DNA from: a virus
Reading direction: 5' to 3' (one strand)
DNA length: 64,000 bases
Virus record (IMG/VR): IMGVR_UViG_3300025684_000011
Shown here: one piece after another, positions 1-64,000 of the stretch
Position numbering within the stretch: position 1 is the stretch's first letter
How the letters are laid out: each line of letters begins with the position of its first letter
Notes under the pieces: model-generated
The model's database searches: none
What the model was told of the DNA's origin: nothing
What the model saw: only the letters and a program-made list of their open reading frames with translations
Program-made: the position numbers and the translations under genes

Positions 1-489
1 GCAACTAAACATAAGACTGGAGTATACTTTCATCCAGTTTCAGTTGATCCATTCACTGGTTGGTGTAACCTAGATCATAAAAAAGCAGAAGATGTAGGGT
101 TCTTTAAGCTAGACTTACTTAATGTAAGTTTTTATTCTAAAGTAAAAGATAAAGAACAGTTAGATAAATTAATTGCTAAGGAGCCTATTTGGGAGTTATT
201 AACACATGATGATTTTTCTAGTCAGCTCTTGCATGTCAACGGACACGGAGATATACTTCGTGCAACAACTCCAACTTCTATTGAACAATTAGCCGCAGTA
301 TTAGCAATGATACGTCCTGCAAAACGTTATCTTATAAACAAGAATTGGGATACTATAATGAAAGAGGTTTGGGTAAAACCTAAAACTAATGAATATTTCT
401 TTAAGAAATCTCATGCAACAGCCTATGCTATTATGATTGTAGCACAGATGAATCTACTATGCGAAGAACTAACTAATCCATCTTCTTAA
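1..489 (+). CDS. dnaE: DNA polymerase III alpha (DnaE)-like protein, miniature/split form, 5' truncated by window
   Basis: Frame open from base 1: KHKTGVY...GFFKLDLLN...LAMIRP...FKKSHATAYA match DnaE motifs (HxxGV, GxxKxDxLG, RP, FNKSHAxAY) but are very compressed. Confidence 0.75.
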   Translation, partial: ATKHKTGVYFHPVSVDPFTGWCNLDHKKAEDVGFFKLDLLNVSFYSKVKDKEQLDKLIAKEPIWELLTHDDFSSQLLHVNGHGDILRATTPTSIEQLAAVLAMIRPAKRYLINKNWDTIMKEVWVKPKTNEYFFKKSHATAYAIMIVAQMNLLCEELTNPSS

Positions 490-847
490 CAAGACTAATT
501 TGACGTCTTTTAGTTCTTTTTACAATTACATTTTCTAAACTAGTTAAATGTCCAGCCAACATTTCAAAATCTTTGGTGGCATATGTTTGTAAGCAATATG
601 AAAAGTTTTTCATTGTAGTTCTAAGAACAATATTAATTGGTAGTAACCGATTACTTCCCCACCACCATTCTTCACCTGCTTCAATAAATGCTAATTTCTC
701 TTCTGATGTTTTTAAAAGGTCATACCGGTATACTGTAACAACAGTATTATCGCTATTTTGTATGATTCCGACAATTTCCTTATCTGCATAGCGAACTAAA
801 CTCATAAAAGGAAATTCTTCTAAAAATTGCTGTATTTTTGTATCCAT
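473..847 (-). CDS. hypothetical phage protein
   Basis: ORF MDTKIQQFLEEFPF...WWWGSNRLLPINI; ATG at 847 chosen because TAAATA lies just upstream on the minus strand. Confidence 0.7.
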   Translation of the reverse strand: MDTKIQQFLEEFPFMSLVRYADKEIVGIIQNSDNTVVTVYRYDLLKTSEEKLAFIEAGEEWWWGSNRLLPINIVLRTTMKNFSYCLQTYATKDFEMLAGHLTSLENVIVKRTKRRQISLVKKMD

Positions 848-909
848 ATTACTACTTCTATTTAGTAGGAGGACCAGCCGGTTGTTTGTCGTAACTGATA
901 AATAAACAT

Positions 910-1716
910 ATGGGAACATTAAACTCAACAGTCGCGAAAGCAAACTTAAACTATGCAGGTGCCGGAACTGGTGCTTCGTTAACAAGACATCATGCTTCTT
1001 ATACAGATAGAACTATTAGGTGGTTTCAAGGAGTTGATAATCTATTAGATTTAACAATTTCTGGTAGTGATAGACGACCATTAAGTCTGCTACACAAAGA
1101 AGTCATGCTTATCCTATGGGATAACTACACCAGCACAACTATATTTAAAAGACGTGCAATTCCAACAGTAGCAGAAAACGGAGAAGCAAGACTAACCATT
1201 TATGCAAGAGATTTAATGACCTCACCACCAGGACGTTATATGTTAAGTGCTACAATAGTAGACGGTAGAGGTCTTGAAACAGCATTAACATGGGATCGTT
1301 CACAACGGGCTCATTGGGACGTTGAAATTATGGAGGCAGTAGTGCCAATAGGTAGATCTACCTTTGAAATTACAGAATGGCCTCAAGCAGTAACAGGAAC
1401 AGATTCGTTTGCAAGTTCATCTACAAACGGTCCATCATATTATAGAAAAGATACCAGTCTATTTTCATCAGCAATATATGCAAGTAACTTTACTGGAACA
1501 GTTATACTTCAAGGTACTTTAGATGATGTAATCACTGAAGATACTTTATGGGCAGATTTGGTCCCTCAGGATTCAAACACTCCGATAATTACATATACAG
1601 GATTCACAGGAATTGATCCATTCAATTATTATGCAGGCGTAAGATGGCTTCGTACAATAATCACAACAGATGTCACTAATGCTGGTACATTAGATAAAAT
1701 CCTAATTAGAGTATAA
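910..1716 (+). CDS. probable virion structural protein (beta-rich, baseplate-like)
   Basis: 268 aa Thr/Gly-rich ORF; TAAATA late-type motif 5 nt before ATG. Confidence 0.5.
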   Translation: MGTLNSTVAKANLNYAGAGTGASLTRHHASYTDRTIRWFQGVDNLLDLTISGSDRRPLSLLHKEVMLILWDNYTSTTIFKRRAIPTVAENGEARLTIYARDLMTSPPGRYMLSATIVDGRGLETALTWDRSQRAHWDVEIMEAVVPIGRSTFEITEWPQAVTGTDSFASSSTNGPSYYRKDTSLFSSAIYASNFTGTVILQGTLDDVITEDTLWADLVPQDSNTPIITYTGFTGIDPFNYYAGVRWLRTIITTDVTNAGTLDKILIRV

Positions 1717-1717
1717 A

Positions 1718-1906
1718 ATGAAATTTAAAAAACGTGAATTAACAGACCTCGAGAACCGTCTGGTGGCTTTAGCTACGATACCTACATCTTTAGGAATATA
1801 TTATCTATTTCTTTTGTATATAATACCTTGGTTGTATGAACAATGGCCTATATTACAACATTACTTTTCAATGAAAATAGATCAAAACGGAATACATTTC
1901 TCTTGA
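1718..1906 (+). CDS. small membrane protein
   Basis: 62 aa, one hydrophobic helix, tightly packed behind the previous gene. Confidence 0.5.
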   Translation: MKFKKRELTDLENRLVALATIPTSLGIYYLFLLYIIPWLYEQWPILQHYFSMKIDQNGIHFS

Positions 1907-1931
1907 CATTCACCCAATAATATACTATAAT
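1903..1931 (+). promoter_or_regulatory. sigma70-type promoter for primase (leaderless)
   Basis: TTGACA-17 bp-TATAAT, ATG 6 nt downstream. Confidence 0.75.
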
Positions 1932-1937
1932 AGTATT

Positions 1938-2897
1938 ATGAATGTTGTAGAGTCTACACTCCGAGGTAATCTTCCTCCTTTAAAAACAAATAGTAGCGGT
2001 TGGCTGACTATGAATTGTCCTATGTGCATTCACAACGGAGAAAGCCGTCCTGATTCAAAAGGAAGAGGCGGTTGGCGTTTTGATAATGACAAAACAGCAT
2101 ACCATTGTTTTAACTGTGGGTATACAACTGGTTGGCGACCTGGAAGTAAGTTAGGTTTCAAGTTAATTAAGTTGATGCGAATATTAGGCATTGACGAAGC
2201 TGAAATACAACGACTTAAAATTTTGTTATGGGATCAAGTTATTGAGGAAGTAGCAGAAGAAGAACAAGAAGTGTTTAATAAGGAATGGCCAGAAATTCCA
2301 TATCCTTTTGAACTAACAGATTTAAGAGACGAGGCTGTTGAGTACCTAACAGGTAGAGGTATATTTGAATTAGCAAAGTGGGAGCAAACAGATCAAATAG
2401 GAATGAAACAACGTATTATTTTACCTTATACAGATAATTCAAAAGTAGTTGGTTATATGGCACGTTGGATAGGCGATCCTCCTAAAGGAACTGCTAAGAT
2501 GTTAAGAAAGTCTCCAGATGAATTTGTTTTTAACTTAGATAAGCAACCAAAGAAACGTAAATATACAATAGTATGCGAAGGTGAATATGATGCCTTAGCA
2601 ATAGGCGGTGTTGCTATACTATCTAATAAAATTAGCAAATATCAAGCACAACTAATTGAGGATTTAGATACAGAACCGGTAATGTTAGCAGACAAAGATC
2701 CAGGTGGTAAGTCGTTAGTTGAAGATGCAATTAACTTAGGATGGAATGTTAGTTTCCCAGACTGGCCAGCAGGAATAAAAGATGCAAATGAGGCAATATT
2801 GCATTTTGGAAGAGTAGCAACCTTGCAAAGTATATTAATGGCGATTGAACACTCGCCTTTGAAGGTTAAATTATTAATGAGGAGATGGTGTGTATAG
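1938..2897 (+). CDS. DNA primase (Zn finger + TOPRIM)
   Basis: CPMC...CFNC zinc-binding domain, CEGEYDAL and ADKDPGG TOPRIM motifs, KDANE. Confidence 0.9.
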   Translation: MNVVESTLRGNLPPLKTNSSGWLTMNCPMCIHNGESRPDSKGRGGWRFDNDKTAYHCFNCGYTTGWRPGSKLGFKLIKLMRILGIDEAEIQRLKILLWDQVIEEVAEEEQEVFNKEWPEIPYPFELTDLRDEAVEYLTGRGIFELAKWEQTDQIGMKQRIILPYTDNSKVVGYMARWIGDPPKGTAKMLRKSPDEFVFNLDKQPKKRKYTIVCEGEYDALAIGGVAILSNKISKYQAQLIEDLDTEPVMLADKDPGGKSLVEDAINLGWNVSFPDWPAGIKDANEAILHFGRVATLQSILMAIEHSPLKVKLLMRRWCV

Positions 2898-3123
2898 TTT
2901 AACGTTGATCTGGAAAGAAGGACAAAATGATAATGCCTTTTGGGAAGAGGTAATCTTATGGATGACTACAGAATTTGGGTTACCCTCATATAAAGTAAGT
3001 AATTGGAAGGCTACCCCAACGTTACGTTGGGCATATCAATCATCGCTGGACGAGATGAGATTTAAATTCCGTAATAAAGAAGACCAAATGTTAGCAAAAC
3101 TTAGATGGGGCAATGATGGCTGA
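2890..3123 (+). CDS. hypothetical protein
   Basis: 77 aa ORF overlapping both neighbours; C-terminal FxFxxxEDxMLAKLRW. Confidence 0.6.
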   Translation: MYSLTLIWKEGQNDNAFWEEVILWMTTEFGLPSYKVSNWKATPTLRWAYQSSLDEMRFKFRNKEDQMLAKLRWGNDG

Positions 3124-4510
3124 AAATGAAATTAAAGAATATAGTTACGAATTACAGAAACTTTTTTTAGAGTTTCTTATTTCTAGCAGGGACTTGGCGG
3201 CTAGGTGTAATAATGTATTAGATCCAGAATACTTTGATCGTAGATTGCGACCAGCGGCAACATTTATTAAAGAATACATTACAGAACATAGTAACGTACC
3301 TGATGCAAAACAACTTTCAGCAGTTACTACTATAGAAATACAGGAAATTGGCGATAAAGCAGAAGAACATAAAAATTGGTTCTTAGATGAGTTTGAAGGA
3401 TTTTCTAGACATAAAGCATTAGAAGGTGCAATTCTAACTAGTGCTGACTTGTTAGAAAAAAGCAATTACGGAGAAGTTGAAAACTTAATTAAAGCCGCAG
3501 TACAGGTTGGCCTTCCAAAAACATTTGGCACAAATTACTTTGAAAATCCTAAGTCCAGATTAGAAGGGCTTAAAGATGCAAATGGACAGTTAACAACCGG
3601 TTGGGCAACTGTTGATAATAAGCTATATGGTGGATTTAATAGAGGAGAACTAAACATTTTTGCAGGTGCATCTGGTGCTGGTAAAAGTTTGTTCTTACAA
3701 AACTTAGGACTAAACTGGGCAAAAGCAGGACTGAATACTGTTTACTTTAGTTTAGAGCTTAGTGAGGGCTTATGTTCTATGAGAATGGACGCAATGTTAA
3801 CTGGAACATCTACTAGAGATGTTTACAAGAAAATTGATGACATTGATTTAAAAGTTCGTATGATTGGTAAAAAAGCAGGGTGTCTACAAATTGTACAGTT
3901 ACCAAATAGTGTTACTGCAAACGATTTATTAGCATGGATTAGAGAATTTCAAACACAACGTAAGATACATGTTGATGCAATACTTGTAGATTACTTAGAC
4001 TTAATGATGCCAGCAGGACAAAAAATTAGTGTTGCTGATTTGTACATTAAAGATAAGATTGTTAGTGAGGAATTAAGAAACTTAGCAGTTACTGAAAATC
4101 TATTATTTGCAACTGCATCTCAGTTAAACAGAAGTGCGGTAGAAAGTGTTGAATTTGACCATAGTATGATTGCTGGTGGTTTAAGTAAGATACAAACGGC
4201 AGACAATGTGTTTGGTATCTATAGTACTCCAAGTATGCGAGAAAGAAATAGAGTACAACTACAGTTTATGAAGACAAGAAGCAGTAGTGCAGTAGGACAA
4301 AAACTTGAATTAGACTTTGATCCAACAACATTGCTAATTTCTGATTTAGCAGATGATGCTGAACCGATTGCAAATTCGGCAACTACGGTGTTTAATAAAT
4401 TGCATAAAACATCTAGTACAATAATTTCGTCAGCAGAGCAACCACAAGCAACATCTTCTTCTGTTAATAGGGATAAACTTAGAGGATTAGGATTAACGAG
4501 AGATGTCTAA
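3113..4510 (+). CDS. DnaB/T4 gp41-like replicative helicase
   Basis: Walker A GASGAGKS, FSLELSE, LVDYLDLM, TASQLNR, TAD motifs. Confidence 0.93.
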   Translation: MMAENEIKEYSYELQKLFLEFLISSRDLAARCNNVLDPEYFDRRLRPAATFIKEYITEHSNVPDAKQLSAVTTIEIQEIGDKAEEHKNWFLDEFEGFSRHKALEGAILTSADLLEKSNYGEVENLIKAAVQVGLPKTFGTNYFENPKSRLEGLKDANGQLTTGWATVDNKLYGGFNRGELNIFAGASGAGKSLFLQNLGLNWAKAGLNTVYFSLELSEGLCSMRMDAMLTGTSTRDVYKKIDDIDLKVRMIGKKAGCLQIVQLPNSVTANDLLAWIREFQTQRKIHVDAILVDYLDLMMPAGQKISVADLYIKDKIVSEELRNLAVTENLLFATASQLNRSAVESVEFDHSMIAGGLSKIQTADNVFGIYSTPSMRERNRVQLQFMKTRSSSAVGQKLELDFDPTTLLISDLADDAEPIANSATTVFNKLHKTSSTIISSAEQPQATSSSVNRDKLRGLGLTRDV

Positions 4511-4993
4511 ATTTTCTTTTTCATCTCTTGGTGGAACAATATCTGGAGTTTCTTCAGCAGTCTCACCGTCATCAAATTCTACGTTTTTATCATCTTTAGC
4601 ATCTGATGTTGCGGATAGGTTATAATTCTGAATGGTATTCCTTAATCTAATAGTTAATGCGGCATCATCAGCAATAATATCAGCCATTGCTATAAAAGCA
4701 ACTGTAATTAATTTCATTTCGCTTGTTCCCATAGGAGCACCACTTCGCATTTTGTTTAATGCTTGTACAAACCTAGATTGTAATTCATCACTAACTAAAG
4801 GTCTTAATGTAATTTTTAAGCGATTTAATTCAGTAGTAGTAATGTCATGGGATACATTGCCTGTTGTTTTTGATACTTTTTCCTTAGGAGGATTGTTACC
4901 AACTGATCCGTCAGCACCTGATGTTGATGAAAAATCTTCGTTAATAACAGATAAACGATTAATAAATTCACGTATTTCTTGGGCAGATGTCAT
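4493..4993 (-). CDS. hypothetical protein (possible head-associated)
   Basis: 166 aa ORF with SD AGGAG; N-terminal IREFINRLSVINE motif. Confidence 0.65.
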   Translation of the reverse strand: MTSAQEIREFINRLSVINEDFSSTSGADGSVGNNPPKEKVSKTTGNVSHDITTTELNRLKITLRPLVSDELQSRFVQALNKMRSGAPMGTSEMKLITVAFIAMADIIADDAALTIRLRNTIQNYNLSATSDAKDDKNVEFDDGETAEETPDIVPPRDEKENLDISR

Positions 4994-5017
4994 GTTTTCA
5001 AATGTCTCCTATGAATG

Positions 5018-5032
5018 TATTTACCATAAATA
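5018..5032. promoter_or_regulatory. back-to-back TAAATA late-type promoters
   Basis: TATTTA-CCA-TAAATA inverted repeat between divergent genes. Confidence 0.55.
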
Positions 5033-5040
5033 GAGTTACT

Positions 5041-5295
5041 ATGCAAATAAAAACGAAATCAATTCTAGAAGAAATTACAACGATTGTTCCTAAAAAGGAC
5101 AAGCATTTAATGGTAGAAGGTCTTGCAGTACAAGCTCTTGCTAGAATATCAAACTTGATGAGGGTCATTGAAACTTCATATCCGCCGGATCAAGCACAAG
5201 ATTTAACCAGACGTTTGCAACTAGCTATTAAAAATGGAGATCCTAAGAAGTTCACTCGAGGTGTTAGGATAATTAAAGAAAACGAAAATAAATAA
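5041..5295 (+). CDS. hypothetical phage protein
   Basis: MQIKTKSILEEI...AIKNGDPKKFTRGVR; ATG 5041 follows TAAATA. Confidence 0.7.
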   Translation: MQIKTKSILEEITTIVPKKDKHLMVEGLAVQALARISNLMRVIETSYPPDQAQDLTRRLQLAIKNGDPKKFTRGVRIIKENENK

Positions 5296-5300
5296 ACAAA

Positions 5301-6581
5301 ATGAAGATTAAAGACTTAAATGAAAATGATAACTTTCAGATTGACGAAGGCGTATTTGGCGATTTAGCAAAACGAGTAGTTAACAAAACAAAAGATGTTG
5401 CTAACGGTGTTGGACTTGCTGTTCGCGGACAAGGAGCCAACGAGTTTGCTAAACTTACTAACCTAATTGATCAAAAAGCAGTACAGATGTTTAATACTGC
5501 TAGACCAGGCGAAAAAGATGCAACTGGTAAAGACTTACCTTTAGGTGATATCGTAAAGATGGTTGGTAAAGCAATTATGCAGGCAACTAACAATGCAGTT
5601 GGTACAAAACAGTTATTAGTTTATATCAAAGAAAATAAAAGAGAAATTATTAAGAACGTTAATGTAGCAGATAGAGGCGCCGCTGGAGCAGATCAAATGA
5701 TTCAGTTAATGTTACAAGGTGGTAGTGCTACAGCACCTGAAGGCTTTGGTGTTGAAGAATGTGTTAGATCAATTTCATTGATTTTTTCTGTTACATTTTT
5801 ACATATGCAAATCGAAATGGGACAACCTGGACAAGATCAACAGGCAGGCGGACCTACACAAACACCAAGTGAAGCTGAAAAGGCAATGGATGATAACCCA
5901 GAGTACCAAACAGAATTAAAAACATTCGAACAATTAACTACTAAACTTGCCGGAGAGTTATATACACCTGGTAATGCATTCTTAGCAAACATACAAGCAA
6001 ATAATGAATTTCCTGCAAAGCAAGAAGCATTTATTGTTGGATATGCAACAGCCGTTAAAGCAAAATACTTTAATGCAGATTTAAAAGCATTGGAAACTGC
6101 CGCAAACTCAACTACACCAGAATCAGTTATTGACGACAACCAATGGAGAGCATCTTTCTTTGGACATATTTCTCCGCAAGTAGCTCAGCAAGTACAACAA
6201 AATGCAGACGTTACATCAGCAATACAAACTTTTAAAAATGATTTAGATTCTATTACTACTTCTTTTGCTAAATTAGCATTTATTGAAAAGACAGTAAACG
6301 AAGTAGCAAATGTTGACGCAACAATGAAAAAATTAATTGACTGGGTTGAAAAAGCAATTTCGCTTATTAAGACATTACAATTAGGTAAAGCAGGCGGAGG
6401 AGCAACAAGTGCCACAACACCACAAGCTGGTAAACCTGATGACGAAGAAGTTTCTAGTACTACTCAAGGTGGTCCAATAGACGATCCAAATCTACCTAAC
6501 TGGGAAAAGGTTAAAATGGGATATGATGCATTAGATGCACAAGGGCAAGAAGCATTAGTAAAGGCATTGTTTAACAAATGA
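5301..6581 (+). CDS. probable virion internal/head protein
   Basis: 426 aa; N-terminal MKIKDLNE...IDEG, Ala/Gln-rich. Confidence 0.55.
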   Translation: MKIKDLNENDNFQIDEGVFGDLAKRVVNKTKDVANGVGLAVRGQGANEFAKLTNLIDQKAVQMFNTARPGEKDATGKDLPLGDIVKMVGKAIMQATNNAVGTKQLLVYIKENKREIIKNVNVADRGAAGADQMIQLMLQGGSATAPEGFGVEECVRSISLIFSVTFLHMQIEMGQPGQDQQAGGPTQTPSEAEKAMDDNPEYQTELKTFEQLTTKLAGELYTPGNAFLANIQANNEFPAKQEAFIVGYATAVKAKYFNADLKALETAANSTTPESVIDDNQWRASFFGHISPQVAQQVQQNADVTSAIQTFKNDLDSITTSFAKLAFIEKTVNEVANVDATMKKLIDWVEKAISLIKTLQLGKAGGGATSATTPQAGKPDDEEVSSTTQGGPIDDPNLPNWEKVKMGYDALDAQGQEALVKALFNK

Positions 6582-8197
6582 AAATAAAAAATATAAACAA
6601 AAGAACAGCATTACTTGAAAGTGTATGTTATGATTTAGATAAAGAGCAACGATATATTGTTGAAGGAGTAGTATCAGCCTGGGACGATTTACTTGAGGTT
6701 GAGTTAAGACAAGATCAAATCAATAACTTATTTCCTTTAGTACAAAAGTTATCAGACGAAACAGGTAAAAATAGAACGGCAGTAGGATTAACAAAAGATA
6801 AAATTGTAGATACAACAAAAGCCGCTAATGAATATTTAAATAAAGTTGGAAAATTATTACAAGATACAAAACCAGTAGAAAATTTTGATAATAAATTTGA
6901 AAAATTAAAAACAGATATTAAAACTAAACTAGGTGCAGATAGCAAAATTACCACTGGGATAGAAAATTTAGGCAAATATGCTAAAATGAACCCTGGTAAA
7001 ACAGCATTCGCTATTGGTGTTATGACTGCCTTAGTTGGTATTTCAACTGGTGGAAGTGCAATAGCTATTGGTGTTGCCGCTACACTCTTAAAAGGTTCTG
7101 TTGAAGTACTCAAAGGAGAGAAATTATCTACCGCTGTTGGAAAAGGATTAAAGACAGGTGTTATTTCTGGACTTGCCGCAGGTGCATTTAATGCAGTTGG
7201 CGATTGGTTGTCAGGTTTACAGGCAGAGGTTGTACCATTTGAAGGATTAGATCAAATTACTTTTGATGTATCAGGTACAGATGTAATGCCAGGATTTGAA
7301 TGGAAAGGCTCTATGAGTTTTGAGAATCTAACCGTTCTTCCTTCTGATGCAGATTTAGCTGGACAGTTAGTAGCAGAGTTTGCTAAAGGAGATGCATCAG
7401 CATTTGATGCCTTAGCAGAATTGGCAAAGAAGTCGTTTACACCAGAGTATACAGAGCAAATGGCACAATTTGTATCAAATGCAAAAGACATTGCTTTACA
7501 AAATGATGCAACTTATCAAGCCATTGTACAAATTCAACAAGGAATAGCATCAGCCGCCGGCGGTGCAGTAGCAGGTAAGAGTGTAAGTGATGATAGAGGA
7601 GAAGATCAACAAGAGTTATTTCAATCGTATACTAATAATGGAATTTTATTAACAGAAAGAAGAATTGAAAGATTGTTTGATACTGTAGGGTATTACAATA
7701 CAAATCCAAATATTGAATTTTTAGGCGAAGGACCAGTTTGGGATACCATTAAGAAAGATGCTATTGCAAAAGCAAAAGAACTTGCTAAGCCAACTGTAGA
7801 TAAAGCTAAAACAGTTAGCGGAAATACAATGAATGTTGTTACAGCAGATAAACTTAAAAAAGCATGGAAGACAGCAGGAAGTCCAACTGACAGTGAAGTG
7901 CTTGCAAGGTTCTTAGAAAAAAATAAAGTATCTCCTGACGTTATTGCAAGTGCCTATAAAGATTTAAAACTTCCAGATCCAAATGACGATTCGTCACCAG
8001 AAGAAAAAGAAGAGAAGGAGTTAGCACTCCGTAAAACTCCACAGATGAAAGACGGACAATATGAGTTAGATCTTGCTTCATTGCCACCAGCAGTAAGGCA
8101 AGCAACAAGCAATTTATGGGACGAGTTTAATAAACTTACTCCACAGGAACAAGAAAAGTTTAAAGCAGATCTAAAGAAATCGGAAAACATAACATGA
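6578..8197 (+). CDS. probable virion internal protein with hydrophobic Gly/Ala segment
   Basis: 539 aa; MKIKNI...LLES; C-terminal VTADKLKKAWKTAGSPTDS motif. Confidence 0.6.
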   Translation: MKIKNINKRTALLESVCYDLDKEQRYIVEGVVSAWDDLLEVELRQDQINNLFPLVQKLSDETGKNRTAVGLTKDKIVDTTKAANEYLNKVGKLLQDTKPVENFDNKFEKLKTDIKTKLGADSKITTGIENLGKYAKMNPGKTAFAIGVMTALVGISTGGSAIAIGVAATLLKGSVEVLKGEKLSTAVGKGLKTGVISGLAAGAFNAVGDWLSGLQAEVVPFEGLDQITFDVSGTDVMPGFEWKGSMSFENLTVLPSDADLAGQLVAEFAKGDASAFDALAELAKKSFTPEYTEQMAQFVSNAKDIALQNDATYQAIVQIQQGIASAAGGAVAGKSVSDDRGEDQQELFQSYTNNGILLTERRIERLFDTVGYYNTNPNIEFLGEGPVWDTIKKDAIAKAKELAKPTVDKAKTVSGNTMNVVTADKLKKAWKTAGSPTDSEVLARFLEKNKVSPDVIASAYKDLKLPDPNDDSSPEEKEEKELALRKTPQMKDGQYELDLASLPPAVRQATSNLWDEFNKLTPQEQEKFKADLKKSENIT

Positions 8198-9366
8198 AGA
8201 TAAATGAAGTTATAATACAACATAAAAAAGTAATAACAGAAGCAAAAGCAAGAATTGATCATCCTGAAGATATTATCTTTGATGACAACGGAACACAAGG
8301 TGCAATGAGAGCTCTTGATGCGATGGTACATGCTTCGCAAAATCACGGAGAGACAACTTCAATCAAATGGGACGGAAGCCCAGCAGTAATTTTTGGATGG
8401 ATGGATAAAAATTCTTTTATTGTAACAGATAAAGCAGGCATGGGTGCAAAGAAATATGACGGAAAGCCTACTAGTGCCGCAGATGTACAGTCTATGATTT
8501 TTAACAGAAGGCCAGACGAAGAAGGTAGGCAGTATTATGCAAATAAGTTTGCAAGCATATATGAACTGTTAAAGAAGGCAACTCCAAAGAGTCTAGTTGG
8601 CCAAATGATACAAGGTGATTTACTTTATATGAGTGCTGATGATATTGTTCATACAGACGAAGATGTTACATTTGGTCCAGTTAAAGTTAGATATACAATT
8701 GACAAAGATAATCCAGTAGGTGCTAGGATTGCCAAAAGCCAATGTGGTATAGCAGTACATAGTGTTTATGATTCTGTTGAATCTGCTAGTGCCGCAGACG
8801 GAGAACCATCACCGGTAACTCCTAAATCTTTAGGATTGAAGGATAGTCCAAAATTAGTAATATTTGGTCCAGAAACACAGATACCAACAGATACTGAAAT
8901 TTCATTACCGATGGCAGAAGTAGAATCCTTAAGAAACTTAATTAAAAGCGGTCCAGCACAACTAATTGATGATATGTTAGATCCGTTTACTATGGGTAGT
9001 CTTAAAATAGCAAACTTACCAGAGTTATTTAAAAAGTTTGTAAACTTTAAAGCCAGAGGCGGAGAAGATATTGGCTCTGCACCTGAATTAGCAAATGAAT
9101 TTATCAAATGGGTCGAAGGTCCAGCAGGATTAACAGACAATAAGAAGAAAAATGTGTTATCGCACCTAGAACAATATAAAGCACCTTTTGAAATGGCTTG
9201 GCGTATTGTTTCTGCACTAAGTAATATAAAGCATACAATTAAGGATCAGTTAGATACTCATGTAACTGGAATTAGAACAAACAAAGGCCACGAAGGTTTT
9301 GTATCTGCTACACCGCATGGTAAGATTAAATTTGTTAATCGACCAAACTTTATGAAGAAGGATTAA
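8194..9366 (+). CDS. conserved phage protein with KWDGSP nucleotidyltransferase/ligase-like motif (DUF6267-like)
   Basis: IDHPED, KWDGSPA, QGDLLY, HEGFV, KFVNR resemble ligase-fold motifs. Confidence 0.6.
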   Translation: MKINEVIIQHKKVITEAKARIDHPEDIIFDDNGTQGAMRALDAMVHASQNHGETTSIKWDGSPAVIFGWMDKNSFIVTDKAGMGAKKYDGKPTSAADVQSMIFNRRPDEEGRQYYANKFASIYELLKKATPKSLVGQMIQGDLLYMSADDIVHTDEDVTFGPVKVRYTIDKDNPVGARIAKSQCGIAVHSVYDSVESASAADGEPSPVTPKSLGLKDSPKLVIFGPETQIPTDTEISLPMAEVESLRNLIKSGPAQLIDDMLDPFTMGSLKIANLPELFKKFVNFKARGGEDIGSAPELANEFIKWVEGPAGLTDNKKKNVLSHLEQYKAPFEMAWRIVSALSNIKHTIKDQLDTHVTGIRTNKGHEGFVSATPHGKIKFVNRPNFMKKD

Positions 9367-9370
9367 AGAC

Positions 9371-10204
9371 ATGGCTGAAAAGTATACAGCAACTGAATGG
9401 GCAACAATGGAAGGTGGGCATACCGTAGAACCTCTTACAGAAGATTCATTTTCTTTTATCAAAGAAAATTGTAATGAAAGTAAAATGTTTCGAAACACAC
9501 ATCTTAATTCTTTAACATTAAGAGATGCAGTTGATGCCGCTTTTTTAAATATGACAACATTGTATATGTTATCATGTGAATTTGAAACTGCTCCGTTTGC
9601 TCAAGACTATGCTAGAAAAACCATGATATTTGGAAACTTTAGTCAAAGTCGTGTTAGTTCAACTGATTTATATCAAGCATTACATATGTCAATTTATAAA
9701 GATACTACACAAGGTAACAAACTTAAAGCACCTGAGCAAAATGCCGCTTTAAGAGTTAGACTTCATATCAACGAAAAGATGATTAAAGACTTTTTAAGAG
9801 GTATTGCCTCTGGACGTTTAGATAAAACAACTGCAAAAAGACTTATGTATAGGCTTGAAAGCCAAATGAATATTACTATTAGTAACTATAAAAGTTTACG
9901 CAGGTTAATTACAGATTGGGAGCATCTTACTACCTTTCAAAAGCAAACCTGTGTAACTAGACTACTACAATATTATAGAACAAGGGGAAGACGTAGTGAT
10001 ATATTTGGAACTCTTTCAACCTTTGCTAATCATAAGTCCTGGGAATTAAAAGCAAAAGATAATGCAGAAGTTAAAGCAGTAGGACCGGCAAACGCAGTAC
10101 ACGGTACTAGTTCTTCTACAAACTTTATATCAAGTATTGCAAAGGTAGGCGGTGCTGGAGTAGCAGGTTATGCCGCGGCGAGATTACTTGGCCGACTAAG
10201 GTAG
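9371..10204 (+). CDS. hypothetical phage protein
   Basis: 277 aa ORF in the late operon. Confidence 0.7.
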   Translation: MAEKYTATEWATMEGGHTVEPLTEDSFSFIKENCNESKMFRNTHLNSLTLRDAVDAAFLNMTTLYMLSCEFETAPFAQDYARKTMIFGNFSQSRVSSTDLYQALHMSIYKDTTQGNKLKAPEQNAALRVRLHINEKMIKDFLRGIASGRLDKTTAKRLMYRLESQMNITISNYKSLRRLITDWEHLTTFQKQTCVTRLLQYYRTRGRRSDIFGTLSTFANHKSWELKAKDNAEVKAVGPANAVHGTSSSTNFISSIAKVGGAGVAGYAAARLLGRLR

Positions 10205-10208
10205 TAAA

Positions 10209-10634
10209 ATGACAGCAGTTAGTAAAAGATCTTGGAGTATTCCTGGCTCTCATTTTGGTGGAGATCCAGAATTCTATTCTTGTTGGACGTTATATGATAT
10301 AAGCAATGACGAAGGAAAATCATCAGAAAATTTAGAAAAACTTATGGGTATTGCAACAGCAAGATCTCAGCCTATTCTTGCTGGAGTAGAAATGATTATT
10401 GACCAAGATGTCACAAACGGGCTATTTGGCAGTAAGTTTACAGGAAAACATAATGTATGGACTTACAAATGGATTGTCGACAAAGTAGGTATCATGACAG
10501 AAGACACACTTAACAAAGAAGCACATGGACTTACTATGCATGTAGGGTTACAAGAAACTGCTAAGTTAACTAAGCAGATATATACCAGGGGTGTTAATAC
10601 AAACATGTTCTTTGTCCGGCATGATTCCTTATAA
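10209..10634 (+). CDS. hypothetical phage protein
   Basis: 141 aa ORF in the operon. Confidence 0.65.
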   Translation: MTAVSKRSWSIPGSHFGGDPEFYSCWTLYDISNDEGKSSENLEKLMGIATARSQPILAGVEMIIDQDVTNGLFGSKFTGKHNVWTYKWIVDKVGIMTEDTLNKEAHGLTMHVGLQETAKLTKQIYTRGVNTNMFFVRHDSL

Positions 10635-10769
10635 AGTCATAAATACCTAGTAAACAAAAACATAGAATCAAACAACTCATACTGGCTCACATTGGCACTT
10701 TACGGACACTAAGCAGACTAACCTGCAAGAGCAACCCAGTCTATATTGCACTCAGTAAAGATAACAATA

Positions 10770-11066
10770 ATGAATAAAAAAATTAAAGTAGTATCCGGTG
10801 AGGCCGAAAATTTACAACTTCATGTTGAGCTATGTGCTGAACGTTATAATCGTATGGAAGAGAAATTCACTGGTTTAGAAAACAGATTAGATTATCTCCA
10901 AAACGACTTCACAGAATTAAAAGAAAAAGCCGATTCAAATTTTAATGACCTAAAAGACTTAATCCACCAAACTGCTAATAAGAGATTTAACACCATGGTT
11001 ACAACTACTGGTACTGTAATTGTTGCCTTAATAGGTATGCTAGGTTATATAATTATTAATAACTAG
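10770..11066 (+). CDS. coiled-coil protein with C-terminal transmembrane helix
   Basis: ENLQLHVELCAERY, heptad region, TGTVIVALIGMLGYIII tail. Confidence 0.7.
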   Translation: MNKKIKVVSGEAENLQLHVELCAERYNRMEEKFTGLENRLDYLQNDFTELKEKADSNFNDLKDLIHQTANKRFNTMVTTTGTVIVALIGMLGYIIINN

Positions 11067-11068
11067 TA

Positions 11069-11401
11069 TTGGAGGCTTTAATGGAGATTTTAGTAGAATC
11101 AAGAATAGTATGGGCAAGATCCGGTAACAAGGTAAAACGTAAAATACGTTGTACTACCGGTAAACGTCGTGGCCGTATTGTCAGCACAGTCGGAGCCTGT
11201 AATAGAAGAATAGATATTAAAAAGAGGTATATCTTTAAACGTGCAAAGCAACGTTTTAAGTCTAGAATGTCTATTAAGCGTCAAAGAACAAAACGTTATA
11301 ATCCAATTTCGAGAAGAGTCAGACGATTAAACAGGCAAAAAGGGCATCGTAACCCTATTAGGCCAGGAATTGGACGTAAAACAACGATAAAAAGAAAATA
11401 G
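11069..11401 (+). CDS. highly basic Arg/Lys-rich protein (nucleic-acid binding)
   Basis: Roughly one third R/K; WARSG..KRKIRCTTG.R.GRIVS; SD GGAGG favours ATG 11081 as an alternative start. Confidence 0.75.
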   Translation: MEALMEILVESRIVWARSGNKVKRKIRCTTGKRRGRIVSTVGACNRRIDIKKRYIFKRAKQRFKSRMSIKRQRTKRYNPISRRVRRLNRQKGHRNPIRPGIGRKTTIKRK

Positions 11402-11456
11402 TTATATAGTCTTATTTGGCTAAATAAAACAATAAACAGATACCAGGAGGTTTAAT

Positions 11457-12107
11457 ATGAAGTTTAACGATATTTCCAATAGTACAAGTCCAGCCCAAGC
11501 CGCTCGTGACGCATTATTGAAGCAAAGCATTGAGATTGATGAATCAGTTCAAGGATCTCAGCTAAGAGATCACTTAGGGGATCTACAAAAAGAACTTGAT
11601 ACATTATCAAGCAAAGGTGGAGAAGAATACACTCGTGCAGTTTTACATAAAGCAGTCTATGAAGATTTAGCAAATGTAGATGCGGAGCCTATTTTTGAAG
11701 CAGAGCTTGGTGACGAAGATATTGAGCAAGCAGAAATTATTATTGCCGCTAACGGTCTTAGTAAAGAGTTCCAAGGCATGATTGAAGATTGTGCTGATAT
11801 GCTCGGAAGTGACCTTATTACATTAGTTGATCAGATCAAGTCTAAGTTTGGCGATGGAGCCGGAGAACAATTTGGCACCTCAATTAGAGATTCATTGCAA
11901 TCCGCAATGGACGTTCTTACTACAACTAAAGACGGCGTTGACTCTGCTATTAATGGACTTAAAGATCCAATGTCTATACCAGCAACTGATGATGCAGGAA
12001 TGGATGATATGGCAGATACAGGAATGGATGATGAGGCAGTTATGCCCGCTATGTCCGGACCAGAAGAAGAGCCAACCGGTAGGGAACTAAAGAGTGAACT
12101 TGAGTGA
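11457..12107 (+). CDS. acidic protein, possible prohead scaffold/core
   Basis: SD AGGAGG; D/E-rich, C-terminal EEEPTGRELK. Confidence 0.6.
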   Translation: MKFNDISNSTSPAQAARDALLKQSIEIDESVQGSQLRDHLGDLQKELDTLSSKGGEEYTRAVLHKAVYEDLANVDAEPIFEAELGDEDIEQAEIIIAANGLSKEFQGMIEDCADMLGSDLITLVDQIKSKFGDGAGEQFGTSIRDSLQSAMDVLTTTKDGVDSAINGLKDPMSIPATDDAGMDDMADTGMDDEAVMPAMSGPEEEPTGRELKSELE

Positions 12108-12429
12108 GATAACATCAATTGATGGTGATTTTGCTAGTGCAATAAAAATGTTCTTGATAAGAGCATCATTAGATGGCAAAGATACCTTACCAATGGAAGA
12201 ACTTGTCGGAATGTTAACAAAACTTGGGTTTCAAGCCAATGGACAAGAAACTGGAATTAGGAATTACATTACTACATTAAAAGGCAAGAATCCTGATTTA
12301 GTTTCTGACGTTAATGATACAGATGTAATTTTAACAACAATGCCAAGCGATCCTGGTGACGCTGAAGACAATGAAGAAAAAGTTGATGACATGGCATTAC
12401 AGAACGCAAAGGCAGACTTAGGAATATGA
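12094..12429 (+). CDS. hypothetical protein
   Basis: 111 aa; MNLSEI N-terminus; overlaps neighbours. Confidence 0.65.
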   Translation: MNLSEITSIDGDFASAIKMFLIRASLDGKDTLPMEELVGMLTKLGFQANGQETGIRNYITTLKGKNPDLVSDVNDTDVILTTMPSDPGDAEDNEEKVDDMALQNAKADLGI

Positions 12430-12773
12430 GTAGAATATTTTATACAGCAACAGAAGCAAGATCTCAGGCACTTCAAGACCTGGTAATCTTAAACGAAGTA
12501 AGAGATCTAGAAATTGCAGTAATAACAGCAACTGGAACAGGTGCTGTTGAAACCGAAGTGGTCACCTCAACCACCATGGCCGCTCTTTCCACCGATGCAA
12601 ATTTTGTTACAGCATCAGAGTATTATGATACTTTACAAGGTACAAGAGATGATAGACAAAAATCTTTACAAATAACTAAAGTTATAAAGTACTTTGAAGA
12701 CTTAGGATATACCATAGATCCAATAACTAACCAATCCACTAATACTACCTTTAAATGGAAGATTTCCTGGTAA
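12426..12773 (+). CDS. hypothetical phage protein
   Basis: 115 aa; C-terminal YFEDLGYTI...TFKWKISW. Confidence 0.7.
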   Translation: MSRIFYTATEARSQALQDLVILNEVRDLEIAVITATGTGAVETEVVTSTTMAALSTDANFVTASEYYDTLQGTRDDRQKSLQITKVIKYFEDLGYTIDPITNQSTNTTFKWKISW

Positions 12774-12781
12774 TTTTCTTC

Positions 12782-12810
12782 TTGACAATGTAGTAAAAAT
12801 CTGTTATACT
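12782..12810 (+). promoter_or_regulatory. sigma70-type promoter (leaderless)
   Basis: TTGACA-17-TATACT, ATG 6 nt downstream. Confidence 0.75.
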
Positions 12811-12816
12811 TAACAG

Positions 12817-13485
12817 ATGATAAAACATAATCTAATATACGACTATAAAAAATTAAATAGAATAGACGGTAAGCAACGTTTATACGAGACACCTGCTGGT
12901 GATAAAGTACCAAGTGTTACAACTATCTTATCAAAAACAGGCGATAATAGTGGTCTTATTGCTTGGCGTAAACGTGTAGGAAATGAAGAAGCAAATAGGA
13001 TTTCAAAGGAATCAACTGGTTTAGGAACACTAGTACATACTCATGTTGAAAACTATCTACTAGGAAAAGATCGCCCGGGTGGTAAAAATCTTGTACATGA
13101 GATGGCTACTAAAATGGCAGATAAAATTATTAACGAAGGCTTACCAAGTGTAACAGAAGTATGGGGTATGGAAGTGCAATTATACTTTCCAGGCTTGTAT
13201 GCTGGTACAACAGACTTAGTTGGTATGTACGAAGGCGTTCCTGCAATTATGGATCACAAGACATCTAAAGCATTAAAGAAGCCTGAGTGGATGGAAGACT
13301 ATTTTATTCAGACCTGTGCATATGCTTTAGCACATAACGAATTATATGATACAGATATTAAAAAAGGCGTGTTGTTTATGACTACACGGGACGACAAGTA
13401 CAAGACTTATATAATTGAAGGAAACGACTTTAAGCTCTACACAGATAAGTGGCTGGATAGAGTGGAAACTTTTTATAATAGATAA
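12817..13485 (+). CDS. PD-(D/E)XK exonuclease (RecB/Cas4-like)
   Basis: PSVTTIL, GTLVH, AGTTDLV, DHKTS, QTCAYA. Confidence 0.85.
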   Translation: MIKHNLIYDYKKLNRIDGKQRLYETPAGDKVPSVTTILSKTGDNSGLIAWRKRVGNEEANRISKESTGLGTLVHTHVENYLLGKDRPGGKNLVHEMATKMADKIINEGLPSVTEVWGMEVQLYFPGLYAGTTDLVGMYEGVPAIMDHKTSKALKKPEWMEDYFIQTCAYALAHNELYDTDIKKGVLFMTTRDDKYKTYIIEGNDFKLYTDKWLDRVETFYNR

Positions 13486-13509
13486 ATATATCTAATAGGC
13501 TGGCTAAAG

Positions 13510-13950
13510 ATGTACGATCAAACTTTTTGGGAGACAGATAAACATACTAGAATGTTGCTCTGGAGGGATTGGAGGAGTTCTATAGCAGAACTTCCAACTG
13601 ATGCTTTATATGATAAAATTGCTTATTGGTGGAAAATGGTGCCAATGTCAGATAATACTATTGACATATGGGATGATAAATCCTGGCCTACACCATGGGA
13701 ATTAATTACATTTTCTAGTTTTTGTTATCCTAGTCGAGGGTTAGGAATATATTATACGTTGTCTCTAATAGGCAGAGAATCAGAGTTAATTCTTGCCCAA
13801 AAAGACGGTGAAACAACTCTTCTGGTGAAATTAGAAGATAAAAAACTGTTAAATTACTATGAAGGAGAAGTTCTTGACACTTCTCAATATTCATATGAAG
13901 AATTAAGAATTTTCAGCTCTGCAGACATGCATAGACTGGTTAAAGTATAA
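13510..13950 (+). CDS. hypothetical protein, possibly transglutaminase-like cysteine proteinase fold
   Basis: WPTPWELI...FC...LGIYYTL resembles BTLCP WxTPxE..C..Y.TL. Confidence 0.4.
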   Translation: MYDQTFWETDKHTRMLLWRDWRSSIAELPTDALYDKIAYWWKMVPMSDNTIDIWDDKSWPTPWELITFSSFCYPSRGLGIYYTLSLIGRESELILAQKDGETTLLVKLEDKKLLNYYEGEVLDTSQYSYEELRIFSSADMHRLVKV

Positions 13951-14021
13951 CTGTATTGCATACTCGCAGATTAATAAGTATGCAACAAGAAAGAATAGAA
14001 ATAGTTAAAGGAAATATAAAA

Positions 14022-16331
14022 ATGAATGATGTGGTAAACGTAGTAAAACGTAGTGGGGCAGTAGAGCCCTTAGATATTAATAAAATACATGTAATGGTAG
14101 AAGAAGCGTGTGAAGGATTAGCAGGGGTTAGTGTTTCCCAAGTAGAAATGAATGCAGATTTACAATTTACAGATAAGATTGCTACATCAGACATACAAGA
14201 GATTTTAGTTAGAAGTGCAAGTGATTTAATTAGTTTAGATCATCCAAACTATCAATATGTTGCGGCACGTTTATTGTTATATGGACTTCGCAAAGATGTA
14301 TTTGGTAAGTTTGATTATGCTCCTCTTTATGACCTAGTAGTAGAAAATGTTAAACAAGGAGTATATGATGCTGAGTTATTAGAAATTTACTCAGAAGATG
14401 ATTGGAGACAACTAGACGTATATATTAATCATGCTAGAGATTTAGATTTTACATTCGCCGGTATGAGGCAAGTAGCAGACAAGTATCTTGTACAAGATAG
14501 AAGCTCAGGACATATTTACGAAACTCCTCAATATATGTATATGTTGATTGCCGCTACTATATTTTCGAGTTATCCTTCTAATACAAGGTTATCATATATT
14601 CGCCGTTACTACGATGCAATTTCTACTTTTAAAATTAATATTCCGACACCCATTATGTCAGGTGTTCGCACTCCAATTAGGCAGTTTGCTTCCTGCGTTC
14701 TAGTAGACGTCGATGATACGTTACCGTCAATTTTTAATAGTTCATCAGCAGTTGGATATTATATAGCTCAACGTGCAGGCATTGGACTTAACTTAGGTCG
14801 TGTTCGTAGTATCGGATCTAAAATTAGAGGTGGCGAAGTAGCACATACAGGAGTTATTCCTTTCTTAAAAGTTTTTGAATCTGTAGTTCGTTCATGTACA
14901 CAAAATGGTGTTCGTGGTGGAAGTGCTACAGTACACTTTCCTATATGGCATAAAGAAATTGAAGATATTATTGTACTAAAAAATAACAAAGGTACAGAAG
15001 ATAACAGAGTGAGAAAGCTCGATTACTCAATACAGATCAGTAAGATCTTTTATGAAAGACTAATTCAAAGTAAACAGATTAGTCTTTTTTCACCTCACGA
15101 TGCTCCAGGGTTATATGAAGCATTTGGTGACAATGAAAAGTTTGATGAGTTATATGTAAATTATGAGAATGATAAAAACGTACCTAGGACTGAAGTTTCA
15201 GCACATGAACTGTTTTCAGGTATTCTAAAAGAACGTGCAGAAACAGGTCGAATTTATATTATGAATATTGACCATTGTAACTCTCATAGTAGCTTTGATG
15301 TTCCAGTTAAGATGAGTAACTTGTGTCAAGAAATTACATTGCCTACTACTCCTATTCAAGGACTAGAAGATGCATCGGGAGAAATTGCTTTATGTATTCT
15401 GAGTGCTATCAATGTTGGTACATTAAGAAACCATGATGATTTGGAGAACTTATGTGATCTTGCCGTTCGTGCATTAGATGAAATAATTGACTATCAAAAT
15501 TATCCTGTTAAAGCGGCAGAGATATCAACTAAGTCTAGACGTAGTTTAGGAATTGGATATATTGGATTAGCACATTATCTAGCAAAACGTGAGTTACATT
15601 ATAGCGATGATAAAGCGGCAAAAGAAGTCGGCCGTCTAACAGAAGCATTTCAGTATTATTTAATTTCAGCAAGTGCTCAATTAGCAAAAGAAAAAGGTAC
15701 CTGTTCTGCATATAACGAAACAAAGTACAGTAAAGGCATTTTACCTATTGATACATACAAAGATGATATTGATAAGTTTTTAGGAAAGCAATTATTATTA
15801 GATTGGAAGACACTAAGAGAAACAGTTAAAGAACATGGATTACGACATAGTACTTTATCTGCACAAATGCCATCTGAGAGTTCGTCTGTTGTTAGCAATG
15901 AAACTAATGGCATTGAACCACCAAGAGCATACATGAATACTAAGAAAAGCAAGAAAGGTCCTTTGAAACAAATTGTTCCTCAGTATAATAAACTTAAGAA
16001 TCATTATAGTTTCTTATGGGACGAAGGAGTTAATGAAGGTTATATTAAAATTGTTGCCGCTATGCAAAAGTACTTTGATCAAGCAATTAGTGGTAATTGG
16101 AGTTATAACCCTAAGTTATATGAAAACAATGAAGTACCAATGAGTGTTATGTTTAACGATCTACTAACAACTTACAAATATGGTTGGAAGACAAGTTATT
16201 ATCAAAACACATACGATTCTAAAGGTGAAGACGAAGAATTATTAGGTGAGGTTCCTGAGGAGTTTACCCAACTTGCGGAGAACCCAAGTATTGTAATAGA
16301 AGAGGAAGAGTGTGAGGCATGCAACATTTAA
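14022..16331 (+). CDS. nrdA: ribonucleoside-diphosphate reductase class Ia alpha
   Basis: ATP-cone VVKRSG, QFASC, SNLCQEI, MPSESSS, C-terminal ECEACNI; SD AAGGA before ATG 14022. Confidence 0.97.
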   Translation: MNDVVNVVKRSGAVEPLDINKIHVMVEEACEGLAGVSVSQVEMNADLQFTDKIATSDIQEILVRSASDLISLDHPNYQYVAARLLLYGLRKDVFGKFDYAPLYDLVVENVKQGVYDAELLEIYSEDDWRQLDVYINHARDLDFTFAGMRQVADKYLVQDRSSGHIYETPQYMYMLIAATIFSSYPSNTRLSYIRRYYDAISTFKINIPTPIMSGVRTPIRQFASCVLVDVDDTLPSIFNSSSAVGYYIAQRAGIGLNLGRVRSIGSKIRGGEVAHTGVIPFLKVFESVVRSCTQNGVRGGSATVHFPIWHKEIEDIIVLKNNKGTEDNRVRKLDYSIQISKIFYERLIQSKQISLFSPHDAPGLYEAFGDNEKFDELYVNYENDKNVPRTEVSAHELFSGILKERAETGRIYIMNIDHCNSHSSFDVPVKMSNLCQEITLPTTPIQGLEDASGEIALCILSAINVGTLRNHDDLENLCDLAVRALDEIIDYQNYPVKAAEISTKSRRSLGIGYIGLAHYLAKRELHYSDDKAAKEVGRLTEAFQYYLISASAQLAKEKGTCSAYNETKYSKGILPIDTYKDDIDKFLGKQLLLDWKTLRETVKEHGLRHSTLSAQMPSESSSVVSNETNGIEPPRAYMNTKKSKKGPLKQIVPQYNKLKNHYSFLWDEGVNEGYIKIVAAMQKYFDQAISGNWSYNPKLYENNEVPMSVMFNDLLTTYKYGWKTSYYQNTYDSKGEDEELLGEVPEEFTQLAENPSIVIEEEECEACNI

Positions 16332-17428
16332 AGAAAACCGTCTTTAATAAGAATAAAGTAGATTATACAAAACAGCCAATGTTTTTTGGCGAGGAATTAA
16401 ACTCTCAGAGATTTGACGAGTTTCGTTATCCTGTCTTTGACAAGTTAACACAAACACAACTTGGATTCTTTTGGAGACCTGAGGAAGTAAGTTTACAAAA
16501 AGATAGAAGTGATTATCTAAACTTTACTGATTCTCAGAAGTTTATTTTTACAAGTAACTTAAAGTATCAAACGTTACTCGATAGTGTTCAAGGTAGAGGT
16601 CCGGCGATTGCATTTGTACCTTATTGTTCGTTACCCGAGCTAGAAGCATGTATGATTACTTGGGATTTCTTTGAAACTATTCATAGCCGCAGTTATACTC
16701 ATATTATTAAAAACATATATCCTGATCCTAGCGAGGTTTTTGATACTATTCTTGACGATGAAAAAATTGTTGCTAGAGCAGAAAGTGTAACAAAAGCATA
16801 TGATGATTATATCAATGATGCACAATATTACTCAGCCACAGGTAAAGGTGATTTACGAGAAATTAAGAAAAAATTATATCTAGCAATGGTTAATGTTAAC
16901 GCATTAGAAGGTTTGCGTTTTTATGTATCTTTTGCATGTACCTTTGCATTTGGTGAATTAAAAACAATGGAAGGTTCTGCTAAGATTGTTAGTTTAATTG
17001 CTAGAGACGAAAGTCAGCATTTAGCAGTTAGTACACATATTATTAAGAATTGGATGAAAGGTGATGATCCAGAAATGGTTTCTATTGCTAAAGAATGTCA
17101 AGATGAAATTGGACTCATTTATGATAAAGTAGTAGAGGAAGAAAAGGAATGGGCAGATTATTTGTTTACAAATGGTTCTATTGTTGGACTAAACGAAAAA
17201 CTATTACATATGTTCATTGAGCATACTGCAAACAAAAGACTTAAGAGTTTAGGATTACCAATTCGTTATAACCAGAGTCCAAACGATAATCCGTTACCTT
17301 GGACACAACATTGGCTTTCAAACAAAGGAGTACAAAATGCTCCGCAAGAAACAGAAATTGAAAGTTATGTTATTGGTGGAATTAAACAAGACGTAGACAA
17401 AGACACATTTACAGGATTTAAATTATAA
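16319..17428 (+). CDS. nrdB: ribonucleoside-diphosphate reductase class Ia beta
   Basis: FWRPEEVSL, LDSVQGR, ETIHSRSY, EGLRFYVSF, RDESQH, APQETE. Confidence 0.97.
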   Translation: MQHLKKTVFNKNKVDYTKQPMFFGEELNSQRFDEFRYPVFDKLTQTQLGFFWRPEEVSLQKDRSDYLNFTDSQKFIFTSNLKYQTLLDSVQGRGPAIAFVPYCSLPELEACMITWDFFETIHSRSYTHIIKNIYPDPSEVFDTILDDEKIVARAESVTKAYDDYINDAQYYSATGKGDLREIKKKLYLAMVNVNALEGLRFYVSFACTFAFGELKTMEGSAKIVSLIARDESQHLAVSTHIIKNWMKGDDPEMVSIAKECQDEIGLIYDKVVEEEKEWADYLFTNGSIVGLNEKLLHMFIEHTANKRLKSLGLPIRYNQSPNDNPLPWTQHWLSNKGVQNAPQETEIESYVIGGIKQDVDKDTFTGFKL

Positions 17429-17754
17429 TGTTAGTATCAACTAAAACAAGAAAAAAAGGAGATGTGATCTCCATAAAATTAACAAATGGAGAAGAACTTA
17501 TTTCTTCATTTGTAGAAGAAAAAGACCAACATCTAATCATTGATAGACCAGTATCGTTATCAACTGGTCCTCAAGGTGCACCGGCGTTGATGCCATTCTT
17601 TATGACAGCATCACCAGATGCTACAAGAAATATAAAGTTAGAAAAGCGTCATGTTGTTATGACTGCTGATACAGATGCACCGTTAGCCAAACAATATTCA
17701 ACTGCAATGTCAGGAATTTTACCAGCAGGGGCGATTCCAGGCTTACAAGTTTAA
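17428..17754 (+). CDS. Sm-like fold phage protein
   Basis: ISIKLTNGEELI...LIIDRPVSL...YSTAMSGI. Confidence 0.6.
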   Translation: MLVSTKTRKKGDVISIKLTNGEELISSFVEEKDQHLIIDRPVSLSTGPQGAPALMPFFMTASPDATRNIKLEKRHVVMTADTDAPLAKQYSTAMSGILPAGAIPGLQV

Positions 17755-17765
17755 TAAATACTTGT

Positions 17766-18050
17766 ATGACTGAAGTTCACAGAGATACAGATTCTAGAAT
17801 ATGCGGAGCAAGTACCGTTGTTGCTGGTAACTCAACTGTCTTTGCAAATAATTTATTGGTAAGTGTTGATGCAGATCCCAATTCACATGGCGCCGGAAGT
17901 ATTATTGCAAGTACAAAAAATGTTTATGCTCATAACAAACTAATTGTTGAGAACGGTGATGCCGCTAACCCGGATTCATTATGCCCAATACCACCTCATT
18001 GTGGCCCAGACACTAGTTCAGGGTCTCCTAATGTATTTGTAGGAAGTTAG
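17766..18050 (+). CDS. PAAR-like spike tip protein
   Basis: Repeated GNSTVFANN/GSPNVFVG segments with Cys/His metal ligands. Confidence 0.75.
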   Translation: MTEVHRDTDSRICGASTVVAGNSTVFANNLLVSVDADPNSHGAGSIIASTKNVYAHNKLIVENGDAANPDSLCPIPPHCGPDTSSGSPNVFVGS

Positions 18051-18051
18051 C

Positions 18052-19914
18052 ATGGTTAATATTCCAGTAATCCCAGGAGTCAATGTTCAAACACAAGGAA
18101 TACTCAATAAGTCTATTAAAGACATAATTTGTGCGATACTCTTTGGCGGTATTGGAAACCTTTTAAAAGGAAATATCATATGTATTGAAGCAAATATAAA
18201 CGAGATGCTTGAAGATGCCGGATATGCTAACTTATATGATATAAAAGACGAATTAAGATTACTACAAGATGAAGTTAAAGCATTTAACGACCACTTAGGT
18301 ATAAATGATATAACGCAAAGGATTAATGATGCGTTAGCAGAAGTAAGATATCTACTAAGTCTAGGAGGATTATGTCCTGTTCCAATTAAGATACCAAATA
18401 TTAACGGAGATATATTAGATCAAGTCACTGATAATGTTTTTAATAACTTACAAGGTGTATTAAGTGCATTTGGTCCATTGCTAAAACCTAAAATTTGTAT
18501 TGATGCACAAGGAAGAATAAACACAGGATCTTTTGATCCAGGTAGTATACTTGATAATATCAGGAAAGCATCACAAAATGCGTTAAATGCTGGAAGTGTA
18601 ATACCATCAAGTATTACATCAGGCTTTAATAACCAAATAAGCGGTGTTACAAGCAGTATTAAACAGGCAAGGGCAATAGAACTATTTCCAGACTTTAGAC
18701 ACAAGCATAACTTATTAACAGGAGCACCTGTTGTTGCTGGACAACCAGCGATAACTATTGCCGCTAGACCATCAGATGCTGATATTGCCGCAGTAGCTGG
18801 ACTTTCGACTACAAGTGGCCCAGCATTTGAGGCCGCAGGAGCCTCTTATCCTCCTCAAGGAAATCCTAATTTAACAGATGCAACTAAGCAAGCACAACAG
18901 TTGGTTGCCAATATTGCAAATAGTGCAAACTATCCTATTAATGCTGATAAAAATCTATGGGCAAGAGCATTGGGACCTGAAGTATATGCATTAGCATTAG
19001 ATGCTTTAAACGGAGATGACCCATTTGTAGGTCAATCTCAAGATGTCTATGATTATTGTGGAAGAGTAGTTTCGCAAGAAACACAAACTATTACTGGAGA
19101 TCCATTAGGTGCAGGATTGTCAGATACTACAGATGCAAATCTAACACCAACACCAATAAACTATAGTTTACTATGGATTGATGCACCAGCACAAAGTAGG
19201 GTTGGTTGGGCAGTTAGTGGAATTACAGAAGAAGCATTAGTACCAGATGACTATGGTTGCGAAGTACTAACACCAGCACTAGCATTAAACCCTGAAATTG
19301 AGTTATTTCAAGGCAAATCTCATATACTAAGTCTGCCACCAAGTAACCCAAATGTTAATTCTTTGGAAATAAGCAATTTTGGCTATAAAGATAACGGTTT
19401 AAGTGCCGTACGGACCCAAATTTCCTACGAAATGCCAGTTGGACAGGAATTTTACATATACGAAGCCAAATTAGACGGTTCAGGTAATAGAGTACCCGAT
19501 ATAACGAAGAGATGGACAAATGGACTGGTTCGTTTTGAATTTTCTGAATACTTAGATGAAGCAAATGGCAGAAACGAAGATCAAATTACTTGGGCTCAAT
19601 CATTTATTCCGGATTTAATTCCAGATCCAAATGATACCAATAAGCAATTTGATTCTCAAGGACGATTGTTAAAGAGTACTTTGATACAAGCACCTTTACC
19701 AACCGAACCTGGTGAAGTTTGGACTGATAATGGATCAGTAGTATACGATAGTCCTACAGGTGGCTCTCCTATATTAGTAAAAACATGGAAACGTGCTATT
19801 GCTAATTTAGCAGTTGGAGAAAATATGCTTATTGAAGTTGATAATACCTTTCCAGATTACTTAACTTATAGTAATGAGGACGGAACAGTATACGGCTTAC
19901 TAAAAATTACATAG
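18052..19914 (+). CDS. probable baseplate/virion protein
   Basis: 620 aa directly after the PAAR-like gene; function not recognised. Confidence 0.5.
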   Translation: MVNIPVIPGVNVQTQGILNKSIKDIICAILFGGIGNLLKGNIICIEANINEMLEDAGYANLYDIKDELRLLQDEVKAFNDHLGINDITQRINDALAEVRYLLSLGGLCPVPIKIPNINGDILDQVTDNVFNNLQGVLSAFGPLLKPKICIDAQGRINTGSFDPGSILDNIRKASQNALNAGSVIPSSITSGFNNQISGVTSSIKQARAIELFPDFRHKHNLLTGAPVVAGQPAITIAARPSDADIAAVAGLSTTSGPAFEAAGASYPPQGNPNLTDATKQAQQLVANIANSANYPINADKNLWARALGPEVYALALDALNGDDPFVGQSQDVYDYCGRVVSQETQTITGDPLGAGLSDTTDANLTPTPINYSLLWIDAPAQSRVGWAVSGITEEALVPDDYGCEVLTPALALNPEIELFQGKSHILSLPPSNPNVNSLEISNFGYKDNGLSAVRTQISYEMPVGQEFYIYEAKLDGSGNRVPDITKRWTNGLVRFEFSEYLDEANGRNEDQITWAQSFIPDLIPDPNDTNKQFDSQGRLLKSTLIQAPLPTEPGEVWTDNGSVVYDSPTGGSPILVKTWKRAIANLAVGENMLIEVDNTFPDYLTYSNEDGTVYGLLKIT

Positions 19915-19932
19915 GTTTTTCACAATAAAAGG

Positions 19933-19961
19933 TTGACATTCTATATCTTTAGTGCTATATT
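19933..19961 (+). promoter_or_regulatory. sigma70-type promoter
   Basis: TTGACA-17-TATATT. Confidence 0.65.
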
Positions 19962-19980
19962 ATAAATAATACTGTAATAT

Positions 19981-20379
19981 ATGAAAGGATTCTTTGATAT
20001 GCATGTTAGTAAACTGGCTATTGTTGCCGCTTTTTCACTTTCAATGATGTTAATAACATTTAACATAGCAACAGCTCACGAATATTCATACAAGCATTAT
20101 CATAATTCTCATGATAGTTGGGACGTTGACAGGTATGATGATTATAGTTACTATCACAGTGATTATTATAAACGTTATAAAAGAAATGATCGCGAAAGAG
20201 AACATTGGGATTGGTATTATGACGATAAGAGTGGCCCAGAAAGAGAGGACACATATTACATGCCAACACCTTCTCCAATAATCGTGCAACCTGTTCCTCC
20301 TATAGGTTATGAAAGAGTTATTGCATATGATAACTTATGTCATTGCAATATATACGTTCTTGTACCTATTAGACAATAA
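19981..20379 (+). CDS. secreted His/Tyr/Asp-rich low-complexity protein
   Basis: Signal-like hydrophobic stretch ending ATA-H, followed by H/Y/D/R-rich segment. Confidence 0.6.
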   Translation: MKGFFDMHVSKLAIVAAFSLSMMLITFNIATAHEYSYKHYHNSHDSWDVDRYDDYSYYHSDYYKRYKRNDREREHWDWYYDDKSGPEREDTYYMPTPSPIIVQPVPPIGYERVIAYDNLCHCNIYVLVPIRQ

Positions 20380-20468
20380 TCTTAAAACCCTATCTAGTTT
20401 ATTCTTTTGATAAATAAAGTTAACATGTGTATAGCACATGTTATTAATTAAAAAGGTACAAATAAAAT

Positions 20469-20687
20469 ATGGCAATAGAACTAACAGGCAAAGTAAAATG
20501 GTTTCAAGACGCAAAAGGATGGGGTTTTATTAAACCTGACGATGGTTCCGATGATGTTTTTGCACACTATTCAGCAATTAATTCGGATGGATTTAAATCA
20601 TTAAAAGAAGGTCAAGCAGTAACATTTGAAGTAATTCAAGGTGCTAAAGGACGTCAAGCCGCCAATATCAATTTAATTGAATCTTAA
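20469..20687 (+). CDS. cspA: cold-shock protein
   Basis: GKVKWF...KGWGFI...DVFAHYS...GFKSL (RNP1/RNP2). Confidence 0.95.
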
Positions 20688-20820
20688 GACTAACTCTCCA
20701 TAAATTATAACAATAGTAATCTTAAAGACTAAATAGATTATGGTAGTACATGTATAGGAACATAGAGTAACTATGCATATAACATCTGTTTACAGAAAAT
20801 AGATAAGGCATTAGAGATTT

Positions 20821-21318
20821 ATGAGTTTAACTGACTTTATCGACAGCAGTATAAGTCGATTCGCAAAATATTATTCTTGGTTTGCATTACTAATGGTATT
20901 GTTCGTTGTGATCAATGTCTTGGGAAGATATTTCTTTGACATTCGTAATGATTATGCAGTTGATTCAACATGGCAATTATACGGTATGCTTATTATGTTT
21001 GGTTGCAGTTATTCATTAGGAAAAGAAGCACATATTAGAACAGATCTGTTCTGGAACAATTATAAAGATCGTACAAAAGCAATTATTGACTTTGTAAGTT
21101 ATCTCTTACTATTCTTTCCTTCATTTGCACTTATCACATACATCAGTTTCAATGATACATCAGCCGCTATTGAGATGAACGAACGTAGTTCTGAAACAAT
21201 GGCTCAGCTTGTCATCTGGCCTATGAAGATTGGTATTACACTTGGCTTGGTACTTTTGATGGTACAAGCATTGAGTCAAATGATTAAATGTTATAGAAGG
21301 ATTTTTATCAATGAGTAA
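20821..21318 (+). CDS. dctQ: TRAP transporter small permease
   Basis: 4 TM helices, VLGRYFF, HIRTD motif. Confidence 0.88.
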   Translation: MSLTDFIDSSISRFAKYYSWFALLMVLFVVINVLGRYFFDIRNDYAVDSTWQLYGMLIMFGCSYSLGKEAHIRTDLFWNNYKDRTKAIIDFVSYLLLFFPSFALITYISFNDTSAAIEMNERSSETMAQLVIWPMKIGITLGLVLLMVQALSQMIKCYRRIFINE

Positions 21319-22705
21319 TGAATGGCTAGCAATGACAATGTTATTTACAATGATTGCCGGCATATTTGTTGGAGTTCCAGTTAGTTTTACACTAACATTC
21401 TTAGCATTAATTTTTGGATTAATTGGATTAGGACTAAGTGTTTTTGATCTTACATATCTTAACCTATTAGGAGGTCTTTCAGACGAAGTACTAATGAGTA
21501 TTCCTATGTTTATTCTGATGGGTTACATTGCTGAACGAGCTGGATTGGTAGAAAATTTATTTGAAAGTTTAAAAAAGGTATTTTCAGGCGTTCCTGGTAA
21601 CCTATACATTGTTGTTATCTGTATTGCAGTATTAATTAGTTTAGCAACAGGAGTAGTTGGAGCGTCAGTAACATTACTAGGCATTATGGCCGCTCCAAGC
21701 ATGATTAAACAAGGATATGATGCTAAACTATCAGCAGGAGTAATAGCAGGAGGCGGGTCTCTTATTATGATTCCTCCATCTATTCCCCTTATTGTAATGG
21801 CGCCTACTATGAATCTTAATATCATTGACGTATATGCGGCCGCAATGGGACCAGGACTAGCGATTGCATTTATGTATCTAGTATACGTTATATACCTTAT
21901 AAAAACAAAGCCAGAGGTAGCACCTATGATGCCTGTGGAAGAAAGAGTAGAAATAGATTACAAGTTAATTCTGTTAACATTATGGCATATTGTGCCATTA
22001 GCGTCATTAATTCTTATTACACTAGGATCAATGTTATTTGGACTAGCAACTAGTACAGAAGCTGGTGCATTTGGTGCATTTGGTGCTTTATGTTTAGCCG
22101 CTATTAACAGAAAATTAACTTTAACAAATATTCAAGAAGCATTACTAAAAACTACTAACACGTCAGCAGTAGTAATGTTATTAGCAATTACGTCAACTAT
22201 ATTTGGTGCCGTATTTGCTTCCTTGGGTGGTGACAAAGTCATTGTATCGGTACTAACTTCGATGCCTATACCCGGATGGGCAATAGTTGGAGCGATATTA
22301 GTGTTATGTCATATTTTAGGCTGGCCCTTTGAGTGGCCAGTGGTAGTGCTAGTGTTCTTACCAATTTTCTTACCAGTATTAATTGATACTGGTGTTGACT
22401 TAATTTGGTTTGCGGCCGCTTTGGGTGTTATTTTACAAACAGCATATTTAACACCTCCTGTAGCCTTAACCGGATACTACCTAAAACAGGTGGTGCCTTC
22501 GTGGGATCTTAAATTAATATTCAAAGCAATGATGCCCTTTATGTATATTCAGGTTATTTGTGTTGTAATATTGTTTATTACACCTGGCCTTGCAACATGG
22601 TTACCTAATTACCTAGCAGAGCAAAGAAAAAATATAGTACAAGAAGTACTAGATGATGATGTCAAAGGACAGGAAGTCGACTTCCTAGGTGTCCTTGGAC
22701 AATAA
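21311..22705 (+). CDS. dctM: TRAP transporter large permease
   Basis: GVPVSF, SIPMFILMG, IPPSIPLI, TSTEAGA, TPPV. Confidence 0.93.
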   Translation: MSNEWLAMTMLFTMIAGIFVGVPVSFTLTFLALIFGLIGLGLSVFDLTYLNLLGGLSDEVLMSIPMFILMGYIAERAGLVENLFESLKKVFSGVPGNLYIVVICIAVLISLATGVVGASVTLLGIMAAPSMIKQGYDAKLSAGVIAGGGSLIMIPPSIPLIVMAPTMNLNIIDVYAAAMGPGLAIAFMYLVYVIYLIKTKPEVAPMMPVEERVEIDYKLILLTLWHIVPLASLILITLGSMLFGLATSTEAGAFGAFGALCLAAINRKLTLTNIQEALLKTTNTSAVVMLLAITSTIFGAVFASLGGDKVIVSVLTSMPIPGWAIVGAILVLCHILGWPFEWPVVVLVFLPIFLPVLIDTGVDLIWFAAALGVILQTAYLTPPVALTGYYLKQVVPSWDLKLIFKAMMPFMYIQVICVVILFITPGLATWLPNYLAEQRKNIVQEVLDDDVKGQEVDFLGVLGQ

Positions 22706-22724
22706 TATTTTGGAGAATAAAAAT

Positions 22725-23819
22725 ATGAAACGTTTCATCGGAGCGGTATTAGCTACCGCAATGTCATTTGGCGTAGTGGCTTCAGTAGCAACTGCAAATG
22801 CCAAAGAACTACAGATTGCATCTAGTTTTGGAGCAATCTCAACTTTTAACGAGCAAGCAAACTTTCTTGCCGAAAGAGTTAAAGTATTAACTGACGGAAA
22901 AATTGATATGAAAATCAGACCTTCCGGCGCATTAGTTCCTTCTTTTAAGGTTCTAGATGCTACGGCGTCAGGTGCAGTAGATGGTGCATGGACTCAGTCT
23001 TATTACTGGGTAGGAAAGTCAAAGACTCTTGCATTGTTTAATAGTCCGTTAGGAGGACCTTACGGTATGGACGGGATTGATTTCCTAGGTTGGATGTTCC
23101 ACGGTGGTGGACTTGAATTGTATAACGATTTTTATCAGAATGAGTTAAAAATGGATGTACAGGCACTTCCAGCAATGCCTACTCAGAATCAGCCATTGGG
23201 TTGGTTCCATCGCCCAATTAAAGATCTAGCAGATCTCAAAAACTTTAAATGTCGTCAAACTGGCGCCAACGTAGAACTTTATGCTCGTATGGGTATGCAG
23301 ACTATTGGTATGCCAGGTGGTGAGATTATGGCCGCGGCCCAAAAGGGTGTTATTAATTGTGCTGAATTCGTTGGTGGTTTAGAAGACGAACGTCTTGGAT
23401 TTCCTACAGTATGGAAATACTACTACTTGAATTCATTGCATGAGCATTCAAATACTGGTGATCTATTGATTAACGGTAAAGTGTGGCGTTCAATGACTAA
23501 GCAACAGCAGACCGCTGTTCGTTCTGCCGCTTATGAGTCATATCTATGGTGGTTAACTGATATTCAAGCAAAGAATGGTGAGGCACTTGCTAGAATGATC
23601 AAAGAGCATGGCGTTAGAGTTATGAAGACTCCAGCAGATATTTTGGTTGCTGAGTTAGAAACTATTGACGAAATGTTAGCAGAAAATGCCGCAAAGGATC
23701 CTTATTTTGCAAAAGTACTTGCTTCTCAGAAAGCATGGGCAAAGAAAGTAGTTCCATTTAAGAACGTAGCATTTACGCCTTATAACTATGCCGCAGATTA
23801 CTACTGGAAGAAAAAGTAG
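22725..23819 (+). CDS. dctP: TRAP substrate-binding protein (TakP-like)
   Basis: Signal peptide, GALVP, DGAWTQSYYWVGK, GGEI, AEFVG; SD GGAGA before ATG 22725. Confidence 0.9.
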   Translation: MKRFIGAVLATAMSFGVVASVATANAKELQIASSFGAISTFNEQANFLAERVKVLTDGKIDMKIRPSGALVPSFKVLDATASGAVDGAWTQSYYWVGKSKTLALFNSPLGGPYGMDGIDFLGWMFHGGGLELYNDFYQNELKMDVQALPAMPTQNQPLGWFHRPIKDLADLKNFKCRQTGANVELYARMGMQTIGMPGGEIMAAAQKGVINCAEFVGGLEDERLGFPTVWKYYYLNSLHEHSNTGDLLINGKVWRSMTKQQQTAVRSAAYESYLWWLTDIQAKNGEALARMIKEHGVRVMKTPADILVAELETIDEMLAENAAKDPYFAKVLASQKAWAKKVVPFKNVAFTPYNYAADYYWKKK

Positions 23820-23839
23820 TTTTAAAAGCATATAACGTT

Positions 23840-23871
23840 AAAAATAGGGTGCTTATGCATCCTATTTTTTT
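23840..23871. terminator. intrinsic (bidirectional) terminator
   Basis: AAAAATAGGGTGC-TTAT-GCATCCTATTTTTTT. Confidence 0.8.
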
Positions 23872-24010
23872 GGCTATAACTTCTATATTTGTTATAAATG
23901 TATAAATACACTTGGATAGATACGGTTTAATACCTTATCGGAAAAAGCCAGTTTTCTATCTCAATGTTACTTGAAGTAATATTGTTTTCTTAAGAAAAAA
24001 GGAGTCAATT

Positions 24011-24949
24011 ATGACACAGAAAATTAGATGGGTTCTAGCACATGAGCCAATTGAATTATTTCTAAGAGCGGCAAAAGTTTTCGCATCAGAAGTTAATGCA
24101 AAAGCAGAAGGCGCACTAGATATTGAAGTTATGACAATGAGTGAGTATTCTGCAAAGTATAATAACGGTGTTGTTGTTACTAAGCACGAACTTGTTGATA
24201 TGATTAACAGAGGCGACATTGAAATGTCCCAAACATACACAGTAGACATTGGCGAATATGATCACGAATTCCGTGCATTAGATATGCCATTCCTATTTGA
24301 GTCACACGACCACGCAACTAAGGTGTTCGAAGGCCCAATCGGTCAGTCACTACTAGACGGATTAACAGAATCAGCTGGTGTTAAAGGTTTAGCCTTTACA
24401 TACTCCGGTGGATATAGAATTATTCCTGGACAAGAAGGAATTGATACTATTGAAGATATTAGAGGTCTAAAACTTCGTACTTCATTCTCACCTGTTGCTA
24501 TTGAGACTTTCAAAGCAGTTGGTGCAGACGTAGTTCCTATGGAACTTGAAGAAATGACAGACGCAATCCAAGACAAAGATATTCAAGTAGGTGAGTCTAC
24601 TTACCCACGTATCTATGCATTAGGACAAGACAGAGTTTCTAAGGTTATTAACCACACAGAACACTCATTGTTCTTAACAAGCATCCTAATCAACCAAGAC
24701 TTCTTTGCAACTCTTGGTGAAGAACTACAAGGTATTGTTGTAGACGCCGCTAAAACAGCCGCTAATTACGAACGTGTAATCAGCATTGAAGACGTTGCAC
24801 TTACACAAGCTAAAGCTGAAAGCGATGGCATTGAAGTTCGTAGAATGTCAACAGAAGAAAAAGCTCGTTTCAAAGCCGCTACTGCTCATGTTTATGACAT
24901 GTTCCCAGAGTTAGCTGGAACAGTTAAGAAGATCCAAGATACAAAATAA
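24011..24949 (+). CDS. dctP: orphan TRAP DctP-type binding protein lacking signal peptide
   Basis: DMPFLF, GYRII, GLKLRT, GADVVPM, HTEH; N-terminus MTQKIRWVLAHEP has no signal sequence. Confidence 0.85.
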   Translation: MTQKIRWVLAHEPIELFLRAAKVFASEVNAKAEGALDIEVMTMSEYSAKYNNGVVVTKHELVDMINRGDIEMSQTYTVDIGEYDHEFRALDMPFLFESHDHATKVFEGPIGQSLLDGLTESAGVKGLAFTYSGGYRIIPGQEGIDTIEDIRGLKLRTSFSPVAIETFKAVGADVVPMELEEMTDAIQDKDIQVGESTYPRIYALGQDRVSKVINHTEHSLFLTSILINQDFFATLGEELQGIVVDAAKTAANYERVISIEDVALTQAKAESDGIEVRRMSTEEKARFKAATAHVYDMFPELAGTVKKIQDTK

Positions 24950-24969
24950 AATATCTTAGAACTACTATG

Positions 24970-24999
24970 GAAAAGGCGCTATTTGGCGCCTTTTCTTTT
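24970..24999. terminator. intrinsic terminator
   Basis: GAAAAGGCGC-TATTTG-GCGCCTTTTC-TTTT. Confidence 0.8.
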
Positions 25000-25096
25000 G
25001 ACTAAATTTTACTAGCCCTTTTTTTATGAATAAGCAACTAATGGTATAAACTCTTTAACACGTTAACTAAATATTAGTAATGGATAGGAGAACATT

Positions 25097-26182
25097 ATGC
25101 CGGCAAGAAATCATAGAAATTGGTTAAAGAAACCATTAGTAGAATATGTTAGTAGCGAAATATATTCAAGTCAAGAAATATTTGAAGAAGAAATCGAAAG
25201 TATTTTCTCAAAGGTGTGGGTACCAGTATGTCACATCAGTGAAATGTATAATAAATTAGATTATCGAACATCTCAGATAGCAGGCATTAATATTTTAGTT
25301 TACAATACCGGAGATGGCGTTAAAGCATATCGTAATTATGGCAGTTGGGCACCTACTGGAACATTGCAAGCACCTATTGTAACAGTTGAACCACAACTAC
25401 ACAGCGAAGTAAAGCACGGAGGTATGGTATGGGTAACACTTGATCCTAATCCTACACAGAGTGTTGAAGAGTGGACAGCAGGTGCATTTGATTGCATTGC
25501 TGATGCTATTGACACAGAAGAACTAGAAATTTTTCATTATCATAAAGCAATTATTCCTACCAACTACAAACTATGGCATGATACTAACAGTGAATTCTAT
25601 CATGACTTCATGCATTACTTTAATCGTGTAACTGGTTTCAACGATGAGTATTTTGCTAGAAAGAATATTCCCTTTGATAACGGGCATGTGAACGTTAGTA
25701 GTTTTACTGTAAATTATACAGAGTTTGATAAAGAAGGCGATAGAGGTGAACTAAGTTTTCCTAACTTACCTCCAAACCAATGGTATATGGTAGACTTGTT
25801 TCCTGGCTTTAACTTTAATTTACGTGGTAGTGCATATCGTTCAGATAGTGTTACGCCACTTGGACCAAATAGTGTACTAATAGAGTTTAGAGGATACGGT
25901 TTAAAGAAAGATACTCCAGAAGAAAGACAAACTCGTATTAAACATCATAATACTATCTGGGGACCGTTTGGCAGAAACTTACATGAAGATCTTTTAGGTG
26001 TAACCGGGCAAGGAGCATCAATGTCTCCAGGCACAGAGAAAAGAAATATTTTACATGGAAGACATGAAAATAGTACTATACATGATGAAGTTGGTATGCG
26101 TCACTACTATGCAGAATGGGGAAAATATATGGAGTTAGATCCTAGTAATCCAATAAAAGAGGTTGACAAAAAGGCCGCATAG
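25097..26182 (+). CDS. ring-hydroxylating oxygenase alpha-like protein lacking Rieske ligands
   Basis: IYSS..IFEEE...IF..VW, NYKL, EFYH...H, LFP, ED catalytic-domain motifs; no CxH...CxxH. Confidence 0.8.
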   Translation: MPARNHRNWLKKPLVEYVSSEIYSSQEIFEEEIESIFSKVWVPVCHISEMYNKLDYRTSQIAGINILVYNTGDGVKAYRNYGSWAPTGTLQAPIVTVEPQLHSEVKHGGMVWVTLDPNPTQSVEEWTAGAFDCIADAIDTEELEIFHYHKAIIPTNYKLWHDTNSEFYHDFMHYFNRVTGFNDEYFARKNIPFDNGHVNVSSFTVNYTEFDKEGDRGELSFPNLPPNQWYMVDLFPGFNFNLRGSAYRSDSVTPLGPNSVLIEFRGYGLKKDTPEERQTRIKHHNTIWGPFGRNLHEDLLGVTGQGASMSPGTEKRNILHGRHENSTIHDEVGMRHYYAEWGKYMELDPSNPIKEVDKKAA

Positions 26183-26193
26183 TGTTATAAATA
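26163..26193 (+). promoter_or_regulatory. tmRNA promoter (sigma70 plus overlapping TATAAATA)
   Basis: TTGACA-17-TATAAA; the -10 is also a perfect T4-type TATAAATA. Confidence 0.75.
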
Positions 26194-26197
26194 TAAT

Positions 26198-26630
26198 ACA
26201 ATGGTGAAGCATAACAAACGTTGTACAGGACTCGGGGGCAGTACCCGACGCCTCCACCATAAACACACGAACGAGGAATGGAACTATAAACAGTTTTAAA
26301 GATAAGTGTAGAATATTTTATATCGTTAAAGGTCATCTTAACGTATCTACACAAACAATAGAAGATTGTTACGATTATTATTTTAGAAGAATGTGGAATA
26401 ATAACGAGTGTTACATATACGAAGAAGGTTTTGAAGAATCGTATCGTGTTTTTATGATGGGGGCGAAATAGGATCGACTGGCAAGTAGTAGGAATGTGGA
26501 GTTGTCCGGATGTAAGCTCGGTTAACGCGAACAAAACGATAATTGCAAACGATAATTTTGCATCTGAGGATTTTGCCCTAGCGGCTTAGTTACTCTGGGC
26601 GGGTACTGCCTGGAAACAGAAGTGCCACTT
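26198..26630 (+). ncRNA. ssrA: circularly permuted two-piece tmRNA, alphaproteobacterial type
   Basis: T-arm with GGCAGTA loop and CGCCTCC-ACCA (26249-26259) lies upstream of the 5' acceptor strand GGGGGCGAAATAGGATCGAC (26459); G3:U pair; tag ANDNFASEDFALAA* at 26545-26589; outer ends approximate. Confidence 0.92.
26286..26471 (+). CDS. putative 61 aa protein in the tmRNA intervening segment (ATA start or degenerate)
   Basis: Stop-free frame (I/M)NSFKDKCRIFYIVKGHLN...YFRRMWNNNECYIYEEGFEESY...K*; GAGGA 8 nt upstream of ATA; no ATG at that position. Confidence 0.45.
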   Translation: MNSFKDKCRIFYIVKGHLNVSTQTIEDCYDYYFRRMWNNNECYIYEEGFEESYRVFMMGAK

Positions 26631-26643
26631 AAAGTGAATAACA

Positions 26644-27369
26644 ATGATTGAAAATTTCCATACAAGTGACTTTTTAAGGATTCGGTATATGTCTTCTCCG
26701 CAAGAACGATCCTCAAATAGAGTACTAATATGGTTTTCTGGAATAGCTGGAGCACTTGGCTCAAAAGCAAGACCAAGTGGATTTTTTGAAAGTTTAAACA
26801 TTGATTCAATTATTTGGGTAGATGAGAAAGCACCTTTCTCTTGGGGCAATAGTATAGATATTGAAGAACTTTGTAAAACACTTCTGCCTCTAACAAAAAA
26901 TAAAGAATTACTATTTTTTGGAAATTCAATGGGAGGTTTTCTAGCAATATTACTTTCTAAGTATCTTAAACCTATAAAGGTTATTACAATGAATCCTCAA
27001 TATAGTGTTCATCCTGATATAATATTAGAAAAGAGATGGCGTGATTTTATCAATGTAATTACACAGTTTAAACACAAAGATCTGACTAACAGTTTTATTC
27101 CTGATACTGATTATGCAATAATGTTTGGCGTTGATGATCAGGACGAAATGCATTTTAAGTTATTCAATACCCACCGTAATCTTCCAAATGTACAGATTAT
27201 TAAATTTTTAGATTACAAAACTAACTTAGATAATGCCGCACATCAGGCAGGGGTATATCTTAATAGACTTGGCATCTTCCGTGATGTTATTGCAAACTTT
27301 TATAATAGTAAATCACTGAAAGAAATTTTTATAAAAAACTCCGTTAGATATACAGGGCTGAAACATTAA
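26644..27369 (+). CDS. alpha/beta-hydrolase-fold protein
   Basis: GNSMGG nucleophile elbow, NPQYS. Confidence 0.7.
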   Translation: MIENFHTSDFLRIRYMSSPQERSSNRVLIWFSGIAGALGSKARPSGFFESLNIDSIIWVDEKAPFSWGNSIDIEELCKTLLPLTKNKELLFFGNSMGGFLAILLSKYLKPIKVITMNPQYSVHPDIILEKRWRDFINVITQFKHKDLTNSFIPDTDYAIMFGVDDQDEMHFKLFNTHRNLPNVQIIKFLDYKTNLDNAAHQAGVYLNRLGIFRDVIANFYNSKSLKEIFIKNSVRYTGLKH

Positions 27370-27479
27370 TACTAAAGGAATGCCTGTTAGGGTGGCATTT
27401 AGGGTAAACTTGAATGATGATAATGAATAATTAGAAAGTAACATTAGTTACATACACACACAGAAAAGGAGACATAACA

Positions 27480-27761
27480 ATGTCTGATACAATCAAAAAC
27501 TATAATGATGCTATGAGTGCATCATTCCCTAAGGTAACATTCAATAAGAATGGATACGAAATCCGCACACAAGTTCTTGAAATGGCAAAAGAACAAGAAT
27601 GGAATGACTTTCATGCTAAACTTCAAGCATGGGAGCAAACAGTGGTGCGTGATCCAGACACATCAGAGGTAATATCAACAACTTTATTACCTTCGGTTCC
27701 AGGCGTATCCGCAATTCTTGAGACCGCCGAAGAGTTTTATAACTTTATTAATAAGAAATAA
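27480..27761 (+). CDS. hypothetical phage protein
   Basis: SD AAGGAG; KNGYEIRTQVLEMAK...AEEFYNFI. Confidence 0.75.
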   Translation: MSDTIKNYNDAMSASFPKVTFNKNGYEIRTQVLEMAKEQEWNDFHAKLQAWEQTVVRDPDTSEVISTTLLPSVPGVSAILETAEEFYNFINKK

Positions 27762-27877
27762 AACTTTTAAAACAACTCTGCCATCTTTAGTAGATTAGCA
27801 GTAGAAACTGACGGTAGCTAGAAATCCGATTACAAAAAAAGTAGCACTATAAAAGGGGTGGTTACCAAATAAACCCG

Positions 27878-27907
27878 AGGAGCCCAACGGTTAGGCTCCA
27901 CTTTTCT
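27878..27907 (+). terminator. probable terminator hairpin
   Basis: GGAGCC...GGCTCC followed by ACTTTTCTT. Confidence 0.5.
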
Positions 27908-27925
27908 TAACAGCTATATATTAAC

Positions 27926-28564
27926 ATGCTATCAACATATGCAAATAAACAAAATACTCATCTTGTAATAGATACAACAACTAATGGAATATTAATTGCA
28001 GTACATAGCAACGTTGTTGCGAATGCAATATGTTTTAAAATATTGAATACAGAATCAATGTCTATTAGGCTAGTAGATTTCAATGAGCAAATAAATTCAT
28101 TGCTTAACCCACAGTTTAATGAGTCTAGTAATTTTATATTAACTAAAGTTGGACATAACTTAACACCTCAATCAACAGCAAATGTTGGACAACTTGTAAA
28201 AAGTACAGATGGCCATGGTCGTTTTGGTGTAGCTAAAATGTCTGAAGTAACAGATGAGTGGATAGCATTAAGAAAGAAAGCACATAATATCAAAGAAGTT
28301 ATAGCAAGTAGCGATCTTCGAGTTCTTAGATCAGCAACACCGAGCAAACAGTTCTTTGGAGACACTATTACCTTTCCTTTTATTAAAAAAGAACTTGATA
28401 AATGTAATCCACAGGAAGATCAATACACAGATGCTATTCGAGAATGGGCAAGTATAGTAAATGTTCCTGTAAAAAAAGGATTTGAAATGCTATCAGCAGA
28501 AAGCAATAATATTACTCATTTGGTTAATAATTCAAGAATATTTTGGAGTAAAAAATGTCTTTAA
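27926..28564 (+). CDS. PP-loop partner protein, family A
   Basis: Shares KC.P..D.Y...I.EWA motif with 29585 and 37420 ORFs. Confidence 0.7.
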   Translation: MLSTYANKQNTHLVIDTTTNGILIAVHSNVVANAICFKILNTESMSIRLVDFNEQINSLLNPQFNESSNFILTKVGHNLTPQSTANVGQLVKSTDGHGRFGVAKMSEVTDEWIALRKKAHNIKEVIASSDLRVLRSATPSKQFFGDTITFPFIKKELDKCNPQEDQYTDAIREWASIVNVPVKKGFEMLSAESNNITHLVNNSRIFWSKKCL

Positions 28565-29592
28565 ATTATGCTTTTAGTACTAAATTAAAACATGGCAGTG
28601 AATATGCTAAGAAAGACATTGCTGTTTTTCGTTCTCTCTATCGTATTGATCCAGATCCATTTTTAGTTGATAGAACTGGCTCTGTAGTCTTTCCTTTCTC
28701 AGAAAACAATTATTTTCCAATGATACAACCGTTATCTAATGTTATGAGTTGGGAAGAATGTACAAAAGAGAGAGTTGAAGAACTAATATCCTTTGACAAA
28801 GAACTTTATGTTATGTGGAGCGGAGGAATAGATAGTACATTAATGCTTTTATCTTTTATGAAATATAGTAATATGAATAATGTTACAATAGTTTTAAACA
28901 TGGACTCAATTAAAGAATATCCTTATTTTTATAAAAGGTTTATAGCTCAATGTAATTATAAATTACTGTCAACTGAACAATTAATGAATAATGCATTGCT
29001 AAATGACATCAATGGATTAATAGTATCAGCCGAACATGCTGATCAGTTAGTTGGATCTCCTTTGGCTCAGTTACTTGCAACAACATCAGGTAGAACAATG
29101 CTTGGTCTTCCATTTGATGAAGACAATTTCAGCAAATTTTTAACAAACTTAAATGTTCCAGTACATCATATTGATACAATAATGGAACTCTATAACATTA
29201 GTATTAAAAACAGTCCTCGTCCAATTAAGAATATGTGGGATCTCTGTTGGTGGCATGGATTTAACTTTAAATGGCAAACCATCTACATGAAACTGGCTAT
29301 TAGAATAAAAAATCCTTTGAATCTTTTAACTTTCTACTCTTCGGTAAACTTTCAAAATACCAGTATACACCAAGAAGGTAATACACTTGATCTAAAGAAA
29401 GTTTTTAAAGATATAATCGTTAATTATACCGAAGATACTGAATACCTAAGAAAAGAAAAATTTGCATCTTCAACATTATATTATGGACTAACCTCTTCGA
29501 CAGGATTAGACAAAAATTGGAATAAAATTAATGTTGATATGATTGAATACTATAATAAAGATAACACTATAAAGGAAATAATGAATGCTTGA
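28555..29592 (+). CDS. PP-loop ATP pyrophosphatase, asparagine-synthetase C-domain-like (subtype A)
   Basis: VDRTG, WSGGIDST, SAEHADQLVG (cf. AsnB SGEGADELFG), WWHGFNFKWQ. Confidence 0.8.
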   Translation: MSLNYAFSTKLKHGSEYAKKDIAVFRSLYRIDPDPFLVDRTGSVVFPFSENNYFPMIQPLSNVMSWEECTKERVEELISFDKELYVMWSGGIDSTLMLLSFMKYSNMNNVTIVLNMDSIKEYPYFYKRFIAQCNYKLLSTEQLMNNALLNDINGLIVSAEHADQLVGSPLAQLLATTSGRTMLGLPFDEDNFSKFLTNLNVPVHHIDTIMELYNISIKNSPRPIKNMWDLCWWHGFNFKWQTIYMKLAIRIKNPLNLLTFYSSVNFQNTSIHQEGNTLDLKKVFKDIIVNYTEDTEYLRKEKFASSTLYYGLTSSTGLDKNWNKINVDMIEYYNKDNTIKEIMNA

Positions 29593-30304
29593 TACTTTTA
29601 GCAATAGAAAAAATGTTACAATGATGCTTATAGACCAAGAAGATCTCAGTATATTAACTGTTACATCAAGTGTCTCGGTACTTAATGCATTGTCAGAAGG
29701 TTTTGATAACTCTGTACCTGTACTTGGAAGAATAACAAATCCTGATGCGTTAAAAGCACTAAGAACTTATAATCAATCAGCTTCTCAAGCTCTGTTAGTA
29801 AATGTCGGACTTGATGATCTAACTCAAGAAATTGAAACCAAAGCAAATTGGGACACGATTGGACTAACACCAATCAGCTTTGGCTTAAAGCCAATGAACG
29901 AAAAAGCAGAAGGGTTTGTATTAAAAAGAAAGATTGCAAATAGAAGAAACAACGTACTGTCTCAGATTGAATCTAAATTAGAACGTTATGCCAGTCGAGT
30001 TATTAATTCTTCTCTTGATGATATTTTTATTCCCTATATGTCGGACGAACTTAGTAAATGTAAACCAGATGAAGACCAATATACCAATCCTGTAATTGAA
30101 TGGGCAATAGCATCAGGTTTAGATGTAAAACAAGCATATCATGAGTTAAGCATGGTAACAAGTTCTGCTAATTTAATTACTATGCGTCTTCATGCTCATT
30201 GGAGGTTCTTTGTAAACCAAGTTAATAAGCTCGACTTTCAAGTTGACGGAATACTAGAAAAAGTTATTGCTGATGCTGAACTAAAACTTAGATCTGGGCT
30301 ATAA
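29585..30304 (+). CDS. PP-loop partner protein, family A
   Basis: ELSKCKPDEDQYTNPVIEWAIASGLDVKQAYHEL paralogous to 27926 and 37420. Confidence 0.7.
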   Translation: MLDTFSNRKNVTMMLIDQEDLSILTVTSSVSVLNALSEGFDNSVPVLGRITNPDALKALRTYNQSASQALLVNVGLDDLTQEIETKANWDTIGLTPISFGLKPMNEKAEGFVLKRKIANRRNNVLSQIESKLERYASRVINSSLDDIFIPYMSDELSKCKPDEDQYTNPVIEWAIASGLDVKQAYHELSMVTSSANLITMRLHAHWRFFVNQVNKLDFQVDGILEKVIADAELKLRSGL

Positions 30305-30329
30305 ACGGATAAAAATCACAAAAAAAAGG

Positions 30330-30358
30330 TTGACTATTGGATAGAGTTATGTTATATT
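30330..30358 (+). promoter_or_regulatory. sigma70-type promoter
   Basis: TTGACT-17-TATATT preceded by an A-tract. Confidence 0.65.
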
Positions 30359-30407
30359 AATAACATAGTTAGAAAGACTCTAACTACTTTTGATAAAAGG
30401 AAATTAA

Positions 30408-30704
30408 ATGTCAAAAACTACAACGTCAATCAGATCATTCGATCTAGAAACGAAGCAAGGCAAGCTCTTTCACGCACTAGTGCTAGAGAAGCAAGCTCTT
30501 ACTAAATCAGCAATTAAGAAGCGATTTGGTATTGCAAATCCTACCGCGACTGTATCGAACATTCGCCAACGTGGTTATGCTATCTATGCAAACCAACGTA
30601 AAGCCGGTAATGGCGTACATGTAACTGAGTATTCACACGGTGCTCCGTCACGTCGTATGGTTGCTTTGGCCTATAAGGCTCAGGGAATGGGTATTACTGT
30701 TTAA
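30408..30704 (+). CDS. winged helix-turn-helix DNA-binding protein
   Basis: LT...IKKRFGIANPTATVSNIRQRGYAI. Confidence 0.7.
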   Translation: MSKTTTSIRSFDLETKQGKLFHALVLEKQALTKSAIKKRFGIANPTATVSNIRQRGYAIYANQRKAGNGVHVTEYSHGAPSRRMVALAYKAQGMGITV

Positions 30705-30726
30705 TCAGTAGTTTCTAAAACTGACT

Positions 30727-30758
30727 AAAAATAGGGGGAGAAATCCCCCTATTTTCTT
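30727..30758. terminator. intrinsic terminator
   Basis: AAAATAGGGGGA-GAAA-TCCCCCTATTTT. Confidence 0.85.
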
Positions 30759-30803
30759 GACATAAATATCAGGCATTGAATGCAAGAAAGAGAGAGTATA
30801 CAC

Positions 30804-31664
30804 ATGTCAAAACGTATCCTAATTATGGGATTACCAGGATCTGGAAAAACAACTTTAGCTGAGAAGTTAAAAACTTATATAGAGGCAGAAGCCGGTATAA
30901 GTTCAGCACCATTAGATAAACAAATTAGAGTAATTGAATCTCCTAAACTAGACGAATATAAATGTACAGTAGATTGGTTCAACGCAGACGAAATCCGTAA
31001 GAAGTTTGACGACTGGGATTTTAGTCATACTGGACGCATTAGACAAAGTATTCGTATGTTTGATTTGTCTCAAGAATCAAATGCTGATTTTGTTATTTGC
31101 GACTTTGTTGCACCGTTAGTAGAAATGAGAAATAATTTTAAAGCAGATTGGACAATTTGGATTGATACAATTAAAGAAGGTAGATATGAAGATACCAATA
31201 AAGCATTTATTGAACCTGAGGTATATGACTTCCGTGTACCAGAACAAGATTGTGAAAAATGGGCTAGATATATTTGCGACAGAATTGTAAAAGATGAAAG
31301 AAGACCTATGTTTGACTGGAGGAAAGAAACAGTACAGATGCTAGGCCGTTGGCAACCATGGCATGATGGACATCGTGCATTATTTGAAAGACTAATTCAA
31401 CGCACAGGACAGGTTGTAATACAAATTAGAGATGTACAAGGATGGGAAGGTTCTAATCCTTTTGAAATTGATCAAGTTAAACGTTTTATTAAAGCAGACT
31501 TAGATCCATTGTACCAAGGACAATATGAAATTCAGATTGTTCCTAATATTGTACATATTGGCTGGGGTAGAGGTGTAGGTTATACGTCAGGAGAAGAAAC
31601 CTTTGACGAATCAGTAACAGAAATTTCTGCAACTAATATTAGAAAAGGAATGGGACTAAAGTAG
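30804..31664 (+). CDS. APS-kinase-like P-loop kinase fused to HIGH-family nucleotidyltransferase
   Basis: GLPGSGKTT, NADEIR, DFVAP; then GRWQPWHDGH and ISATNIR. Confidence 0.8.
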   Translation: MSKRILIMGLPGSGKTTLAEKLKTYIEAEAGISSAPLDKQIRVIESPKLDEYKCTVDWFNADEIRKKFDDWDFSHTGRIRQSIRMFDLSQESNADFVICDFVAPLVEMRNNFKADWTIWIDTIKEGRYEDTNKAFIEPEVYDFRVPEQDCEKWARYICDRIVKDERRPMFDWRKETVQMLGRWQPWHDGHRALFERLIQRTGQVVIQIRDVQGWEGSNPFEIDQVKRFIKADLDPLYQGQYEIQIVPNIVHIGWGRGVGYTSGEETFDESVTEISATNIRKGMGLK

Positions 31665-31665
31665 A

Positions 31666-31920
31666 CTAACGTCTTTTCTTTTTATTAGAAACTAAGGCGT
31701 GTTGTTCTAGTGCCTCACGTCTTAGTTTTTCTATATCATCTTCTTTTGAAAATTTAGGCTTTTCTCTCATGCTTAATTGAGCATGAAATTTCTTTTTAAC
31801 TGGTTCAGGGTCCTCTACGTTTCTTATAAGCATGGTTATGGCTTTGTAGCCGTCGCCCATAAAGATTAATTTATTATCTTTGTATAATAATGTTTTAGAA
31901 GAGGTTTCTTGGTTTATCAT
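31666..31920 (-). CDS. hypothetical protein
   Basis: MINQETSSKTLLYKD... in a minus-strand operon. Confidence 0.55.
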   Translation of the reverse strand: MINQETSSKTLLYKDNKLIFMGDGYKAITMLIRNVEDPEPVKKKFHAQLSMREKPKFSKEDDIEKLRREALEQHALVSNKKKRR

Positions 31921-31927
31921 AAAATTT

Positions 31928-32059
31928 TCATGTACGAATATTGTCATCTTTACACTCGCATTTTTGGCATACATCATTAGGACAAGTTTGACATTCTGGT
32001 GAATAGCAATGACACCTGCATTTACATTTACTACAATATCTTTCTGGACTACCTGTCAT
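31928..32059 (-). CDS. 43 aa Cys-rich metallothionein-like peptide (absent from ORF track)
   Basis: MTGSPERYCSKCKCRCHCYSPECQTCPNDVCQKCECKDDNIRT; SD GGAGAG; 10 Cys. Confidence 0.7.
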   Translation of the reverse strand: MTGSPERYCSKCKCRCHCYSPECQTCPNDVCQKCECKDDNIRT

Positions 32060-32067
32060 CTACTCTC

Positions 32068-32397
32068 CTACTTTTTGCCTATTGAATTTAAACTATCCAT
32101 AACATTATCGATATTTGGCTCCTTGCTATTTGGATTATACACACATTTATATTGCTTTGGACAATTCTGATCAAACATTAATTCGTAAGTTTTGTTACCG
32201 CCTTTGTATATACATGCTTGTTGTCCACTTCTTGACTGGATAATCTTTGCTAGTCGGCAGGTTGTCATACTAGGCGGTATTATATCTCCTCTTTGAATCT
32301 TTTGTTGACGAGTATAATCTTTTTTACTACCATATGTTTTTGCTCCTGCGATTGCAATACTTGGAATCAACAATAACATTACTATATATTTAATCAT
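32068..32397 (-). CDS. secreted hypothetical protein with 4 Cys
   Basis: Signal-like N-terminus; TCRL...CIY...CPKQYKC. Confidence 0.65.
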   Translation of the reverse strand: MIKYIVMLLLIPSIAIAGAKTYGSKKDYTRQQKIQRGDIIPPSMTTCRLAKIIQSRSGQQACIYKGGNKTYELMFDQNCPKQYKCVYNPNSKEPNIDNVMDSLNSIGKK

Positions 32398-32611
32398 ATA
32401 ATTTTACTCTCTTTGGGTCAATTAAAGAAGGTTCGCATACAGCAGTATATGATCTTCTTTTTGGTACATCTTCACCAGCAGTTCCAGGAACTGCTGGTTG
32501 CTGATTCAATCTACTTGCAAAATATTTACAATCGTCTATGTTGCGAAAGTACATATCATTGCTAACTATTTGAGTACCTAAGTAAACAGTTAACAAGAAT
32601 GCATGAATCAT
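32390..32611 (-). CDS. hypothetical protein
   Basis: MIHAFLLTVYLG...YFRNIDDCKYFA. Confidence 0.65.
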   Translation of the reverse strand: MIHAFLLTVYLGTQIVSNDMYFRNIDDCKYFASRLNQQPAVPGTAGEDVPKRRSYTAVCEPSLIDPKRVKLYD

Positions 32612-33078
32612 TATAAGTTTATCACCGCAACAGTAAGTATGCCAATGACAACCATAGCAGATAATATAACAAATCCAATTAACTTTAGATTTTCAAGTAG
32701 CTCTGCACTTTCTTTTGCCTTCTTTTTACGTCTAACTAATTCTGCTTCTTTTGCGGCCTGTATTCTATTTGCTCGTTCCTGAATGATACCTGCCCATGTT
32801 CCAGGACCAAATCTCATATTAATCATATTTGCTACCTCTTGCATCTGCTCTTGTGCAATTTTAGCATCTATTGTTTCTCTTGCTATATTACTTGTACTAA
32901 ATTGGTCTGCTATAGAGATGTTTCCACTTCTTTTGGAATTCATCTGACTATTTCCTTCGAACATTTTGTCAATGGCATCAGCTATATCGCCTATGTCTTT
33001 ACATGTTTCTATTTGGTCCTTAATGAATGATACACTCTGTTTGACCAAAGCGATGCCTGCTAGTGTTTCCGCTATCAT
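32611..33078 (-). CDS. coiled-coil membrane-anchored protein
   Basis: SD AGGAG; RFGPGTW motif; C-terminal TM helix. Confidence 0.7.
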   Translation of the reverse strand: MIAETLAGIALVKQSVSFIKDQIETCKDIGDIADAIDKMFEGNSQMNSKRSGNISIADQFSTSNIARETIDAKIAQEQMQEVANMINMRFGPGTWAGIIQERANRIQAAKEAELVRRKKKAKESAELLENLKLIGFVILSAMVVIGILTVAVINL

Positions 33079-33284
33079 TACAACTCTCCTTTCTACTGAG
33101 AAGAGACATTTTAAAAACTGTCTGGATATTACATGTATTTAACAAAACAGGCCCAATTTTTATACTTTAGGTACGACAATACCTGTTATAAACTTATAAG
33201 TATATGGTTGGTTAAGCAAACTGGCGAGCAGTTTTGTATTTTAACTAATACTCAAATCCTATAATAGGAATAAAGGAAAAATCA

Positions 33285-34187
33285 ATGAAGATATTACCCT
33301 TAGCCACGATCGCAGTATTCGTGGGCATCTTTACGGCGAATGCTGGTGAAAAACTAGCACTTCCGTCTACGGAAGGTGTAGACATTACAACATATGGTGA
33401 AGTCCGAGCATATGTTGAATCATCAACTACAAATGATGTTGATACAGCAATTAAAACATCAGACAGTAAAGTAGGACTAAAATTTAAGACTAAAGAACCA
33501 GTATATGTCTTTGGAGAAATGTCAGCTAATGTTGATCTATCCTCAGACGGAGCAGACGATGTAACAACTCGGTTTGGTTATATTGGCGTAGGTACCAATG
33601 CATTGGGAGAAATTTCACTTGGACGTACAATGAGCATTATGGATTCATTTGTTGATAAAGCAGATGTGTTTATGGGTGCAGGAAATCAAGGAGTTCAGAA
33701 GACTCCTTTTACTATGAATAACAGTTTGAAGTATACTGGTAGTTTTAGCGGAGTCGATGTTGGCTTTCAAACACAAATGACTGATGATGCACAAAACCAT
33801 GACTTGGATTTATATCAAATTGGTTTAGGCTACAAAGGCATTGGTGTTGCATATGCAAGAGATGAAATTAATTCATCTGACTACTATGGCTTGGGTGTTT
33901 CTCAAAAGTTTGGAAAAATTGGAGCATATGCTAGTGTGTCGGTATTAGATGATGATACACAAGCAAATGATGCAGTTGGATATGAACTTGCTGGTTCATA
34001 TGATTTAAACGAAAAACTAACACTACAAGGCGGTTGGCAAGATACTGACGTTCAATCAGATGACGGTAACTTGACAATTGAATCACAGTATAAGATTGCA
34101 ACTCAATCAGTATTTTTTACTAATATTGATTATGACTTAACAACAGAAGATGCAACTCTTCGAACAGGTCTTAGCTTTACATTCTAA
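33285..34187 (+). CDS. Gram-negative-type porin
   Basis: Signal peptide, YGEVR, SKVG, RFGYIG, GEISLGR, C-terminal F. Confidence 0.85.
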   Translation: MKILPLATIAVFVGIFTANAGEKLALPSTEGVDITTYGEVRAYVESSTTNDVDTAIKTSDSKVGLKFKTKEPVYVFGEMSANVDLSSDGADDVTTRFGYIGVGTNALGEISLGRTMSIMDSFVDKADVFMGAGNQGVQKTPFTMNNSLKYTGSFSGVDVGFQTQMTDDAQNHDLDLYQIGLGYKGIGVAYARDEINSSDYYGLGVSQKFGKIGAYASVSVLDDDTQANDAVGYELAGSYDLNEKLTLQGGWQDTDVQSDDGNLTIESQYKIATQSVFFTNIDYDLTTEDATLRTGLSFTF

Positions 34188-34201
34188 ACTAGTTTTGAAT
34201 A

Positions 34202-34250
34202 TTTACCCTCCTCTAGTAATGATATATAATATTATATAGAGGAGGGTAAA
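34202..34250 (+). promoter_or_regulatory. 14 bp inverted repeat overlapping a promoter and Shine-Dalgarno
   Basis: TTTACCCTCCTCTA / TAGAGGAGGGTAAA; TTTACC-17-TATAAT; GAGGAGG in the right arm. Confidence 0.7.
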
Positions 34251-34252
34251 GT

Positions 34253-34975
34253 TTGCCACTAATAGAGCAATATCCTAATTATAAATTCTTAGAAACCGTG
34301 TTTAGACTTGGACACTTAGATAAACTCAAAAAAGCATTTTATGATAGTAAGCCTGTATGGAACCAAAGAGCAACAAAAACATTCTTTGCTGATTGCGGCT
34401 GGTATAAGTATCCTTATTGTTGTTTCGTTCCTGGTTATGAAGAATTAAATGCTCCAAACGTTATTGGTTTACTGCAATCTGAGATATACAATGCAACAGT
34501 TAACATTGTTAAAGAACTGTGGGTAGCACTATATAAAGAAACTGACGAAGAATGGATGCCTTTCGGAGCAGAACTTAACTTAGTATATCCTGGCAGGAAA
34601 ATTCAACCTCACACAGATAATCATTTCTATAGCAATTATGCAACTAGATGTCATGTTGTATTAGAAACTAATAGTAATGTAGAATTTACATTTGGAAACA
34701 ACGAATCACCAACATTTAATGTAGGACATTCTTTTATTTTCAACAATAAAAGAAGGCACGAAATATGCAATTTTGGAAGCACAAACAGAGTTCATTTAGT
34801 AGTAGATTTTTTACCCAAGAACATATTTCCTTATACAGAAAGAACTCTTGCTCCGTTTGGTACTGACAACTCGTGTCATATCATTAATACTATACGTTCA
34901 AAAGATCATCCTTTACATAATAAATATGTAGACTATGTTGACGATACACCTATACCTAAAAGAAAAACTATATGA
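34253..34975 (+). CDS. Fe(II)/2OG oxygenase, aspartyl/asparaginyl beta-hydroxylase-like
   Basis: IQPHTD...RCHVVL...FNNKRRHEI.N...RVHLVVD. Confidence 0.85.
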   Translation: MPLIEQYPNYKFLETVFRLGHLDKLKKAFYDSKPVWNQRATKTFFADCGWYKYPYCCFVPGYEELNAPNVIGLLQSEIYNATVNIVKELWVALYKETDEEWMPFGAELNLVYPGRKIQPHTDNHFYSNYATRCHVVLETNSNVEFTFGNNESPTFNVGHSFIFNNKRRHEICNFGSTNRVHLVVDFLPKNIFPYTERTLAPFGTDNSCHIINTIRSKDHPLHNKYVDYVDDTPIPKRKTI

Positions 34976-35631
34976 TTTCAGACGATGTTAATCAACCTGT
35001 TCAGGCACATCCTGAATATTTTATCCCTCTAAATTTAACACTACCTCAAGTAGATATCGAAGCACTTAAAGGCGGCATTATTGCTGATTTAAGCGTCAAG
35101 CACAAGGATAGCGATAGATTATGGTTTAATACTGCTATCGCATCTGGTAATCCATTAGAAGAAACGCAGAGAGTAGCAAATGATTTCTTAGAACAATATA
35201 ATCTTGAGGCAAGTACTATGGGAATATTTGTTGTTAATGCTAATACATACGATTGGAACATACATTGTGATTCACAACGTTTAGAAACTCGGCTAAATTT
35301 TTATGAATTAACTACTGCTCCGGGCTTAGTTCGCTGGTTTCCGGATACAAACGACGGATATGAAGAGATACATAAAAACATAGAAGGTAATGAATTTGTT
35401 GACTATGTATGGCCATGGGTTATACAGTTTAAGCAACAACATAGGGATTGGAGCAAAGTACCACCTGCTATTTGGTCTACATCTACTGGTTGTAGTAGTG
35501 CGTTAGTTAGGACTAATTTACCACATCATGTAGTACAAGGTGATGGAATTAGGATAACAGTTACCTGTAAGGTTGTAGACAAAGAAACAAAGAGTACAGT
35601 TGACACATGGAGCAGATTACAACAATGTTAA
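34972..35631 (+). CDS. putative Fe(II)/2OG-type (double-stranded beta-helix) oxygenase
   Basis: IHCD...RLN...RTNLPHHV...R. Confidence 0.6.
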   Translation: MISDDVNQPVQAHPEYFIPLNLTLPQVDIEALKGGIIADLSVKHKDSDRLWFNTAIASGNPLEETQRVANDFLEQYNLEASTMGIFVVNANTYDWNIHCDSQRLETRLNFYELTTAPGLVRWFPDTNDGYEEIHKNIEGNEFVDYVWPWVIQFKQQHRDWSKVPPAIWSTSTGCSSALVRTNLPHHVVQGDGIRITVTCKVVDKETKSTVDTWSRLQQC

Positions 35632-36059
35632 AAAGAGTTACAAACTTAACTTATGGCATGGCCGAAGAGTTAAAGAAAGATCCTGTTAGGCCGAATATTA
35701 CGCCTTCAAGGAGAATTGGAAAAAACAAAGATATTTTCTACGAGTTATCTGATGAAGGAAATATTGATGCAGTAATTTGTGTTACCTATACAAATGATGT
35801 ACCTACTGATGAATCAAATTTATTTGATATGCCAGGTAAAGACGTTGCTATTTTTTATAGTGTCTGGAGTAACAAGGCCGGTGCTGGACGCAAGATAATC
35901 TTTGATACAGTCGATGTAATAACAAATGAAAATAAAAATATACAACGTTTTGTAACACTAAGCCCAAACACTAAAATAGCAGAAAGATTTCATCTAAGAA
36001 ACGGAGCAATAGTATTCCGTACCAATGACAATACTGTAAATTATGAGTATTTAAAGTAA
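35625..36059 (+). CDS. GNAT-like/malonyl-CoA decarboxylase C-domain-like protein
   Basis: AIFYSVWS..GAGR..FVTLSP. Confidence 0.6.
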   Translation: MLKRVTNLTYGMAEELKKDPVRPNITPSRRIGKNKDIFYELSDEGNIDAVICVTYTNDVPTDESNLFDMPGKDVAIFYSVWSNKAGAGRKIIFDTVDVITNENKNIQRFVTLSPNTKIAERFHLRNGAIVFRTNDNTVNYEYLK

Positions 36060-36137
36060 TATGCATAAACTGGTTGACAGACACAATATATTGTGTTAGT
36101 ATACATTATAAAGTTAAAAAAATGAAAGGACTTTAAT

Positions 36138-36353
36138 ATGAATAAAACAAAATATATCGCAACTAGATTATTCTTAATTGCACTTGCAACATTACTATTC
36201 GTACAAGTAGTAAGGTTTATTGCAGTACTTGGAACAGACTATGGATTTACTCTACAACAAGTAGGTGCTGGTATTAGTCTTGTTGTAATATTTTCAGTTA
36301 TGGGTTTTTGGTTGTCTTCCGATTATGACATGAAGAAGTTAGGTGATAAGTAG
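36138..36353 (+). CDS. small membrane protein
   Basis: Two hydrophobic helices; upstream TTGACA-17-TAGTAT. Confidence 0.6.
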   Translation: MNKTKYIATRLFLIALATLLFVQVVRFIAVLGTDYGFTLQQVGAGISLVVIFSVMGFWLSSDYDMKKLGDK

Positions 36354-36367
36354 AACGGAAATAAAGT

Positions 36368-36443
<76 letters not shown>

Positions 36444-36520
36444 CTTTTGTTAAAAGAATAACAGAATAACAGAATCATAATTGTAATATAAGTAAGATAT
36501 AATACAAACGGAAAACGAAG

Positions 36521-36766
36521 ATGAAATGGTTTTTTATATTAATGGTAATGACACAAAATACTCCTGTACAAGATCATTTGTACTTAATACAGGAGCCAAA
36601 ATTCTCCACACCACAAGAATGCTTGAGATTTGTTGAAGTTAATCAACCTCTACTTCGAGCTCTTGGAGCTGAAAAGTTTCCAACTCAGTATGTTGAAAAC
36701 ATTTATTGCCTAACGCAAGATGCGTTAGATAGTTTTATTACAGATAACCCAGGAAAGAGTATATAG
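36521..36766 (+). CDS. hypothetical protein
   Basis: Hydrophobic N-terminus, FSTPQEC...YC. Confidence 0.6.
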   Translation: MKWFFILMVMTQNTPVQDHLYLIQEPKFSTPQECLRFVEVNQPLLRALGAEKFPTQYVENIYCLTQDALDSFITDNPGKSI

Positions 36767-37420
36767 ATGAAAATTTTAACAACGGACGGCATGCTAGATA
36801 AAAGAAATACAATGTACCCTTCTTATGCCGAAAAGATTACAAATGCATTTAAAACTTCTGAGGCCTATAGTTCAACTTATGGATATGTACTAAACGGAGA
36901 AGTTGAATTACCAAATAAATGGATTGCAAGAGAGAAGGAATATTTTTCTTTTGCAAGTCATGAATCAACAGATTTTCAAGTAACAGGGACGGCAGTATTT
37001 TTTACTAGACTAGGACATATGCATCAAAACAACTTAGGAGGTCCTATTGAAGACAGTGGACGACTTTGTTATATAGATGGTTGTAGTGATAGTTTATTAA
37101 TATATCCAAGTCGTGCAGGAGATCCAAGTGTTAACCTTTTAGCTTTCCCTGCAGGCATTAACCAAACATTTCATATTCACCCTAGTGTAAGATTAGGATT
37201 TGTTGCTGAAGGATCAGGTAATGCAGAAATGATAACAGGTGAAGTGTATCCGTTAGAAGCAGGAAGTATCTTTTGTATTGAAGAAAGAGAAAATCATAGA
37301 TTTCAAACAATAAACGATACAATGAAAATTATTGCATACCATCCAGATGGAGATTGGGGACCAACTGATCAAAATCATACAATGTTAAATCGTACATATA
37401 TACTCGACGGTGGCCAATAA
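36767..37420 (+). CDS. cupin-domain protein
   Basis: YIDGCSDSLL, QTFHIHPS.R.G....G, H.F, HPD.DWGPTD. Confidence 0.75.
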   Translation: MKILTTDGMLDKRNTMYPSYAEKITNAFKTSEAYSSTYGYVLNGEVELPNKWIAREKEYFSFASHESTDFQVTGTAVFFTRLGHMHQNNLGGPIEDSGRLCYIDGCSDSLLIYPSRAGDPSVNLLAFPAGINQTFHIHPSVRLGFVAEGSGNAEMITGEVYPLEAGSIFCIEERENHRFQTINDTMKIIAYHPDGDWGPTDQNHTMLNRTYILDGGQ

Positions 37421-38124
37421 TGTTCACAACAGAACCAACACTACAATATCTAATTGTAGATAGTAGAACTAATGTTATTCTAGTTGGAACAACAAATGCA
37501 GATGTAGCATCTGCATTGATGCTAAGAAGATCCTACTATAGATCAGAAGTAGACTACATGAACAATTCAAGTAAGAACAAAGGTCTTTTTGCTACTGGTT
37601 TAGATAGAGAGTTTGATAAGATGATAGTCACCTATAGAATGAATTATCATGTTAAGTGGGGCGGTACTCCAAACGAATCAGGTCGGCACGAAATAGAGAC
37701 TGTTAGGGATTGGACTAATCTTGATAAAAACGCTGTTACACAAGCTAGACAAGAAGCAATGACAGCTGAATTATTCTATGCTAGTGCATGGCAGATTCTT
37801 ATGCATTCTTTAAGATGGACACCTCCAGAAAATGACATGGTGATTAGATTTTATCCTGAACTGTTAGATGCAGTTAATAAATGTATCCCACTCCACGATT
37901 ATTATGTTGATGATATTATTGAATATGCTTCTATTACTGGAATAACACCTAAGCAAGCCTATAATGAAATTAACAACCAACTAATACCTATACGCAAACA
38001 ACGTATTCGTGCGTATGCCCTTTGGCAAAAATATACCCAAAAGATGCTAATGGTAGACACTAAACAAGAATTTCAGAATATACTTTCAGAAATTAGAAAC
38101 AACGTATTTTTAGGAACAGAGTAG
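37420..38124 (+). CDS. PP-loop partner protein, family A
   Basis: LIVDSRTNVILV; NKCIPLHDYYVDDIIEYASITGITPKQAYNEI. Confidence 0.7.
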   Translation: MFTTEPTLQYLIVDSRTNVILVGTTNADVASALMLRRSYYRSEVDYMNNSSKNKGLFATGLDREFDKMIVTYRMNYHVKWGGTPNESGRHEIETVRDWTNLDKNAVTQARQEAMTAELFYASAWQILMHSLRWTPPENDMVIRFYPELLDAVNKCIPLHDYYVDDIIEYASITGITPKQAYNEINNQLIPIRKQRIRAYALWQKYTQKMLMVDTKQEFQNILSEIRNNVFLGTE

Positions 38125-38125
38125 A

Positions 38126-38443
38126 ATGTATAGACCATTACCAGACGGATTAACAATAAGAGAATCAAATGTACAAGGATTAGGATTATTTGCAACCAAA
38201 GATTTTGATGCAGATGTAGTATTAGGAATTGTGCATGTTATGAATAAAAACTTCCCTCATGGAAGTATTAGAACGGCATTAGGTGCTTTTTATAATCATT
38301 CAGATGACCCTAATTGCAAAAACCATGAAGGCTTCTGGCATCAGATTCCTGTCCGTTATTTAACTACAACTAAACCTATCAAATCAGGTGATGAATTAAC
38401 TGCAAAGTACACTTTATATAATAATTTTGAGGATGTAGCATAA
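38126..38443 (+). CDS. SET-domain protein
   Basis: GLGLFATKD, FYNHSDDPNC, IKSGDELTAKY. Confidence 0.85.
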   Translation: MYRPLPDGLTIRESNVQGLGLFATKDFDADVVLGIVHVMNKNFPHGSIRTALGAFYNHSDDPNCKNHEGFWHQIPVRYLTTTKPIKSGDELTAKYTLYNNFEDVA

Positions 38444-39534
38444 TGGGCGAATTATTATTATCTACAGTTTCTAGTCAAGTACATACCGCAACAAACAAAA
38501 CACAAGACCAACTGGATTTTTATTCCATTTATAATGTTATTGCTCCATTAGTTAATTTATGTGACAGAACTGGTCACGTTATAACTCCTTATAATTATAA
38601 AGTTACATTACCAATCCCAGCTAATGGCAAAGTAGGAACATTTGAAGAAATTGCAATCGCTAGGGCAAAAGAGTTATTAGATTTAAGTAAGGCAACTAAC
38701 AAGCCTTGTTTAGTTTTGTGGAGTGGAGGCATTGATAGTACAACAGTATTAACAGCATTAATTATAGCCGCTGATGGAGATTATAGTAATATTAAAGTTT
38801 GTATGAATGCTCAATCAATAAGAGAAAATCCTAAATTTTATTATAATTATGTTAGAGGTAAAATGGAAATTGCTCCTAGTGAAATAATGTTTGATTATAT
38901 TAATAAAGATCATATTATTTGTAGCGGAGAGGGTTGTGATCAGTTATTTGGAACTGACATATATCTAGCAATTCAGGGTTGGGATAATAATGCAAGTATG
39001 TTCCAACCATATACTTTTGAAAATGTTGGTGCATTTTTTATGCATAAAGGAATGCCTAGCAGACAAGCAAAAATTTGGTTTGATATAATGGATAACCAAA
39101 TTAAAGCAAAACAACCTTGTGAAATTACAGATTTTAAAGATTTCTTTTGGTGGTACAACTTCTGTTATAAATGGCAAAATGTATATTATAGACTTTTTAA
39201 TATGGGAAAAAGAATGTCTATAACACTTGACCAAGATTTCTTTGATAACAACTACCATAACTTTTTTATGAATGACGACTTTCAAAGATGGAGTATAAAC
39301 AATCCTGATAAGAAAATTACAAAGGATTGGGCTTCTTATAAATTTACAGCCAAAGAGTTTATATATGCGTTTGACAAGGATGAGGAATACTTTAATAATA
39401 AAGTTAAGATTCCAAGTCTGATAAACGTGTTTCGAACTATAGAGCATGTTGGCGGACTAAATTCTGATTTTGAATTTTTACCTAAGAACTTTGATATTGA
39501 ACCTTATATTAACAAAACAAACAGTTTTACTTAG
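38443..39534 (+). CDS. PP-loop ATP pyrophosphatase, asparagine-synthetase C-domain-like (subtype A)
   Basis: CDRTG, WSGGIDST, SGEGCDQLFGT, DFFWWYNFCYKWQ, FQRWS, YK..AKEFIY. Confidence 0.82.
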   Translation: MGELLLSTVSSQVHTATNKTQDQLDFYSIYNVIAPLVNLCDRTGHVITPYNYKVTLPIPANGKVGTFEEIAIARAKELLDLSKATNKPCLVLWSGGIDSTTVLTALIIAADGDYSNIKVCMNAQSIRENPKFYYNYVRGKMEIAPSEIMFDYINKDHIICSGEGCDQLFGTDIYLAIQGWDNNASMFQPYTFENVGAFFMHKGMPSRQAKIWFDIMDNQIKAKQPCEITDFKDFFWWYNFCYKWQNVYYRLFNMGKRMSITLDQDFFDNNYHNFFMNDDFQRWSINNPDKKITKDWASYKFTAKEFIYAFDKDEEYFNNKVKIPSLINVFRTIEHVGGLNSDFEFLPKNFDIEPYINKTNSFT

Positions 39535-39570
39535 GCTAACAATGTCACCCAAAAACTAATATATACTAAC

Positions 39571-40512
39571 ATGGAATATGGATTAGACAACAAACAAGAA
39601 TTTTATGTTGATTATACATCTTGTACTAGACCAGTAGGTAACATGCGAGATGAAATGGAAATTGCATGTACTAACTTAGCAGAAGATGCACAAAGTAGAA
39701 ATACTTCTGTACTCATCAGCCTTAGTAGTGGATTAGATAGTCAGGTATTGTTGCACACATTTCATTCTTTAGGACTGCCATTTAGTACAGCCTTCTGCCA
39801 TTGGCCAGGTTATAATGATAACGAACGTAGTAATATAGATATACTAGATAAGAAGTATGATAATAAAACTACTATTATTGAAATTAATCCAGATGATCAT
39901 AAAGAAGAAGTTGAAAAACTAGCAATCAGTACTGGAATCCCAGCAGAACATCATTTAATGAAAATGTTTTTAAATCAACTACCAAATGAATTAGATATAT
40001 TACAAGGTATTGAAAGTTTTGATTTTATATTCCGTAATAAAAAAACATATTGTATGGAAAGTTGGACTGCAATAGAAATAGCAAGTCAAAGAGCATTACA
40101 AGAAGTTAACCGTGAAGGTAAGATAGTATCAATTGACAGACGTTCTAAGTTTAACGAGTTTACACTAGCATTGTTAAGTGATTCAATAGTTGAAGGCTAT
40201 TGTAATTCTATTAGGTATATTGCTGGCAATGGTTTAATTGAGAAAAAATCAGGAGAGTCACCTCCTTTAATATTTTCATGGGAATATTATGTCAAACCTT
40301 TGTTATATGGTTTATATTGGAAAGGTGAATTAGAGTTATTTCCAAAAGATGTTAGTGCAAATAATATTGCCTGGATAATGAATCCAAGCGACAGCAGGTT
40401 GAGACATAACTATAAAAATAAATGCGCCTATGTTGAGAGGAACGAATTAATAAACCATCTAAAAGATTTTGGGTCTAATAAGACTCGTAGATGGCATCAG
40501 TATAAAGGATAA
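39571..40512 (+). CDS. PP-loop (adenine nucleotide alpha-hydrolase) protein
   Basis: LISLSSGLDSQ motif. Confidence 0.7.
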   Translation: MEYGLDNKQEFYVDYTSCTRPVGNMRDEMEIACTNLAEDAQSRNTSVLISLSSGLDSQVLLHTFHSLGLPFSTAFCHWPGYNDNERSNIDILDKKYDNKTTIIEINPDDHKEEVEKLAISTGIPAEHHLMKMFLNQLPNELDILQGIESFDFIFRNKKTYCMESWTAIEIASQRALQEVNREGKIVSIDRRSKFNEFTLALLSDSIVEGYCNSIRYIAGNGLIEKKSGESPPLIFSWEYYVKPLLYGLYWKGELELFPKDVSANNIAWIMNPSDSRLRHNYKNKCAYVERNELINHLKDFGSNKTRRWHQYKG

Positions 40513-40516
40513 AAAT

Positions 40517-41827
40517 ATGCCGGCACCACTTATAGATCCAAACGGATCTTTACCAGAAAAGAATATAATTGTAAATCCTTATATTAATAAGAAGTTAGGA
40601 TATTATATTGTAGACGGTTTTGAGTTTGATTCAAAAATTAGAGCAGGATTACATTCTGTTAAAGTGAATAAGCCAGTACAATGGATATTTAACAACAAAG
40701 AATTTAGATCTCATGACTGGAGTGTTGAACCTAGTGAAACTTTAGATCAGTTATATGATGCAAGAGCTTTTGACCTAAGAGTAAAATATGATTACCTTAT
40801 TTTAAGTTTTAGTGGAGGAAGCGATTCTTGGAATATTTATAAAGCATTTCAACGACAAGGCTTACACATTGACGAGGTAATTGTTAATACAATGTCTAAG
40901 GCAAGTAAAGGATTAGTAACAGATACCAGTACTAAAGCATTTAATGCTCCTGAAAGCGAACATGTAAGAAATACAATACCTAGGCTTAAAGAAATACAAA
41001 AAGAAATGCCTATGACAAAGATTACTGTTACTGATCAAAGTGACTATCTGTTTGAAAGCCTAGAGGCGGCCGGAGATGCTAGTTGGGTATTAGAGAAACG
41101 TGAGGGATTGAATCCTGCAGGTATTACTAGATTCAATTATTTGCATTTTATGGAAGTAAGAAAGAGATTTGATAAAGATAAAAAGATAGGGCTGATAGTT
41201 GGTATTGAAAAGCCTAGAACACTTGTTCACCAAGGACGTTTCTTTGTTAGATTTGCAGACAGAAGTACCAATATGATTACAGTAGCAGAACATTTAAAAG
41301 ACTATCCTAATTCAACAGTTGAATTCTTTTACTGGTCTCCAGATTGTGTTCCTTTGCTTATTAAACAAGCTCATGTTGTTAAGAAATACCTTGAGGCTAA
41401 TCCTTCTATGCAAGTTCATTTCAATAGTGAAAATTCTACAGGAAAAGTATATAGATTATTGCACGAGCCTTTACTTAGAAACTTATTATACAGTACCTGG
41501 GATCAACGTTGGTTCCAAGCAGAGAAAGCAGTATTAGATTGGGATAGTGAATTTGATCAATGGTTTAGAGTTGGTTATCAAGATACTAAAGCATATCAAA
41601 TTTGGATGGAAGGTCTAAAGTATGTAGCAGACAACTTAAAGCCCTTTCTACGTTATGTAGAAGATCCTGATAATGATATATGGAATACTAGTGTAATGAA
41701 TTCTTTTATTGATAGGGGTGATGAATTAGTTGGACAACGTCCGGATGGTTTGGCTCCGGTCCTTCATAACTACGAAGTTGGTAGAATGAAAGTAACCGGG
41801 CCAGGTGTTAATACGTTTATGCGTTAG
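40517..41827 (+). CDS. PP-loop (adenine nucleotide alpha-hydrolase) protein
   Basis: YDYLILSFSGGSDSWN, HIDEV, GIEKP, EFFYWSPD, KQAH. Confidence 0.75.
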   Translation: MPAPLIDPNGSLPEKNIIVNPYINKKLGYYIVDGFEFDSKIRAGLHSVKVNKPVQWIFNNKEFRSHDWSVEPSETLDQLYDARAFDLRVKYDYLILSFSGGSDSWNIYKAFQRQGLHIDEVIVNTMSKASKGLVTDTSTKAFNAPESEHVRNTIPRLKEIQKEMPMTKITVTDQSDYLFESLEAAGDASWVLEKREGLNPAGITRFNYLHFMEVRKRFDKDKKIGLIVGIEKPRTLVHQGRFFVRFADRSTNMITVAEHLKDYPNSTVEFFYWSPDCVPLLIKQAHVVKKYLEANPSMQVHFNSENSTGKVYRLLHEPLLRNLLYSTWDQRWFQAEKAVLDWDSEFDQWFRVGYQDTKAYQIWMEGLKYVADNLKPFLRYVEDPDNDIWNTSVMNSFIDRGDELVGQRPDGLAPVLHNYEVGRMKVTGPGVNTFMR

Positions 41828-42744
41828 TTCTTCTGTAATGGAATATTATTGTCTATTAAAAATGCTTTTAATTTAACATTATTACGGAAAGCAAAAAGTT
41901 TTGTTTCTAAGTCTGTTCCTGCAATAGGAAACAATCCAATATTTTTAAGTCCTTGAACAAACTCTTTTCTCTTAAAAACATTGCTAATATCTTCTTTAAT
42001 ACTATCTAAGTTAGGCGACTTCCTTGATGCAATTAATCCAATAGGACTAACAAACGGAAACTCTTCCTTATACACATCTTGCCATGTAGGAATGTCTAAT
42101 CCTAGATCTTGACTTGACATAATGCTTGTAATATTAGCATCTAAATGATTTTTCACAGTTGGATAGTTTGCAAACATGCAATCAATATTACCTGCTAGTA
42201 AATCACTCAAAGCAGTAGTTCCTCCTTTGGCATAAGGAATAACCTTACTTTCAATTTTTAACTTTTTAATTAGTACTTCTGTAGCCAAATGTTCACTACT
42301 TCCGTAACCCGCGGCACCAAATAAAATTCTTCCCTTATCAAAGTTTTCTAAGTCTGCAACTGTTGACATTTTTCTATCATCATTACAAACTAATACATTA
42401 GGCATTGTAGCAACAACACCAACTAGTTCAAAGTCTTTAATAGGATCATATGGTAAATCTTTAAACCTAATTTCGTTAGTAACATAGATTTGTGCCATTG
42501 TGGCTGTAATAATAGCATTATTAGTTGTTAACATATGTTTGATTGCAATTTTACCTGCGGCACCTGGCCGGTTTACAACATTATATTTGTTATTAGAATC
42601 AACAACATTTCTTTCAATTAATCTTGTAGTTTGATCACTTGGGCCTCCAGGTCCGTGATGTACTGTAAATTCAATGTCCGCGGCGGAGGCAGTTGAAACA
42701 GCAAATGCCATAATTGCGGCACTAATTAAAATATTTTTAATCAT
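41824..42744 (-). CDS. tctC: tripartite tricarboxylate transporter binding protein (TctC/Bug)
   Basis: Signal peptide, PGGPSD, NRPGAAG, YDPIKDF, GSSEHL, PYAKGG. Confidence 0.88.
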   Translation of the reverse strand: MIKNILISAAIMAFAVSTASAADIEFTVHHGPGGPSDQTTRLIERNVVDSNNKYNVVNRPGAAGKIAIKHMLTTNNAIITATMAQIYVTNEIRFKDLPYDPIKDFELVGVVATMPNVLVCNDDRKMSTVADLENFDKGRILFGAAGYGSSEHLATEVLIKKLKIESKVIPYAKGGTTALSDLLAGNIDCMFANYPTVKNHLDANITSIMSSQDLGLDIPTWQDVYKEEFPFVSPIGLIASRKSPNLDSIKEDISNVFKRKEFVQGLKNIGLFPIAGTDLETKLFAFRNNVKLKAFLIDNNIPLQKN

Positions 42745-42837
42745 GTATCTTTCTTCTCTTTTAGGTTGACTTCTGAGTCAATATGTAGTAGTATATATGT
42801 AATTTGTAACCTGAGTGTTTTCCAAGAAAGCAGAAAC

Positions 42838-43146
42838 ATGACATATGATAAAAAACTAGACGAGAAGATTGCTGACTTAAACTCTACGAGAGTTTACAAA
42901 AAGACAACACCTCTATATACTACTGATTGGTATATTAAGTGGATAGCATCATTTGTAATACTATTAGCAGTTATGTGTCGTAGTGTTGACGAAGTTCCAA
43001 AGATATACGATCTTGTACTATCCTTTATAGGTTGCTCTGGTTGGTGTATGGTTGGATATATTTGGCATGATAGAGCCTTACTGGTATTGAATTCAGTACT
43101 GCTATTTGTACTAGGATCAGGGATCTTAACATACATATTTAAATAG
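42838..43146 (+). CDS. small membrane protein (DUF6552-like)
   Basis: DWYIKWIAS...WHDRALLVLN; three hydrophobic helices. Confidence 0.65.
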   Translation: MTYDKKLDEKIADLNSTRVYKKTTPLYTTDWYIKWIASFVILLAVMCRSVDEVPKIYDLVLSFIGCSGWCMVGYIWHDRALLVLNSVLLFVLGSGILTYIFK

Positions 43147-43181
43147 TCAATCCGGTAAATAGCTGTACGGAGGATATTTAA

Positions 43182-43613
43182 ATGGATGCAACAAAACTTG
43201 GATTTGATTTTGCAGAACTTATAACACCTGGTTTAACAGTTTTAATCGCATTAGTGTTTACTATGTGGTTCAAAGATCTAGCAACAAAAATAGCAAAAGG
43301 TGCAATGTTTAAAATGAACAGAGCATTTGACGAAGGCGATTCTGTTATTATTGATGGTGCTGATGCAGTTATTGTTCGTATCGGACTAACAGAAACAGTT
43401 TTTGGAATCTACGGAGAAAAAGGTTACACTTGGAGATATGTTCCTAACGAACGTATACCTTTTTTAAAGTTAGAAAAGATTGTTAACAAAGATGTACATC
43501 TAGATACTCCTATGGAAAAGGCTTTACAAATACAAAAACAACTTGATGAATTACAAAATCAACGTATCAGTGAAAACCAAGCAAAGATAGACGAAATCAC
43601 AAAAAAGAAGTAG
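43182..43613 (+). CDS. MscS-like membrane protein (short)
   Basis: TM helix, FDEGD.VII.G...VRIGLTET...VPN. Confidence 0.65.
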   Translation: MDATKLGFDFAELITPGLTVLIALVFTMWFKDLATKIAKGAMFKMNRAFDEGDSVIIDGADAVIVRIGLTETVFGIYGEKGYTWRYVPNERIPFLKLEKIVNKDVHLDTPMEKALQIQKQLDELQNQRISENQAKIDEITKKK

Positions 43614-43617
43614 ATAA

Positions 43618-44058
43618 ATGTCATACAGTATTACAAACCGTGATAAACGTGTCATGGATTTTCTACGGCGTTCTGCAATAGACAATGAAGGTTACGGAAA
43701 TGCTAAAATTGCATCTGCAATATCTATCAAAGGAAAAATTATAAGTTTAGGACATAATTCACCTAAGACTCATCCTTTCCAATCTTTGTACGGAAAAAAT
43801 GCTGAGGCAGTATATCTTCATGCAGAAACTAGTGCTATTTCTAATAGTCTTAATCATATGGGCAAGACAGAGCTAGAAAAGGCAACTATATATGTATACA
43901 GGGTTAAACGTCCTGTAGATAATGTTAAAATTTGGTCGTCTGGATTATCAAAGCCTTGCGAAGGATGTATGAGAGCAATTACTGATTTTAATATTAAAAG
44001 AATTGTTTATAGTACAGATGAGGATACCAGGTTTGAAGTATACAAAAGAACAAATTAA
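43618..44058 (+). CDS. CMP/dCMP-type deaminase
   Basis: HAE...SKPCEGC zinc motif. Confidence 0.8.
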   Translation: MSYSITNRDKRVMDFLRRSAIDNEGYGNAKIASAISIKGKIISLGHNSPKTHPFQSLYGKNAEAVYLHAETSAISNSLNHMGKTELEKATIYVYRVKRPVDNVKIWSSGLSKPCEGCMRAITDFNIKRIVYSTDEDTRFEVYKRTN

Positions 44059-44173
44059 CAGACTACTAAGAAATGCTAGAATTGCCTATGATACATGTAA
44101 AGGTGATTGGGGTAAAAATTATTGGTCAAATGTTTTATATCAATTACAGAAGAAATTTAATTTGTTAAACTAG
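44033..44173 (+). CDS. small hypothetical protein (absent from ORF track)
   Basis: TTG start with GAGGA SD: MKYTKEQINRLLRNARIAYDTCKGDWGKNYWSNVLYQLQKKFNLLN. Confidence 0.5.
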   Translation: MKYTKEQINRLLRNARIAYDTCKGDWGKNYWSNVLYQLQKKFNLLN

Positions 44174-44821
44174 GTAACCTTTTTTGTCTAAACGTTCTAC
44201 AAGTTCTGTCCATGGAATTTGTGGTTCAAGTTCAACAGTAATATTAACTCTATGTTCTTGTATATCATCTAGATCTAATTTATGAGCCTTATCAACATGG
44301 TTCCAGCAAGGTCCAGGATCTTGTTCAACATGTACTGGTTCGCCCCAGTCACCATCTCCTGCCAAATAACTAAAACCTCGTTCCATCCTTTGTGTTTTAC
44401 TATTCCATTGCTCAAATTTTCTTTCTAGCATTTTAGGATCTTCTACGCCAGTTTTCCACCAACTTATTTTAGCACCAACAATTCCTTGTATTGGTACGTT
44501 TAGCCTAGCAATCATAGGTATATCAAATTTATGTGCGTCACAATGTGGTTTTGCGGCATGAGCACCTTTATAACCAATAAACAAACAAAATCTTCTAAAG
44601 CCTAATTCTAATTCTTCTACATGATCTTTCATACGTTTACCAATAGGACTGTTATCAAATATAGCCTGATCTAAATTTGCTTTATCAAATTTTGCTCCGT
44701 ACTTTTCATATAATTTATCTAGTGCTACCTGTGCATGTGGCATTAAGTCAGTTTTAGCCCATTCCAACTCTTCTTTAGTTGGTTCTAAGTGTGGCATTGG
44801 TATATGATAATCTAAGTTCAT
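44165..44821 (-). CDS. putative Fe(II)/2OG-type oxygenase
   Basis: PHCD...RLNVP...WW...AHKL...RVNI; same pattern as 34972 and 52329. Confidence 0.6.
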   Translation of the reverse strand: MNLDYHIPMPHLEPTKEELEWAKTDLMPHAQVALDKLYEKYGAKFDKANLDQAIFDNSPIGKRMKDHVEELELGFRRFCLFIGYKGAHAAKPHCDAHKFDIPMIARLNVPIQGIVGAKISWWKTGVEDPKMLERKFEQWNSKTQRMERGFSYLAGDGDWGEPVHVEQDPGPCWNHVDKAHKLDLDDIQEHRVNITVELEPQIPWTELVERLDKKGYLV

Positions 44822-45576
44822 TTAATGTTGTTTCCATATTTTTCAATACTACGGTCTAATAGTTCTTCGTAACCTTTCCATTCCCAACTAAGACTAATAC
44901 TACACAGAATTTTACTATAGAAACTACCATCTTCTTTTTGTAGTTTATGAGCTCCATGACACCATGTATCATTGTTGTAAACAAAGGCACTACTTTCTAA
45001 ACCTCTTGTTTCAACATAACAAGCTCTTTCTGTATCAAATGGAATTCTTTCTGCTCCAATACCTTGTGATCCTTTGCCTAATGGCTGTAACCAGAATGTT
45101 GGTGTAGGATTTTCGTCTTGTATCATAATTCTGAGACTATTTGGATAAGGTAACTGCTCGTTTTTATCTTTGTGTATTCCAATAGGTCGTTGGTTACTCC
45201 AAAATAATATTTGACTTATTCCGTTTGTTGGAATGTTTGTATGAAGGTAATCAATAAACTTAGGTAGTATATTTTTACCATCTATCATTGGTTTTGTCCA
45301 ACGGTCATCTGCTCCTGGGCTATCAATAATATTAATGCCATTCCAATTTGGCATTGTATATTCATTTAGTTTTCCTGTCAGTTTATGCATACGTTCTGCT
45401 TCTTCAGGACTATCAGTATATCTCTCATCTGGTTTTAATCTAACAATAGGAGCATTATGTTCGTTCCACATTGCTTGAAAACCATCGTCCATAACAATGG
45501 GAGGAATGTCTAAAACCACAAATGGAATTCCTTTATATTTCTCCGCAAAGTGTCTTGGATAGTTACTGTTTCTCAT
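44818..45576 (-). CDS. putative Fe(II)/2OG-type oxygenase
   Basis: IGIHKD...R...FVYNN...HGA...K; ATG 45576 lies 5 nt after TAAATA. Confidence 0.6.
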   Translation of the reverse strand: MRNSNYPRHFAEKYKGIPFVVLDIPPIVMDDGFQAMWNEHNAPIVRLKPDERYTDSPEEAERMHKLTGKLNEYTMPNWNGINIIDSPGADDRWTKPMIDGKNILPKFIDYLHTNIPTNGISQILFWSNQRPIGIHKDKNEQLPYPNSLRIMIQDENPTPTFWLQPLGKGSQGIGAERIPFDTERACYVETRGLESSAFVYNNDTWCHGAHKLQKEDGSFYSKILCSISLSWEWKGYEELLDRSIEKYGNNIK

Positions 45577-45651
45577 ACTACTATTTATATTTAGGTAATA
45601 CAAGGGTTGCTCAAAACTATAATTACTAGTATAAAAACATTGGGGACTACA

Positions 45652-45846
45652 TTGGCAGAAAATAAAAAACCTAAAGCACAAAAAACAACAGAAGAAGAAA
45701 TTGCAGAATTTCTAGCAAAAGGTGGAGTAATAAAAAAGATTCCAATGGGAGAAAAAGGATATACTGCCGTTAATGTTTGGGGCAGGCGTGTTAAGAAGCC
45801 AGACACAGAAACACCTTCTAAGACTACTAAAACTAAGAAAAAGTAA
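45652..45846 (+). CDS. SutA-like RNA-polymerase-binding small protein
   Basis: EEEIAEFLAKGGVIKKIPMG resembles the SutA core motif; TTG start inferred. Confidence 0.55.
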   Translation: MAENKKPKAQKTTEEEIAEFLAKGGVIKKIPMGEKGYTAVNVWGRRVKKPDTETPSKTTKTKKK

Positions 45847-45888
45847 TAGTACGCCTTTAACTCAATATAAAACTATTTTAAATATTAG

Positions 45889-46047
45889 ATGAAAAACATA
45901 ATCTCATTCGTAGGTGTCTTTCATATGTGTGTTGGCCTATTTTTCTATACATTTTTATGGGTAGAATATCCTCCCTTAATGTATATGATGTTAATATGGG
46001 CAATTCCTGCTTGGCTAGTTTTATTATATAATTCTGCTACTAAATAA
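45889..46047 (+). CDS. small membrane protein (absent from ORF track)
   Basis: 52 aa, two hydrophobic helices, TAAATA just upstream. Confidence 0.45.
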   Translation: MKNIISFVGVFHMCVGLFFYTFLWVEYPPLMYMMLIWAIPAWLVLLYNSATK

Positions 46048-46112
46048 TTGGTAAGGCAAACTTATAAAGAAATGTTAAGTAACATTATAAGAAAATTCGT
46101 AGGAGAATACAC

Positions 46113-46478
46113 ATGGCAGAATATTGGGGTTATCATACACTCTTTGACTGTTTACACGGCGATATTGATAAAGTACGTTCTGGAGAAAATATTAAAAACT
46201 TCATAGAAGAACTAGTTGATGCTATCGGAATGAAAGCATATGGTGATCCTATAATTGAACATTTTGCAACACATGATCCAGATGCGGCAGGACATAGTTT
46301 AGTTCAACTAATTGAAACAAGTTCTATAACAGGACATTTCGTTGATAAAAACGGAGACCTTTATATAGATGTGTTTTCCTGTATGGAATATGATGTACAA
46401 GTAGCACAGTCTGTTGTACAAAAATATTTTTCTCCTGAAAGAATTAGAGTAAATTACTTAACTAGACAGGCTAGTTAA
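46113..46478 (+). CDS. speD: S-adenosylmethionine decarboxylase proenzyme
   Basis: WGYH...D, LIETSSITGHF, YIDVFSC. Confidence 0.85.
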   Translation: MAEYWGYHTLFDCLHGDIDKVRSGENIKNFIEELVDAIGMKAYGDPIIEHFATHDPDAAGHSLVQLIETSSITGHFVDKNGDLYIDVFSCMEYDVQVAQSVVQKYFSPERIRVNYLTRQAS

Positions 46479-46479
46479 T

Positions 46480-46752
46480 ATGTCAAAGAAAAAATACCCC
46501 TTCTGGGCTAGAGCAAATCATCACTTAGATCATTCTAATATGGGATATTGGTATCACCTTTGGCATTCGTTTTATAACGGAAGTAGACTTTTGATATTTG
46601 TTCTAACCAGTTATATTCATGGTATTTTTCCTTGGTTGTTTAAGTTTCATGCCGCCCACGGAGTCATTCGTATTAATGAGGAATTAAAAAGAATGCCTCA
46701 TTTAAAAAAGGCAATGGACGAGATAGCAGAAGAGTATAAAAAGAAGGATTAA
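46480..46752 (+). CDS. DUF6356-like protein
   Basis: HL....MGYWYH...IHGIFPWLF. Confidence 0.6.
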   Translation: MSKKKYPFWARANHHLDHSNMGYWYHLWHSFYNGSRLLIFVLTSYIHGIFPWLFKFHAAHGVIRINEELKRMPHLKKAMDEIAEEYKKKD

Positions 46753-46755
46753 GTT

Positions 46756-47556
46756 TTGTCTTGGGGTAACCAAATTAAAGAGAAGGTCTCTTTCTTCCAT
46801 ATGAATGCATGGAAAAGAAGGCCTAATGCTAATATATTTTATAGTCCAGGAGTTGACAGATGTTTTGCAGTCGACACCTTTGATCCTTATACAGCATTTG
46901 ATGTTGCTAAGATATTAAGCAGTAAAATGCCAGCCATTGCGGTAATTGTATTACATTTTGAAGATAGAACAGATGTTAACAATAGTAATGTTACAGATTT
47001 TACAATAACAGATAAACAAGTGATTGGAGGAGCCGCTGGATTATTATTCAGTAGGCAGACTCCTGTATTTAGAAAAATGCAAAAGCCAGTTTTAGAATTC
47101 TGTGAAAGTATGCCTTTAGATTATATGCCAGGCTCAAATGGATATGATACTTTTATGAAGTTCTCAGAATATACTAAATTTGTAATACGTTGTTGGCATG
47201 CAACAAAATTGTTTGATATGGTGCATAACTTTTTACCAATGGAAGAGTTTGCAAACGAATATCTTTCTGGAGAAGTACCAGACGATATGTGCTTACCAGC
47301 AGATAGTAGTAACACAACAACATCTGACTTAGGACCTAAAAATGAAATTCGTAGAATACTTTATAATGCAGATTCTATAGACGAAGCAATGTCTAAGATT
47401 GCTGATATGTGGAGAAATAACAATACTCCACATTCCTTTCCTATGCGAAAGATGTTTTATGCAATACTTAATCACCCTGACTATCCAGAACCAGAAGATT
47501 TAGGTAAGTCACAATCAGATACTGATTTAACACATTACTCAGGTTATCTATTATGA
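46756..47556 (+). CDS. PP-loop partner protein, family B
   Basis: YSPGVDR...D..D..T...AKILSSK and RRILY....IDEA shared with the 58631 ORF. Confidence 0.72.
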   Translation: MSWGNQIKEKVSFFHMNAWKRRPNANIFYSPGVDRCFAVDTFDPYTAFDVAKILSSKMPAIAVIVLHFEDRTDVNNSNVTDFTITDKQVIGGAAGLLFSRQTPVFRKMQKPVLEFCESMPLDYMPGSNGYDTFMKFSEYTKFVIRCWHATKLFDMVHNFLPMEEFANEYLSGEVPDDMCLPADSSNTTTSDLGPKNEIRRILYNADSIDEAMSKIADMWRNNNTPHSFPMRKMFYAILNHPDYPEPEDLGKSQSDTDLTHYSGYLL

Positions 47557-48854
47557 ACTTAGATACAAAGTTATATTACACATCAGTTAATTGGGACGGC
47601 CAGGAAGGAAATAAGTTTTGGGAGAAAACTTACGACGAAGTAGGAGCAGGAGGCAAGTTTGTAATTGACTTTGCCAGAAGAATTAATCCAAATAGATTCT
47701 CTACAAGAGATAATTCAATATGGACACTTCCTTGGCCTGACGAGATTTTACCTAAGTACAAACTAGTTCAATACGATCCTAACTATACAGGTTCTTTTGC
47801 TGAAGCATCAGATAGTAAAGCAATGGAATATGCTAGACGTATTGATGAGAATAATGAGAAATTTGCTATCATGTATTCTGGAGGATTAGACTCAACAATC
47901 ATTACAACGGCGTTAATCAAAAATTTGACAAAAGAACAACTTAAAAACGTTTCTATCTGTACTAGTGTTCAGGCAGTAGTTGAAAATCCAAATTACTGGA
48001 GAAAGTTTATCTTTGGTAAATTCAAAATTATTGATTCAATGGTAAACAAATATGATACTTTACTAGAACTAGGATATACTCCAGTAACAGCAGATGACGG
48101 AGATTGTATTCATGGAACAGTATTAGGTTTAAACTTTTACCATGCATGGGAACAAAAGATTGGCGAAAGGTTAACAGCAGATCAAAGAGCTCATGTAAGA
48201 AACAACTTGCATAAACTTAGTGATAAAGACACACATTTTAGTGTATTTGAAGATGCATTAGTTGAGTACTTTCAGTATAGCAATACACCATGGTGGCCTG
48301 TTCCTAAGAATTTAAATCCAGATCCAATGTTTGGTCGTAAACTATACGACAAGTATGCCTTAAATGCAAAAACAGCATCTTGTCCTGTTATTAGTTTGCA
48401 AGATTTCTTTTGGTGGTTAATTTTTAATGTTAAAATGATAAACTGTGGAGTTCGAGGTGCAATGTATTATAACGATCGTTATGATATGAATATAGCAATA
48501 AACAAGATTGAGAATTGGTACTTATGGCCAGCATATCAACAGTGGTCAATGAATAACAATAATAACGGACAAAAAATTGGATACGGTGCTGGTACATATA
48601 AGAAAGTCGCAAGGGACTATATTTTTGAGTTAGATCAAAATATATGGTATAGAGATTTTAAGTTGAAACTTGAAAGTATGGGACAGAATAGTGTTCGTCA
48701 AAAAGTTGATACAACTGTTTATCCAAAACCCATGCATAGGTTTGGTATTACAACTGACTACAAGATGTTAGATGTATTAGATGTAAATGTACAAGATTAT
48801 ATTAAGCATCATTTGTCCAAATTTGAGATTACTTGGAGTGAGGAAACAAAATGA
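47553..48854 (+). CDS. PP-loop ATP pyrophosphatase, asparagine-synthetase C-domain-like (subtype B)
   Basis: NRFSTR, YSGGLDST, TADDGDCIHGT, DFFWWLIFNVK, YQQWSMNNN, TYK..ARDYI. Confidence 0.82.
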   Translation: MNLDTKLYYTSVNWDGQEGNKFWEKTYDEVGAGGKFVIDFARRINPNRFSTRDNSIWTLPWPDEILPKYKLVQYDPNYTGSFAEASDSKAMEYARRIDENNEKFAIMYSGGLDSTIITTALIKNLTKEQLKNVSICTSVQAVVENPNYWRKFIFGKFKIIDSMVNKYDTLLELGYTPVTADDGDCIHGTVLGLNFYHAWEQKIGERLTADQRAHVRNNLHKLSDKDTHFSVFEDALVEYFQYSNTPWWPVPKNLNPDPMFGRKLYDKYALNAKTASCPVISLQDFFWWLIFNVKMINCGVRGAMYYNDRYDMNIAINKIENWYLWPAYQQWSMNNNNNGQKIGYGAGTYKKVARDYIFELDQNIWYRDFKLKLESMGQNSVRQKVDTTVYPKPMHRFGITTDYKMLDVLDVNVQDYIKHHLSKFEITWSEETK

Positions 48855-49423
48855 GAATAAAAGGTAGAGTGAAGCAAGATGCTAAAGGTATGGATGTTCA
48901 AATATGGCACACAGATACCATTGGACAGGAACCACTTTTAACAGCATCTTATTATAGAGCAACATTATTTCTACTAGAAAAAGGTTGGGGTATGACTCCT
49001 TATGAACTAGCATCAAGTTCACATAGAGCAATATTTTTAACAACTACAACAGAACCAGAAGAATTTTTAGGTGGAGTTATTTGGGAATATCATTCTTATA
49101 ACAAACAGGCAATGATTGTTTTAATCTGGACAGAGGACAAGTGGAGAGGTAGACACTTATATACTTTACTACAACACGAACTTGAAAGAGAAAGTGTAAT
49201 ATGCGGAGGTACCAGTATTGCAAGTATGGCTCATGCTGATAACGAGCCAAGACTAAAAGCTGGAGCAAGAGAAGGTATGTTCCCTCAATTTCATAGACTT
49301 TATAAAGATCTATCTCCAGATCTATTTGAGAGAAAAAAGCAAATAGCCGAAGAAGCTGGAAAGCCCTGGAGAGAAATTAATCGAGACAGATATAAATTAG
49401 AATCTCGTATGACAACAAAATAG
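48851..49423 (+). CDS. GNAT-family N-acetyltransferase
   Basis: IWTEDKWRGRHLYTLL, HADN motifs. Confidence 0.7.
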   Translation: MRIKGRVKQDAKGMDVQIWHTDTIGQEPLLTASYYRATLFLLEKGWGMTPYELASSSHRAIFLTTTTEPEEFLGGVIWEYHSYNKQAMIVLIWTEDKWRGRHLYTLLQHELERESVICGGTSIASMAHADNEPRLKAGAREGMFPQFHRLYKDLSPDLFERKKQIAEEAGKPWREINRDRYKLESRMTTK

Positions 49424-49424
49424 G

Positions 49425-49453
49425 TTGACAGCAGTATTCTAATAGTGTATTAT
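49425..49453 (+). promoter_or_regulatory. sigma70-type promoter for tRNA-Arg
   Basis: TTGACA-17-TATTAT. Confidence 0.7.
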
Positions 49454-49472
49454 AAAGAACAATTTGGAGTAA

Positions 49473-49549
49473 CTGCCCTTAGCTCAGCTGGATAGAGCAA
49501 CTGCCTTCTAAGCAGTAGGTCGCAAGTTCGAATCTTGCAGGGCAGGCCA
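49473..49549 (+). tRNA. tRNA-Arg(UCU)
   Basis: CTGCCCT/AGGGCAG stem, ACTGC-CTTCTAA-GCAGT anticodon arm, CCA. Confidence 0.93.
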
Positions 49550-49580
49550 AATTACTTTGCCTTTGTTAATAAATAAAAGC

Positions 49581-49943
49581 ATGGAAGCCGTCTTTCTTTT
49601 CTTATTAATATTCAAACATGCCATAGTAGACGTTGGACTACAAAGACACTTGGGTGTACAAAAGAAACACCAATGGCTTAGCCCTAAAGCACAAATACAT
49701 TATCTAAGTCACGGTGCTGGTACTTTTATAGTATTAGTGACACTTGATCCTGTTCTAGCATTAATTGCTGGATTATGTGATTGGATTGCACATTGGCATA
49801 TTGACTTTACAAAAACTAACATTAACAACAAATACGAACTGAACAATGCAGATTATGCTTATTGGTGGCTCCTTACTATTGATCAGTTATTGCATTACAC
49901 AACATATTTTCTTATAATATATTTTATATTTTTGAATCTTTAA
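49581..49943 (+). CDS. DUF3307-like membrane protein
   Basis: KH..D..LQ, H...HG, HWHIDF.K, DQLLH. Confidence 0.75.
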   Translation: MEAVFLFLLIFKHAIVDVGLQRHLGVQKKHQWLSPKAQIHYLSHGAGTFIVLVTLDPVLALIAGLCDWIAHWHIDFTKTNINNKYELNNADYAYWWLLTIDQLLHYTTYFLIIYFIFLNL

Positions 49944-49998
49944 ATGTCTAGTTTATCCTTTATTTTGGTAAATATTGACGTTATAAAGGATTTAAAAT

Positions 49999-50781
49999 AT
50001 GCTATCAGAAATGGATTTTAAGGAGCAATCTCATCTATTTTCGCTCCTAGCGGGTATCGCTTACAAGGATGAAAAACAAGCCACTAAAGAATACAAGAGT
50101 CACGGTTTTACTCAAGTTAAATTTGTTGATGTTGATTCAAGTCAGGCATATGTTATCTGGAACACGAAAGATCTAGTTATATGCTGTCGAGGAACTGAAC
50201 CAACTGAATTTAAGGATATTGCCGCTGATGTTAGATGTTTTTTAGTTCGGCCAGCTACAGGTCAAAAAGGAAAAGTACACAAAGGATTTAAAGTAAGTGT
50301 TGATAGAATCTGGCCTAGTATTACAAGCACATTAAAATTAAAAAAACAAAAAGTATGGGTTTGTGGACATTCATTAGGAGGTGCTATGGCATGCCTAATA
50401 GGAAATCGTTTCCACGAAATAGAAGACTTACCTTTGGTTGAAGGAGTATTTACTTACGGAGAACCACGGTCAGGTAATAAAAAGTTTGTCAACCATAGTC
50501 TTAGTGTACCGCATATTAGGTGGGTTAATGGTGCTGATATTGTGCCTAAGGTTCCACCGGATATCCTAAACCGATATAAGCATCACGGAGATTTACATTA
50601 TATGAACCATTGGGGTAATGTAAGAACTATGACATATTGGCAAGCAGTAAAGGATCAATGGAGAGGATTTTGGAAAGGAATTGTAAGAGGTAAAATCAAT
50701 TTTTTTATCAACCACAGCATTGATAGATATCAAGCAAATTTAGAACGTTATAAGAACGGCGACGAACGCCCTCAAATATAA
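49999..50781 (+). CDS. class 3 lipase
   Basis: RGTE, VHKGF, GHSLGGA, TYGEPR, DIVPKVP, NHS. Confidence 0.9.
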   Translation: MLSEMDFKEQSHLFSLLAGIAYKDEKQATKEYKSHGFTQVKFVDVDSSQAYVIWNTKDLVICCRGTEPTEFKDIAADVRCFLVRPATGQKGKVHKGFKVSVDRIWPSITSTLKLKKQKVWVCGHSLGGAMACLIGNRFHEIEDLPLVEGVFTYGEPRSGNKKFVNHSLSVPHIRWVNGADIVPKVPPDILNRYKHHGDLHYMNHWGNVRTMTYWQAVKDQWRGFWKGIVRGKINFFINHSIDRYQANLERYKNGDERPQI

Positions 50782-50800
50782 AACAAAGGTAATTTATTAA

Positions 50801-52336
50801 ATGGAACAATCAGAAACAGGCAACAAAGATACTGGTGCATCAGCATCAGCAGAAGCAGAGGCTCATGCCGAAGCAAACGCCCACGCAGGAACAGAAGTCA
50901 CTGATTCAAGTGTTAGTGCAGAAGCAGGAGCACATGCAGAAGCAGGAGCATCCGCTGGTGCAGATGGCGAAGCTCATGCAACTCAAGGAGCATTGAGTGA
51001 AACTGCCGAAGGTAGTGCCGGTGTTAGTGCAACTGCTGAAGTAACTGCAGAAGCATATGCCGGAGCAGGGTTTGATGGTAGCGACGCTAGTATTGGAGCA
51101 GGTGCTATGGTTGAAGCAAGAGCAGAAACAGAAGCTCATGTAGATGGTAGTGCAGAAGCCACAGTTGATGCTGGACCATTAGGAGATGTTACTCTTGCCG
51201 GAGCAGAAGGCGAAGCTCATGCTGGAGCATATGCAGAAACTCATGCCGGTGTAGAAGCTCATGCAAGTGTTGGAGAACATGGTGTTGATGTTGGCGGTGG
51301 AGCAATGGCAGGCGCAAGCACAGGAGTTGATGCTGGTGCATCAGGTACAATAGACACTCCAATTGGATCAGTTAGCGGAGAAGCCGAAGCAGGAGTTAGT
51401 GTTGGTACACAAGTAGGTATAGAAGGCGAAGGTCATGCAACAATGAATGATGGTGTTGCAAGTATAGGTATTAGTGGCAAGGCCGCAGTACTAGCAGGAA
51501 TAGATGCAGACTTAAATGTTGAAGTTGATCTCAATCCAATTCTTGATATTAGTAAATGTACATATAATGTAATTACTCATCCAAACGAAGCAATTTCTGA
51601 AGCTAGAAATATTATGTCTGATGCAGAAAAACAGGTAGACTCTGCAATGGCCAATGCTGAAAAAATGAAGAATGCAACTATTAAAGCCGCGAACGATGAA
51701 GCAGACAGAGTTAAGAAAGAAGCAACTAAAGAACTAAAAGCAACAGAAGAACATTGTCAAGGTGTAATTGCTGGTGCTCAAAGAGCTCTAAATAAAGCCG
51801 CTGAAGAAACAGCAAGACTGGCAGCCGAACAAGCACAGAAAGCAAAAGAAGCCGTTGAATTGGCCGCAAAGCAAGCCGCGGATCAAGCACAGAAACAGGC
51901 CGCTGAAGCCGCCCACAGAGCTGAAATGGTTAAGCAGAAAGCCGCTGAACAAGCCGCTAAAGCACAAGCCGAAGCCCAACGTGCCGCAGAGTTAGCTCAA
52001 CAACAAGCACTTCAAGCTCGTAGACAGGCAGAAGCACAAGCTACAGCCGCCGCAAATGCCGCACAAAGATCTGCAAATGCCGCAAAGGATGCCGCTAAAA
52101 AATCTGGTAGAAAGATTAAGAAATTCTTTAGTGATATTAGATTAAAAGAAAATATTAAATTAGAGAACGTTGATGCTGTTACAGGACTTTCATGGTATTC
52201 ATATAATTATGTTTGGGATAACGAAGTAAGACAAACAGGTGTTATGGCTCAAGACTTATTAGGTACAAAATATCAAGATGCTGTTAGTGTCCATCATGGA
52301 CATTTTGTAGTTGATTATAGTAAACTTCCTAACTAG
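50801..52336 (+). CDS. Ala/Gly-repeat + coiled-coil protein with C-terminal intramolecular chaperone (peptidase S74) domain
   Basis: AxAxAxG repeats, Ala/Gln/Lys coiled coil, FSDIRLKENI...GVMAQD...VDYS. Confidence 0.8.
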   Translation: MEQSETGNKDTGASASAEAEAHAEANAHAGTEVTDSSVSAEAGAHAEAGASAGADGEAHATQGALSETAEGSAGVSATAEVTAEAYAGAGFDGSDASIGAGAMVEARAETEAHVDGSAEATVDAGPLGDVTLAGAEGEAHAGAYAETHAGVEAHASVGEHGVDVGGGAMAGASTGVDAGASGTIDTPIGSVSGEAEAGVSVGTQVGIEGEGHATMNDGVASIGISGKAAVLAGIDADLNVEVDLNPILDISKCTYNVITHPNEAISEARNIMSDAEKQVDSAMANAEKMKNATIKAANDEADRVKKEATKELKATEEHCQGVIAGAQRALNKAAEETARLAAEQAQKAKEAVELAAKQAADQAQKQAAEAAHRAEMVKQKAAEQAAKAQAEAQRAAELAQQQALQARRQAEAQATAAANAAQRSANAAKDAAKKSGRKIKKFFSDIRLKENIKLENVDAVTGLSWYSYNYVWDNEVRQTGVMAQDLLGTKYQDAVSVHHGHFVVDYSKLPN

Positions 52337-53009
52337 GAATTTTTAGGTTGGCCCATGGTTGTTGAAATCTTATTGATAAAAGCAATCGTGGGCTTTTACC
52401 ATCCCAATTAATAGAATGTAAGATATCAGTTCTAACAAAAGAAGATTCTTGATTTAACTTGGCTAAAGTATTGCATTTGAAATCCGGATCTCCTAATAAT
52501 TTATATTGTCCAGCTCTACTTTTTTCAGCACCACCTTTGGCTTGTAAACGTTTAGCAGGAACACCATTAGGTCTTGGAAATTCAGCAACACGAACCTTCC
52601 AATGATCTCTATCACAATTCCACCAAAACATCTCTTGGTCTTCGTCGCCATTTAATAAAACATTAAAGCGAACTGGTATATCATATTTGTCTCCGGTATA
52701 TCTATCAGGACCAGTAGTATCAATATGTGGATTACCACGAGGATCTTCTAAAGGTTCGTTAAGTGACTTATAAATGAAGAAATTTACCTCTCCATCTTCT
52801 AGTCCATATGTTTTTGTAAAGGCATTAATTTCAGCATATGCTTTTGACTCTTTCCAAGCCTGTATCATATCAGGTTCCGGTGTTATTAATGCCGCTGAAA
52901 GAGGAGCATTATCTTGGTAGTCTTGAACCATTGGTTTGGTTATTTCCTGAGCCCATAACCAAGCTTCGGGTGAAAGTTTAAAAGAAACGGTTAAATAAGG
53001 TTGCTCCAT
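52329..53009 (-). CDS. putative Fe(II)/2OG-type oxygenase
   Basis: PHID...RFNVL...FWW...VRTDILHSI...R; ATG 53009 lies 5 nt after TAAATA. Confidence 0.62.
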   Translation of the reverse strand: MEQPYLTVSFKLSPEAWLWAQEITKPMVQDYQDNAPLSAALITPEPDMIQAWKESKAYAEINAFTKTYGLEDGEVNFFIYKSLNEPLEDPRGNPHIDTTGPDRYTGDKYDIPVRFNVLLNGDEDQEMFWWNCDRDHWKVRVAEFPRPNGVPAKRLQAKGGAEKSRAGQYKLLGDPDFKCNTLAKLNQESSFVRTDILHSINWDGKSPRLLLSIRFQQPWANLKIPS

Positions 53010-53023
53010 ACCAATATTTATGG

Positions 53024-53052
53024 TTGACATTATAGATAATATACCATATAAT
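53024..53052 (+). promoter_or_regulatory. sigma70-type promoter for tRNA-Gly
   Basis: TTGACA-17-TATAAT. Confidence 0.8.
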
Positions 53053-53062
53053 AGTAAAATAA

Positions 53063-53136
53063 GCGGGTATTGTGTAGTGGTAAGACCTTAGCCTTCCAAG
53101 CTAATGACGCGAGTTCGATTCTCGCTACCCGCTCCA
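53063..53136 (+). tRNA. tRNA-Gly(UCC)
   Basis: GCGGGTA/TACCCGC stem, TTAGC-CTTCCAA-GCTAA, CCA. Confidence 0.92.
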
Positions 53137-53152
53137 ACTATGAGGAATAAAA

Positions 53153-53431
53153 ATGATTGGTTCAAAAGATATAGTCCACATTGATGTGGGCATTGATAAA
53201 AAAGAAGGCAAATGGCTAGGAGAATGGACACCTAAGAATCCTGATGCCGTTGCACAATTATATAATGAGGAGCCTTCAACTCATCATATTACAGCCAACA
53301 GGCGCGAAGAACTTGAACGTAAACTTGAGAAATCATTACGTCTTGCTTTTCCTAAAGCAAATTATATAGTTCAGCATCGTGAATCGTTAACAGAAGCACA
53401 AGACCCTTTAACAGGTTATATTAATGCGTGA
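53153..53431 (+). CDS. hypothetical protein
   Basis: SD GAGGA, 92 aa. Confidence 0.6.
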   Translation: MIGSKDIVHIDVGIDKKEGKWLGEWTPKNPDAVAQLYNEEPSTHHITANRREELERKLEKSLRLAFPKANYIVQHRESLTEAQDPLTGYINA

Positions 53432-53690
53432 TACCAACCATGAAAAGATAGGTATTAGGATAATGCGTTCTTTGATGGGATGGCTGATGGTATTTGGTAC
53501 TGGTGGTTTACTTCTAGGCTCTCAAATTTGGGTATGGGAAAATTATAGTGCCACCCCTGGACTATTGGTACTATTTGAAGGTTTATGGTGTATTGGATCT
53601 GCTATATTTTTAGGTATAATAGTAACAGCCGCTGAAAAAAGTTTACCTTTAGGCAAAATTAATTTACAACCTCTTGATAAACAAGACTAA
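53424..53690 (+). CDS. small membrane protein
   Basis: Two hydrophobic helices. Confidence 0.6.
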   Translation: MRDTNHEKIGIRIMRSLMGWLMVFGTGGLLLGSQIWVWENYSATPGLLVLFEGLWCIGSAIFLGIIVTAAEKSLPLGKINLQPLDKQD

Positions 53691-53717
53691 TTTTTCCTAC
53701 TATTTTCAACAAAAAGG

Positions 53718-53746
53718 TTGACCTTTGGGCCTGTTTGTCATATACT
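53718..53746 (+). promoter_or_regulatory. sigma70-type promoter
   Basis: TTGACC-17-TATACT. Confidence 0.7.
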
Positions 53747-53786
53747 GTATATAATAAGAAATTAGGTTAATTAGGAGATACAGTAT

Positions 53787-54299
53787 ATGGCTTATTTAAG
53801 TGCAAAAGATACCCAAGCAATTAGAAAAGAACTTAAAGTACAATTTCCAGAGTTTAGATTTAATGTTAGCAAAAGATCAGGTGGTGCCTGTGTCGTAACT
53901 ATAACAAGCGGTCCTACTGATTTCTCAGATATTTACAGACAAGATGCATATGGAGATGACGGCTATTGTCAAGTTAATGTTTATCATATAAAAGGAGACA
54001 ATTATAATAAGCATACAGAATTCTTAGCAGATGTTCTTAACGTGATTAAAACTGCTCCTGCAAAAGGAGAAGGTTTTCATAAAGGTAGAGGTTGGTTTGA
54101 TGAGTCAGATAGTATGTCTGACTATTTCCATACTGCTTTTTATATTGATTTAAACATTGGACAATACTCAAAGCCTTATGTGCAAAGTGGTTGTGCAAAA
54201 AAAGCTCCTACTAAAGAAGTAAAAACTTTAGAACAATTAGTTGGTGCTGAAATGGCTTCAACCTTAAGAGAACTTGCAATGGTTAAGGAAAACGTATAA
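53787..54299 (+). CDS. LPD29-like phage protein
   Basis: IRKELKVQFP..RFNV, D.SDSMSDYFH..FY. Confidence 0.6.
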   Translation: MAYLSAKDTQAIRKELKVQFPEFRFNVSKRSGGACVVTITSGPTDFSDIYRQDAYGDDGYCQVNVYHIKGDNYNKHTEFLADVLNVIKTAPAKGEGFHKGRGWFDESDSMSDYFHTAFYIDLNIGQYSKPYVQSGCAKKAPTKEVKTLEQLVGAEMASTLRELAMVKENV

Positions 54300-55258
54300 T
54301 GAATATTAATTTTAAAAATATTGCATTAGCAATTACTTCGGTAGCAGTTCTTAGTGCATGTCAAACAACTAATTCACTAGCAGTTAATAACGAAACATCT
54401 GCTATACAGTATGATGGTAAAGCAGTTACTAATAATAATGTATCTGTTATGCCTGGATATGCTCATTATATGAAACTAAATCCTTTGAAATCTCAAATTC
54501 CAAGTTATGACGGTAAAGGTTTACTTGCCGCAAGTTGGAATCCTTCCGATGATGTTGCTAATAATCCAACTATTGTTATAATGCATGGTGGACATGGCGT
54601 TGGTAGCGGTATGTGGATTAAAGCAAGAGATCTAAAGCAACGTATTAATGCCAACGTATTACTTCTTGATAGTTTTATGTCACGTGATATGCCTAATAAT
54701 TGGGATAGAGGTGCAGAAGCTGATGCAATCGTTCGTACATTTGATGTTATTGCAGTTGGTAAATGGTTAAAGACACAAGGGTCTGATCCTAGCAAAACTT
54801 ATATGATGGGCGGTTCACAAGGTGGATGGACAACTCTTAAGGCAATGTCTGCAGGAGCAACTCAACTTGCTGAAGTAAAGCCTCTTTATGCAGGTGGTAT
54901 TGCATACTATCCTGTTTGCGACAACTACAATCGTAATGGTAACCTAAGAGCAGGACAACGATTTGTTTCGTTAGCAAAGAATGGTTTCTGGGGACCTGTA
55001 CTACTTCTAACTGGTGATGAGGACTATGCTACTCGTATTGAAGATTGTCAACAGTCTGTAGTTGAACATGCCACTAAGCATGTTAGGTTTGAAAGAGGAA
55101 CACATGGTTGGGAAATCCGTTGGAGAGAAAACGGAGAGATGAACAAGGATGGTTCTTGTAAGTGGTCTGGTAACAAAAACTTTAAGATGTGTTATGATGC
55201 CAAGCACACTACTGAAATGTATATTGAAATGACTAAATTTATAAATGGAGCAAAATAA
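54299..55258 (+). CDS. dienelactone-hydrolase-family lipoprotein
   Basis: Lipobox LSAC, MHGGHG, GGSQGG, YYPVC, GDED, HGW. Confidence 0.8.
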   Translation: MNINFKNIALAITSVAVLSACQTTNSLAVNNETSAIQYDGKAVTNNNVSVMPGYAHYMKLNPLKSQIPSYDGKGLLAASWNPSDDVANNPTIVIMHGGHGVGSGMWIKARDLKQRINANVLLLDSFMSRDMPNNWDRGAEADAIVRTFDVIAVGKWLKTQGSDPSKTYMMGGSQGGWTTLKAMSAGATQLAEVKPLYAGGIAYYPVCDNYNRNGNLRAGQRFVSLAKNGFWGPVLLLTGDEDYATRIEDCQQSVVEHATKHVRFERGTHGWEIRWRENGEMNKDGSCKWSGNKNFKMCYDAKHTTEMYIEMTKFINGAK

Positions 55259-56391
55259 TGAATAGTAAATTTATATTTGGTACCTTAACAGTTATAACAA
55301 CTGTTTGGCTTGTTTCGGGTGTTGTACAAAGTGCATTAGCAAAAGAAGCAAAGGTAAACGTTGTCCGTACTACAGGAGGCAATGCAGTAGAGTTTCCTAA
55401 CGTTCATTTACAAAGTGGTATGGGAAGAAACCTGCTTCAACCTTTCAATGAAGAACTGCAAACTACACATGACATAAAATCAGCAGATAGAGCCCAACGA
55501 ATGATGGAACGAAACAGTTCAGCTCTTACTGGATTATTAATTAATAAAGGACGTATTGTATTTGAAGGTTATAGAGAACCAGCTAGGCGCAATAGCAAAA
55601 TGCATAGTATGTCAATGTCAAAGAGTCTAACTGCTCTTGTAATTGGTAACCTATATTGTGACGGCAAGATCAATAGCCTCGATGATAAAGCAGTAAAATA
55701 TGCTCCTCAATTAGAAGGAACTCCATATGGAGATACTTCAATCCGTAATCTACTAATGATGGCTAGTGGTATAAAGAAGCTTGGCAATCACGGACAGCCT
55801 AAACATAAAACTTATGTTAGGATGAGGAATCAGCAAGCAACTGGATTGTTTATGCTAAAAGGACACACAAGACAATATGAAGAAGGAACCAATCATCTTT
55901 ATAACTCAGGAGATACATTAGCATTATCTCAAGTAATGGAGTCAATGGGAGGACTAGTTAATAACTTTAATTTTTATATTTGGTCTAGGATTGGTACTGA
56001 AACAGGTGGATCCTGGATGGTGGATAAACAGGGTCAGCCAATTGCCTTTGCTGGATTTAATGCAAGTCTAAGAGACTGGGGTAAACTTGGAATGTATACA
56101 ATAGATATGGTAAAAGGCCGAGGCGGTTCGTGTATGCAAGAATTTGCTACAGACATGAACTCTAAGCAAATTAGGAATGAGAGGCGTCCGGGAGAAGCAG
56201 GAAGAACATTCTCGCACTATGGTTACCAAACTTGGATTATGGATAATGGTAATGCATGGTGGGTTGGCTATGGCGGACAACGAGTAGGATTAAATTTTGA
56301 ATTAGAAAAAGTAATGGTAGTACATAGTTACATTGAAAACTATATGACTGAAGCACATGATGTGTTTAATTATTTTGCAGATTGGGATTAA
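55258..56391 (+). CDS. serine hydrolase, beta-lactamase class C-like
   Basis: SMSKS (SxxK), LLMMASG, YNS, GYGGQ; N-terminal signal/TM. Confidence 0.85.
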   Translation: MNSKFIFGTLTVITTVWLVSGVVQSALAKEAKVNVVRTTGGNAVEFPNVHLQSGMGRNLLQPFNEELQTTHDIKSADRAQRMMERNSSALTGLLINKGRIVFEGYREPARRNSKMHSMSMSKSLTALVIGNLYCDGKINSLDDKAVKYAPQLEGTPYGDTSIRNLLMMASGIKKLGNHGQPKHKTYVRMRNQQATGLFMLKGHTRQYEEGTNHLYNSGDTLALSQVMESMGGLVNNFNFYIWSRIGTETGGSWMVDKQGQPIAFAGFNASLRDWGKLGMYTIDMVKGRGGSCMQEFATDMNSKQIRNERRPGEAGRTFSHYGYQTWIMDNGNAWWVGYGGQRVGLNFELEKVMVVHSYIENYMTEAHDVFNYFADWD

Positions 56392-56660
56392 TGGAAGAAG
56401 TTTTAATAAAAATATTAAACATGGGAGACCCTGATGACTGGGATTTATATGCCAACTTAGCAATAGGCCAATGGATCAAGTCAGATGAATATGCAAAAAT
56501 TAAAGCATATGGATTAACGGCTCAATCCTACAAGTACTTAGAACAAAATAGCTGGGGAGGTGATTATAATCTCTCCGGCTGTGGTGTATATTGCACAGAT
56601 TATGATCCTAAAGATCTTATGATGGCAAAATTAGCAGGTGTAATTCCACATTACGGTTAA
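56391..56660 (+). CDS. hypothetical protein
   Basis: MGDPDDWDLYA...W..S motif. Confidence 0.55.
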   Translation: MEEVLIKILNMGDPDDWDLYANLAIGQWIKSDEYAKIKAYGLTAQSYKYLEQNSWGGDYNLSGCGVYCTDYDPKDLMMAKLAGVIPHYG

Positions 56661-56712
56661 ACCTGCAACATATTCGACAGTAAGTAATTTATTAAACAAA
56701 AGGAGGAACAAT

Positions 56713-57318
56713 ATGTTCTCATTTAAAGACGTAGATAAAAGTATGCTATTAAAACTAGTAGCATTACATGTTTTAGTTATTGTAGTTAGTAATGCCTTAG
56801 TTAGTATTCCAGTTGAAATTTTTGGTGTTAAACTAACATGGGCGGCATTTACTTTTCCACTAGTGGTATTAGCAACTGATTTGACAGTACGACTATTAGG
56901 AAAGGAAATTGCTCGAAGTACAATTACCGCGGCATATCCGCTGGCTATTATTGGATCTATTCTAGTAGTACTAGCAGAAGGTGCTCCTACAAGTGTAGCA
57001 CTTCGTATTGGTTTTGCCAGTGCAACAGCCTATGCAGTAGGTACAATGCTTGACGTATATGTATTCCAACATATCCGAGAGAAGATGACAGACAACTGGT
57101 GGTTAGCACCGGCTGTATCAACAGTAGCCGCTAACGTTATTGACACTTATGCATTCTTTGCAGTAGCCTTTCACAATTCAGCAAACGAGTATATGTCAGC
57201 AAACTGGATGGAAGTAGCAGGTTCGCAAGTCATAATTAAGATTGCAGTAGGACTAATTGTCTTCCTACCAGCTTATGGTGTATTACTAAGACACCTTAAA
57301 AATAAAGTAGAAGGATAA
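56713..57318 (+). CDS. yhhQ: queuosine precursor (preQ0/preQ1) transporter, VUT family
   Basis: SNALV, TWAAFTFP..LATDLTVRLLG, RIGFAS..AY..G...D, WW.AP..ST, DT..FF..AF. Confidence 0.88.
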   Translation: MFSFKDVDKSMLLKLVALHVLVIVVSNALVSIPVEIFGVKLTWAAFTFPLVVLATDLTVRLLGKEIARSTITAAYPLAIIGSILVVLAEGAPTSVALRIGFASATAYAVGTMLDVYVFQHIREKMTDNWWLAPAVSTVAANVIDTYAFFAVAFHNSANEYMSANWMEVAGSQVIIKIAVGLIVFLPAYGVLLRHLKNKVEG

Positions 57319-57322
57319 ACGT

Positions 57323-58006
57323 ATGAGCTTAAATACAGATGGTTTATTTTTAGCACCAGCTAATCCTCAACTGTCAAAGTATGATGGGGTTAAACTTCCT
57401 CCGTTAGTTATACCGGACGGAAGTGGCCCCTGGGCTCTGCGATATATCTGGGTAAAGCATAAAACTAAAAACGATGAATTTGTAAAAAATTATTTTAACA
57501 AAGGAAATAATGCAACAGGTTCCGGACTAAATTTAAGAAAACAAACATCTCACATGAAAGAGACAGCATGGAATCCTCATAACAATATTTTTGATACTAG
57601 CAGAGAAAACGGTAACTTGATTTGGAGAGTTAAAGTACATAATCATTTAGCCGATACGATTGATTATATTGAGATATGGCGTAGCAAAGAAATTATTAAA
57701 GAAACATTTGGTGTTAAAAAAGGCGACACTACAAAAAATGATGTTCCTGTAACCGAATCAGAAAGTAAATCAGATTTAGCAAGATCTGCAGAAGAAATTA
57801 TTACATTAAGAAAAGGATTAGAAGAAGCAGGTTTTGAGCCAAGAGCTTGGTCTACCTTTCCTAATGTCCATCCTCTCGTTGCAATGAGATGGTATCTTTA
57901 CTTTTTAGACAGACGAAATGGAAATAAGCAATGTGTTATAAACACACCTTATAATAAAAAATTAAACGATTGGGAACCTTTTAAAAATAACAAAGGAGTT
58001 AATTAA
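57323..58006 (+). CDS. hypothetical protein
   Basis: 227 aa ORF in operon. Confidence 0.6.
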
Positions 58007-58007
58007 A

Positions 58008-58634
58008 ATGGCACTTGTACCTATGGTAGTAGAAAAGACCTCTGAAGGAGAAAGAGCATACGATATCTATAGTCGTTTGCTTAAAGAAAGAATTGTTATG
58101 GTTGAAGGAGTAGTAAACGATAACATGGCTAATTTAATTGTTGCACAATTACTTTACCTTGAGGCAGAAAACGATAACGATATTACAATGTTTGTTAACA
58201 GTCCAGGCGGATCAGTTACTGCTGGCTTAGCAATTTATGATACTATGCAATTTATTGGTTGTGATGTTGCAACTTATGCTATGGGCCAAGCATGTTCTAT
58301 GGGATCAGTATTAGCAATGGCAGGTGCAACTGGAAAGAGATATGTATTGCCTAGCTGTCGTACAATGATTCACCGTGTTAGTTCTGGAACACACGGAACA
58401 AGCGGAAGTGTTCATGTACAAGAATTACAGTTTGAAGATGCTATTCGTAGTATGGAAGAATCTAAAAAACTTAACGAACGTTTAACTCAACTATATGTTA
58501 CCCACAATACAAAAGGTAAGACATATGATCAGATGTTTGAAACTATGAAGTTTGATACTTTTCTTGACGCCGCCGCAACTGTTGAATTTGGACTTGCAGA
58601 TAAAGTTATTGCAAACAGGGCTGATGTAAAATGA
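58008..58634 (+). CDS. clpP: ATP-dependent Clp protease proteolytic subunit
   Basis: [31 protein letters not shown] (Ser), MIH (His), FDTF (Asp). Confidence 0.95.
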
Positions 58635-59365
58635 GTATAATGACTGAACAAGGTTTAAAGGAACTAGTCGCTAAACAAGATACTTTAGGTAGAGTTCCTT
58701 TTGATGGTAGTAGATTTTATTCAGCAGATGCAAACTACCTTATATATTCTGTTGGAGTAGACAGATTTATATTATCTGATAGACTTGATCTATGGACTAC
58801 ATTAGAAACTGCTAAGATACTTTCTTCAAAGATTCCATTAACTTTAATTGCACTCACAAACTGTAGTAAAGATATTAACAACGAAAATTGTTTGTTTTAT
58901 ACAGTATCTGAGAAAACTGGTTGGAAGATGTCTGAGAATGCATGTCCAGAATTAGGTGCAGTATCAGGCGAGGATGCAGTAGAAGAGGCTGGCATTGCTT
59001 TAGACTTTAAAGATCCTATTAGTGCCAATTGGTTAGTTAACTTACAAAACTATGCATTCTTTTGCCAGAAGATATTACATGCAATTAGAATTGCTGATGC
59101 TGAAACCAATTCAGACGATGCAGTATTCTTTAAAGAGTTACTAGATCACGGAATTGCGGCAGTATTACAATCAAGAGCTGATCATACAAGAACTCCGCAA
59201 GGAGCATTACTTTGGACTAAAAGGGTACTATATACTTCAAAGAATATTGACGAAGCAATCAGTGGTATTAATAAGATATGGGATAGCAGGGTACTTAGAG
59301 ATAAAGATATAAGAGATAGATTTTTTGAGTATTCAGGATTACCTTTTAATCCTGGAGACAATTAA
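58631..59365 (+). CDS. PP-loop partner protein, family B
   Basis: [22 protein letters not shown]; KRVLY...NIDEA. Confidence 0.72.
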
Positions 59366-59366
59366 T

Positions 59367-60791
59367 ATGCCTGAAAATTTTACCCATGATACTTTTAGTT
59401 CTGAGCAATATTATTATGATGAACAGGCAAGAAAACATCCTACAACGGTAGCAGTTAAATCTAAACTACCAAAAGCAAAAGTAACATCTTCTGGCTTAAA
59501 AGTAGGAGATAGTTTATTTCATCATGGTATAACATGGAATGTAAGAACAGAAGAAATATACACCCCAATATATAATGATTTGCCATTAGCAGGAAAATAT
59601 CATGTTGACTTTGCAAAACAGTTTACATATAATAGATTCTCTCCTAGACATGGGCATTGGGCTCAACCTTATCCTGTAATTCCTTTACCAGAATTAGCTA
59701 TGCCGTCCTTTGATCCTAATCATAATAAGACATGGACAGAATGTACAGATGAAAGAGCTCAATGGGTTAAGGCTTTATTAGAAAAAGAGTCTAATCGTAA
59801 AATTGCATTATACTATTCAGGTGGAATTGATAGTTTGGTTGTTCTTATTGCATTACTAAAAGCATTAGATACCAAAGAACTTCGTTCACGTTTAACTATT
59901 TGTTGCAGTATGGAAAGTGTAATTGAATATCCTGTTTTCTTTGAAAAAGAAGTGCTTGGAAAATTTAGGATTATAGATCTTAAAATGGGTACTGTTCGTT
60001 TTAATAATTTAATCAATGAAGGATATACAGTTATTACAGCCGACTTAGGTGATGCTATGTTTGGAACTGAAGTGTCCACACAATTTTATTATACTTTTAG
60101 AAACCATGCTGAACGTTTAGGTTTTCAAGGAAGGAAAATGGTATCTGATTTACTTGAAGATATAGGTAAACCAGATGCACACTATTCTGTTTATAAAGAT
60201 GTTTTGATTGCATATTTAGAAACTCCAAATGTTTATTCTATGCCAACTAAAAGTAGAGAGAATATATTAACACCAGGCTTTGGTGAATGGTATTATAACA
60301 AACTAGACAAACTAGCACAGACATCTGATTATACTGTTCATAGTTTACATGATTTCTTTTGGCAGATTATTTTTAATGTTAAATGGATGCATTGCTCATG
60401 TCGTTGTTTTATGTTCTTTGGTGACCATACTAATAACAAACCATTGTTTGAACATAAACGTTATATAAATTGGTTTCAGTCTGATGATTACCAACGTTGG
60501 TCTATGGTTAATAATAACACAGGTCAAAAGATTAAAGGTGTAACTGCTTCTACATATAAGTGGGCGGCCAGAGAATACATATACGATTATACAAAAGATG
60601 AATGGGCATTGTATTTTAAACTTAAGATTGCATCTTTTCAAAAGATTGCTCCTGTTCACAGTTATCCACATGCTATGGACATTATAGATAGATTTGCTTT
60701 AAACACAGATTATACTGTAGTTCGTCATAGCGATCCTGGAGTGATTGATTATATACATCATCACCTTTTTAACTACAATGACTTACTCTAA
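59367..60791 (+). CDS. PP-loop ATP pyrophosphatase, asparagine-synthetase C-domain-like (subtype B)
   Basis: NRFSPR, YSGGIDS, TADLGDAMFGT, DFFWQIIFNVK, YQRWSMVNNN, TYK.AAREYI; SD GGAGA. Confidence 0.82.
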   Translation: MPENFTHDTFSSEQYYYDEQARKHPTTVAVKSKLPKAKVTSSGLKVGDSLFHHGITWNVRTEEIYTPIYNDLPLAGKYHVDFAKQFTYNRFSPRHGHWAQPYPVIPLPELAMPSFDPNHNKTWTECTDERAQWVKALLEKESNRKIALYYSGGIDSLVVLIALLKALDTKELRSRLTICCSMESVIEYPVFFEKEVLGKFRIIDLKMGTVRFNNLINEGYTVITADLGDAMFGTEVSTQFYYTFRNHAERLGFQGRKMVSDLLEDIGKPDAHYSVYKDVLIAYLETPNVYSMPTKSRENILTPGFGEWYYNKLDKLAQTSDYTVHSLHDFFWQIIFNVKWMHCSCRCFMFFGDHTNNKPLFEHKRYINWFQSDDYQRWSMVNNNTGQKIKGVTASTYKWAAREYIYDYTKDEWALYFKLKIASFQKIAPVHSYPHAMDIIDRFALNTDYTVVRHSDPGVIDYIHHHLFNYNDLL

Positions 60792-61110
60792 ACTTACAAT
60801 ATGTATAGCAGATTATAATATACAAACTTTGATGGATGCATATAGCGTCAAAGATCTAAAAGGCTATAAAGAAATTGATATTGCTGATGAGGATTTTGCT
60901 CCTATACCCACATCACTTAGTATGATACAATATCTAGCAGATTCAACATTAGCAAATATATCTGCAACAACCAAAGGACAAGACCGAGGATCTAGGTTCT
61001 GGGAGGAATTAGCCTTTGTTCCTAAATTGGTAGTTGAATTTGAAACTAATACTAGATCATTCCGCACATTTAAGCAATTTAATGGTACTTTTTTATTAAA
61101 AAACGGTTGA
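60778..61110 (+). CDS. hypothetical protein
   Basis: ORF overlapping the previous stop. Confidence 0.5.
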   Translation: MTYSKLTICIADYNIQTLMDAYSVKDLKGYKEIDIADEDFAPIPTSLSMIQYLADSTLANISATTKGQDRGSRFWEELAFVPKLVVEFETNTRSFRTFKQFNGTFLLKNG

Positions 61111-61135
61111 CCTTTCGGATAGAAGGTGTTATACT
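61107..61135 (+). promoter_or_regulatory. sigma70-type promoter
   Basis: TTGACC-17-TATACT, spacer begins TTTCGGATAG. Confidence 0.72.
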
Positions 61136-61165
61136 GTAAAGACAATAAGGAATTAGGAGTAGGGT

Positions 61166-61468
61166 TTGACAGGCGAGATTATTAATATGCCTCTTCATAT
61201 TATGAGGCCTAAATTAGATTTTTCAAAAACTAGTTTAACAATCGAGACACAAGCAGGTCTGTCTCGTTATATTCTTGATCATAAAGAGCCGGGCGGATAC
61301 CTAAGAGCAGTATTAGAAAACGATCTAATGACAGCAATACAAACTGCTGATTCACAAAACTTAAAGCAATTAAAAAACCTATGTAAATGGATATTTAACA
61401 ATGCTCCAGGAGATAGTTGGGGAGATCAATTTACAGTTGATAATTGGATATATGGTGAGGAACTTTAA
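61166..61468 (+). CDS. hypothetical phage protein
   Basis: YI....PGGYL.AVLENDL..A...AD..N...WG. Confidence 0.7.
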   Translation: MTGEIINMPLHIMRPKLDFSKTSLTIETQAGLSRYILDHKEPGGYLRAVLENDLMTAIQTADSQNLKQLKNLCKWIFNNAPGDSWGDQFTVDNWIYGEEL

Positions 61469-61965
61469 TGAATTTGGTTGAGAAAGCAAAACTATTTGCA
61501 ACAAAAGCACACGAAGGACAAGTTCGCAAATACACTGGCGAGCCCTATATCATTCATCCAATTGAAGTTTCTGAAATTGTAGAAAGGTATAACGGCTCCA
61601 AAGAAATGATTGCGGCCGCCCTATTACATGATGTAGTTGAAGATACAGATGTTACGATTGAGGAAATTCGTAATGAGTTTGGTAATTCGGTTGCAATGTT
61701 AGTTGATGACTTAACAGATGTTAGTAAAAAAGAAGACGGTAACAGAGCAGTAAGAAAAGCTATGGATCGAGAGCATACTGCAAAAGCAAGTGCCGCCGCA
61801 ATGGTTGTTAAGGCCGCTGATATGATTAGCAATGGAAAGGATATTAAAGAAAATGATCCTCATTTTGCTAAAGTGTATCTTAAAGAGATGAAAGCATTGC
61901 TTAATGTAATGTTTAAGATTAAAGAGATGGAAATCTATAAAGAAGCAAAAGGAGTAGTTGAATGA
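61468..61965 (+). CDS. HD-domain hydrolase, SpoT/Mesh1-like small alarmone hydrolase family
   Basis: AHEGQVRK..GEPYI.HP, AALLHDVVEDT, VKAAD..SN. Confidence 0.85.
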   Translation: MNLVEKAKLFATKAHEGQVRKYTGEPYIIHPIEVSEIVERYNGSKEMIAAALLHDVVEDTDVTIEEIRNEFGNSVAMLVDDLTDVSKKEDGNRAVRKAMDREHTAKASAAAMVVKAADMISNGKDIKENDPHFAKVYLKEMKALLNVMFKIKEMEIYKEAKGVVE

Positions 61966-62138
61966 ACGATATTTTAAATGATGTTTCAGATTTAGAAGGT
62001 GCAGTAGATTGTCTTAAAAAGCTAGACCATACTCCTGATGTTATAAATGCTATTATAAAAATAGATGATATTATTGAACGTAAAAAAACAGAATTTAATG
62101 ATTATGAAAAATATATCGAGTCGTCATTTTCTGGTTGA
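61962..62138 (+). CDS. small hypothetical protein (absent from ORF track)
   Basis: 58 aa, SD AGGAG, ATGA overlap with the previous stop. Confidence 0.55.
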   Translation: MNDILNDVSDLEGAVDCLKKLDHTPDVINAIIKIDDIIERKKTEFNDYEKYIESSFSG

Positions 62139-62163
62139 CATTTCGGATAGCAGATGCTATACT
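62135..62163 (+). promoter_or_regulatory. sigma70-type promoter
   Basis: TTGACA-17-TATACT, spacer begins TTTCGGATAG. Confidence 0.75.
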
Positions 62164-62189
62164 ATAAAAATAATGAAGGATTGGACAGT

Positions 62190-62990
62190 ATGGAAATATC
62201 AGACTTAAAAGAAGGCAGAACAGTTGAACTTAAAGTAAAGAATGTTATGTATCCTTACAGGGATCGGTATTCTGTGAATATGATTATTCCTGAGTTTAAC
62301 TATTACACAGGTCAAGTTGTATATGAAAAATGGTATAAGCCTACTCAGGTCGGACTTACAACTGGAGAAGCATGGTTTAAGGTTCGCAGGATTGACATGC
62401 ACCGTATTGTTGAAATTAATGGTGTAGAAATTGAACCTGTACCTGAGGAGATTCCAACTACTGCTAAAGTCTTTACTGTTTTAGGATCCAAAGGAGAAGA
62501 GTACGAAGTTACTTTTGACGGACCTAACTCAAAGTGTACTTGCAAAGGTTTTCAGTTTAGAGGAACTTGCAAACACATTGCACAACAATTCAGCACCGTC
62601 CCTGACGTTGCTATTAAACCTAATTTTACTGCAAGAGCAGTTGAATCCGAGCAGGCGGAACCTGTTATTGAAGAAGTAAAGGAAGAAAATATGTCTGAGA
62701 AACTTTTCACTGTCACTGGTTTTAGTACTAAAGACGGTAAGATTAAAGCACGTTTCGCAACTGATATGACTCGTATTAAGACTCTTATTAAAACTGGCCA
62801 CACAGATATTCAATTGTATGATCTATCAAAGCCGGCAACAAAATTAGAAGCTCTTAAATACTTGCATGATAAGAATATCCCTGGTGAAGCTGGTAGTGCG
62901 ATTGCAAAAGAATATGCAAAACGTTCTAAAAGAGCCGTTGCTGATCTTGTCAAAGATGGCCCAGCTATCGAACAAGAAGCAGTAGCATAA
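62190..62990 (+). CDS. SWIM zinc-finger protein with separable C-terminal domain
   Basis: GSKG..YEV...CTCKGFQFRGTCKH; internal SD+ATG at 62691. Confidence 0.75.
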   Translation: MEISDLKEGRTVELKVKNVMYPYRDRYSVNMIIPEFNYYTGQVVYEKWYKPTQVGLTTGEAWFKVRRIDMHRIVEINGVEIEPVPEEIPTTAKVFTVLGSKGEEYEVTFDGPNSKCTCKGFQFRGTCKHIAQQFSTVPDVAIKPNFTARAVESEQAEPVIEEVKEENMSEKLFTVTGFSTKDGKIKARFATDMTRIKTLIKTGHTDIQLYDLSKPATKLEALKYLHDKNIPGEAGSAIAKEYAKRSKRAVADLVKDGPAIEQEAVA

Positions 62991-63055
62991 TTATTTTGCC
63001 TAGGGGGCAGGCTAGATAGAGGCCTCCCCATTTCTATACTAAGGAGACAAGAAGT

Positions 63056-63592
63056 ATGATCGTAGGATTTAAACTACCTCACGTTACATTTAAGACCCGT
63101 GTTCGTGATGATTCAATTGAAGGGTCTAATCCATTTCGTTGGGAGGACAAAACCACCGACGATTATTTTAAAGGTAAACGAGTAGTATTGTTTAGCCTTC
63201 CTGGAGCATTTACACCAACTTGCTCAACATATCAGTTACCAGGTTTTGAAGAAAACTACAATAAAATTAAAGAGAATGGTATTGACGAAATTTATTGTAT
63301 GAGTGTTAATGATGCCTTTGTTATGAATGCTTGGGCAAAAGCACAATCCGTCGAACGTGTAAAAGTTATTCCTGATGGCAGTGGTAACATGACACGTTTT
63401 ATGGGTATGCTTATTGGTAAAAATCATTTAGGCTTTGGCAGTCGTAGTTGGCGTTTTATGGCTATTATCAATGATGGCGTTGTTGAGAAATGGTGGCAGG
63501 AACCAGGCATTAACAACGACGGAGAAGACGAAGATCCGTATGTTGAGTCGACACCTGAAAACTGTCTAGAATATCTGTTAAATAAAGGTTAA
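63056..63592 (+). CDS. peroxiredoxin (Prx5 type)
   Basis: LPGAFTPTCS, SVNDAFVM.AW, PDGSG, RSWR. Confidence 0.93.
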   Translation: MIVGFKLPHVTFKTRVRDDSIEGSNPFRWEDKTTDDYFKGKRVVLFSLPGAFTPTCSTYQLPGFEENYNKIKENGIDEIYCMSVNDAFVMNAWAKAQSVERVKVIPDGSGNMTRFMGMLIGKNHLGFGSRSWRFMAIINDGVVEKWWQEPGINNDGEDEDPYVESTPENCLEYLLNKG

Positions 63593-63634
63593 CCACAATC
63601 TAACAAAGTCGTACTCTATAAAAGGAGTAACACT

Positions 63635-64000
63635 ATGAGACCTATATGTTGTAACCATGGATGCGATAAACTAGTATGTTGTAGTATTGGAAAAATCAGC
63701 GATCCAAATCCAAGATGGAGACCGGTCTGCGGACATTGTCAACAGGCAAGTTATGGTAAACGTCCTTATAGAGATGGTGTTACTCCTTTTGTTACTGGAA
63801 TATGTAGTAACAAAGATGGCCATCTTGGATTTGTATGCTGGACGAACTTTAAGAAAATGCCTAAAGATTTTAAAGGTAGAACTCAAATAGATCATGTAGA
63901 CGGCAATCCAAGTAATAATGATTTAGAAAACCTCGATGAATTGTGTATCTCTTGCCATCAATATAAAGGACAAAGAAACGGAGATCACAATGGTTGGAGA
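63635..64000 (+). CDS. HNH endonuclease, 3' truncated by window
   Basis: SD AAGGAG; MRPICCNHGC...QIDHVDGNPSNNDLENLDELCISCH. Confidence 0.85.
   Translation, partial: MRPICCNHGCDKLVCCSIGKISDPNPRWRPVCGHCQQASYGKRPYRDGVTPFVTGICSNKDGHLGFVCWTNFKKMPKDFKGRTQIDHVDGNPSNNDLENLDELCISCHQYKGQRNGDHNGWR

Follow-up and report, generated by a model that had tools for sequence, protein, structure and literature searches.

A probable passenger gene in the spacer of a permuted two-piece tmRNA gene from a marine T4-like myophage

Among marine T4-like myophages, two-piece tmRNA genes have been described in the OM43 phage Melnitz and in pelagimyophages (PMC9004378). The locus reported here lies in a 64,000-nucleotide stretch of viral DNA (IMG/VR record IMGVR_UViG_3300025684_000011), hereafter the window, and resembles these genes as an alpha-proteobacterial-type permuted ssrA of a large marine myophage that sits beside tRNA genes and behind a promoter (PMC9004378). 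It departs from them in its spacer, since the Melnitz paper describes no spacer reading frame, and in lacking at E ≤ 1 in Rfam the glutamine riboswitch that the Melnitz ssrA has in its 3′ part (PMC9004378). Two-piece tmRNA genes of Alphaproteobacteria such as Caulobacter share with the window the order of acceptor piece, spacer and coding piece, the G3-U70 pair, an encoded CCA and a tag ending in Ala-Leu-Ala-Ala, and their transcripts are believed to be matured by RNase P and tRNA 3′-end enzymes (PMC3985003). Unlike the spacer in the window, those of cellular alphaproteobacterial genes are short and non-coding.

Protein genes that lie within a tmRNA gene and are missing from its mature product, as we propose for the window, are found in some of the group I introns of the tmRNA T-loop, which can carry homing-endonuclease genes (PMC11915505). 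Those introns self-splice and ligate (PMC11915505), whereas the ends in the window would stay open through tRNA-type processing; the insert here also lies between the CCA and G1 instead of the T-loop, its cargo is not a nuclease, and no Rfam intron family matched at the gathering threshold or at E ≤ 1. Foreign cargo in the same spacer has been noted as a tRNA-Ala gene, termed 'a unique feature', and a repeat element, the only inserts of intervening sequences mentioned in the 2025 tmRNA database paper (PMC11915505). Those inserts consist of an RNA gene or a repeat, whereas the cargo in the window is a putatively translated gene. Our literature search, with three older tmRNA papers outside its reach, found no paper describing a protein gene in a tmRNA spacer. 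SgrS/SgrT and RNAIII/hld similarly combine a functional RNA and a small-protein message in one transcript; in contrast to these, the two functions in the window occupy separable segments, and maturing one would destroy the other.

Rfam models resolved window positions 26197–26629 as a complete alpha-type permuted two-piece tmRNA gene, with 105.9 bits for RF04321 (26197–26589, cut-off 47, model positions 1–213 covered) and 101.3 bits for RF01849 (26159–26629, cut-off 50, model positions 1–355 covered). ARAGORN, unlike Rfam, called no tmRNA in the window. The gene is circularly permuted: the acceptor piece, with its encoded CCA, precedes the coding piece and pairs with it through a 7-bp acceptor stem. 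The stem includes the G3-U70 pair, and T-G at stem position 3 was invariant in 85/85 related spacer-bearing genes. The promoter-like site ahead of the gene overlaps, through its second hexamer, a T4-late-like TATAAATA (26188–26195), and was absent from our consensus scan list because the scan demands T at the last position of that hexamer. The scan found no terminator-like site downstream of the tmRNA. The parts of the gene are as follows.

26165–26195, plus strand: promoter-like site read from the sequence (TTGACA 26165–26170, 17-nt spacer, TATAAA 26188–26193)
26197–26259, plus strand: tmRNA acceptor piece, comprising the 3′ half of the tRNA-like domain, the T-arm and CCA 26257–26259 (RF04321 and RF01849 alignments)
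26260–26458, plus strand: intervening segment (spacer) of 199 nt and 28.6% GC, predicted to be lost from the mature two-piece tmRNA (Rfam alignments, relatives)
26459–26629, plus strand: tmRNA coding piece, comprising the 5′ half of the tRNA-like domain, the pseudoknot region, the tag frame and the 3′ tail (Rfam alignments)
26545–26589, plus strand: tag reading frame of 14 codons, the first GCA and the last encoding Ala-Leu-Ala-Ala, followed by TAG (read from the sequence; fits the RF01849 consensus tag region)

One frame is free of stops from 26208 to 26471 (87 codons). An initial annotation, made from the letters alone, had described an excised segment of about 200 nt at 26260–26458, a 61-codon frame inside it preceded by GAGGA, and a stop within the 5′ end of the mature tmRNA. 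All three agree with our results: 199 nt separate CCA 26257–26259 from G26459, the frame runs from ATA 26286 to TAG 26469–26471 with GAGGA 8 nt before the ATA, and the TAG occupies mature positions 11–13. The last four codons and the stop are supplied by the closing stem together with mature nucleotides 1–13 of the coding piece. A frame open across the entire 28.6%-GC segment arose in 0.5% of 5000 dinucleotide-preserving shuffles (p = 0.005). The window frame has no ATG, GTG or TTG ahead of the Met codon at 26391, and no Shine-Dalgarno (SD)-like site precedes that codon in the sequence. The opposite strand also holds a stop-free frame of 147 codons (26142–26585, minus strand) that spans the whole tmRNA; it was rejected as a gene, having 98 codons in a 98%-identical variant and 51–69 in other relatives. 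The features of the spacer frame are listed here.

26286–26471, plus strand: cargo gene of 61 codons plus TAG with a putative AUA start (homologues, dN/dS, alignments)
26273–26277, plus strand: Shine-Dalgarno-like GAGGA, 8 nt 5′ of ATA 26286 (sequence)
26278–26289, plus strand: out-of-frame mini-ORF of ATG, two sense codons and TAA, whose stop overlaps ATA 26286 as ATAA (sequence)
26391–26393, plus strand: first canonical start (ATG) in the frame, with a product of just the 26 C-terminal residues (sequence)

A search of viral contigs with the conserved sequence that begins the coding piece yielded 120 tmRNA loci, two of which (L069 and L004) encode clear ATG-started relatives of the window peptide in their spacers. 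A profile built from these three sequences recovered relatives at no fewer than 83 viral loci and, in a separate protein search, in 63 protein clusters with E-values down to 1e-31. The initial annotation had asked whether homologues exist, whether they start at ATG and whether they always lie within ssrA. Homologous peptides are many and have ATG where the window has ATA, while confinement to ssrA does not hold: most relatives are free-standing, with their own ATG, their own TAA and no tmRNA landmarks nearby. Spacer-embedded relatives with an ATG start also occurred at L163, L129, L132, L174, L184, L190 and L199.

The family core of ~60 residues consists of a Val-Lys-Gly block, a Tyr..Arg.Trp motif and a Gly-Phe-Glu-Glu block, all present in the window's protein. 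Across 45 sequences including the window, K15, G16, Y32, R35, W37 and F49 were invariant and V14, E41, E46, G48, E50 and E51 were at least 90% conserved. The family's canonical start is missing from the window clade, which has ATA or ATT instead of ATG. The C-terminal tail varies freely, and in spacer copies it is whatever the closing stem and the first tmRNA nucleotides encode. AlphaFold predicted three helices for the window's protein (mean pLDDT 83.7). Searches with this protein found no Pfam match at E ≤ 1, nothing better than E > 3 with Foldseek against PDB and BFVD, Z ≤ 3.2 with VIA-align, and nothing specific in the ESM atlas by shape or the protein atlas by features; the best PHROG match (E = 2e-4 across 19 residues) was to a family of unknown function, and tblastn of a family member against isolate phages gave no match. 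The profile matches place the cargo in a widespread, uncharacterised family of marine-phage small proteins. Among database gene calls, P0002, P0004 and P0009 carry false N-terminal extensions into the acceptor piece, and P0010 is a variant in which the frame continues into the mature tmRNA in the sole frame without a built-in stop.

The protein-core tree, a short alignment with limited resolution, contains at least three switches between in-spacer and free-standing copies. A cluster of 14 rows that includes spacer copies holds four free-standing ones, three of which adjoin a tmRNA, either directly upstream of it (L145) or 1.2 kb downstream (L134 and L140). The L145 copy (L145:1492-1683), which has an ATG and a TAA of its own, stops ~40 nt short of a tmRNA promoter; the tmRNA in question, at 1730–2024, has a non-coding 64-nt spacer. 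Tight linkage of free-standing members to a tmRNA was only partial, with a tmRNA within 1.5 kb in 3/20 sampled loci and anywhere on 2/10 of the longer contigs, all of which are fragments.

The frame in the window clade evolves as a coding sequence. A dN/dS comparison, which the initial annotation had proposed as a check, gave 0.12–0.30 in 9/10 window-clade pairs and 0.68 in the tenth, which points to purifying selection. The same annotation held that a lack of homologues together with frameshifts or stops in related segments would speak against the frame; homologues exist, and the sole indel is in-frame, 3 nt long (one codon). Variable sites numbered 16, 10 and 28 at the three codon positions (p = 0.009). 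For the part before the internal Met, pN/pS was 0.22–0.40 in 5/6 pairs of subclade representatives and 1.71 in one pair; the codon-position test on this N-terminal part, with few sites, returned p = 0.17. The Val-Lys-Gly block differs in the clade by one Arg-to-Lys change and otherwise encodes the same protein via different codons. Synonymous divergence within the clade reaches about 0.9–1.0 with the frame intact. These patterns of substitution mark the spacer frame as a real gene under purifying selection.

The window clade comprises 11 distinct sequences drawn from IMG/VR, ENA, Tara and JGI samples (independent metagenomes), none of which has a canonical start before codon 36. The start position, aligned to the ATG of the sister clade L340–L342 and other relatives, is ATA in 8/11 and ATT in 3/11, and all 11 have an SD-like GAGGA, AAGGA or GGAG 4–9 nt 5′ of it. 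One subclade (L125, L127, L128, L334 and L336–339) has a TAA that shuts the frame six codons upstream, leaving the ATA as the sole near-cognate start there. AUA is a very poor bacterial start codon. The AUU of infC offers a precedent for a conserved start other than AUG, GUG or UUG behind a normal Shine-Dalgarno sequence, with weak and tunable initiation of the kind we propose here; natural bacterial starts at AUA are rarer still, and its use in the window is argued from conservation only. With moderate confidence, we infer initiation at AUA/AUU for the window clade. A caveat is the 98%-identical variant L205–207, where an in-frame ATG takes the place of the window's ACG 26271–26273, five codons ahead of the ATA, and given this variant the start codon may be in flux and not fixed at AUA. 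The out-of-frame mini-ORF may permit termination-reinitiation at the ATA; ATG mini-ORFs ending on or near the ATA were present in 4/7 sequences (window, L127, L128 and L124) and absent in L125 and L208, and are not conserved.

Two relatives share synteny with the window to either side of the tmRNA and have empty spacers of 29 nt.

L011:1721-2023: tmRNA gene with empty spacer
L052:6799-7101: tmRNA gene with empty spacer

Their mature tmRNAs are 97% (L011) and 95% (L052) identical to that of the window. The coding pieces are 100% and 96.7% identical, respectively, over 181 nt, while the acceptor pieces are just 86–87% identical. A near-identical tmRNA with an empty spacer has no need of the insert, and the comparison therefore identifies the spacer gene as dispensable cargo that is no part of tmRNA function. 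So abrupt a change in identity from one side of the spacer to the other suggests that recombination took place in or close to the conserved stem arms.

Other phage tmRNA genes carry cargo in their spacers as well. Spacers on viral contigs had a median length of 86 nt and reached at least 100 nt in 46/106 cases, compared to a median of 34.5 nt and 2/116 for cellular spacers from alphaproteobacterial genomes with the same 20-mer. Where the spacer was at least 100 nt long, the longest sense ORF covered a median of 0.81 of it, versus 0.49 for antisense and 0.46 for shuffles. At least two other, unrelated families of spacer ORFs are under strong purifying selection (dN/dS 0.02–0.3). On one contig that also encodes a free-standing member of the window's family, the tmRNA spacer contains another, Cys-rich ORF. 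This 62-residue ORF (L202, G006:C1:4680-5076, minus strand) has a hydrophobic N-terminus, occupies a 205-nt spacer and ends at the TGA immediately before G1, and the free-standing member lies 45 kb away. The longest spacer in the sample (L016, 499 nt) holds a 120-codon ORF with hydrophobic stretches, probably behind a second short ORF. A tRNA suspected by eye in the L091 spacer was confirmed by neither ARAGORN nor Rfam.

The spacer is closed by a long helix that continues the acceptor stem, as the initial annotation had described. Beyond the 7 bp of the acceptor stem (26249–26255 with 26459–26465), pairing extends over ~19 more positions (26256–26274 with 26439–26458) with two mismatches. The strands are as follows.

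26249–26274, plus strand: 5′ strand of the closing helix, comprising acceptor stem 26249–26255, ACCA 26256–26259 and the spacer extension (MFE fold, RNAalifold)
26439–26465, plus strand: 3′ strand of the closing helix, comprising spacer end 26439–26458 and mature G1–G7 26459–26465 (MFE fold, relatives)

Positions 26250–26475 fold with an MFE of -59.2 kcal/mol (z = -5.5), and 0/200 shuffles folded equally well. RNAalifold on 11 relatives showed compensatory changes in the closing stem. In a survey of 85 distinct spacers, each 60 nt or longer, positions 5–14 past the acceptor stem were paired in 85–99% of spacers with 2–6 pair types each, and shifted controls were mostly paired in 6–58%, except at A/T-rich positions close to the acceptor stem. 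Pairing across the 85 spacers above the shifted controls therefore marks the long stem as a general precursor helix of these tmRNA genes, with or without cargo, and not as specific to the ORF. In the spacer ORF, the 3′ strand of the helix encodes the C-terminal tail. A conserved structured RNA in the spacer interior was rejected, with RNAalifold retaining just the closing stem and two weak hairpins.

We propose, with a rough probability of 0.75, that the tmRNA spacer holds a real passenger gene for a protein of ~61 residues that is co-transcribed with the tmRNA and starts at AUA. The passenger-gene reading had been one of three offered by the initial annotation, and it gains support from the many homologues, their ATG starts, purifying selection and the near-identical tmRNA without an insert. 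The gene would have no promoter of its own and would be transcribed within the tmRNA precursor. Ribosomes would load at GAGGA 26273–26277 before the 3′ strand of the stem is made, start at the near-cognate AUA 26286 with low output, read through the 3′ strand and 10 nt of mature tmRNA, and stop at UAG 26469–26471. The helix would then re-form, and RNase P at 26458/26459 together with 3′ trimming at CCA 26259 would release the two tmRNA pieces, a processing that would destroy the message. Since cleavage at 26458/26459 removes the stop, the complete and normally terminated protein would come only from the unprocessed precursor. The stem-closed loop would be an exchangeable slot for cargo, with the conserved stem arms probably serving as homology for its gain, loss or swap.

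The initial annotation had also raised the possibility of autoregulation through a non-stop mRNA, in which the stop is purposely placed in the mature tmRNA and the RNase P cut leaves a message whose product is tagged and degraded, coupling protein yield to the rate of processing or of trans-translation. The geometry stands, as codon 26457–26459 spans the cleavage site, the TAG lies at mature positions 11–13, and the same TAG ends many spacer ORFs across several families. A selected design is unlikely. Because the tmRNA and its leader always supply the +13 TAG and the -1 TGA, an ORF in two of the three frames must terminate at one or the other, and where a spacer ORF stops follows from its reading frame: at +13, at -1 or at its own stop at -7 to -16, in roughly equal numbers. 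Even within the window's family both the +13 TAG and, in L163 and L174, the -1 TGA are used, while free-standing members end at their own TAA with unrelated tails, and near-identical tmRNAs occur without cargo. A related and similarly doubtful idea ties the cargo protein functionally to its tmRNA, as a sensor of tmRNA maturation or trans-translation capacity during infection. The family gene recurs inside, directly upstream of, or 1–2 kb from phage tmRNA genes. If the protein were such a sensor, only the unprocessed precursor would give its complete form, a cleaved message would give a product tagged by the same tmRNA, and the conserved AUA/AUU start would tie output to initiation-factor status.

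Three further alternatives concern the frame itself. A decaying insertion, also suggested at the outset, would be a relic whose ATG was lost in the clade ancestor and which has not yet eroded, the spacer now being merely a long loop. The missing canonical start before codon 36 in 11/11 sequences, the tolerated loss in close relatives with a 29-nt spacer, and the single high values of dN/dS (0.68) and N-terminal pN/pS (1.71) are what a relic would show. A pseudogene is nonetheless improbable at a synonymous divergence of ~0.9–1.0, over which the frame has stayed intact with indels in-frame, the Val-Lys-Gly block has been kept by different codons apart from its one Arg-to-Lys change, and every member retains the SD-like site and ATA/ATT at the ancestral start. 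It is equally hard to credit that translation starts at ATG 26391 and yields the 26 C-terminal residues only, the frame ahead of it being open for other reasons. That ATG is the first canonical start in the frame, but it has no SD-like site before it, and the short product would lose the most conserved block of the family, with V14, K15 and G16 invariant or nearly so in 45 sequences; in the upstream part, moreover, changes favour the third codon position and pN/pS is low for most pairs. A non-coding structured spacer, with the open frame as a chance effect of base composition, is very improbable despite the stable fold (z = -5.5) and the open antisense frame, because the fold energy comes from the closing stem with no conserved pairs in the interior, protein-level homologues stand free elsewhere, the shuffles gave p = 0.005 and relatives do not keep the antisense frame.

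tmRNA genes are usually taken to specify nothing but RNA, and the permuted form to have a throwaway spacer. In this phage and in many of its relatives, that spacer appears to serve as a functional site for small protein genes that rely on the promoter of the tmRNA, such that one transcript would be both messenger and stable-RNA precursor. Annotation pipelines will miss such genes or extend their N-termini falsely into the acceptor piece. Translation and RNA maturation would compete on a single molecule, which makes the locus a natural system to study that competition. If the clade does start at AUA/AUU throughout, behind a normal ribosome-binding site, it would offer a rare phage example of near-cognate initiation in nature. 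The presence or absence of the insert beside a 100%-identical coding piece would illustrate cleanly how cassettes are exchanged at an RNA hairpin.

The window comes from a large marine T4-like myophage, with an NrdA 68–69% identical to those of cyanomyophages and Pelagibacter phage Mosig. A 244-kb metagenome contig carries the same tmRNA region at 100%. The only blastn match among isolate phages was a 72% match of the coding piece to Rhodobacter phage RcSimone-Hastad (MW677525.1 32180–32332, minus strand), a region with no annotated feature that probably encodes a phage tmRNA overlooked in annotation. Immediately 5′ of its tmRNA, the window contains genes for a DctP-type solute-binding protein (24011–24949; Pfam PF03480, 2e-51) and a protein like the alpha subunit of ring-hydroxylating oxygenases (25097–26182; PF00848, 28.5 bits, cut-off 24.9), both candidate auxiliary metabolic genes. 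The latter, which precedes the tmRNA in the window, is absent from L011.

Follow-up and report, generated by a model that had tools for sequence, protein, structure and literature searches.

Organization of the paired genes

The window analysed here, the whole 64,000-nucleotide stretch of IMG/VR record IMGVR_UViG_3300025684_000011, is a marine jumbo-phage fragment carrying four copies of a two-gene unit, in which a small partner gene precedes a gene for an AsnB-like ligase. The enzyme and partner genes listed below, together with the cupin, SET, further PP-loop and GNAT-like genes, lie on the + strand. The stand-alone AsnB-like PP-loop ligases fall into subtype A, at 28555–29592 (345 aa; enzyme HMM 2e-78) and 38443–39534 (363 aa), and subtype B, at 47553–48854 (433 aa; 46 viral relatives) and 59367–60791 (474 aa when counted from the ATG, with the frame open back to a TTG at 59325). 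BLASTP among the window ORFs joins these four into a paralogous set, with E values of 4e-25 for 28555 against 38443, 3e-17 for 38443 against 47553, and 3e-21 and 2e-80 for 38443 and 47553, respectively, against the last enzyme read from its TTG.

Five partner genes were found. Those of family A are located at 27926–28564 (212 aa; family HMM 1.6e-29), 29585–30304 (239 aa) and 37420–38124 (234 aa), those of family B at 46756–47556 (266 aa) and 58631–59365 (244 aa), the latter overlapping the end of a ClpP gene (58008–58634). BLASTP connects the A partners with one another (27926 and 29585, 3e-15; 29585 and 37420, 2e-8; 27926 and 37420, 6e-5) as well as the two B partners (7e-12), and no similarity is detectable between A and B, in agreement with the two families proposed in an earlier sequence-only reading of this DNA. 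Gene junctions overlap where the first A partner meets the start of its enzyme (28564/28555), where this enzyme meets the second A partner (29592/29585) and at the first B pair (47556/47553); the second B pair is one base apart (59365/59367). Partner 37420 and enzyme 38443 are separated by a SET-domain gene (38126–38443; Pfam SET 2.3e-10). The A partner at 29585 is followed by no enzyme gene and is either an orphan or a second partner of enzyme 28555; a relative, G001, has the same arrangement in its locus L002.

The sequence-only reading had counted six PP-loop proteins, and their coordinates and motifs, like those of the partners, were recovered as described. Four of the six are the paralogous enzymes. 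The remaining two, a second PP-loop ligase at 39571–40512 (313 aa, motif SSGLDS) and a third PP-loop protein at 40469–41827 (436–452 aa depending on the start, 40469 or 40517; motif SGGSDS), belong to other families, because in BLASTP they have only the PP-loop region in common with the four enzymes.

Fold and conserved residues of enzymes and partners

An AF2 model of enzyme 38443 (pLDDT 94) gave TsnB9, carbapenam synthetase, beta-lactam synthetase and ASNS as top Foldseek ranks. VIA-align Z scores were 10.6–13 against beta-lactam synthetase, TsnB9, AsnB/ASNS and carbapenam synthetase, with AsnB-family matches spanning about 200–260 residues, and did not exceed 8.5 against GMP synthetase, NAD synthetase and LarE. 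A glutaminase domain is absent from all four paired enzymes, so that the AsnB-type fold lacking this domain, as suggested previously, is borne out. The PP-loop reads WSGGIDST in enzymes 28555 and 38443, YSGGLDST in 47553 and YSGGIDSL in 59367. The second motif and the D..WW..F..K motif correspond to invariant columns of the enzyme alignment (D166, G170, D233, W236, F240, K243), and over 59 homologues the catalytic motifs SGGxDS, E128, D166, G170, K243, K300, K320 and K322 are conserved. None of the more than 625 homologues of enzyme 38443 has a Pfam match; the paired enzymes stay below the threshold of Asn_synthase (PF00733), the sequences being too distant to score.

The AF2 model of partner 37420 (pLDDT 83) shows a small N-terminal sheet followed by a C-terminal helical bundle, and has no PDB match and no known fold. 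Family A contains no invariant residue, which would fit an adaptor role without proving one, and its termini vary. In partner B many polar residues are invariant. Both families are neutral to acidic (pI 6.4 for A and 5.6 for B).

Pairing and co-diversification

We surveyed the pairing in 210 fetched loci containing 232 enzyme ORFs. An identified partner lies directly upstream of 179 of these ORFs, usually with a 4-nt overlap, and about one quarter have no recognised partner. In almost every viral locus of the series L005–L068, and also in CPR and Bdellovibrio loci, partner A directly precedes the enzyme, the two genes mostly overlapping by 4 nt; partner B directly precedes it in about 41 of 46 viral loci with a B-type enzyme. 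In near-complete phage genomes each partner copy is located beside an enzyme gene or within about 2 kb of one. The pairing is type-specific, as had been claimed: the enzyme tree requires only 3 changes of partner type, compared with 59.6 when labels are shuffled. Inheritance of the pair as a unit was likewise upheld by a Mantel r of 0.82 and by loci with several pairs, where 9 of 10 comparisons placed the cognate partner nearer than the non-cognate.

The unit occurs in hundreds of further phages and in diverse bacteria, which confirms the earlier observation and extends it far beyond the window. The label of a phage system is too narrow: CPR bacteria, Bdellovibrionales, Bacteroidota and Oxalobacteraceae carry the module too, and a diatom protein contains the enzyme fused to other enzymes. 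Further enzyme clades have one of two more unrelated upstream proteins (128 aa and 164 aa) or a fused N-terminal domain, which measures about 230 aa in viral enzymes of 561–568 aa. The diatom protein, 1,600 aa long and of biosynthetic type, has the order N-domain, enzyme, double methyltransferase (2xMT), cupin. The C-terminal half of 2xMT is CmoA-like (PDB 4gek, 6.5e-16; hhalign 97% to phage CmoA).

Recurring neighbours

The commonest neighbour of the enzyme is a cupin, present in 72 of 164 loci. In the window it is located at 36767–37420 (217 aa; Pfam Cupin_2 2.5e-8) and is 45% identical to the Oxalobacteraceae copy; its 3-His site (H136, H138, H177) is invariant. The family of the second ligase, c5_309, also recurs near the pair (39571 against c5_309: hhalign 99.3%, E 3e-20), and the family of the third PP-loop protein is present in 6 loci. 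Among the neighbours named in the sequence-only reading, Pfam supports the cupin, SET, Asp/Asn hydroxylase and SpeD, but the GNAT-like gene coupled to the first B enzyme (48851–49423) has no Pfam match of its own. It does cluster with ORFs having a weak Acetyltransf_1 match, with the GNAT encoded in the Oxalobacteraceae operon, and with 22 ORFs from B-type loci. Of the genes proposed to tailor a product, recurrence is limited to cupin, GNAT-like gene and second ligase; SpeD is found in only 6 of 47 B-type loci, and the SET gene, absent between partner and enzyme in loci L005 and L006, is a lineage-specific insertion outside the conserved module.

Comparison with known systems

As had been proposed, the pair maps to no characterised pathway, and the earlier interpretation as a whole is partly supported. 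The closest published precedent is the CmoA/CmoX/CmoY hypermodification of phage DNA, in which CmoY, a stand-alone AsnB homologue, ligates glycine onto 5-carboxymethylcytosine (PMC12783734). Like CmoY of Synechococcus phage S-B43, the paired enzymes are stand-alone AsnB-like proteins encoded by a marine phage and would be ATP-dependent amide ligases, and some relatives of the module are linked to a CmoA-like carboxy-SAM synthase. The paired family is nevertheless distinct: hhalign with CmoY aligns the PP-loop alone, and CmoY (271 aa), which lacks a partner gene, does score above the Asn_synthase threshold that the paired enzymes miss. The c5_309/39571 family is nearer to CmoY (c5_309 against S-B43 CmoY: hhalign 92.5%, E 5e-7).

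With AsnB, beta-lactam synthetase, carbapenam synthetase and TsnB9, their best structural matches, the paired enzymes have in common the PP-loop and a GEGxDQ-type second motif. They lack the fused Ntn-type N-terminal domain of these synthetases; its position is held here by an upstream protein that is separate and unrelated, or by a different fused domain. Lasso-peptide cyclases are also AsnB-like, adenylate a side-chain carboxylate and need separate small recognition and processing proteins. Unlike there, neither a B-type protease nor a short precursor was seen beside the pairs, and the partners are folded proteins of 130–270 aa.

Proposed function

We tentatively favour, at somewhat less than even confidence, a two-component ATP-dependent amide (carboxylate-amine) ligase with the partner as accessory subunit in place of the AsnB N-domain. 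From fold and motifs, the downstream protein would be a stand-alone AsnB-type synthetase domain; it would adenylate a carboxylate with release of PPi at the SGGxDS loop, after which an amine would attack the acyl-adenylate. Gene order, co-diversification and the fused forms suggest that the translationally coupled upstream protein fills the place of the N-terminal domain of AsnB, beta-lactam synthetase and TsnB9, and as a putative accessory subunit may choose the substrate or nucleophile. This replacement is a positional analogy and not one of descent, because no homology is detectable among the partner families, nor between them and either the fused N-domains or the Ntn glutaminase fold. For this role different enzyme clades would have recruited unrelated proteins: A, B, the 128-aa protein, the 164-aa protein or, in fused form, an N-terminal domain. 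The unit would act in short tailoring pathways alongside the 3-His cupin metalloenzyme, often joined by a second, CmoY-like ligase and a GNAT and in some lineages by a fusion of a CmoA-like carboxy-SAM synthase and a methyltransferase. In our order of preference the substrate would be a small metabolite bearing a carboxylate, or else a carboxymethyl handle formed with carboxy-SAM, then a carboxylated DNA or tRNA base, then a protein.

Rather doubtful, yet the best placed of the alternatives, is an auxiliary metabolic function during infection, in which the module amidates imported small carboxylates such as an osmolyte-like or nutrient acid. Genes for solute binding and transport are indeed found repeatedly next to the pair (19 of 47 B-type loci have DctP, frequently as the gene immediately after the enzyme; TctC-like genes in 11 loci; an SSF symporter in 17 A-type loci), the window encodes DctM, two DctP, TctC and a porin, and GNAT and fatty-acid desaturase genes are recurrent in enzyme loci. 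These regions are accessory-gene islands, however, and adjacency may be incidental; ectoine synthase, the solved structure closest to the cupin, is a weak match (1e-3) below family thresholds, and four divergent paralogues with private partners are left without a reason. Several paralogues would be explained by different adducts or targets if amines were ligated to carboxyl handles on DNA or tRNA bases, a hypermodification that has its precedent in marine-phage CmoA/CmoX/CmoY (PMC12783734) but that we consider unlikely. The resemblance of the c5_309/39571 family to CmoY points in this direction, as do the CmoA-like 2xMT, fused to enzyme and cupin in the diatom and immediately preceding the pair in Bdellovibrionales and two phage loci, TrmFO as the gene next upstream of the enzyme in 5 alphaproteobacterial loci, and the dCMP deaminase, ribonucleotide reductase and three U34 tRNA genes of the window. 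Against this, neither a C5-methyltransferase nor CmoX was found in the 210 loci or four related contigs, just 3 of 20 large viral records with the enzyme contain CmoA-like genes and none of the 5 near-complete ones does, the enzyme profile matches nothing in phage S-B43, its CmoY (SpCmoY) included, the partners are not basic, and the Bacteroidota set is limited to cupin, small protein and enzyme.

Improbable, too, is that the upstream protein is the substrate of the enzyme, either receiving a small acid, as QatB does from QatC and CdnD from Cap9, or having its own carboxylate activated in a RiPP-like manner. In QatB-QatC and CdnD-Cap9, likewise dedicated units of a PP-loop ATP pyrophosphatase and a motif-less neighbour, the partner N-terminus enters the PP-loop active site, and the amine of its conserved Gly2 is the nucleophile (PMC13376578). 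Unrelated partner families, each locked to one enzyme clade, are consistent with such a role, as is the presence of RiPP-type enzymes next to some of the pairs: 11 CPR loci encode YcaO and a nitroreductase, and among phage loci there are radical-SAM/SPASM and B12-radical-SAM enzymes. QatC and Cap9 are QueC-like (PMC13376578), though, whereas the fold here is AsnB-like, a conserved terminus was not seen, partner A has no invariant residue, and PADLOC matched neither the enzyme nor either partner family. The invariant polar residues of partner B are more reminiscent of a functional site than of a tag, and fusion of an N-domain to the enzyme is easier to reconcile with a subunit than with a substrate undergoing turnover. 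Far less credible still is a toxin-antitoxin-like or defence/anti-defence pair, in which a fast-evolving upstream neutraliser would precede a conserved enzyme. The gene order and the interchangeable unrelated upstream proteins resemble type II toxin-antitoxin logic, and the 128-aa Bacteroidota protein weakly matches the PADLOC candidate PDC-M69B (1.9e-5). The missing PADLOC matches for enzyme and both partners argue against it, and so do the stable linkage to cupin, ligase and methyltransferase, the fusion in the diatom protein and the 3–4 pairs that one genome may carry.

Four paralogous enzymes with an AsnB-type fold

All ORFs and motifs that the sequence-only reading had located in the window were found where it had placed them. 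Of its six stand-alone PP-loop proteins, four form one paralogous set (ORFs at 28555, 38443, 47553 and 59367, the last with an alternative TTG start at 59325; BLASTP E 3e-17 to 2e-80), whereas those at 39571 and 40469/40517 match this set in the PP-loop only. BLASTP also recovered the two proposed enzyme subtypes, 28555/38443 (A) and 47553/59367 (B). The PP-loop SGG(I/L)DS is invariant in the four paralogues and 59 homologues, and the second motif D...G and the D..W...F..K motif are, together with SGGxDS, invariant in the enzyme alignment A1. Residues kept across the 59 homologues are SGGxDS, E128, G162-E163, D166, G170, K243, K300, K320 and K322, with G162, E163, D166 and G170 invariant or nearly so; enzyme 38443 reads SGEGCDQLFG at this site. 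This motif may be the counterpart of SGEGSDE, the second nucleotide/acyl-adenylate motif of AsnB, and the other kept residues may likewise match AsnB residues. They are those expected of an adenylating enzyme.

Sequence databases were of little help in classifying these proteins. The homologues of enzyme 38443 number more than 625, and none of them is annotated or has a Pfam domain. Ten enzyme, partner and PP-loop proteins of the window gave no Pfam match at E 0.01, PF00733 (Asn_synthase) stayed under its gathering threshold in a six-frame search (9 bits, cut-off 21), and Pfam, PHROGs, NCBIfam and PADLOC returned nothing usable for enzymes or partners. Sub-threshold matches were confined to the PP-loop of LarE, NAD synthase, TilS, PAPS reductase and QueC, and the enzyme profile likewise matched the PP-loop alone among PDB sequences.

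The AlphaFold2 model of enzyme 38443, built from the 59-homologue alignment, reached pLDDT 94.4 and pTM 0.92. Foldseek ranked TsnB9, carbapenam synthetase, beta-lactam synthetase and the human and E. coli asparagine synthetases at the top (E 3e-4 to 1e-3), and VIA-align gave Z 10.6–13 for the AsnB-family folds 1mbz, 7ylz, 9b6c, 1ct9 and 1q19 compared with Z of 8.5 or below for GMP synthetase, NAD synthetase, LarE and others. Since AsnB-family folds rank highest in both comparisons, the enzyme is predicted to be a stand-alone AsnB-type synthetase domain without a glutaminase domain, and a very divergent one since PF00733 stays below threshold. The absence of a glutaminase domain, already proposed, agrees with a length of 345–474 aa and with the lack of a GATase match in Pfam.

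Enzyme and partner are inherited as a matched unit

The small proteins encoded upstream of the enzymes fall into two families by BLASTP, as had been suggested: partner A (27926, 29585 and 37420) and partner B (46756 and 58631). No profile similarity between the two was detected by hhalign. To follow the pairing beyond the window, loci were fetched around A-type enzymes (80 viral, 79 bacterial) and around B-type enzymes (46 viral). The partner A HMM matched 118 ORFs, nearly all of which end a few bases from the start of an enzyme gene, typically with a 4-nt overlap. Partner B lies directly upstream of the B-type enzyme in the same way in about 41 of 46 loci. Two more enzyme clades (Bacteroidota, Lewinella) are preceded by unrelated proteins of 128 and 164 aa.

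Mapped onto a tree of 208 distinct enzymes, the four partner types require just three changes, the lowest number possible; when partner labels were shuffled the mean was 59.6 changes and the minimum 51. Within the A clade the distances between enzymes and between their cognate partners correlate with a Mantel r of 0.82, a value inflated by shared ancestry (best permutation 0.07). Where a locus holds two pairs, 9 of 10 comparisons placed the cognate partner nearer than the other, several of these comparisons being non-independent. Tandem partner-enzyme-partner-enzyme arrays occur in six loci (L014, L018, L020, L024, L041 and L089). In five near-complete phage genomes each partner copy adjoins an enzyme gene or lies at most about 2 kb away, for example as three pairs in G006 and one pair in G012; some enzymes in these genomes are fused or have no recognised partner. 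Both the type-specific pairing and its co-occurrence in other genomes (an upstream partner was identified for 179 of 232 enzyme ORFs) thus bear out the core of the sequence-only reading: enzyme and partner are a matched unit inherited together.

Partner proteins and fused N-terminal regions

The AF2 model of partner A (58 sequences, pLDDT 83) consists of a small N-terminal sheet and a C-terminal helical bundle. Nothing in the PDB matched this model. Foldseek, a wide VIA search, BFVD and the ESM Atlas together yielded just helical noise or uncharacterised phage proteins (best Z 6.3), the BFVD and Atlas matches being relatives of partner A itself. The N-terminal Ntn glutaminase domain with Cys1 of a full AsnB is therefore not what this partner resembles. 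The partner B profile found nothing among PDB sequences, and Atlas feature searches yielded no usable matches for either family.

Conservation differs between the families. Among 106 distinct partner A sequences there are zero invariant residues, the best kept being A180 (90%), A170 (89%), Y169 (79%), R133 (77%) and D14 (74%). Among 40 distinct partner B sequences R35, D43, S55, K57, P103 and Y203 are kept at 100%, and D34, D40, K87, Q101, D122, N158 and D183 at 90% or more. Since A is without an invariant residue and B keeps many polar residues, partner A looks like an adaptor and partner B looks as if it had a working site, as far as conservation can tell. Complex prediction for enzyme 38443 with partner 37420, both supplied as alignments, scored 0.01, which speaks neither for nor against binding.

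Some enzymes carry their N-terminal piece in the same chain. Viral forms of 561–568 aa have an N-terminal domain of about 230 aa. A 1,599-aa protein of the diatom Seminavis robusta and a second protein of 1,641 aa (P0140, P0142) share one architecture, in which about 300 aa of unknown sequence are followed by the enzyme, a double methyltransferase (a generic methyltransferase plus a CmoA-like domain) and a cupin. Homology of the last two parts to the neighbouring genes in phages and bacteria is clear (5e-97 and 7e-58). The source record labels the S. robusta fusion 'Carboxy-S-adenosyl-L-methionine synthase'. The viral and eukaryotic fused N-terminal regions resemble no free partner, and hhalign was negative throughout among partner A, partner B, the 128-aa and 164-aa proteins, the viral fused domains and the eukaryotic regions. 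Since these show no mutual resemblance, the slot N-terminal to the enzyme is thus filled throughout, by differing things, with a partner identified for the 179 of 232 ORFs.

Recurrent neighbours and distribution

No neighbour of the enzyme is more frequent than a 3-His cupin, which 72 of 164 loci carry. Its representative in the window (36767) shares 45% identity with the Oxalobacteraceae copy. Invariant in the family are H136, H138 and H177, also R142, Y102, H192 and H204; the nearest solved relative is ectoine synthase, at just 1e-3. A PP-loop ligase family of about 309 aa also recurs near the pair. It includes 39571 of the window (hhalign 99.3%) and is weakly CmoY-like (hhalign 92.5%, E 5e-7). 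Other recurrent neighbours are a GNAT-like gene (including 48851), a fatty-acid desaturase, an SSF symporter, DctP and TctC binding proteins and radical-SAM enzymes. In Duganella and a related Oxalobacteraceae genome the operon runs 309-aa ligase, a 193-aa protein, desaturase, GNAT, partner A, enzyme, cupin; in these loci (L003/L004; Oxalobacteraceae, Duganella sacchari) it is flanked by flagellar genes (FliP, sigma factor) on one side and by a giant RHS-repeat protein exceeding 4,200 aa on the other.

Of the neighbours proposed as tailoring enzymes, the cupin and the GNAT-like gene do recur, whereas SpeD was present in just 6 of 47 B-type loci and the SET gene looks like a recent insertion. 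This minimal SET-domain gene (38126-38443) occupies precisely the space separating a partner from its enzyme. In the closest relatives (L005, L006; 78% identical) it is missing and partner and enzyme are directly coupled, which argues for the insertion.

Several other arrangements were observed. In CPR loci (L097, L101, L105, L113 and others; 10–11 of Parcubacteria type) YcaO, nitroreductase-family and PRTase/beta-propeller proteins are encoded just upstream of partner A and the enzyme. In Alphaproteobacteria MAGs (L139, L141, L151 and relatives) the gene immediately preceding an enzyme homologue codes for TrmFO (5e-128 to PDB 3g5q), the folate-dependent tRNA U54 methyltransferase, and this homologue is extended N-terminally by about 120 aa; since the carrier genomes are related, these amount to few independent observations. 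The 128-aa upstream protein of a Bacteroidota locus (L144, 7379-7765) weakly matches PDC-M69B, a PADLOC candidate defence protein (E 1.9e-5, profile positions 168–253 of 272).

One scan of IMG/VR confirmed at least 496 enzyme relatives, and further members of the family come from CPR bacteria, Bdellovibrionales, Bacteroidota, Proteobacteria and a diatom. Among the cultured phages of INPHARED the only match was a distant one in Pseudomonas phage Cygsa01 (L168, PP179332.1 11421-13570). Here two genes named 'tRNA-specific 2-thiouridylase MnmA', located downstream of baseplate and tail genes, are remotely related to the enzyme family (HMM about 1e-20) and may carry the wrong name.

Relation to known ligase systems and proposed function

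A 2025 study describes for phage S-B43 how CmoA produces carboxy-SAM, how 5-carboxymethylcytosine arises in DNA through the C5-methyltransferase homologue CmoX, and how CmoY, a stand-alone AsnB homologue, ligates glycine to this base (PMC12783734). That the present module might be the same system is suggested by the C-terminal half of the double methyltransferase, which is of the CmoA-like, carboxy-SAM synthase type (PDB 4gek at 6.5e-16). However, neither SpCmoY homology nor neighbouring CmoA and CmoX genes characterize the enzymes. Their profile had no match in S-B43 at E 1 or below, hhalign with SpCmoY gave 22.5% in the PP-loop alone, and SpCmoY (phmmer) and SpCmoX matched no ORF in 210 loci. 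CmoA (TIGR00740) and C5-methyltransferase (PF00145) were both absent from four related contigs, the genome of the window itself being partly sampled, and CmoA-like genes were present in 3 of 20 large enzyme-bearing records and 0 of 5 near-complete ones. We therefore reject this identity; the module appears to be a distinct ligase system that in some lineages is wired to carboxy-SAM chemistry. In QatC-QatB and Cap9-CdnD a PP-loop enzyme has its neighbour as protein substrate (PMC13376578). A module of this type would be expected to show a QueC-like fold and a PADLOC match, whereas the folds nearest to our enzyme are AsnB-type and PADLOC matched neither the enzyme nor partner A or B. A B protease/RRE and a short precursor, as in lasso systems, were not among the Pfam matches of the recurrent neighbours in a general scan.

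Most economically, the unit would be explained as a split AsnB-like amide ligase in which the upstream protein sets specificity and which works together with the cupin metalloenzyme. As substrate a metabolite, a nucleic-acid base and a protein have comparable, modest odds. A more far-reaching version, which we regard as rather improbable, is that the units are programmable amide ligases putting various amines on carboxyl or carboxymethyl handles of phage DNA or tRNA wobble bases, with the private partner of each picking the amine or the target. If so, four units would let one jumbo phage produce a whole set of hypermodified bases not seen so far, and the cellular and diatom homologues would act likewise on tRNA.

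The module is widespread and uncharacterised, while the kind of enzyme is itself known and no new category. The family has no characterised member and no Pfam model covering it, and a ligase core repeatedly exchanging its accessory protein would be an unusual way to set specificity. The chemistry may be new: CmoY, the sole studied related phage enzyme, brought a new DNA base to light. The module can be tested without the uncultured phage, in culturable carriers such as Duganella sacchari, Aquimarina and Tenacibaculum.

The phage of the window

The window has 35% GC and nearly all genes on the plus strand. Among its genes are those for a DnaB-like helicase, the two subunits of ribonucleotide reductase, three tRNAs, ClpP and a tail-fibre protein bearing an S74 chaperone domain, along with a long stretch of accessory genes. 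Since the closest IMG/VR records are fragments with a CheckV completeness of just 5–35% (35% for a 116-kb contig), the phage is probably a jumbo phage of about 300–330 kb, of which the window would cover about one fifth.

The ClpP-family protease gene (58008-58634) overlaps the start of the second partner B copy by 4 nt; ClpP does not feature among the common neighbours of B-type pairs. A reading of ClpP, partner B and enzyme as a protease-scaffold-capsid set was rejected in view of the enzyme fold and its four paralogues. The ORF at 25097-26182 matches the ring-hydroxylating oxygenase alpha subunit in its catalytic domain only (residues 142–346), Pfam returning no Rieske domain for it. Transport genes are found within 20821-24949, where DctM, the membrane component of a TRAP transporter (21311-22705), is followed by two DctP binding proteins (22689-23819 and 24011-24949) and immediately preceded by a 165-aa ORF that is possibly DctQ. 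A TctC binding protein and a Gram-negative porin are also phage-encoded (regions 33285-34187 and 41824-42744, the latter on the minus strand). All three phage tRNAs, Thr-UGU (36368-36443), Arg-UCU (49473-49549) and Gly-UCC (53063-53136), have U at the wobble position.
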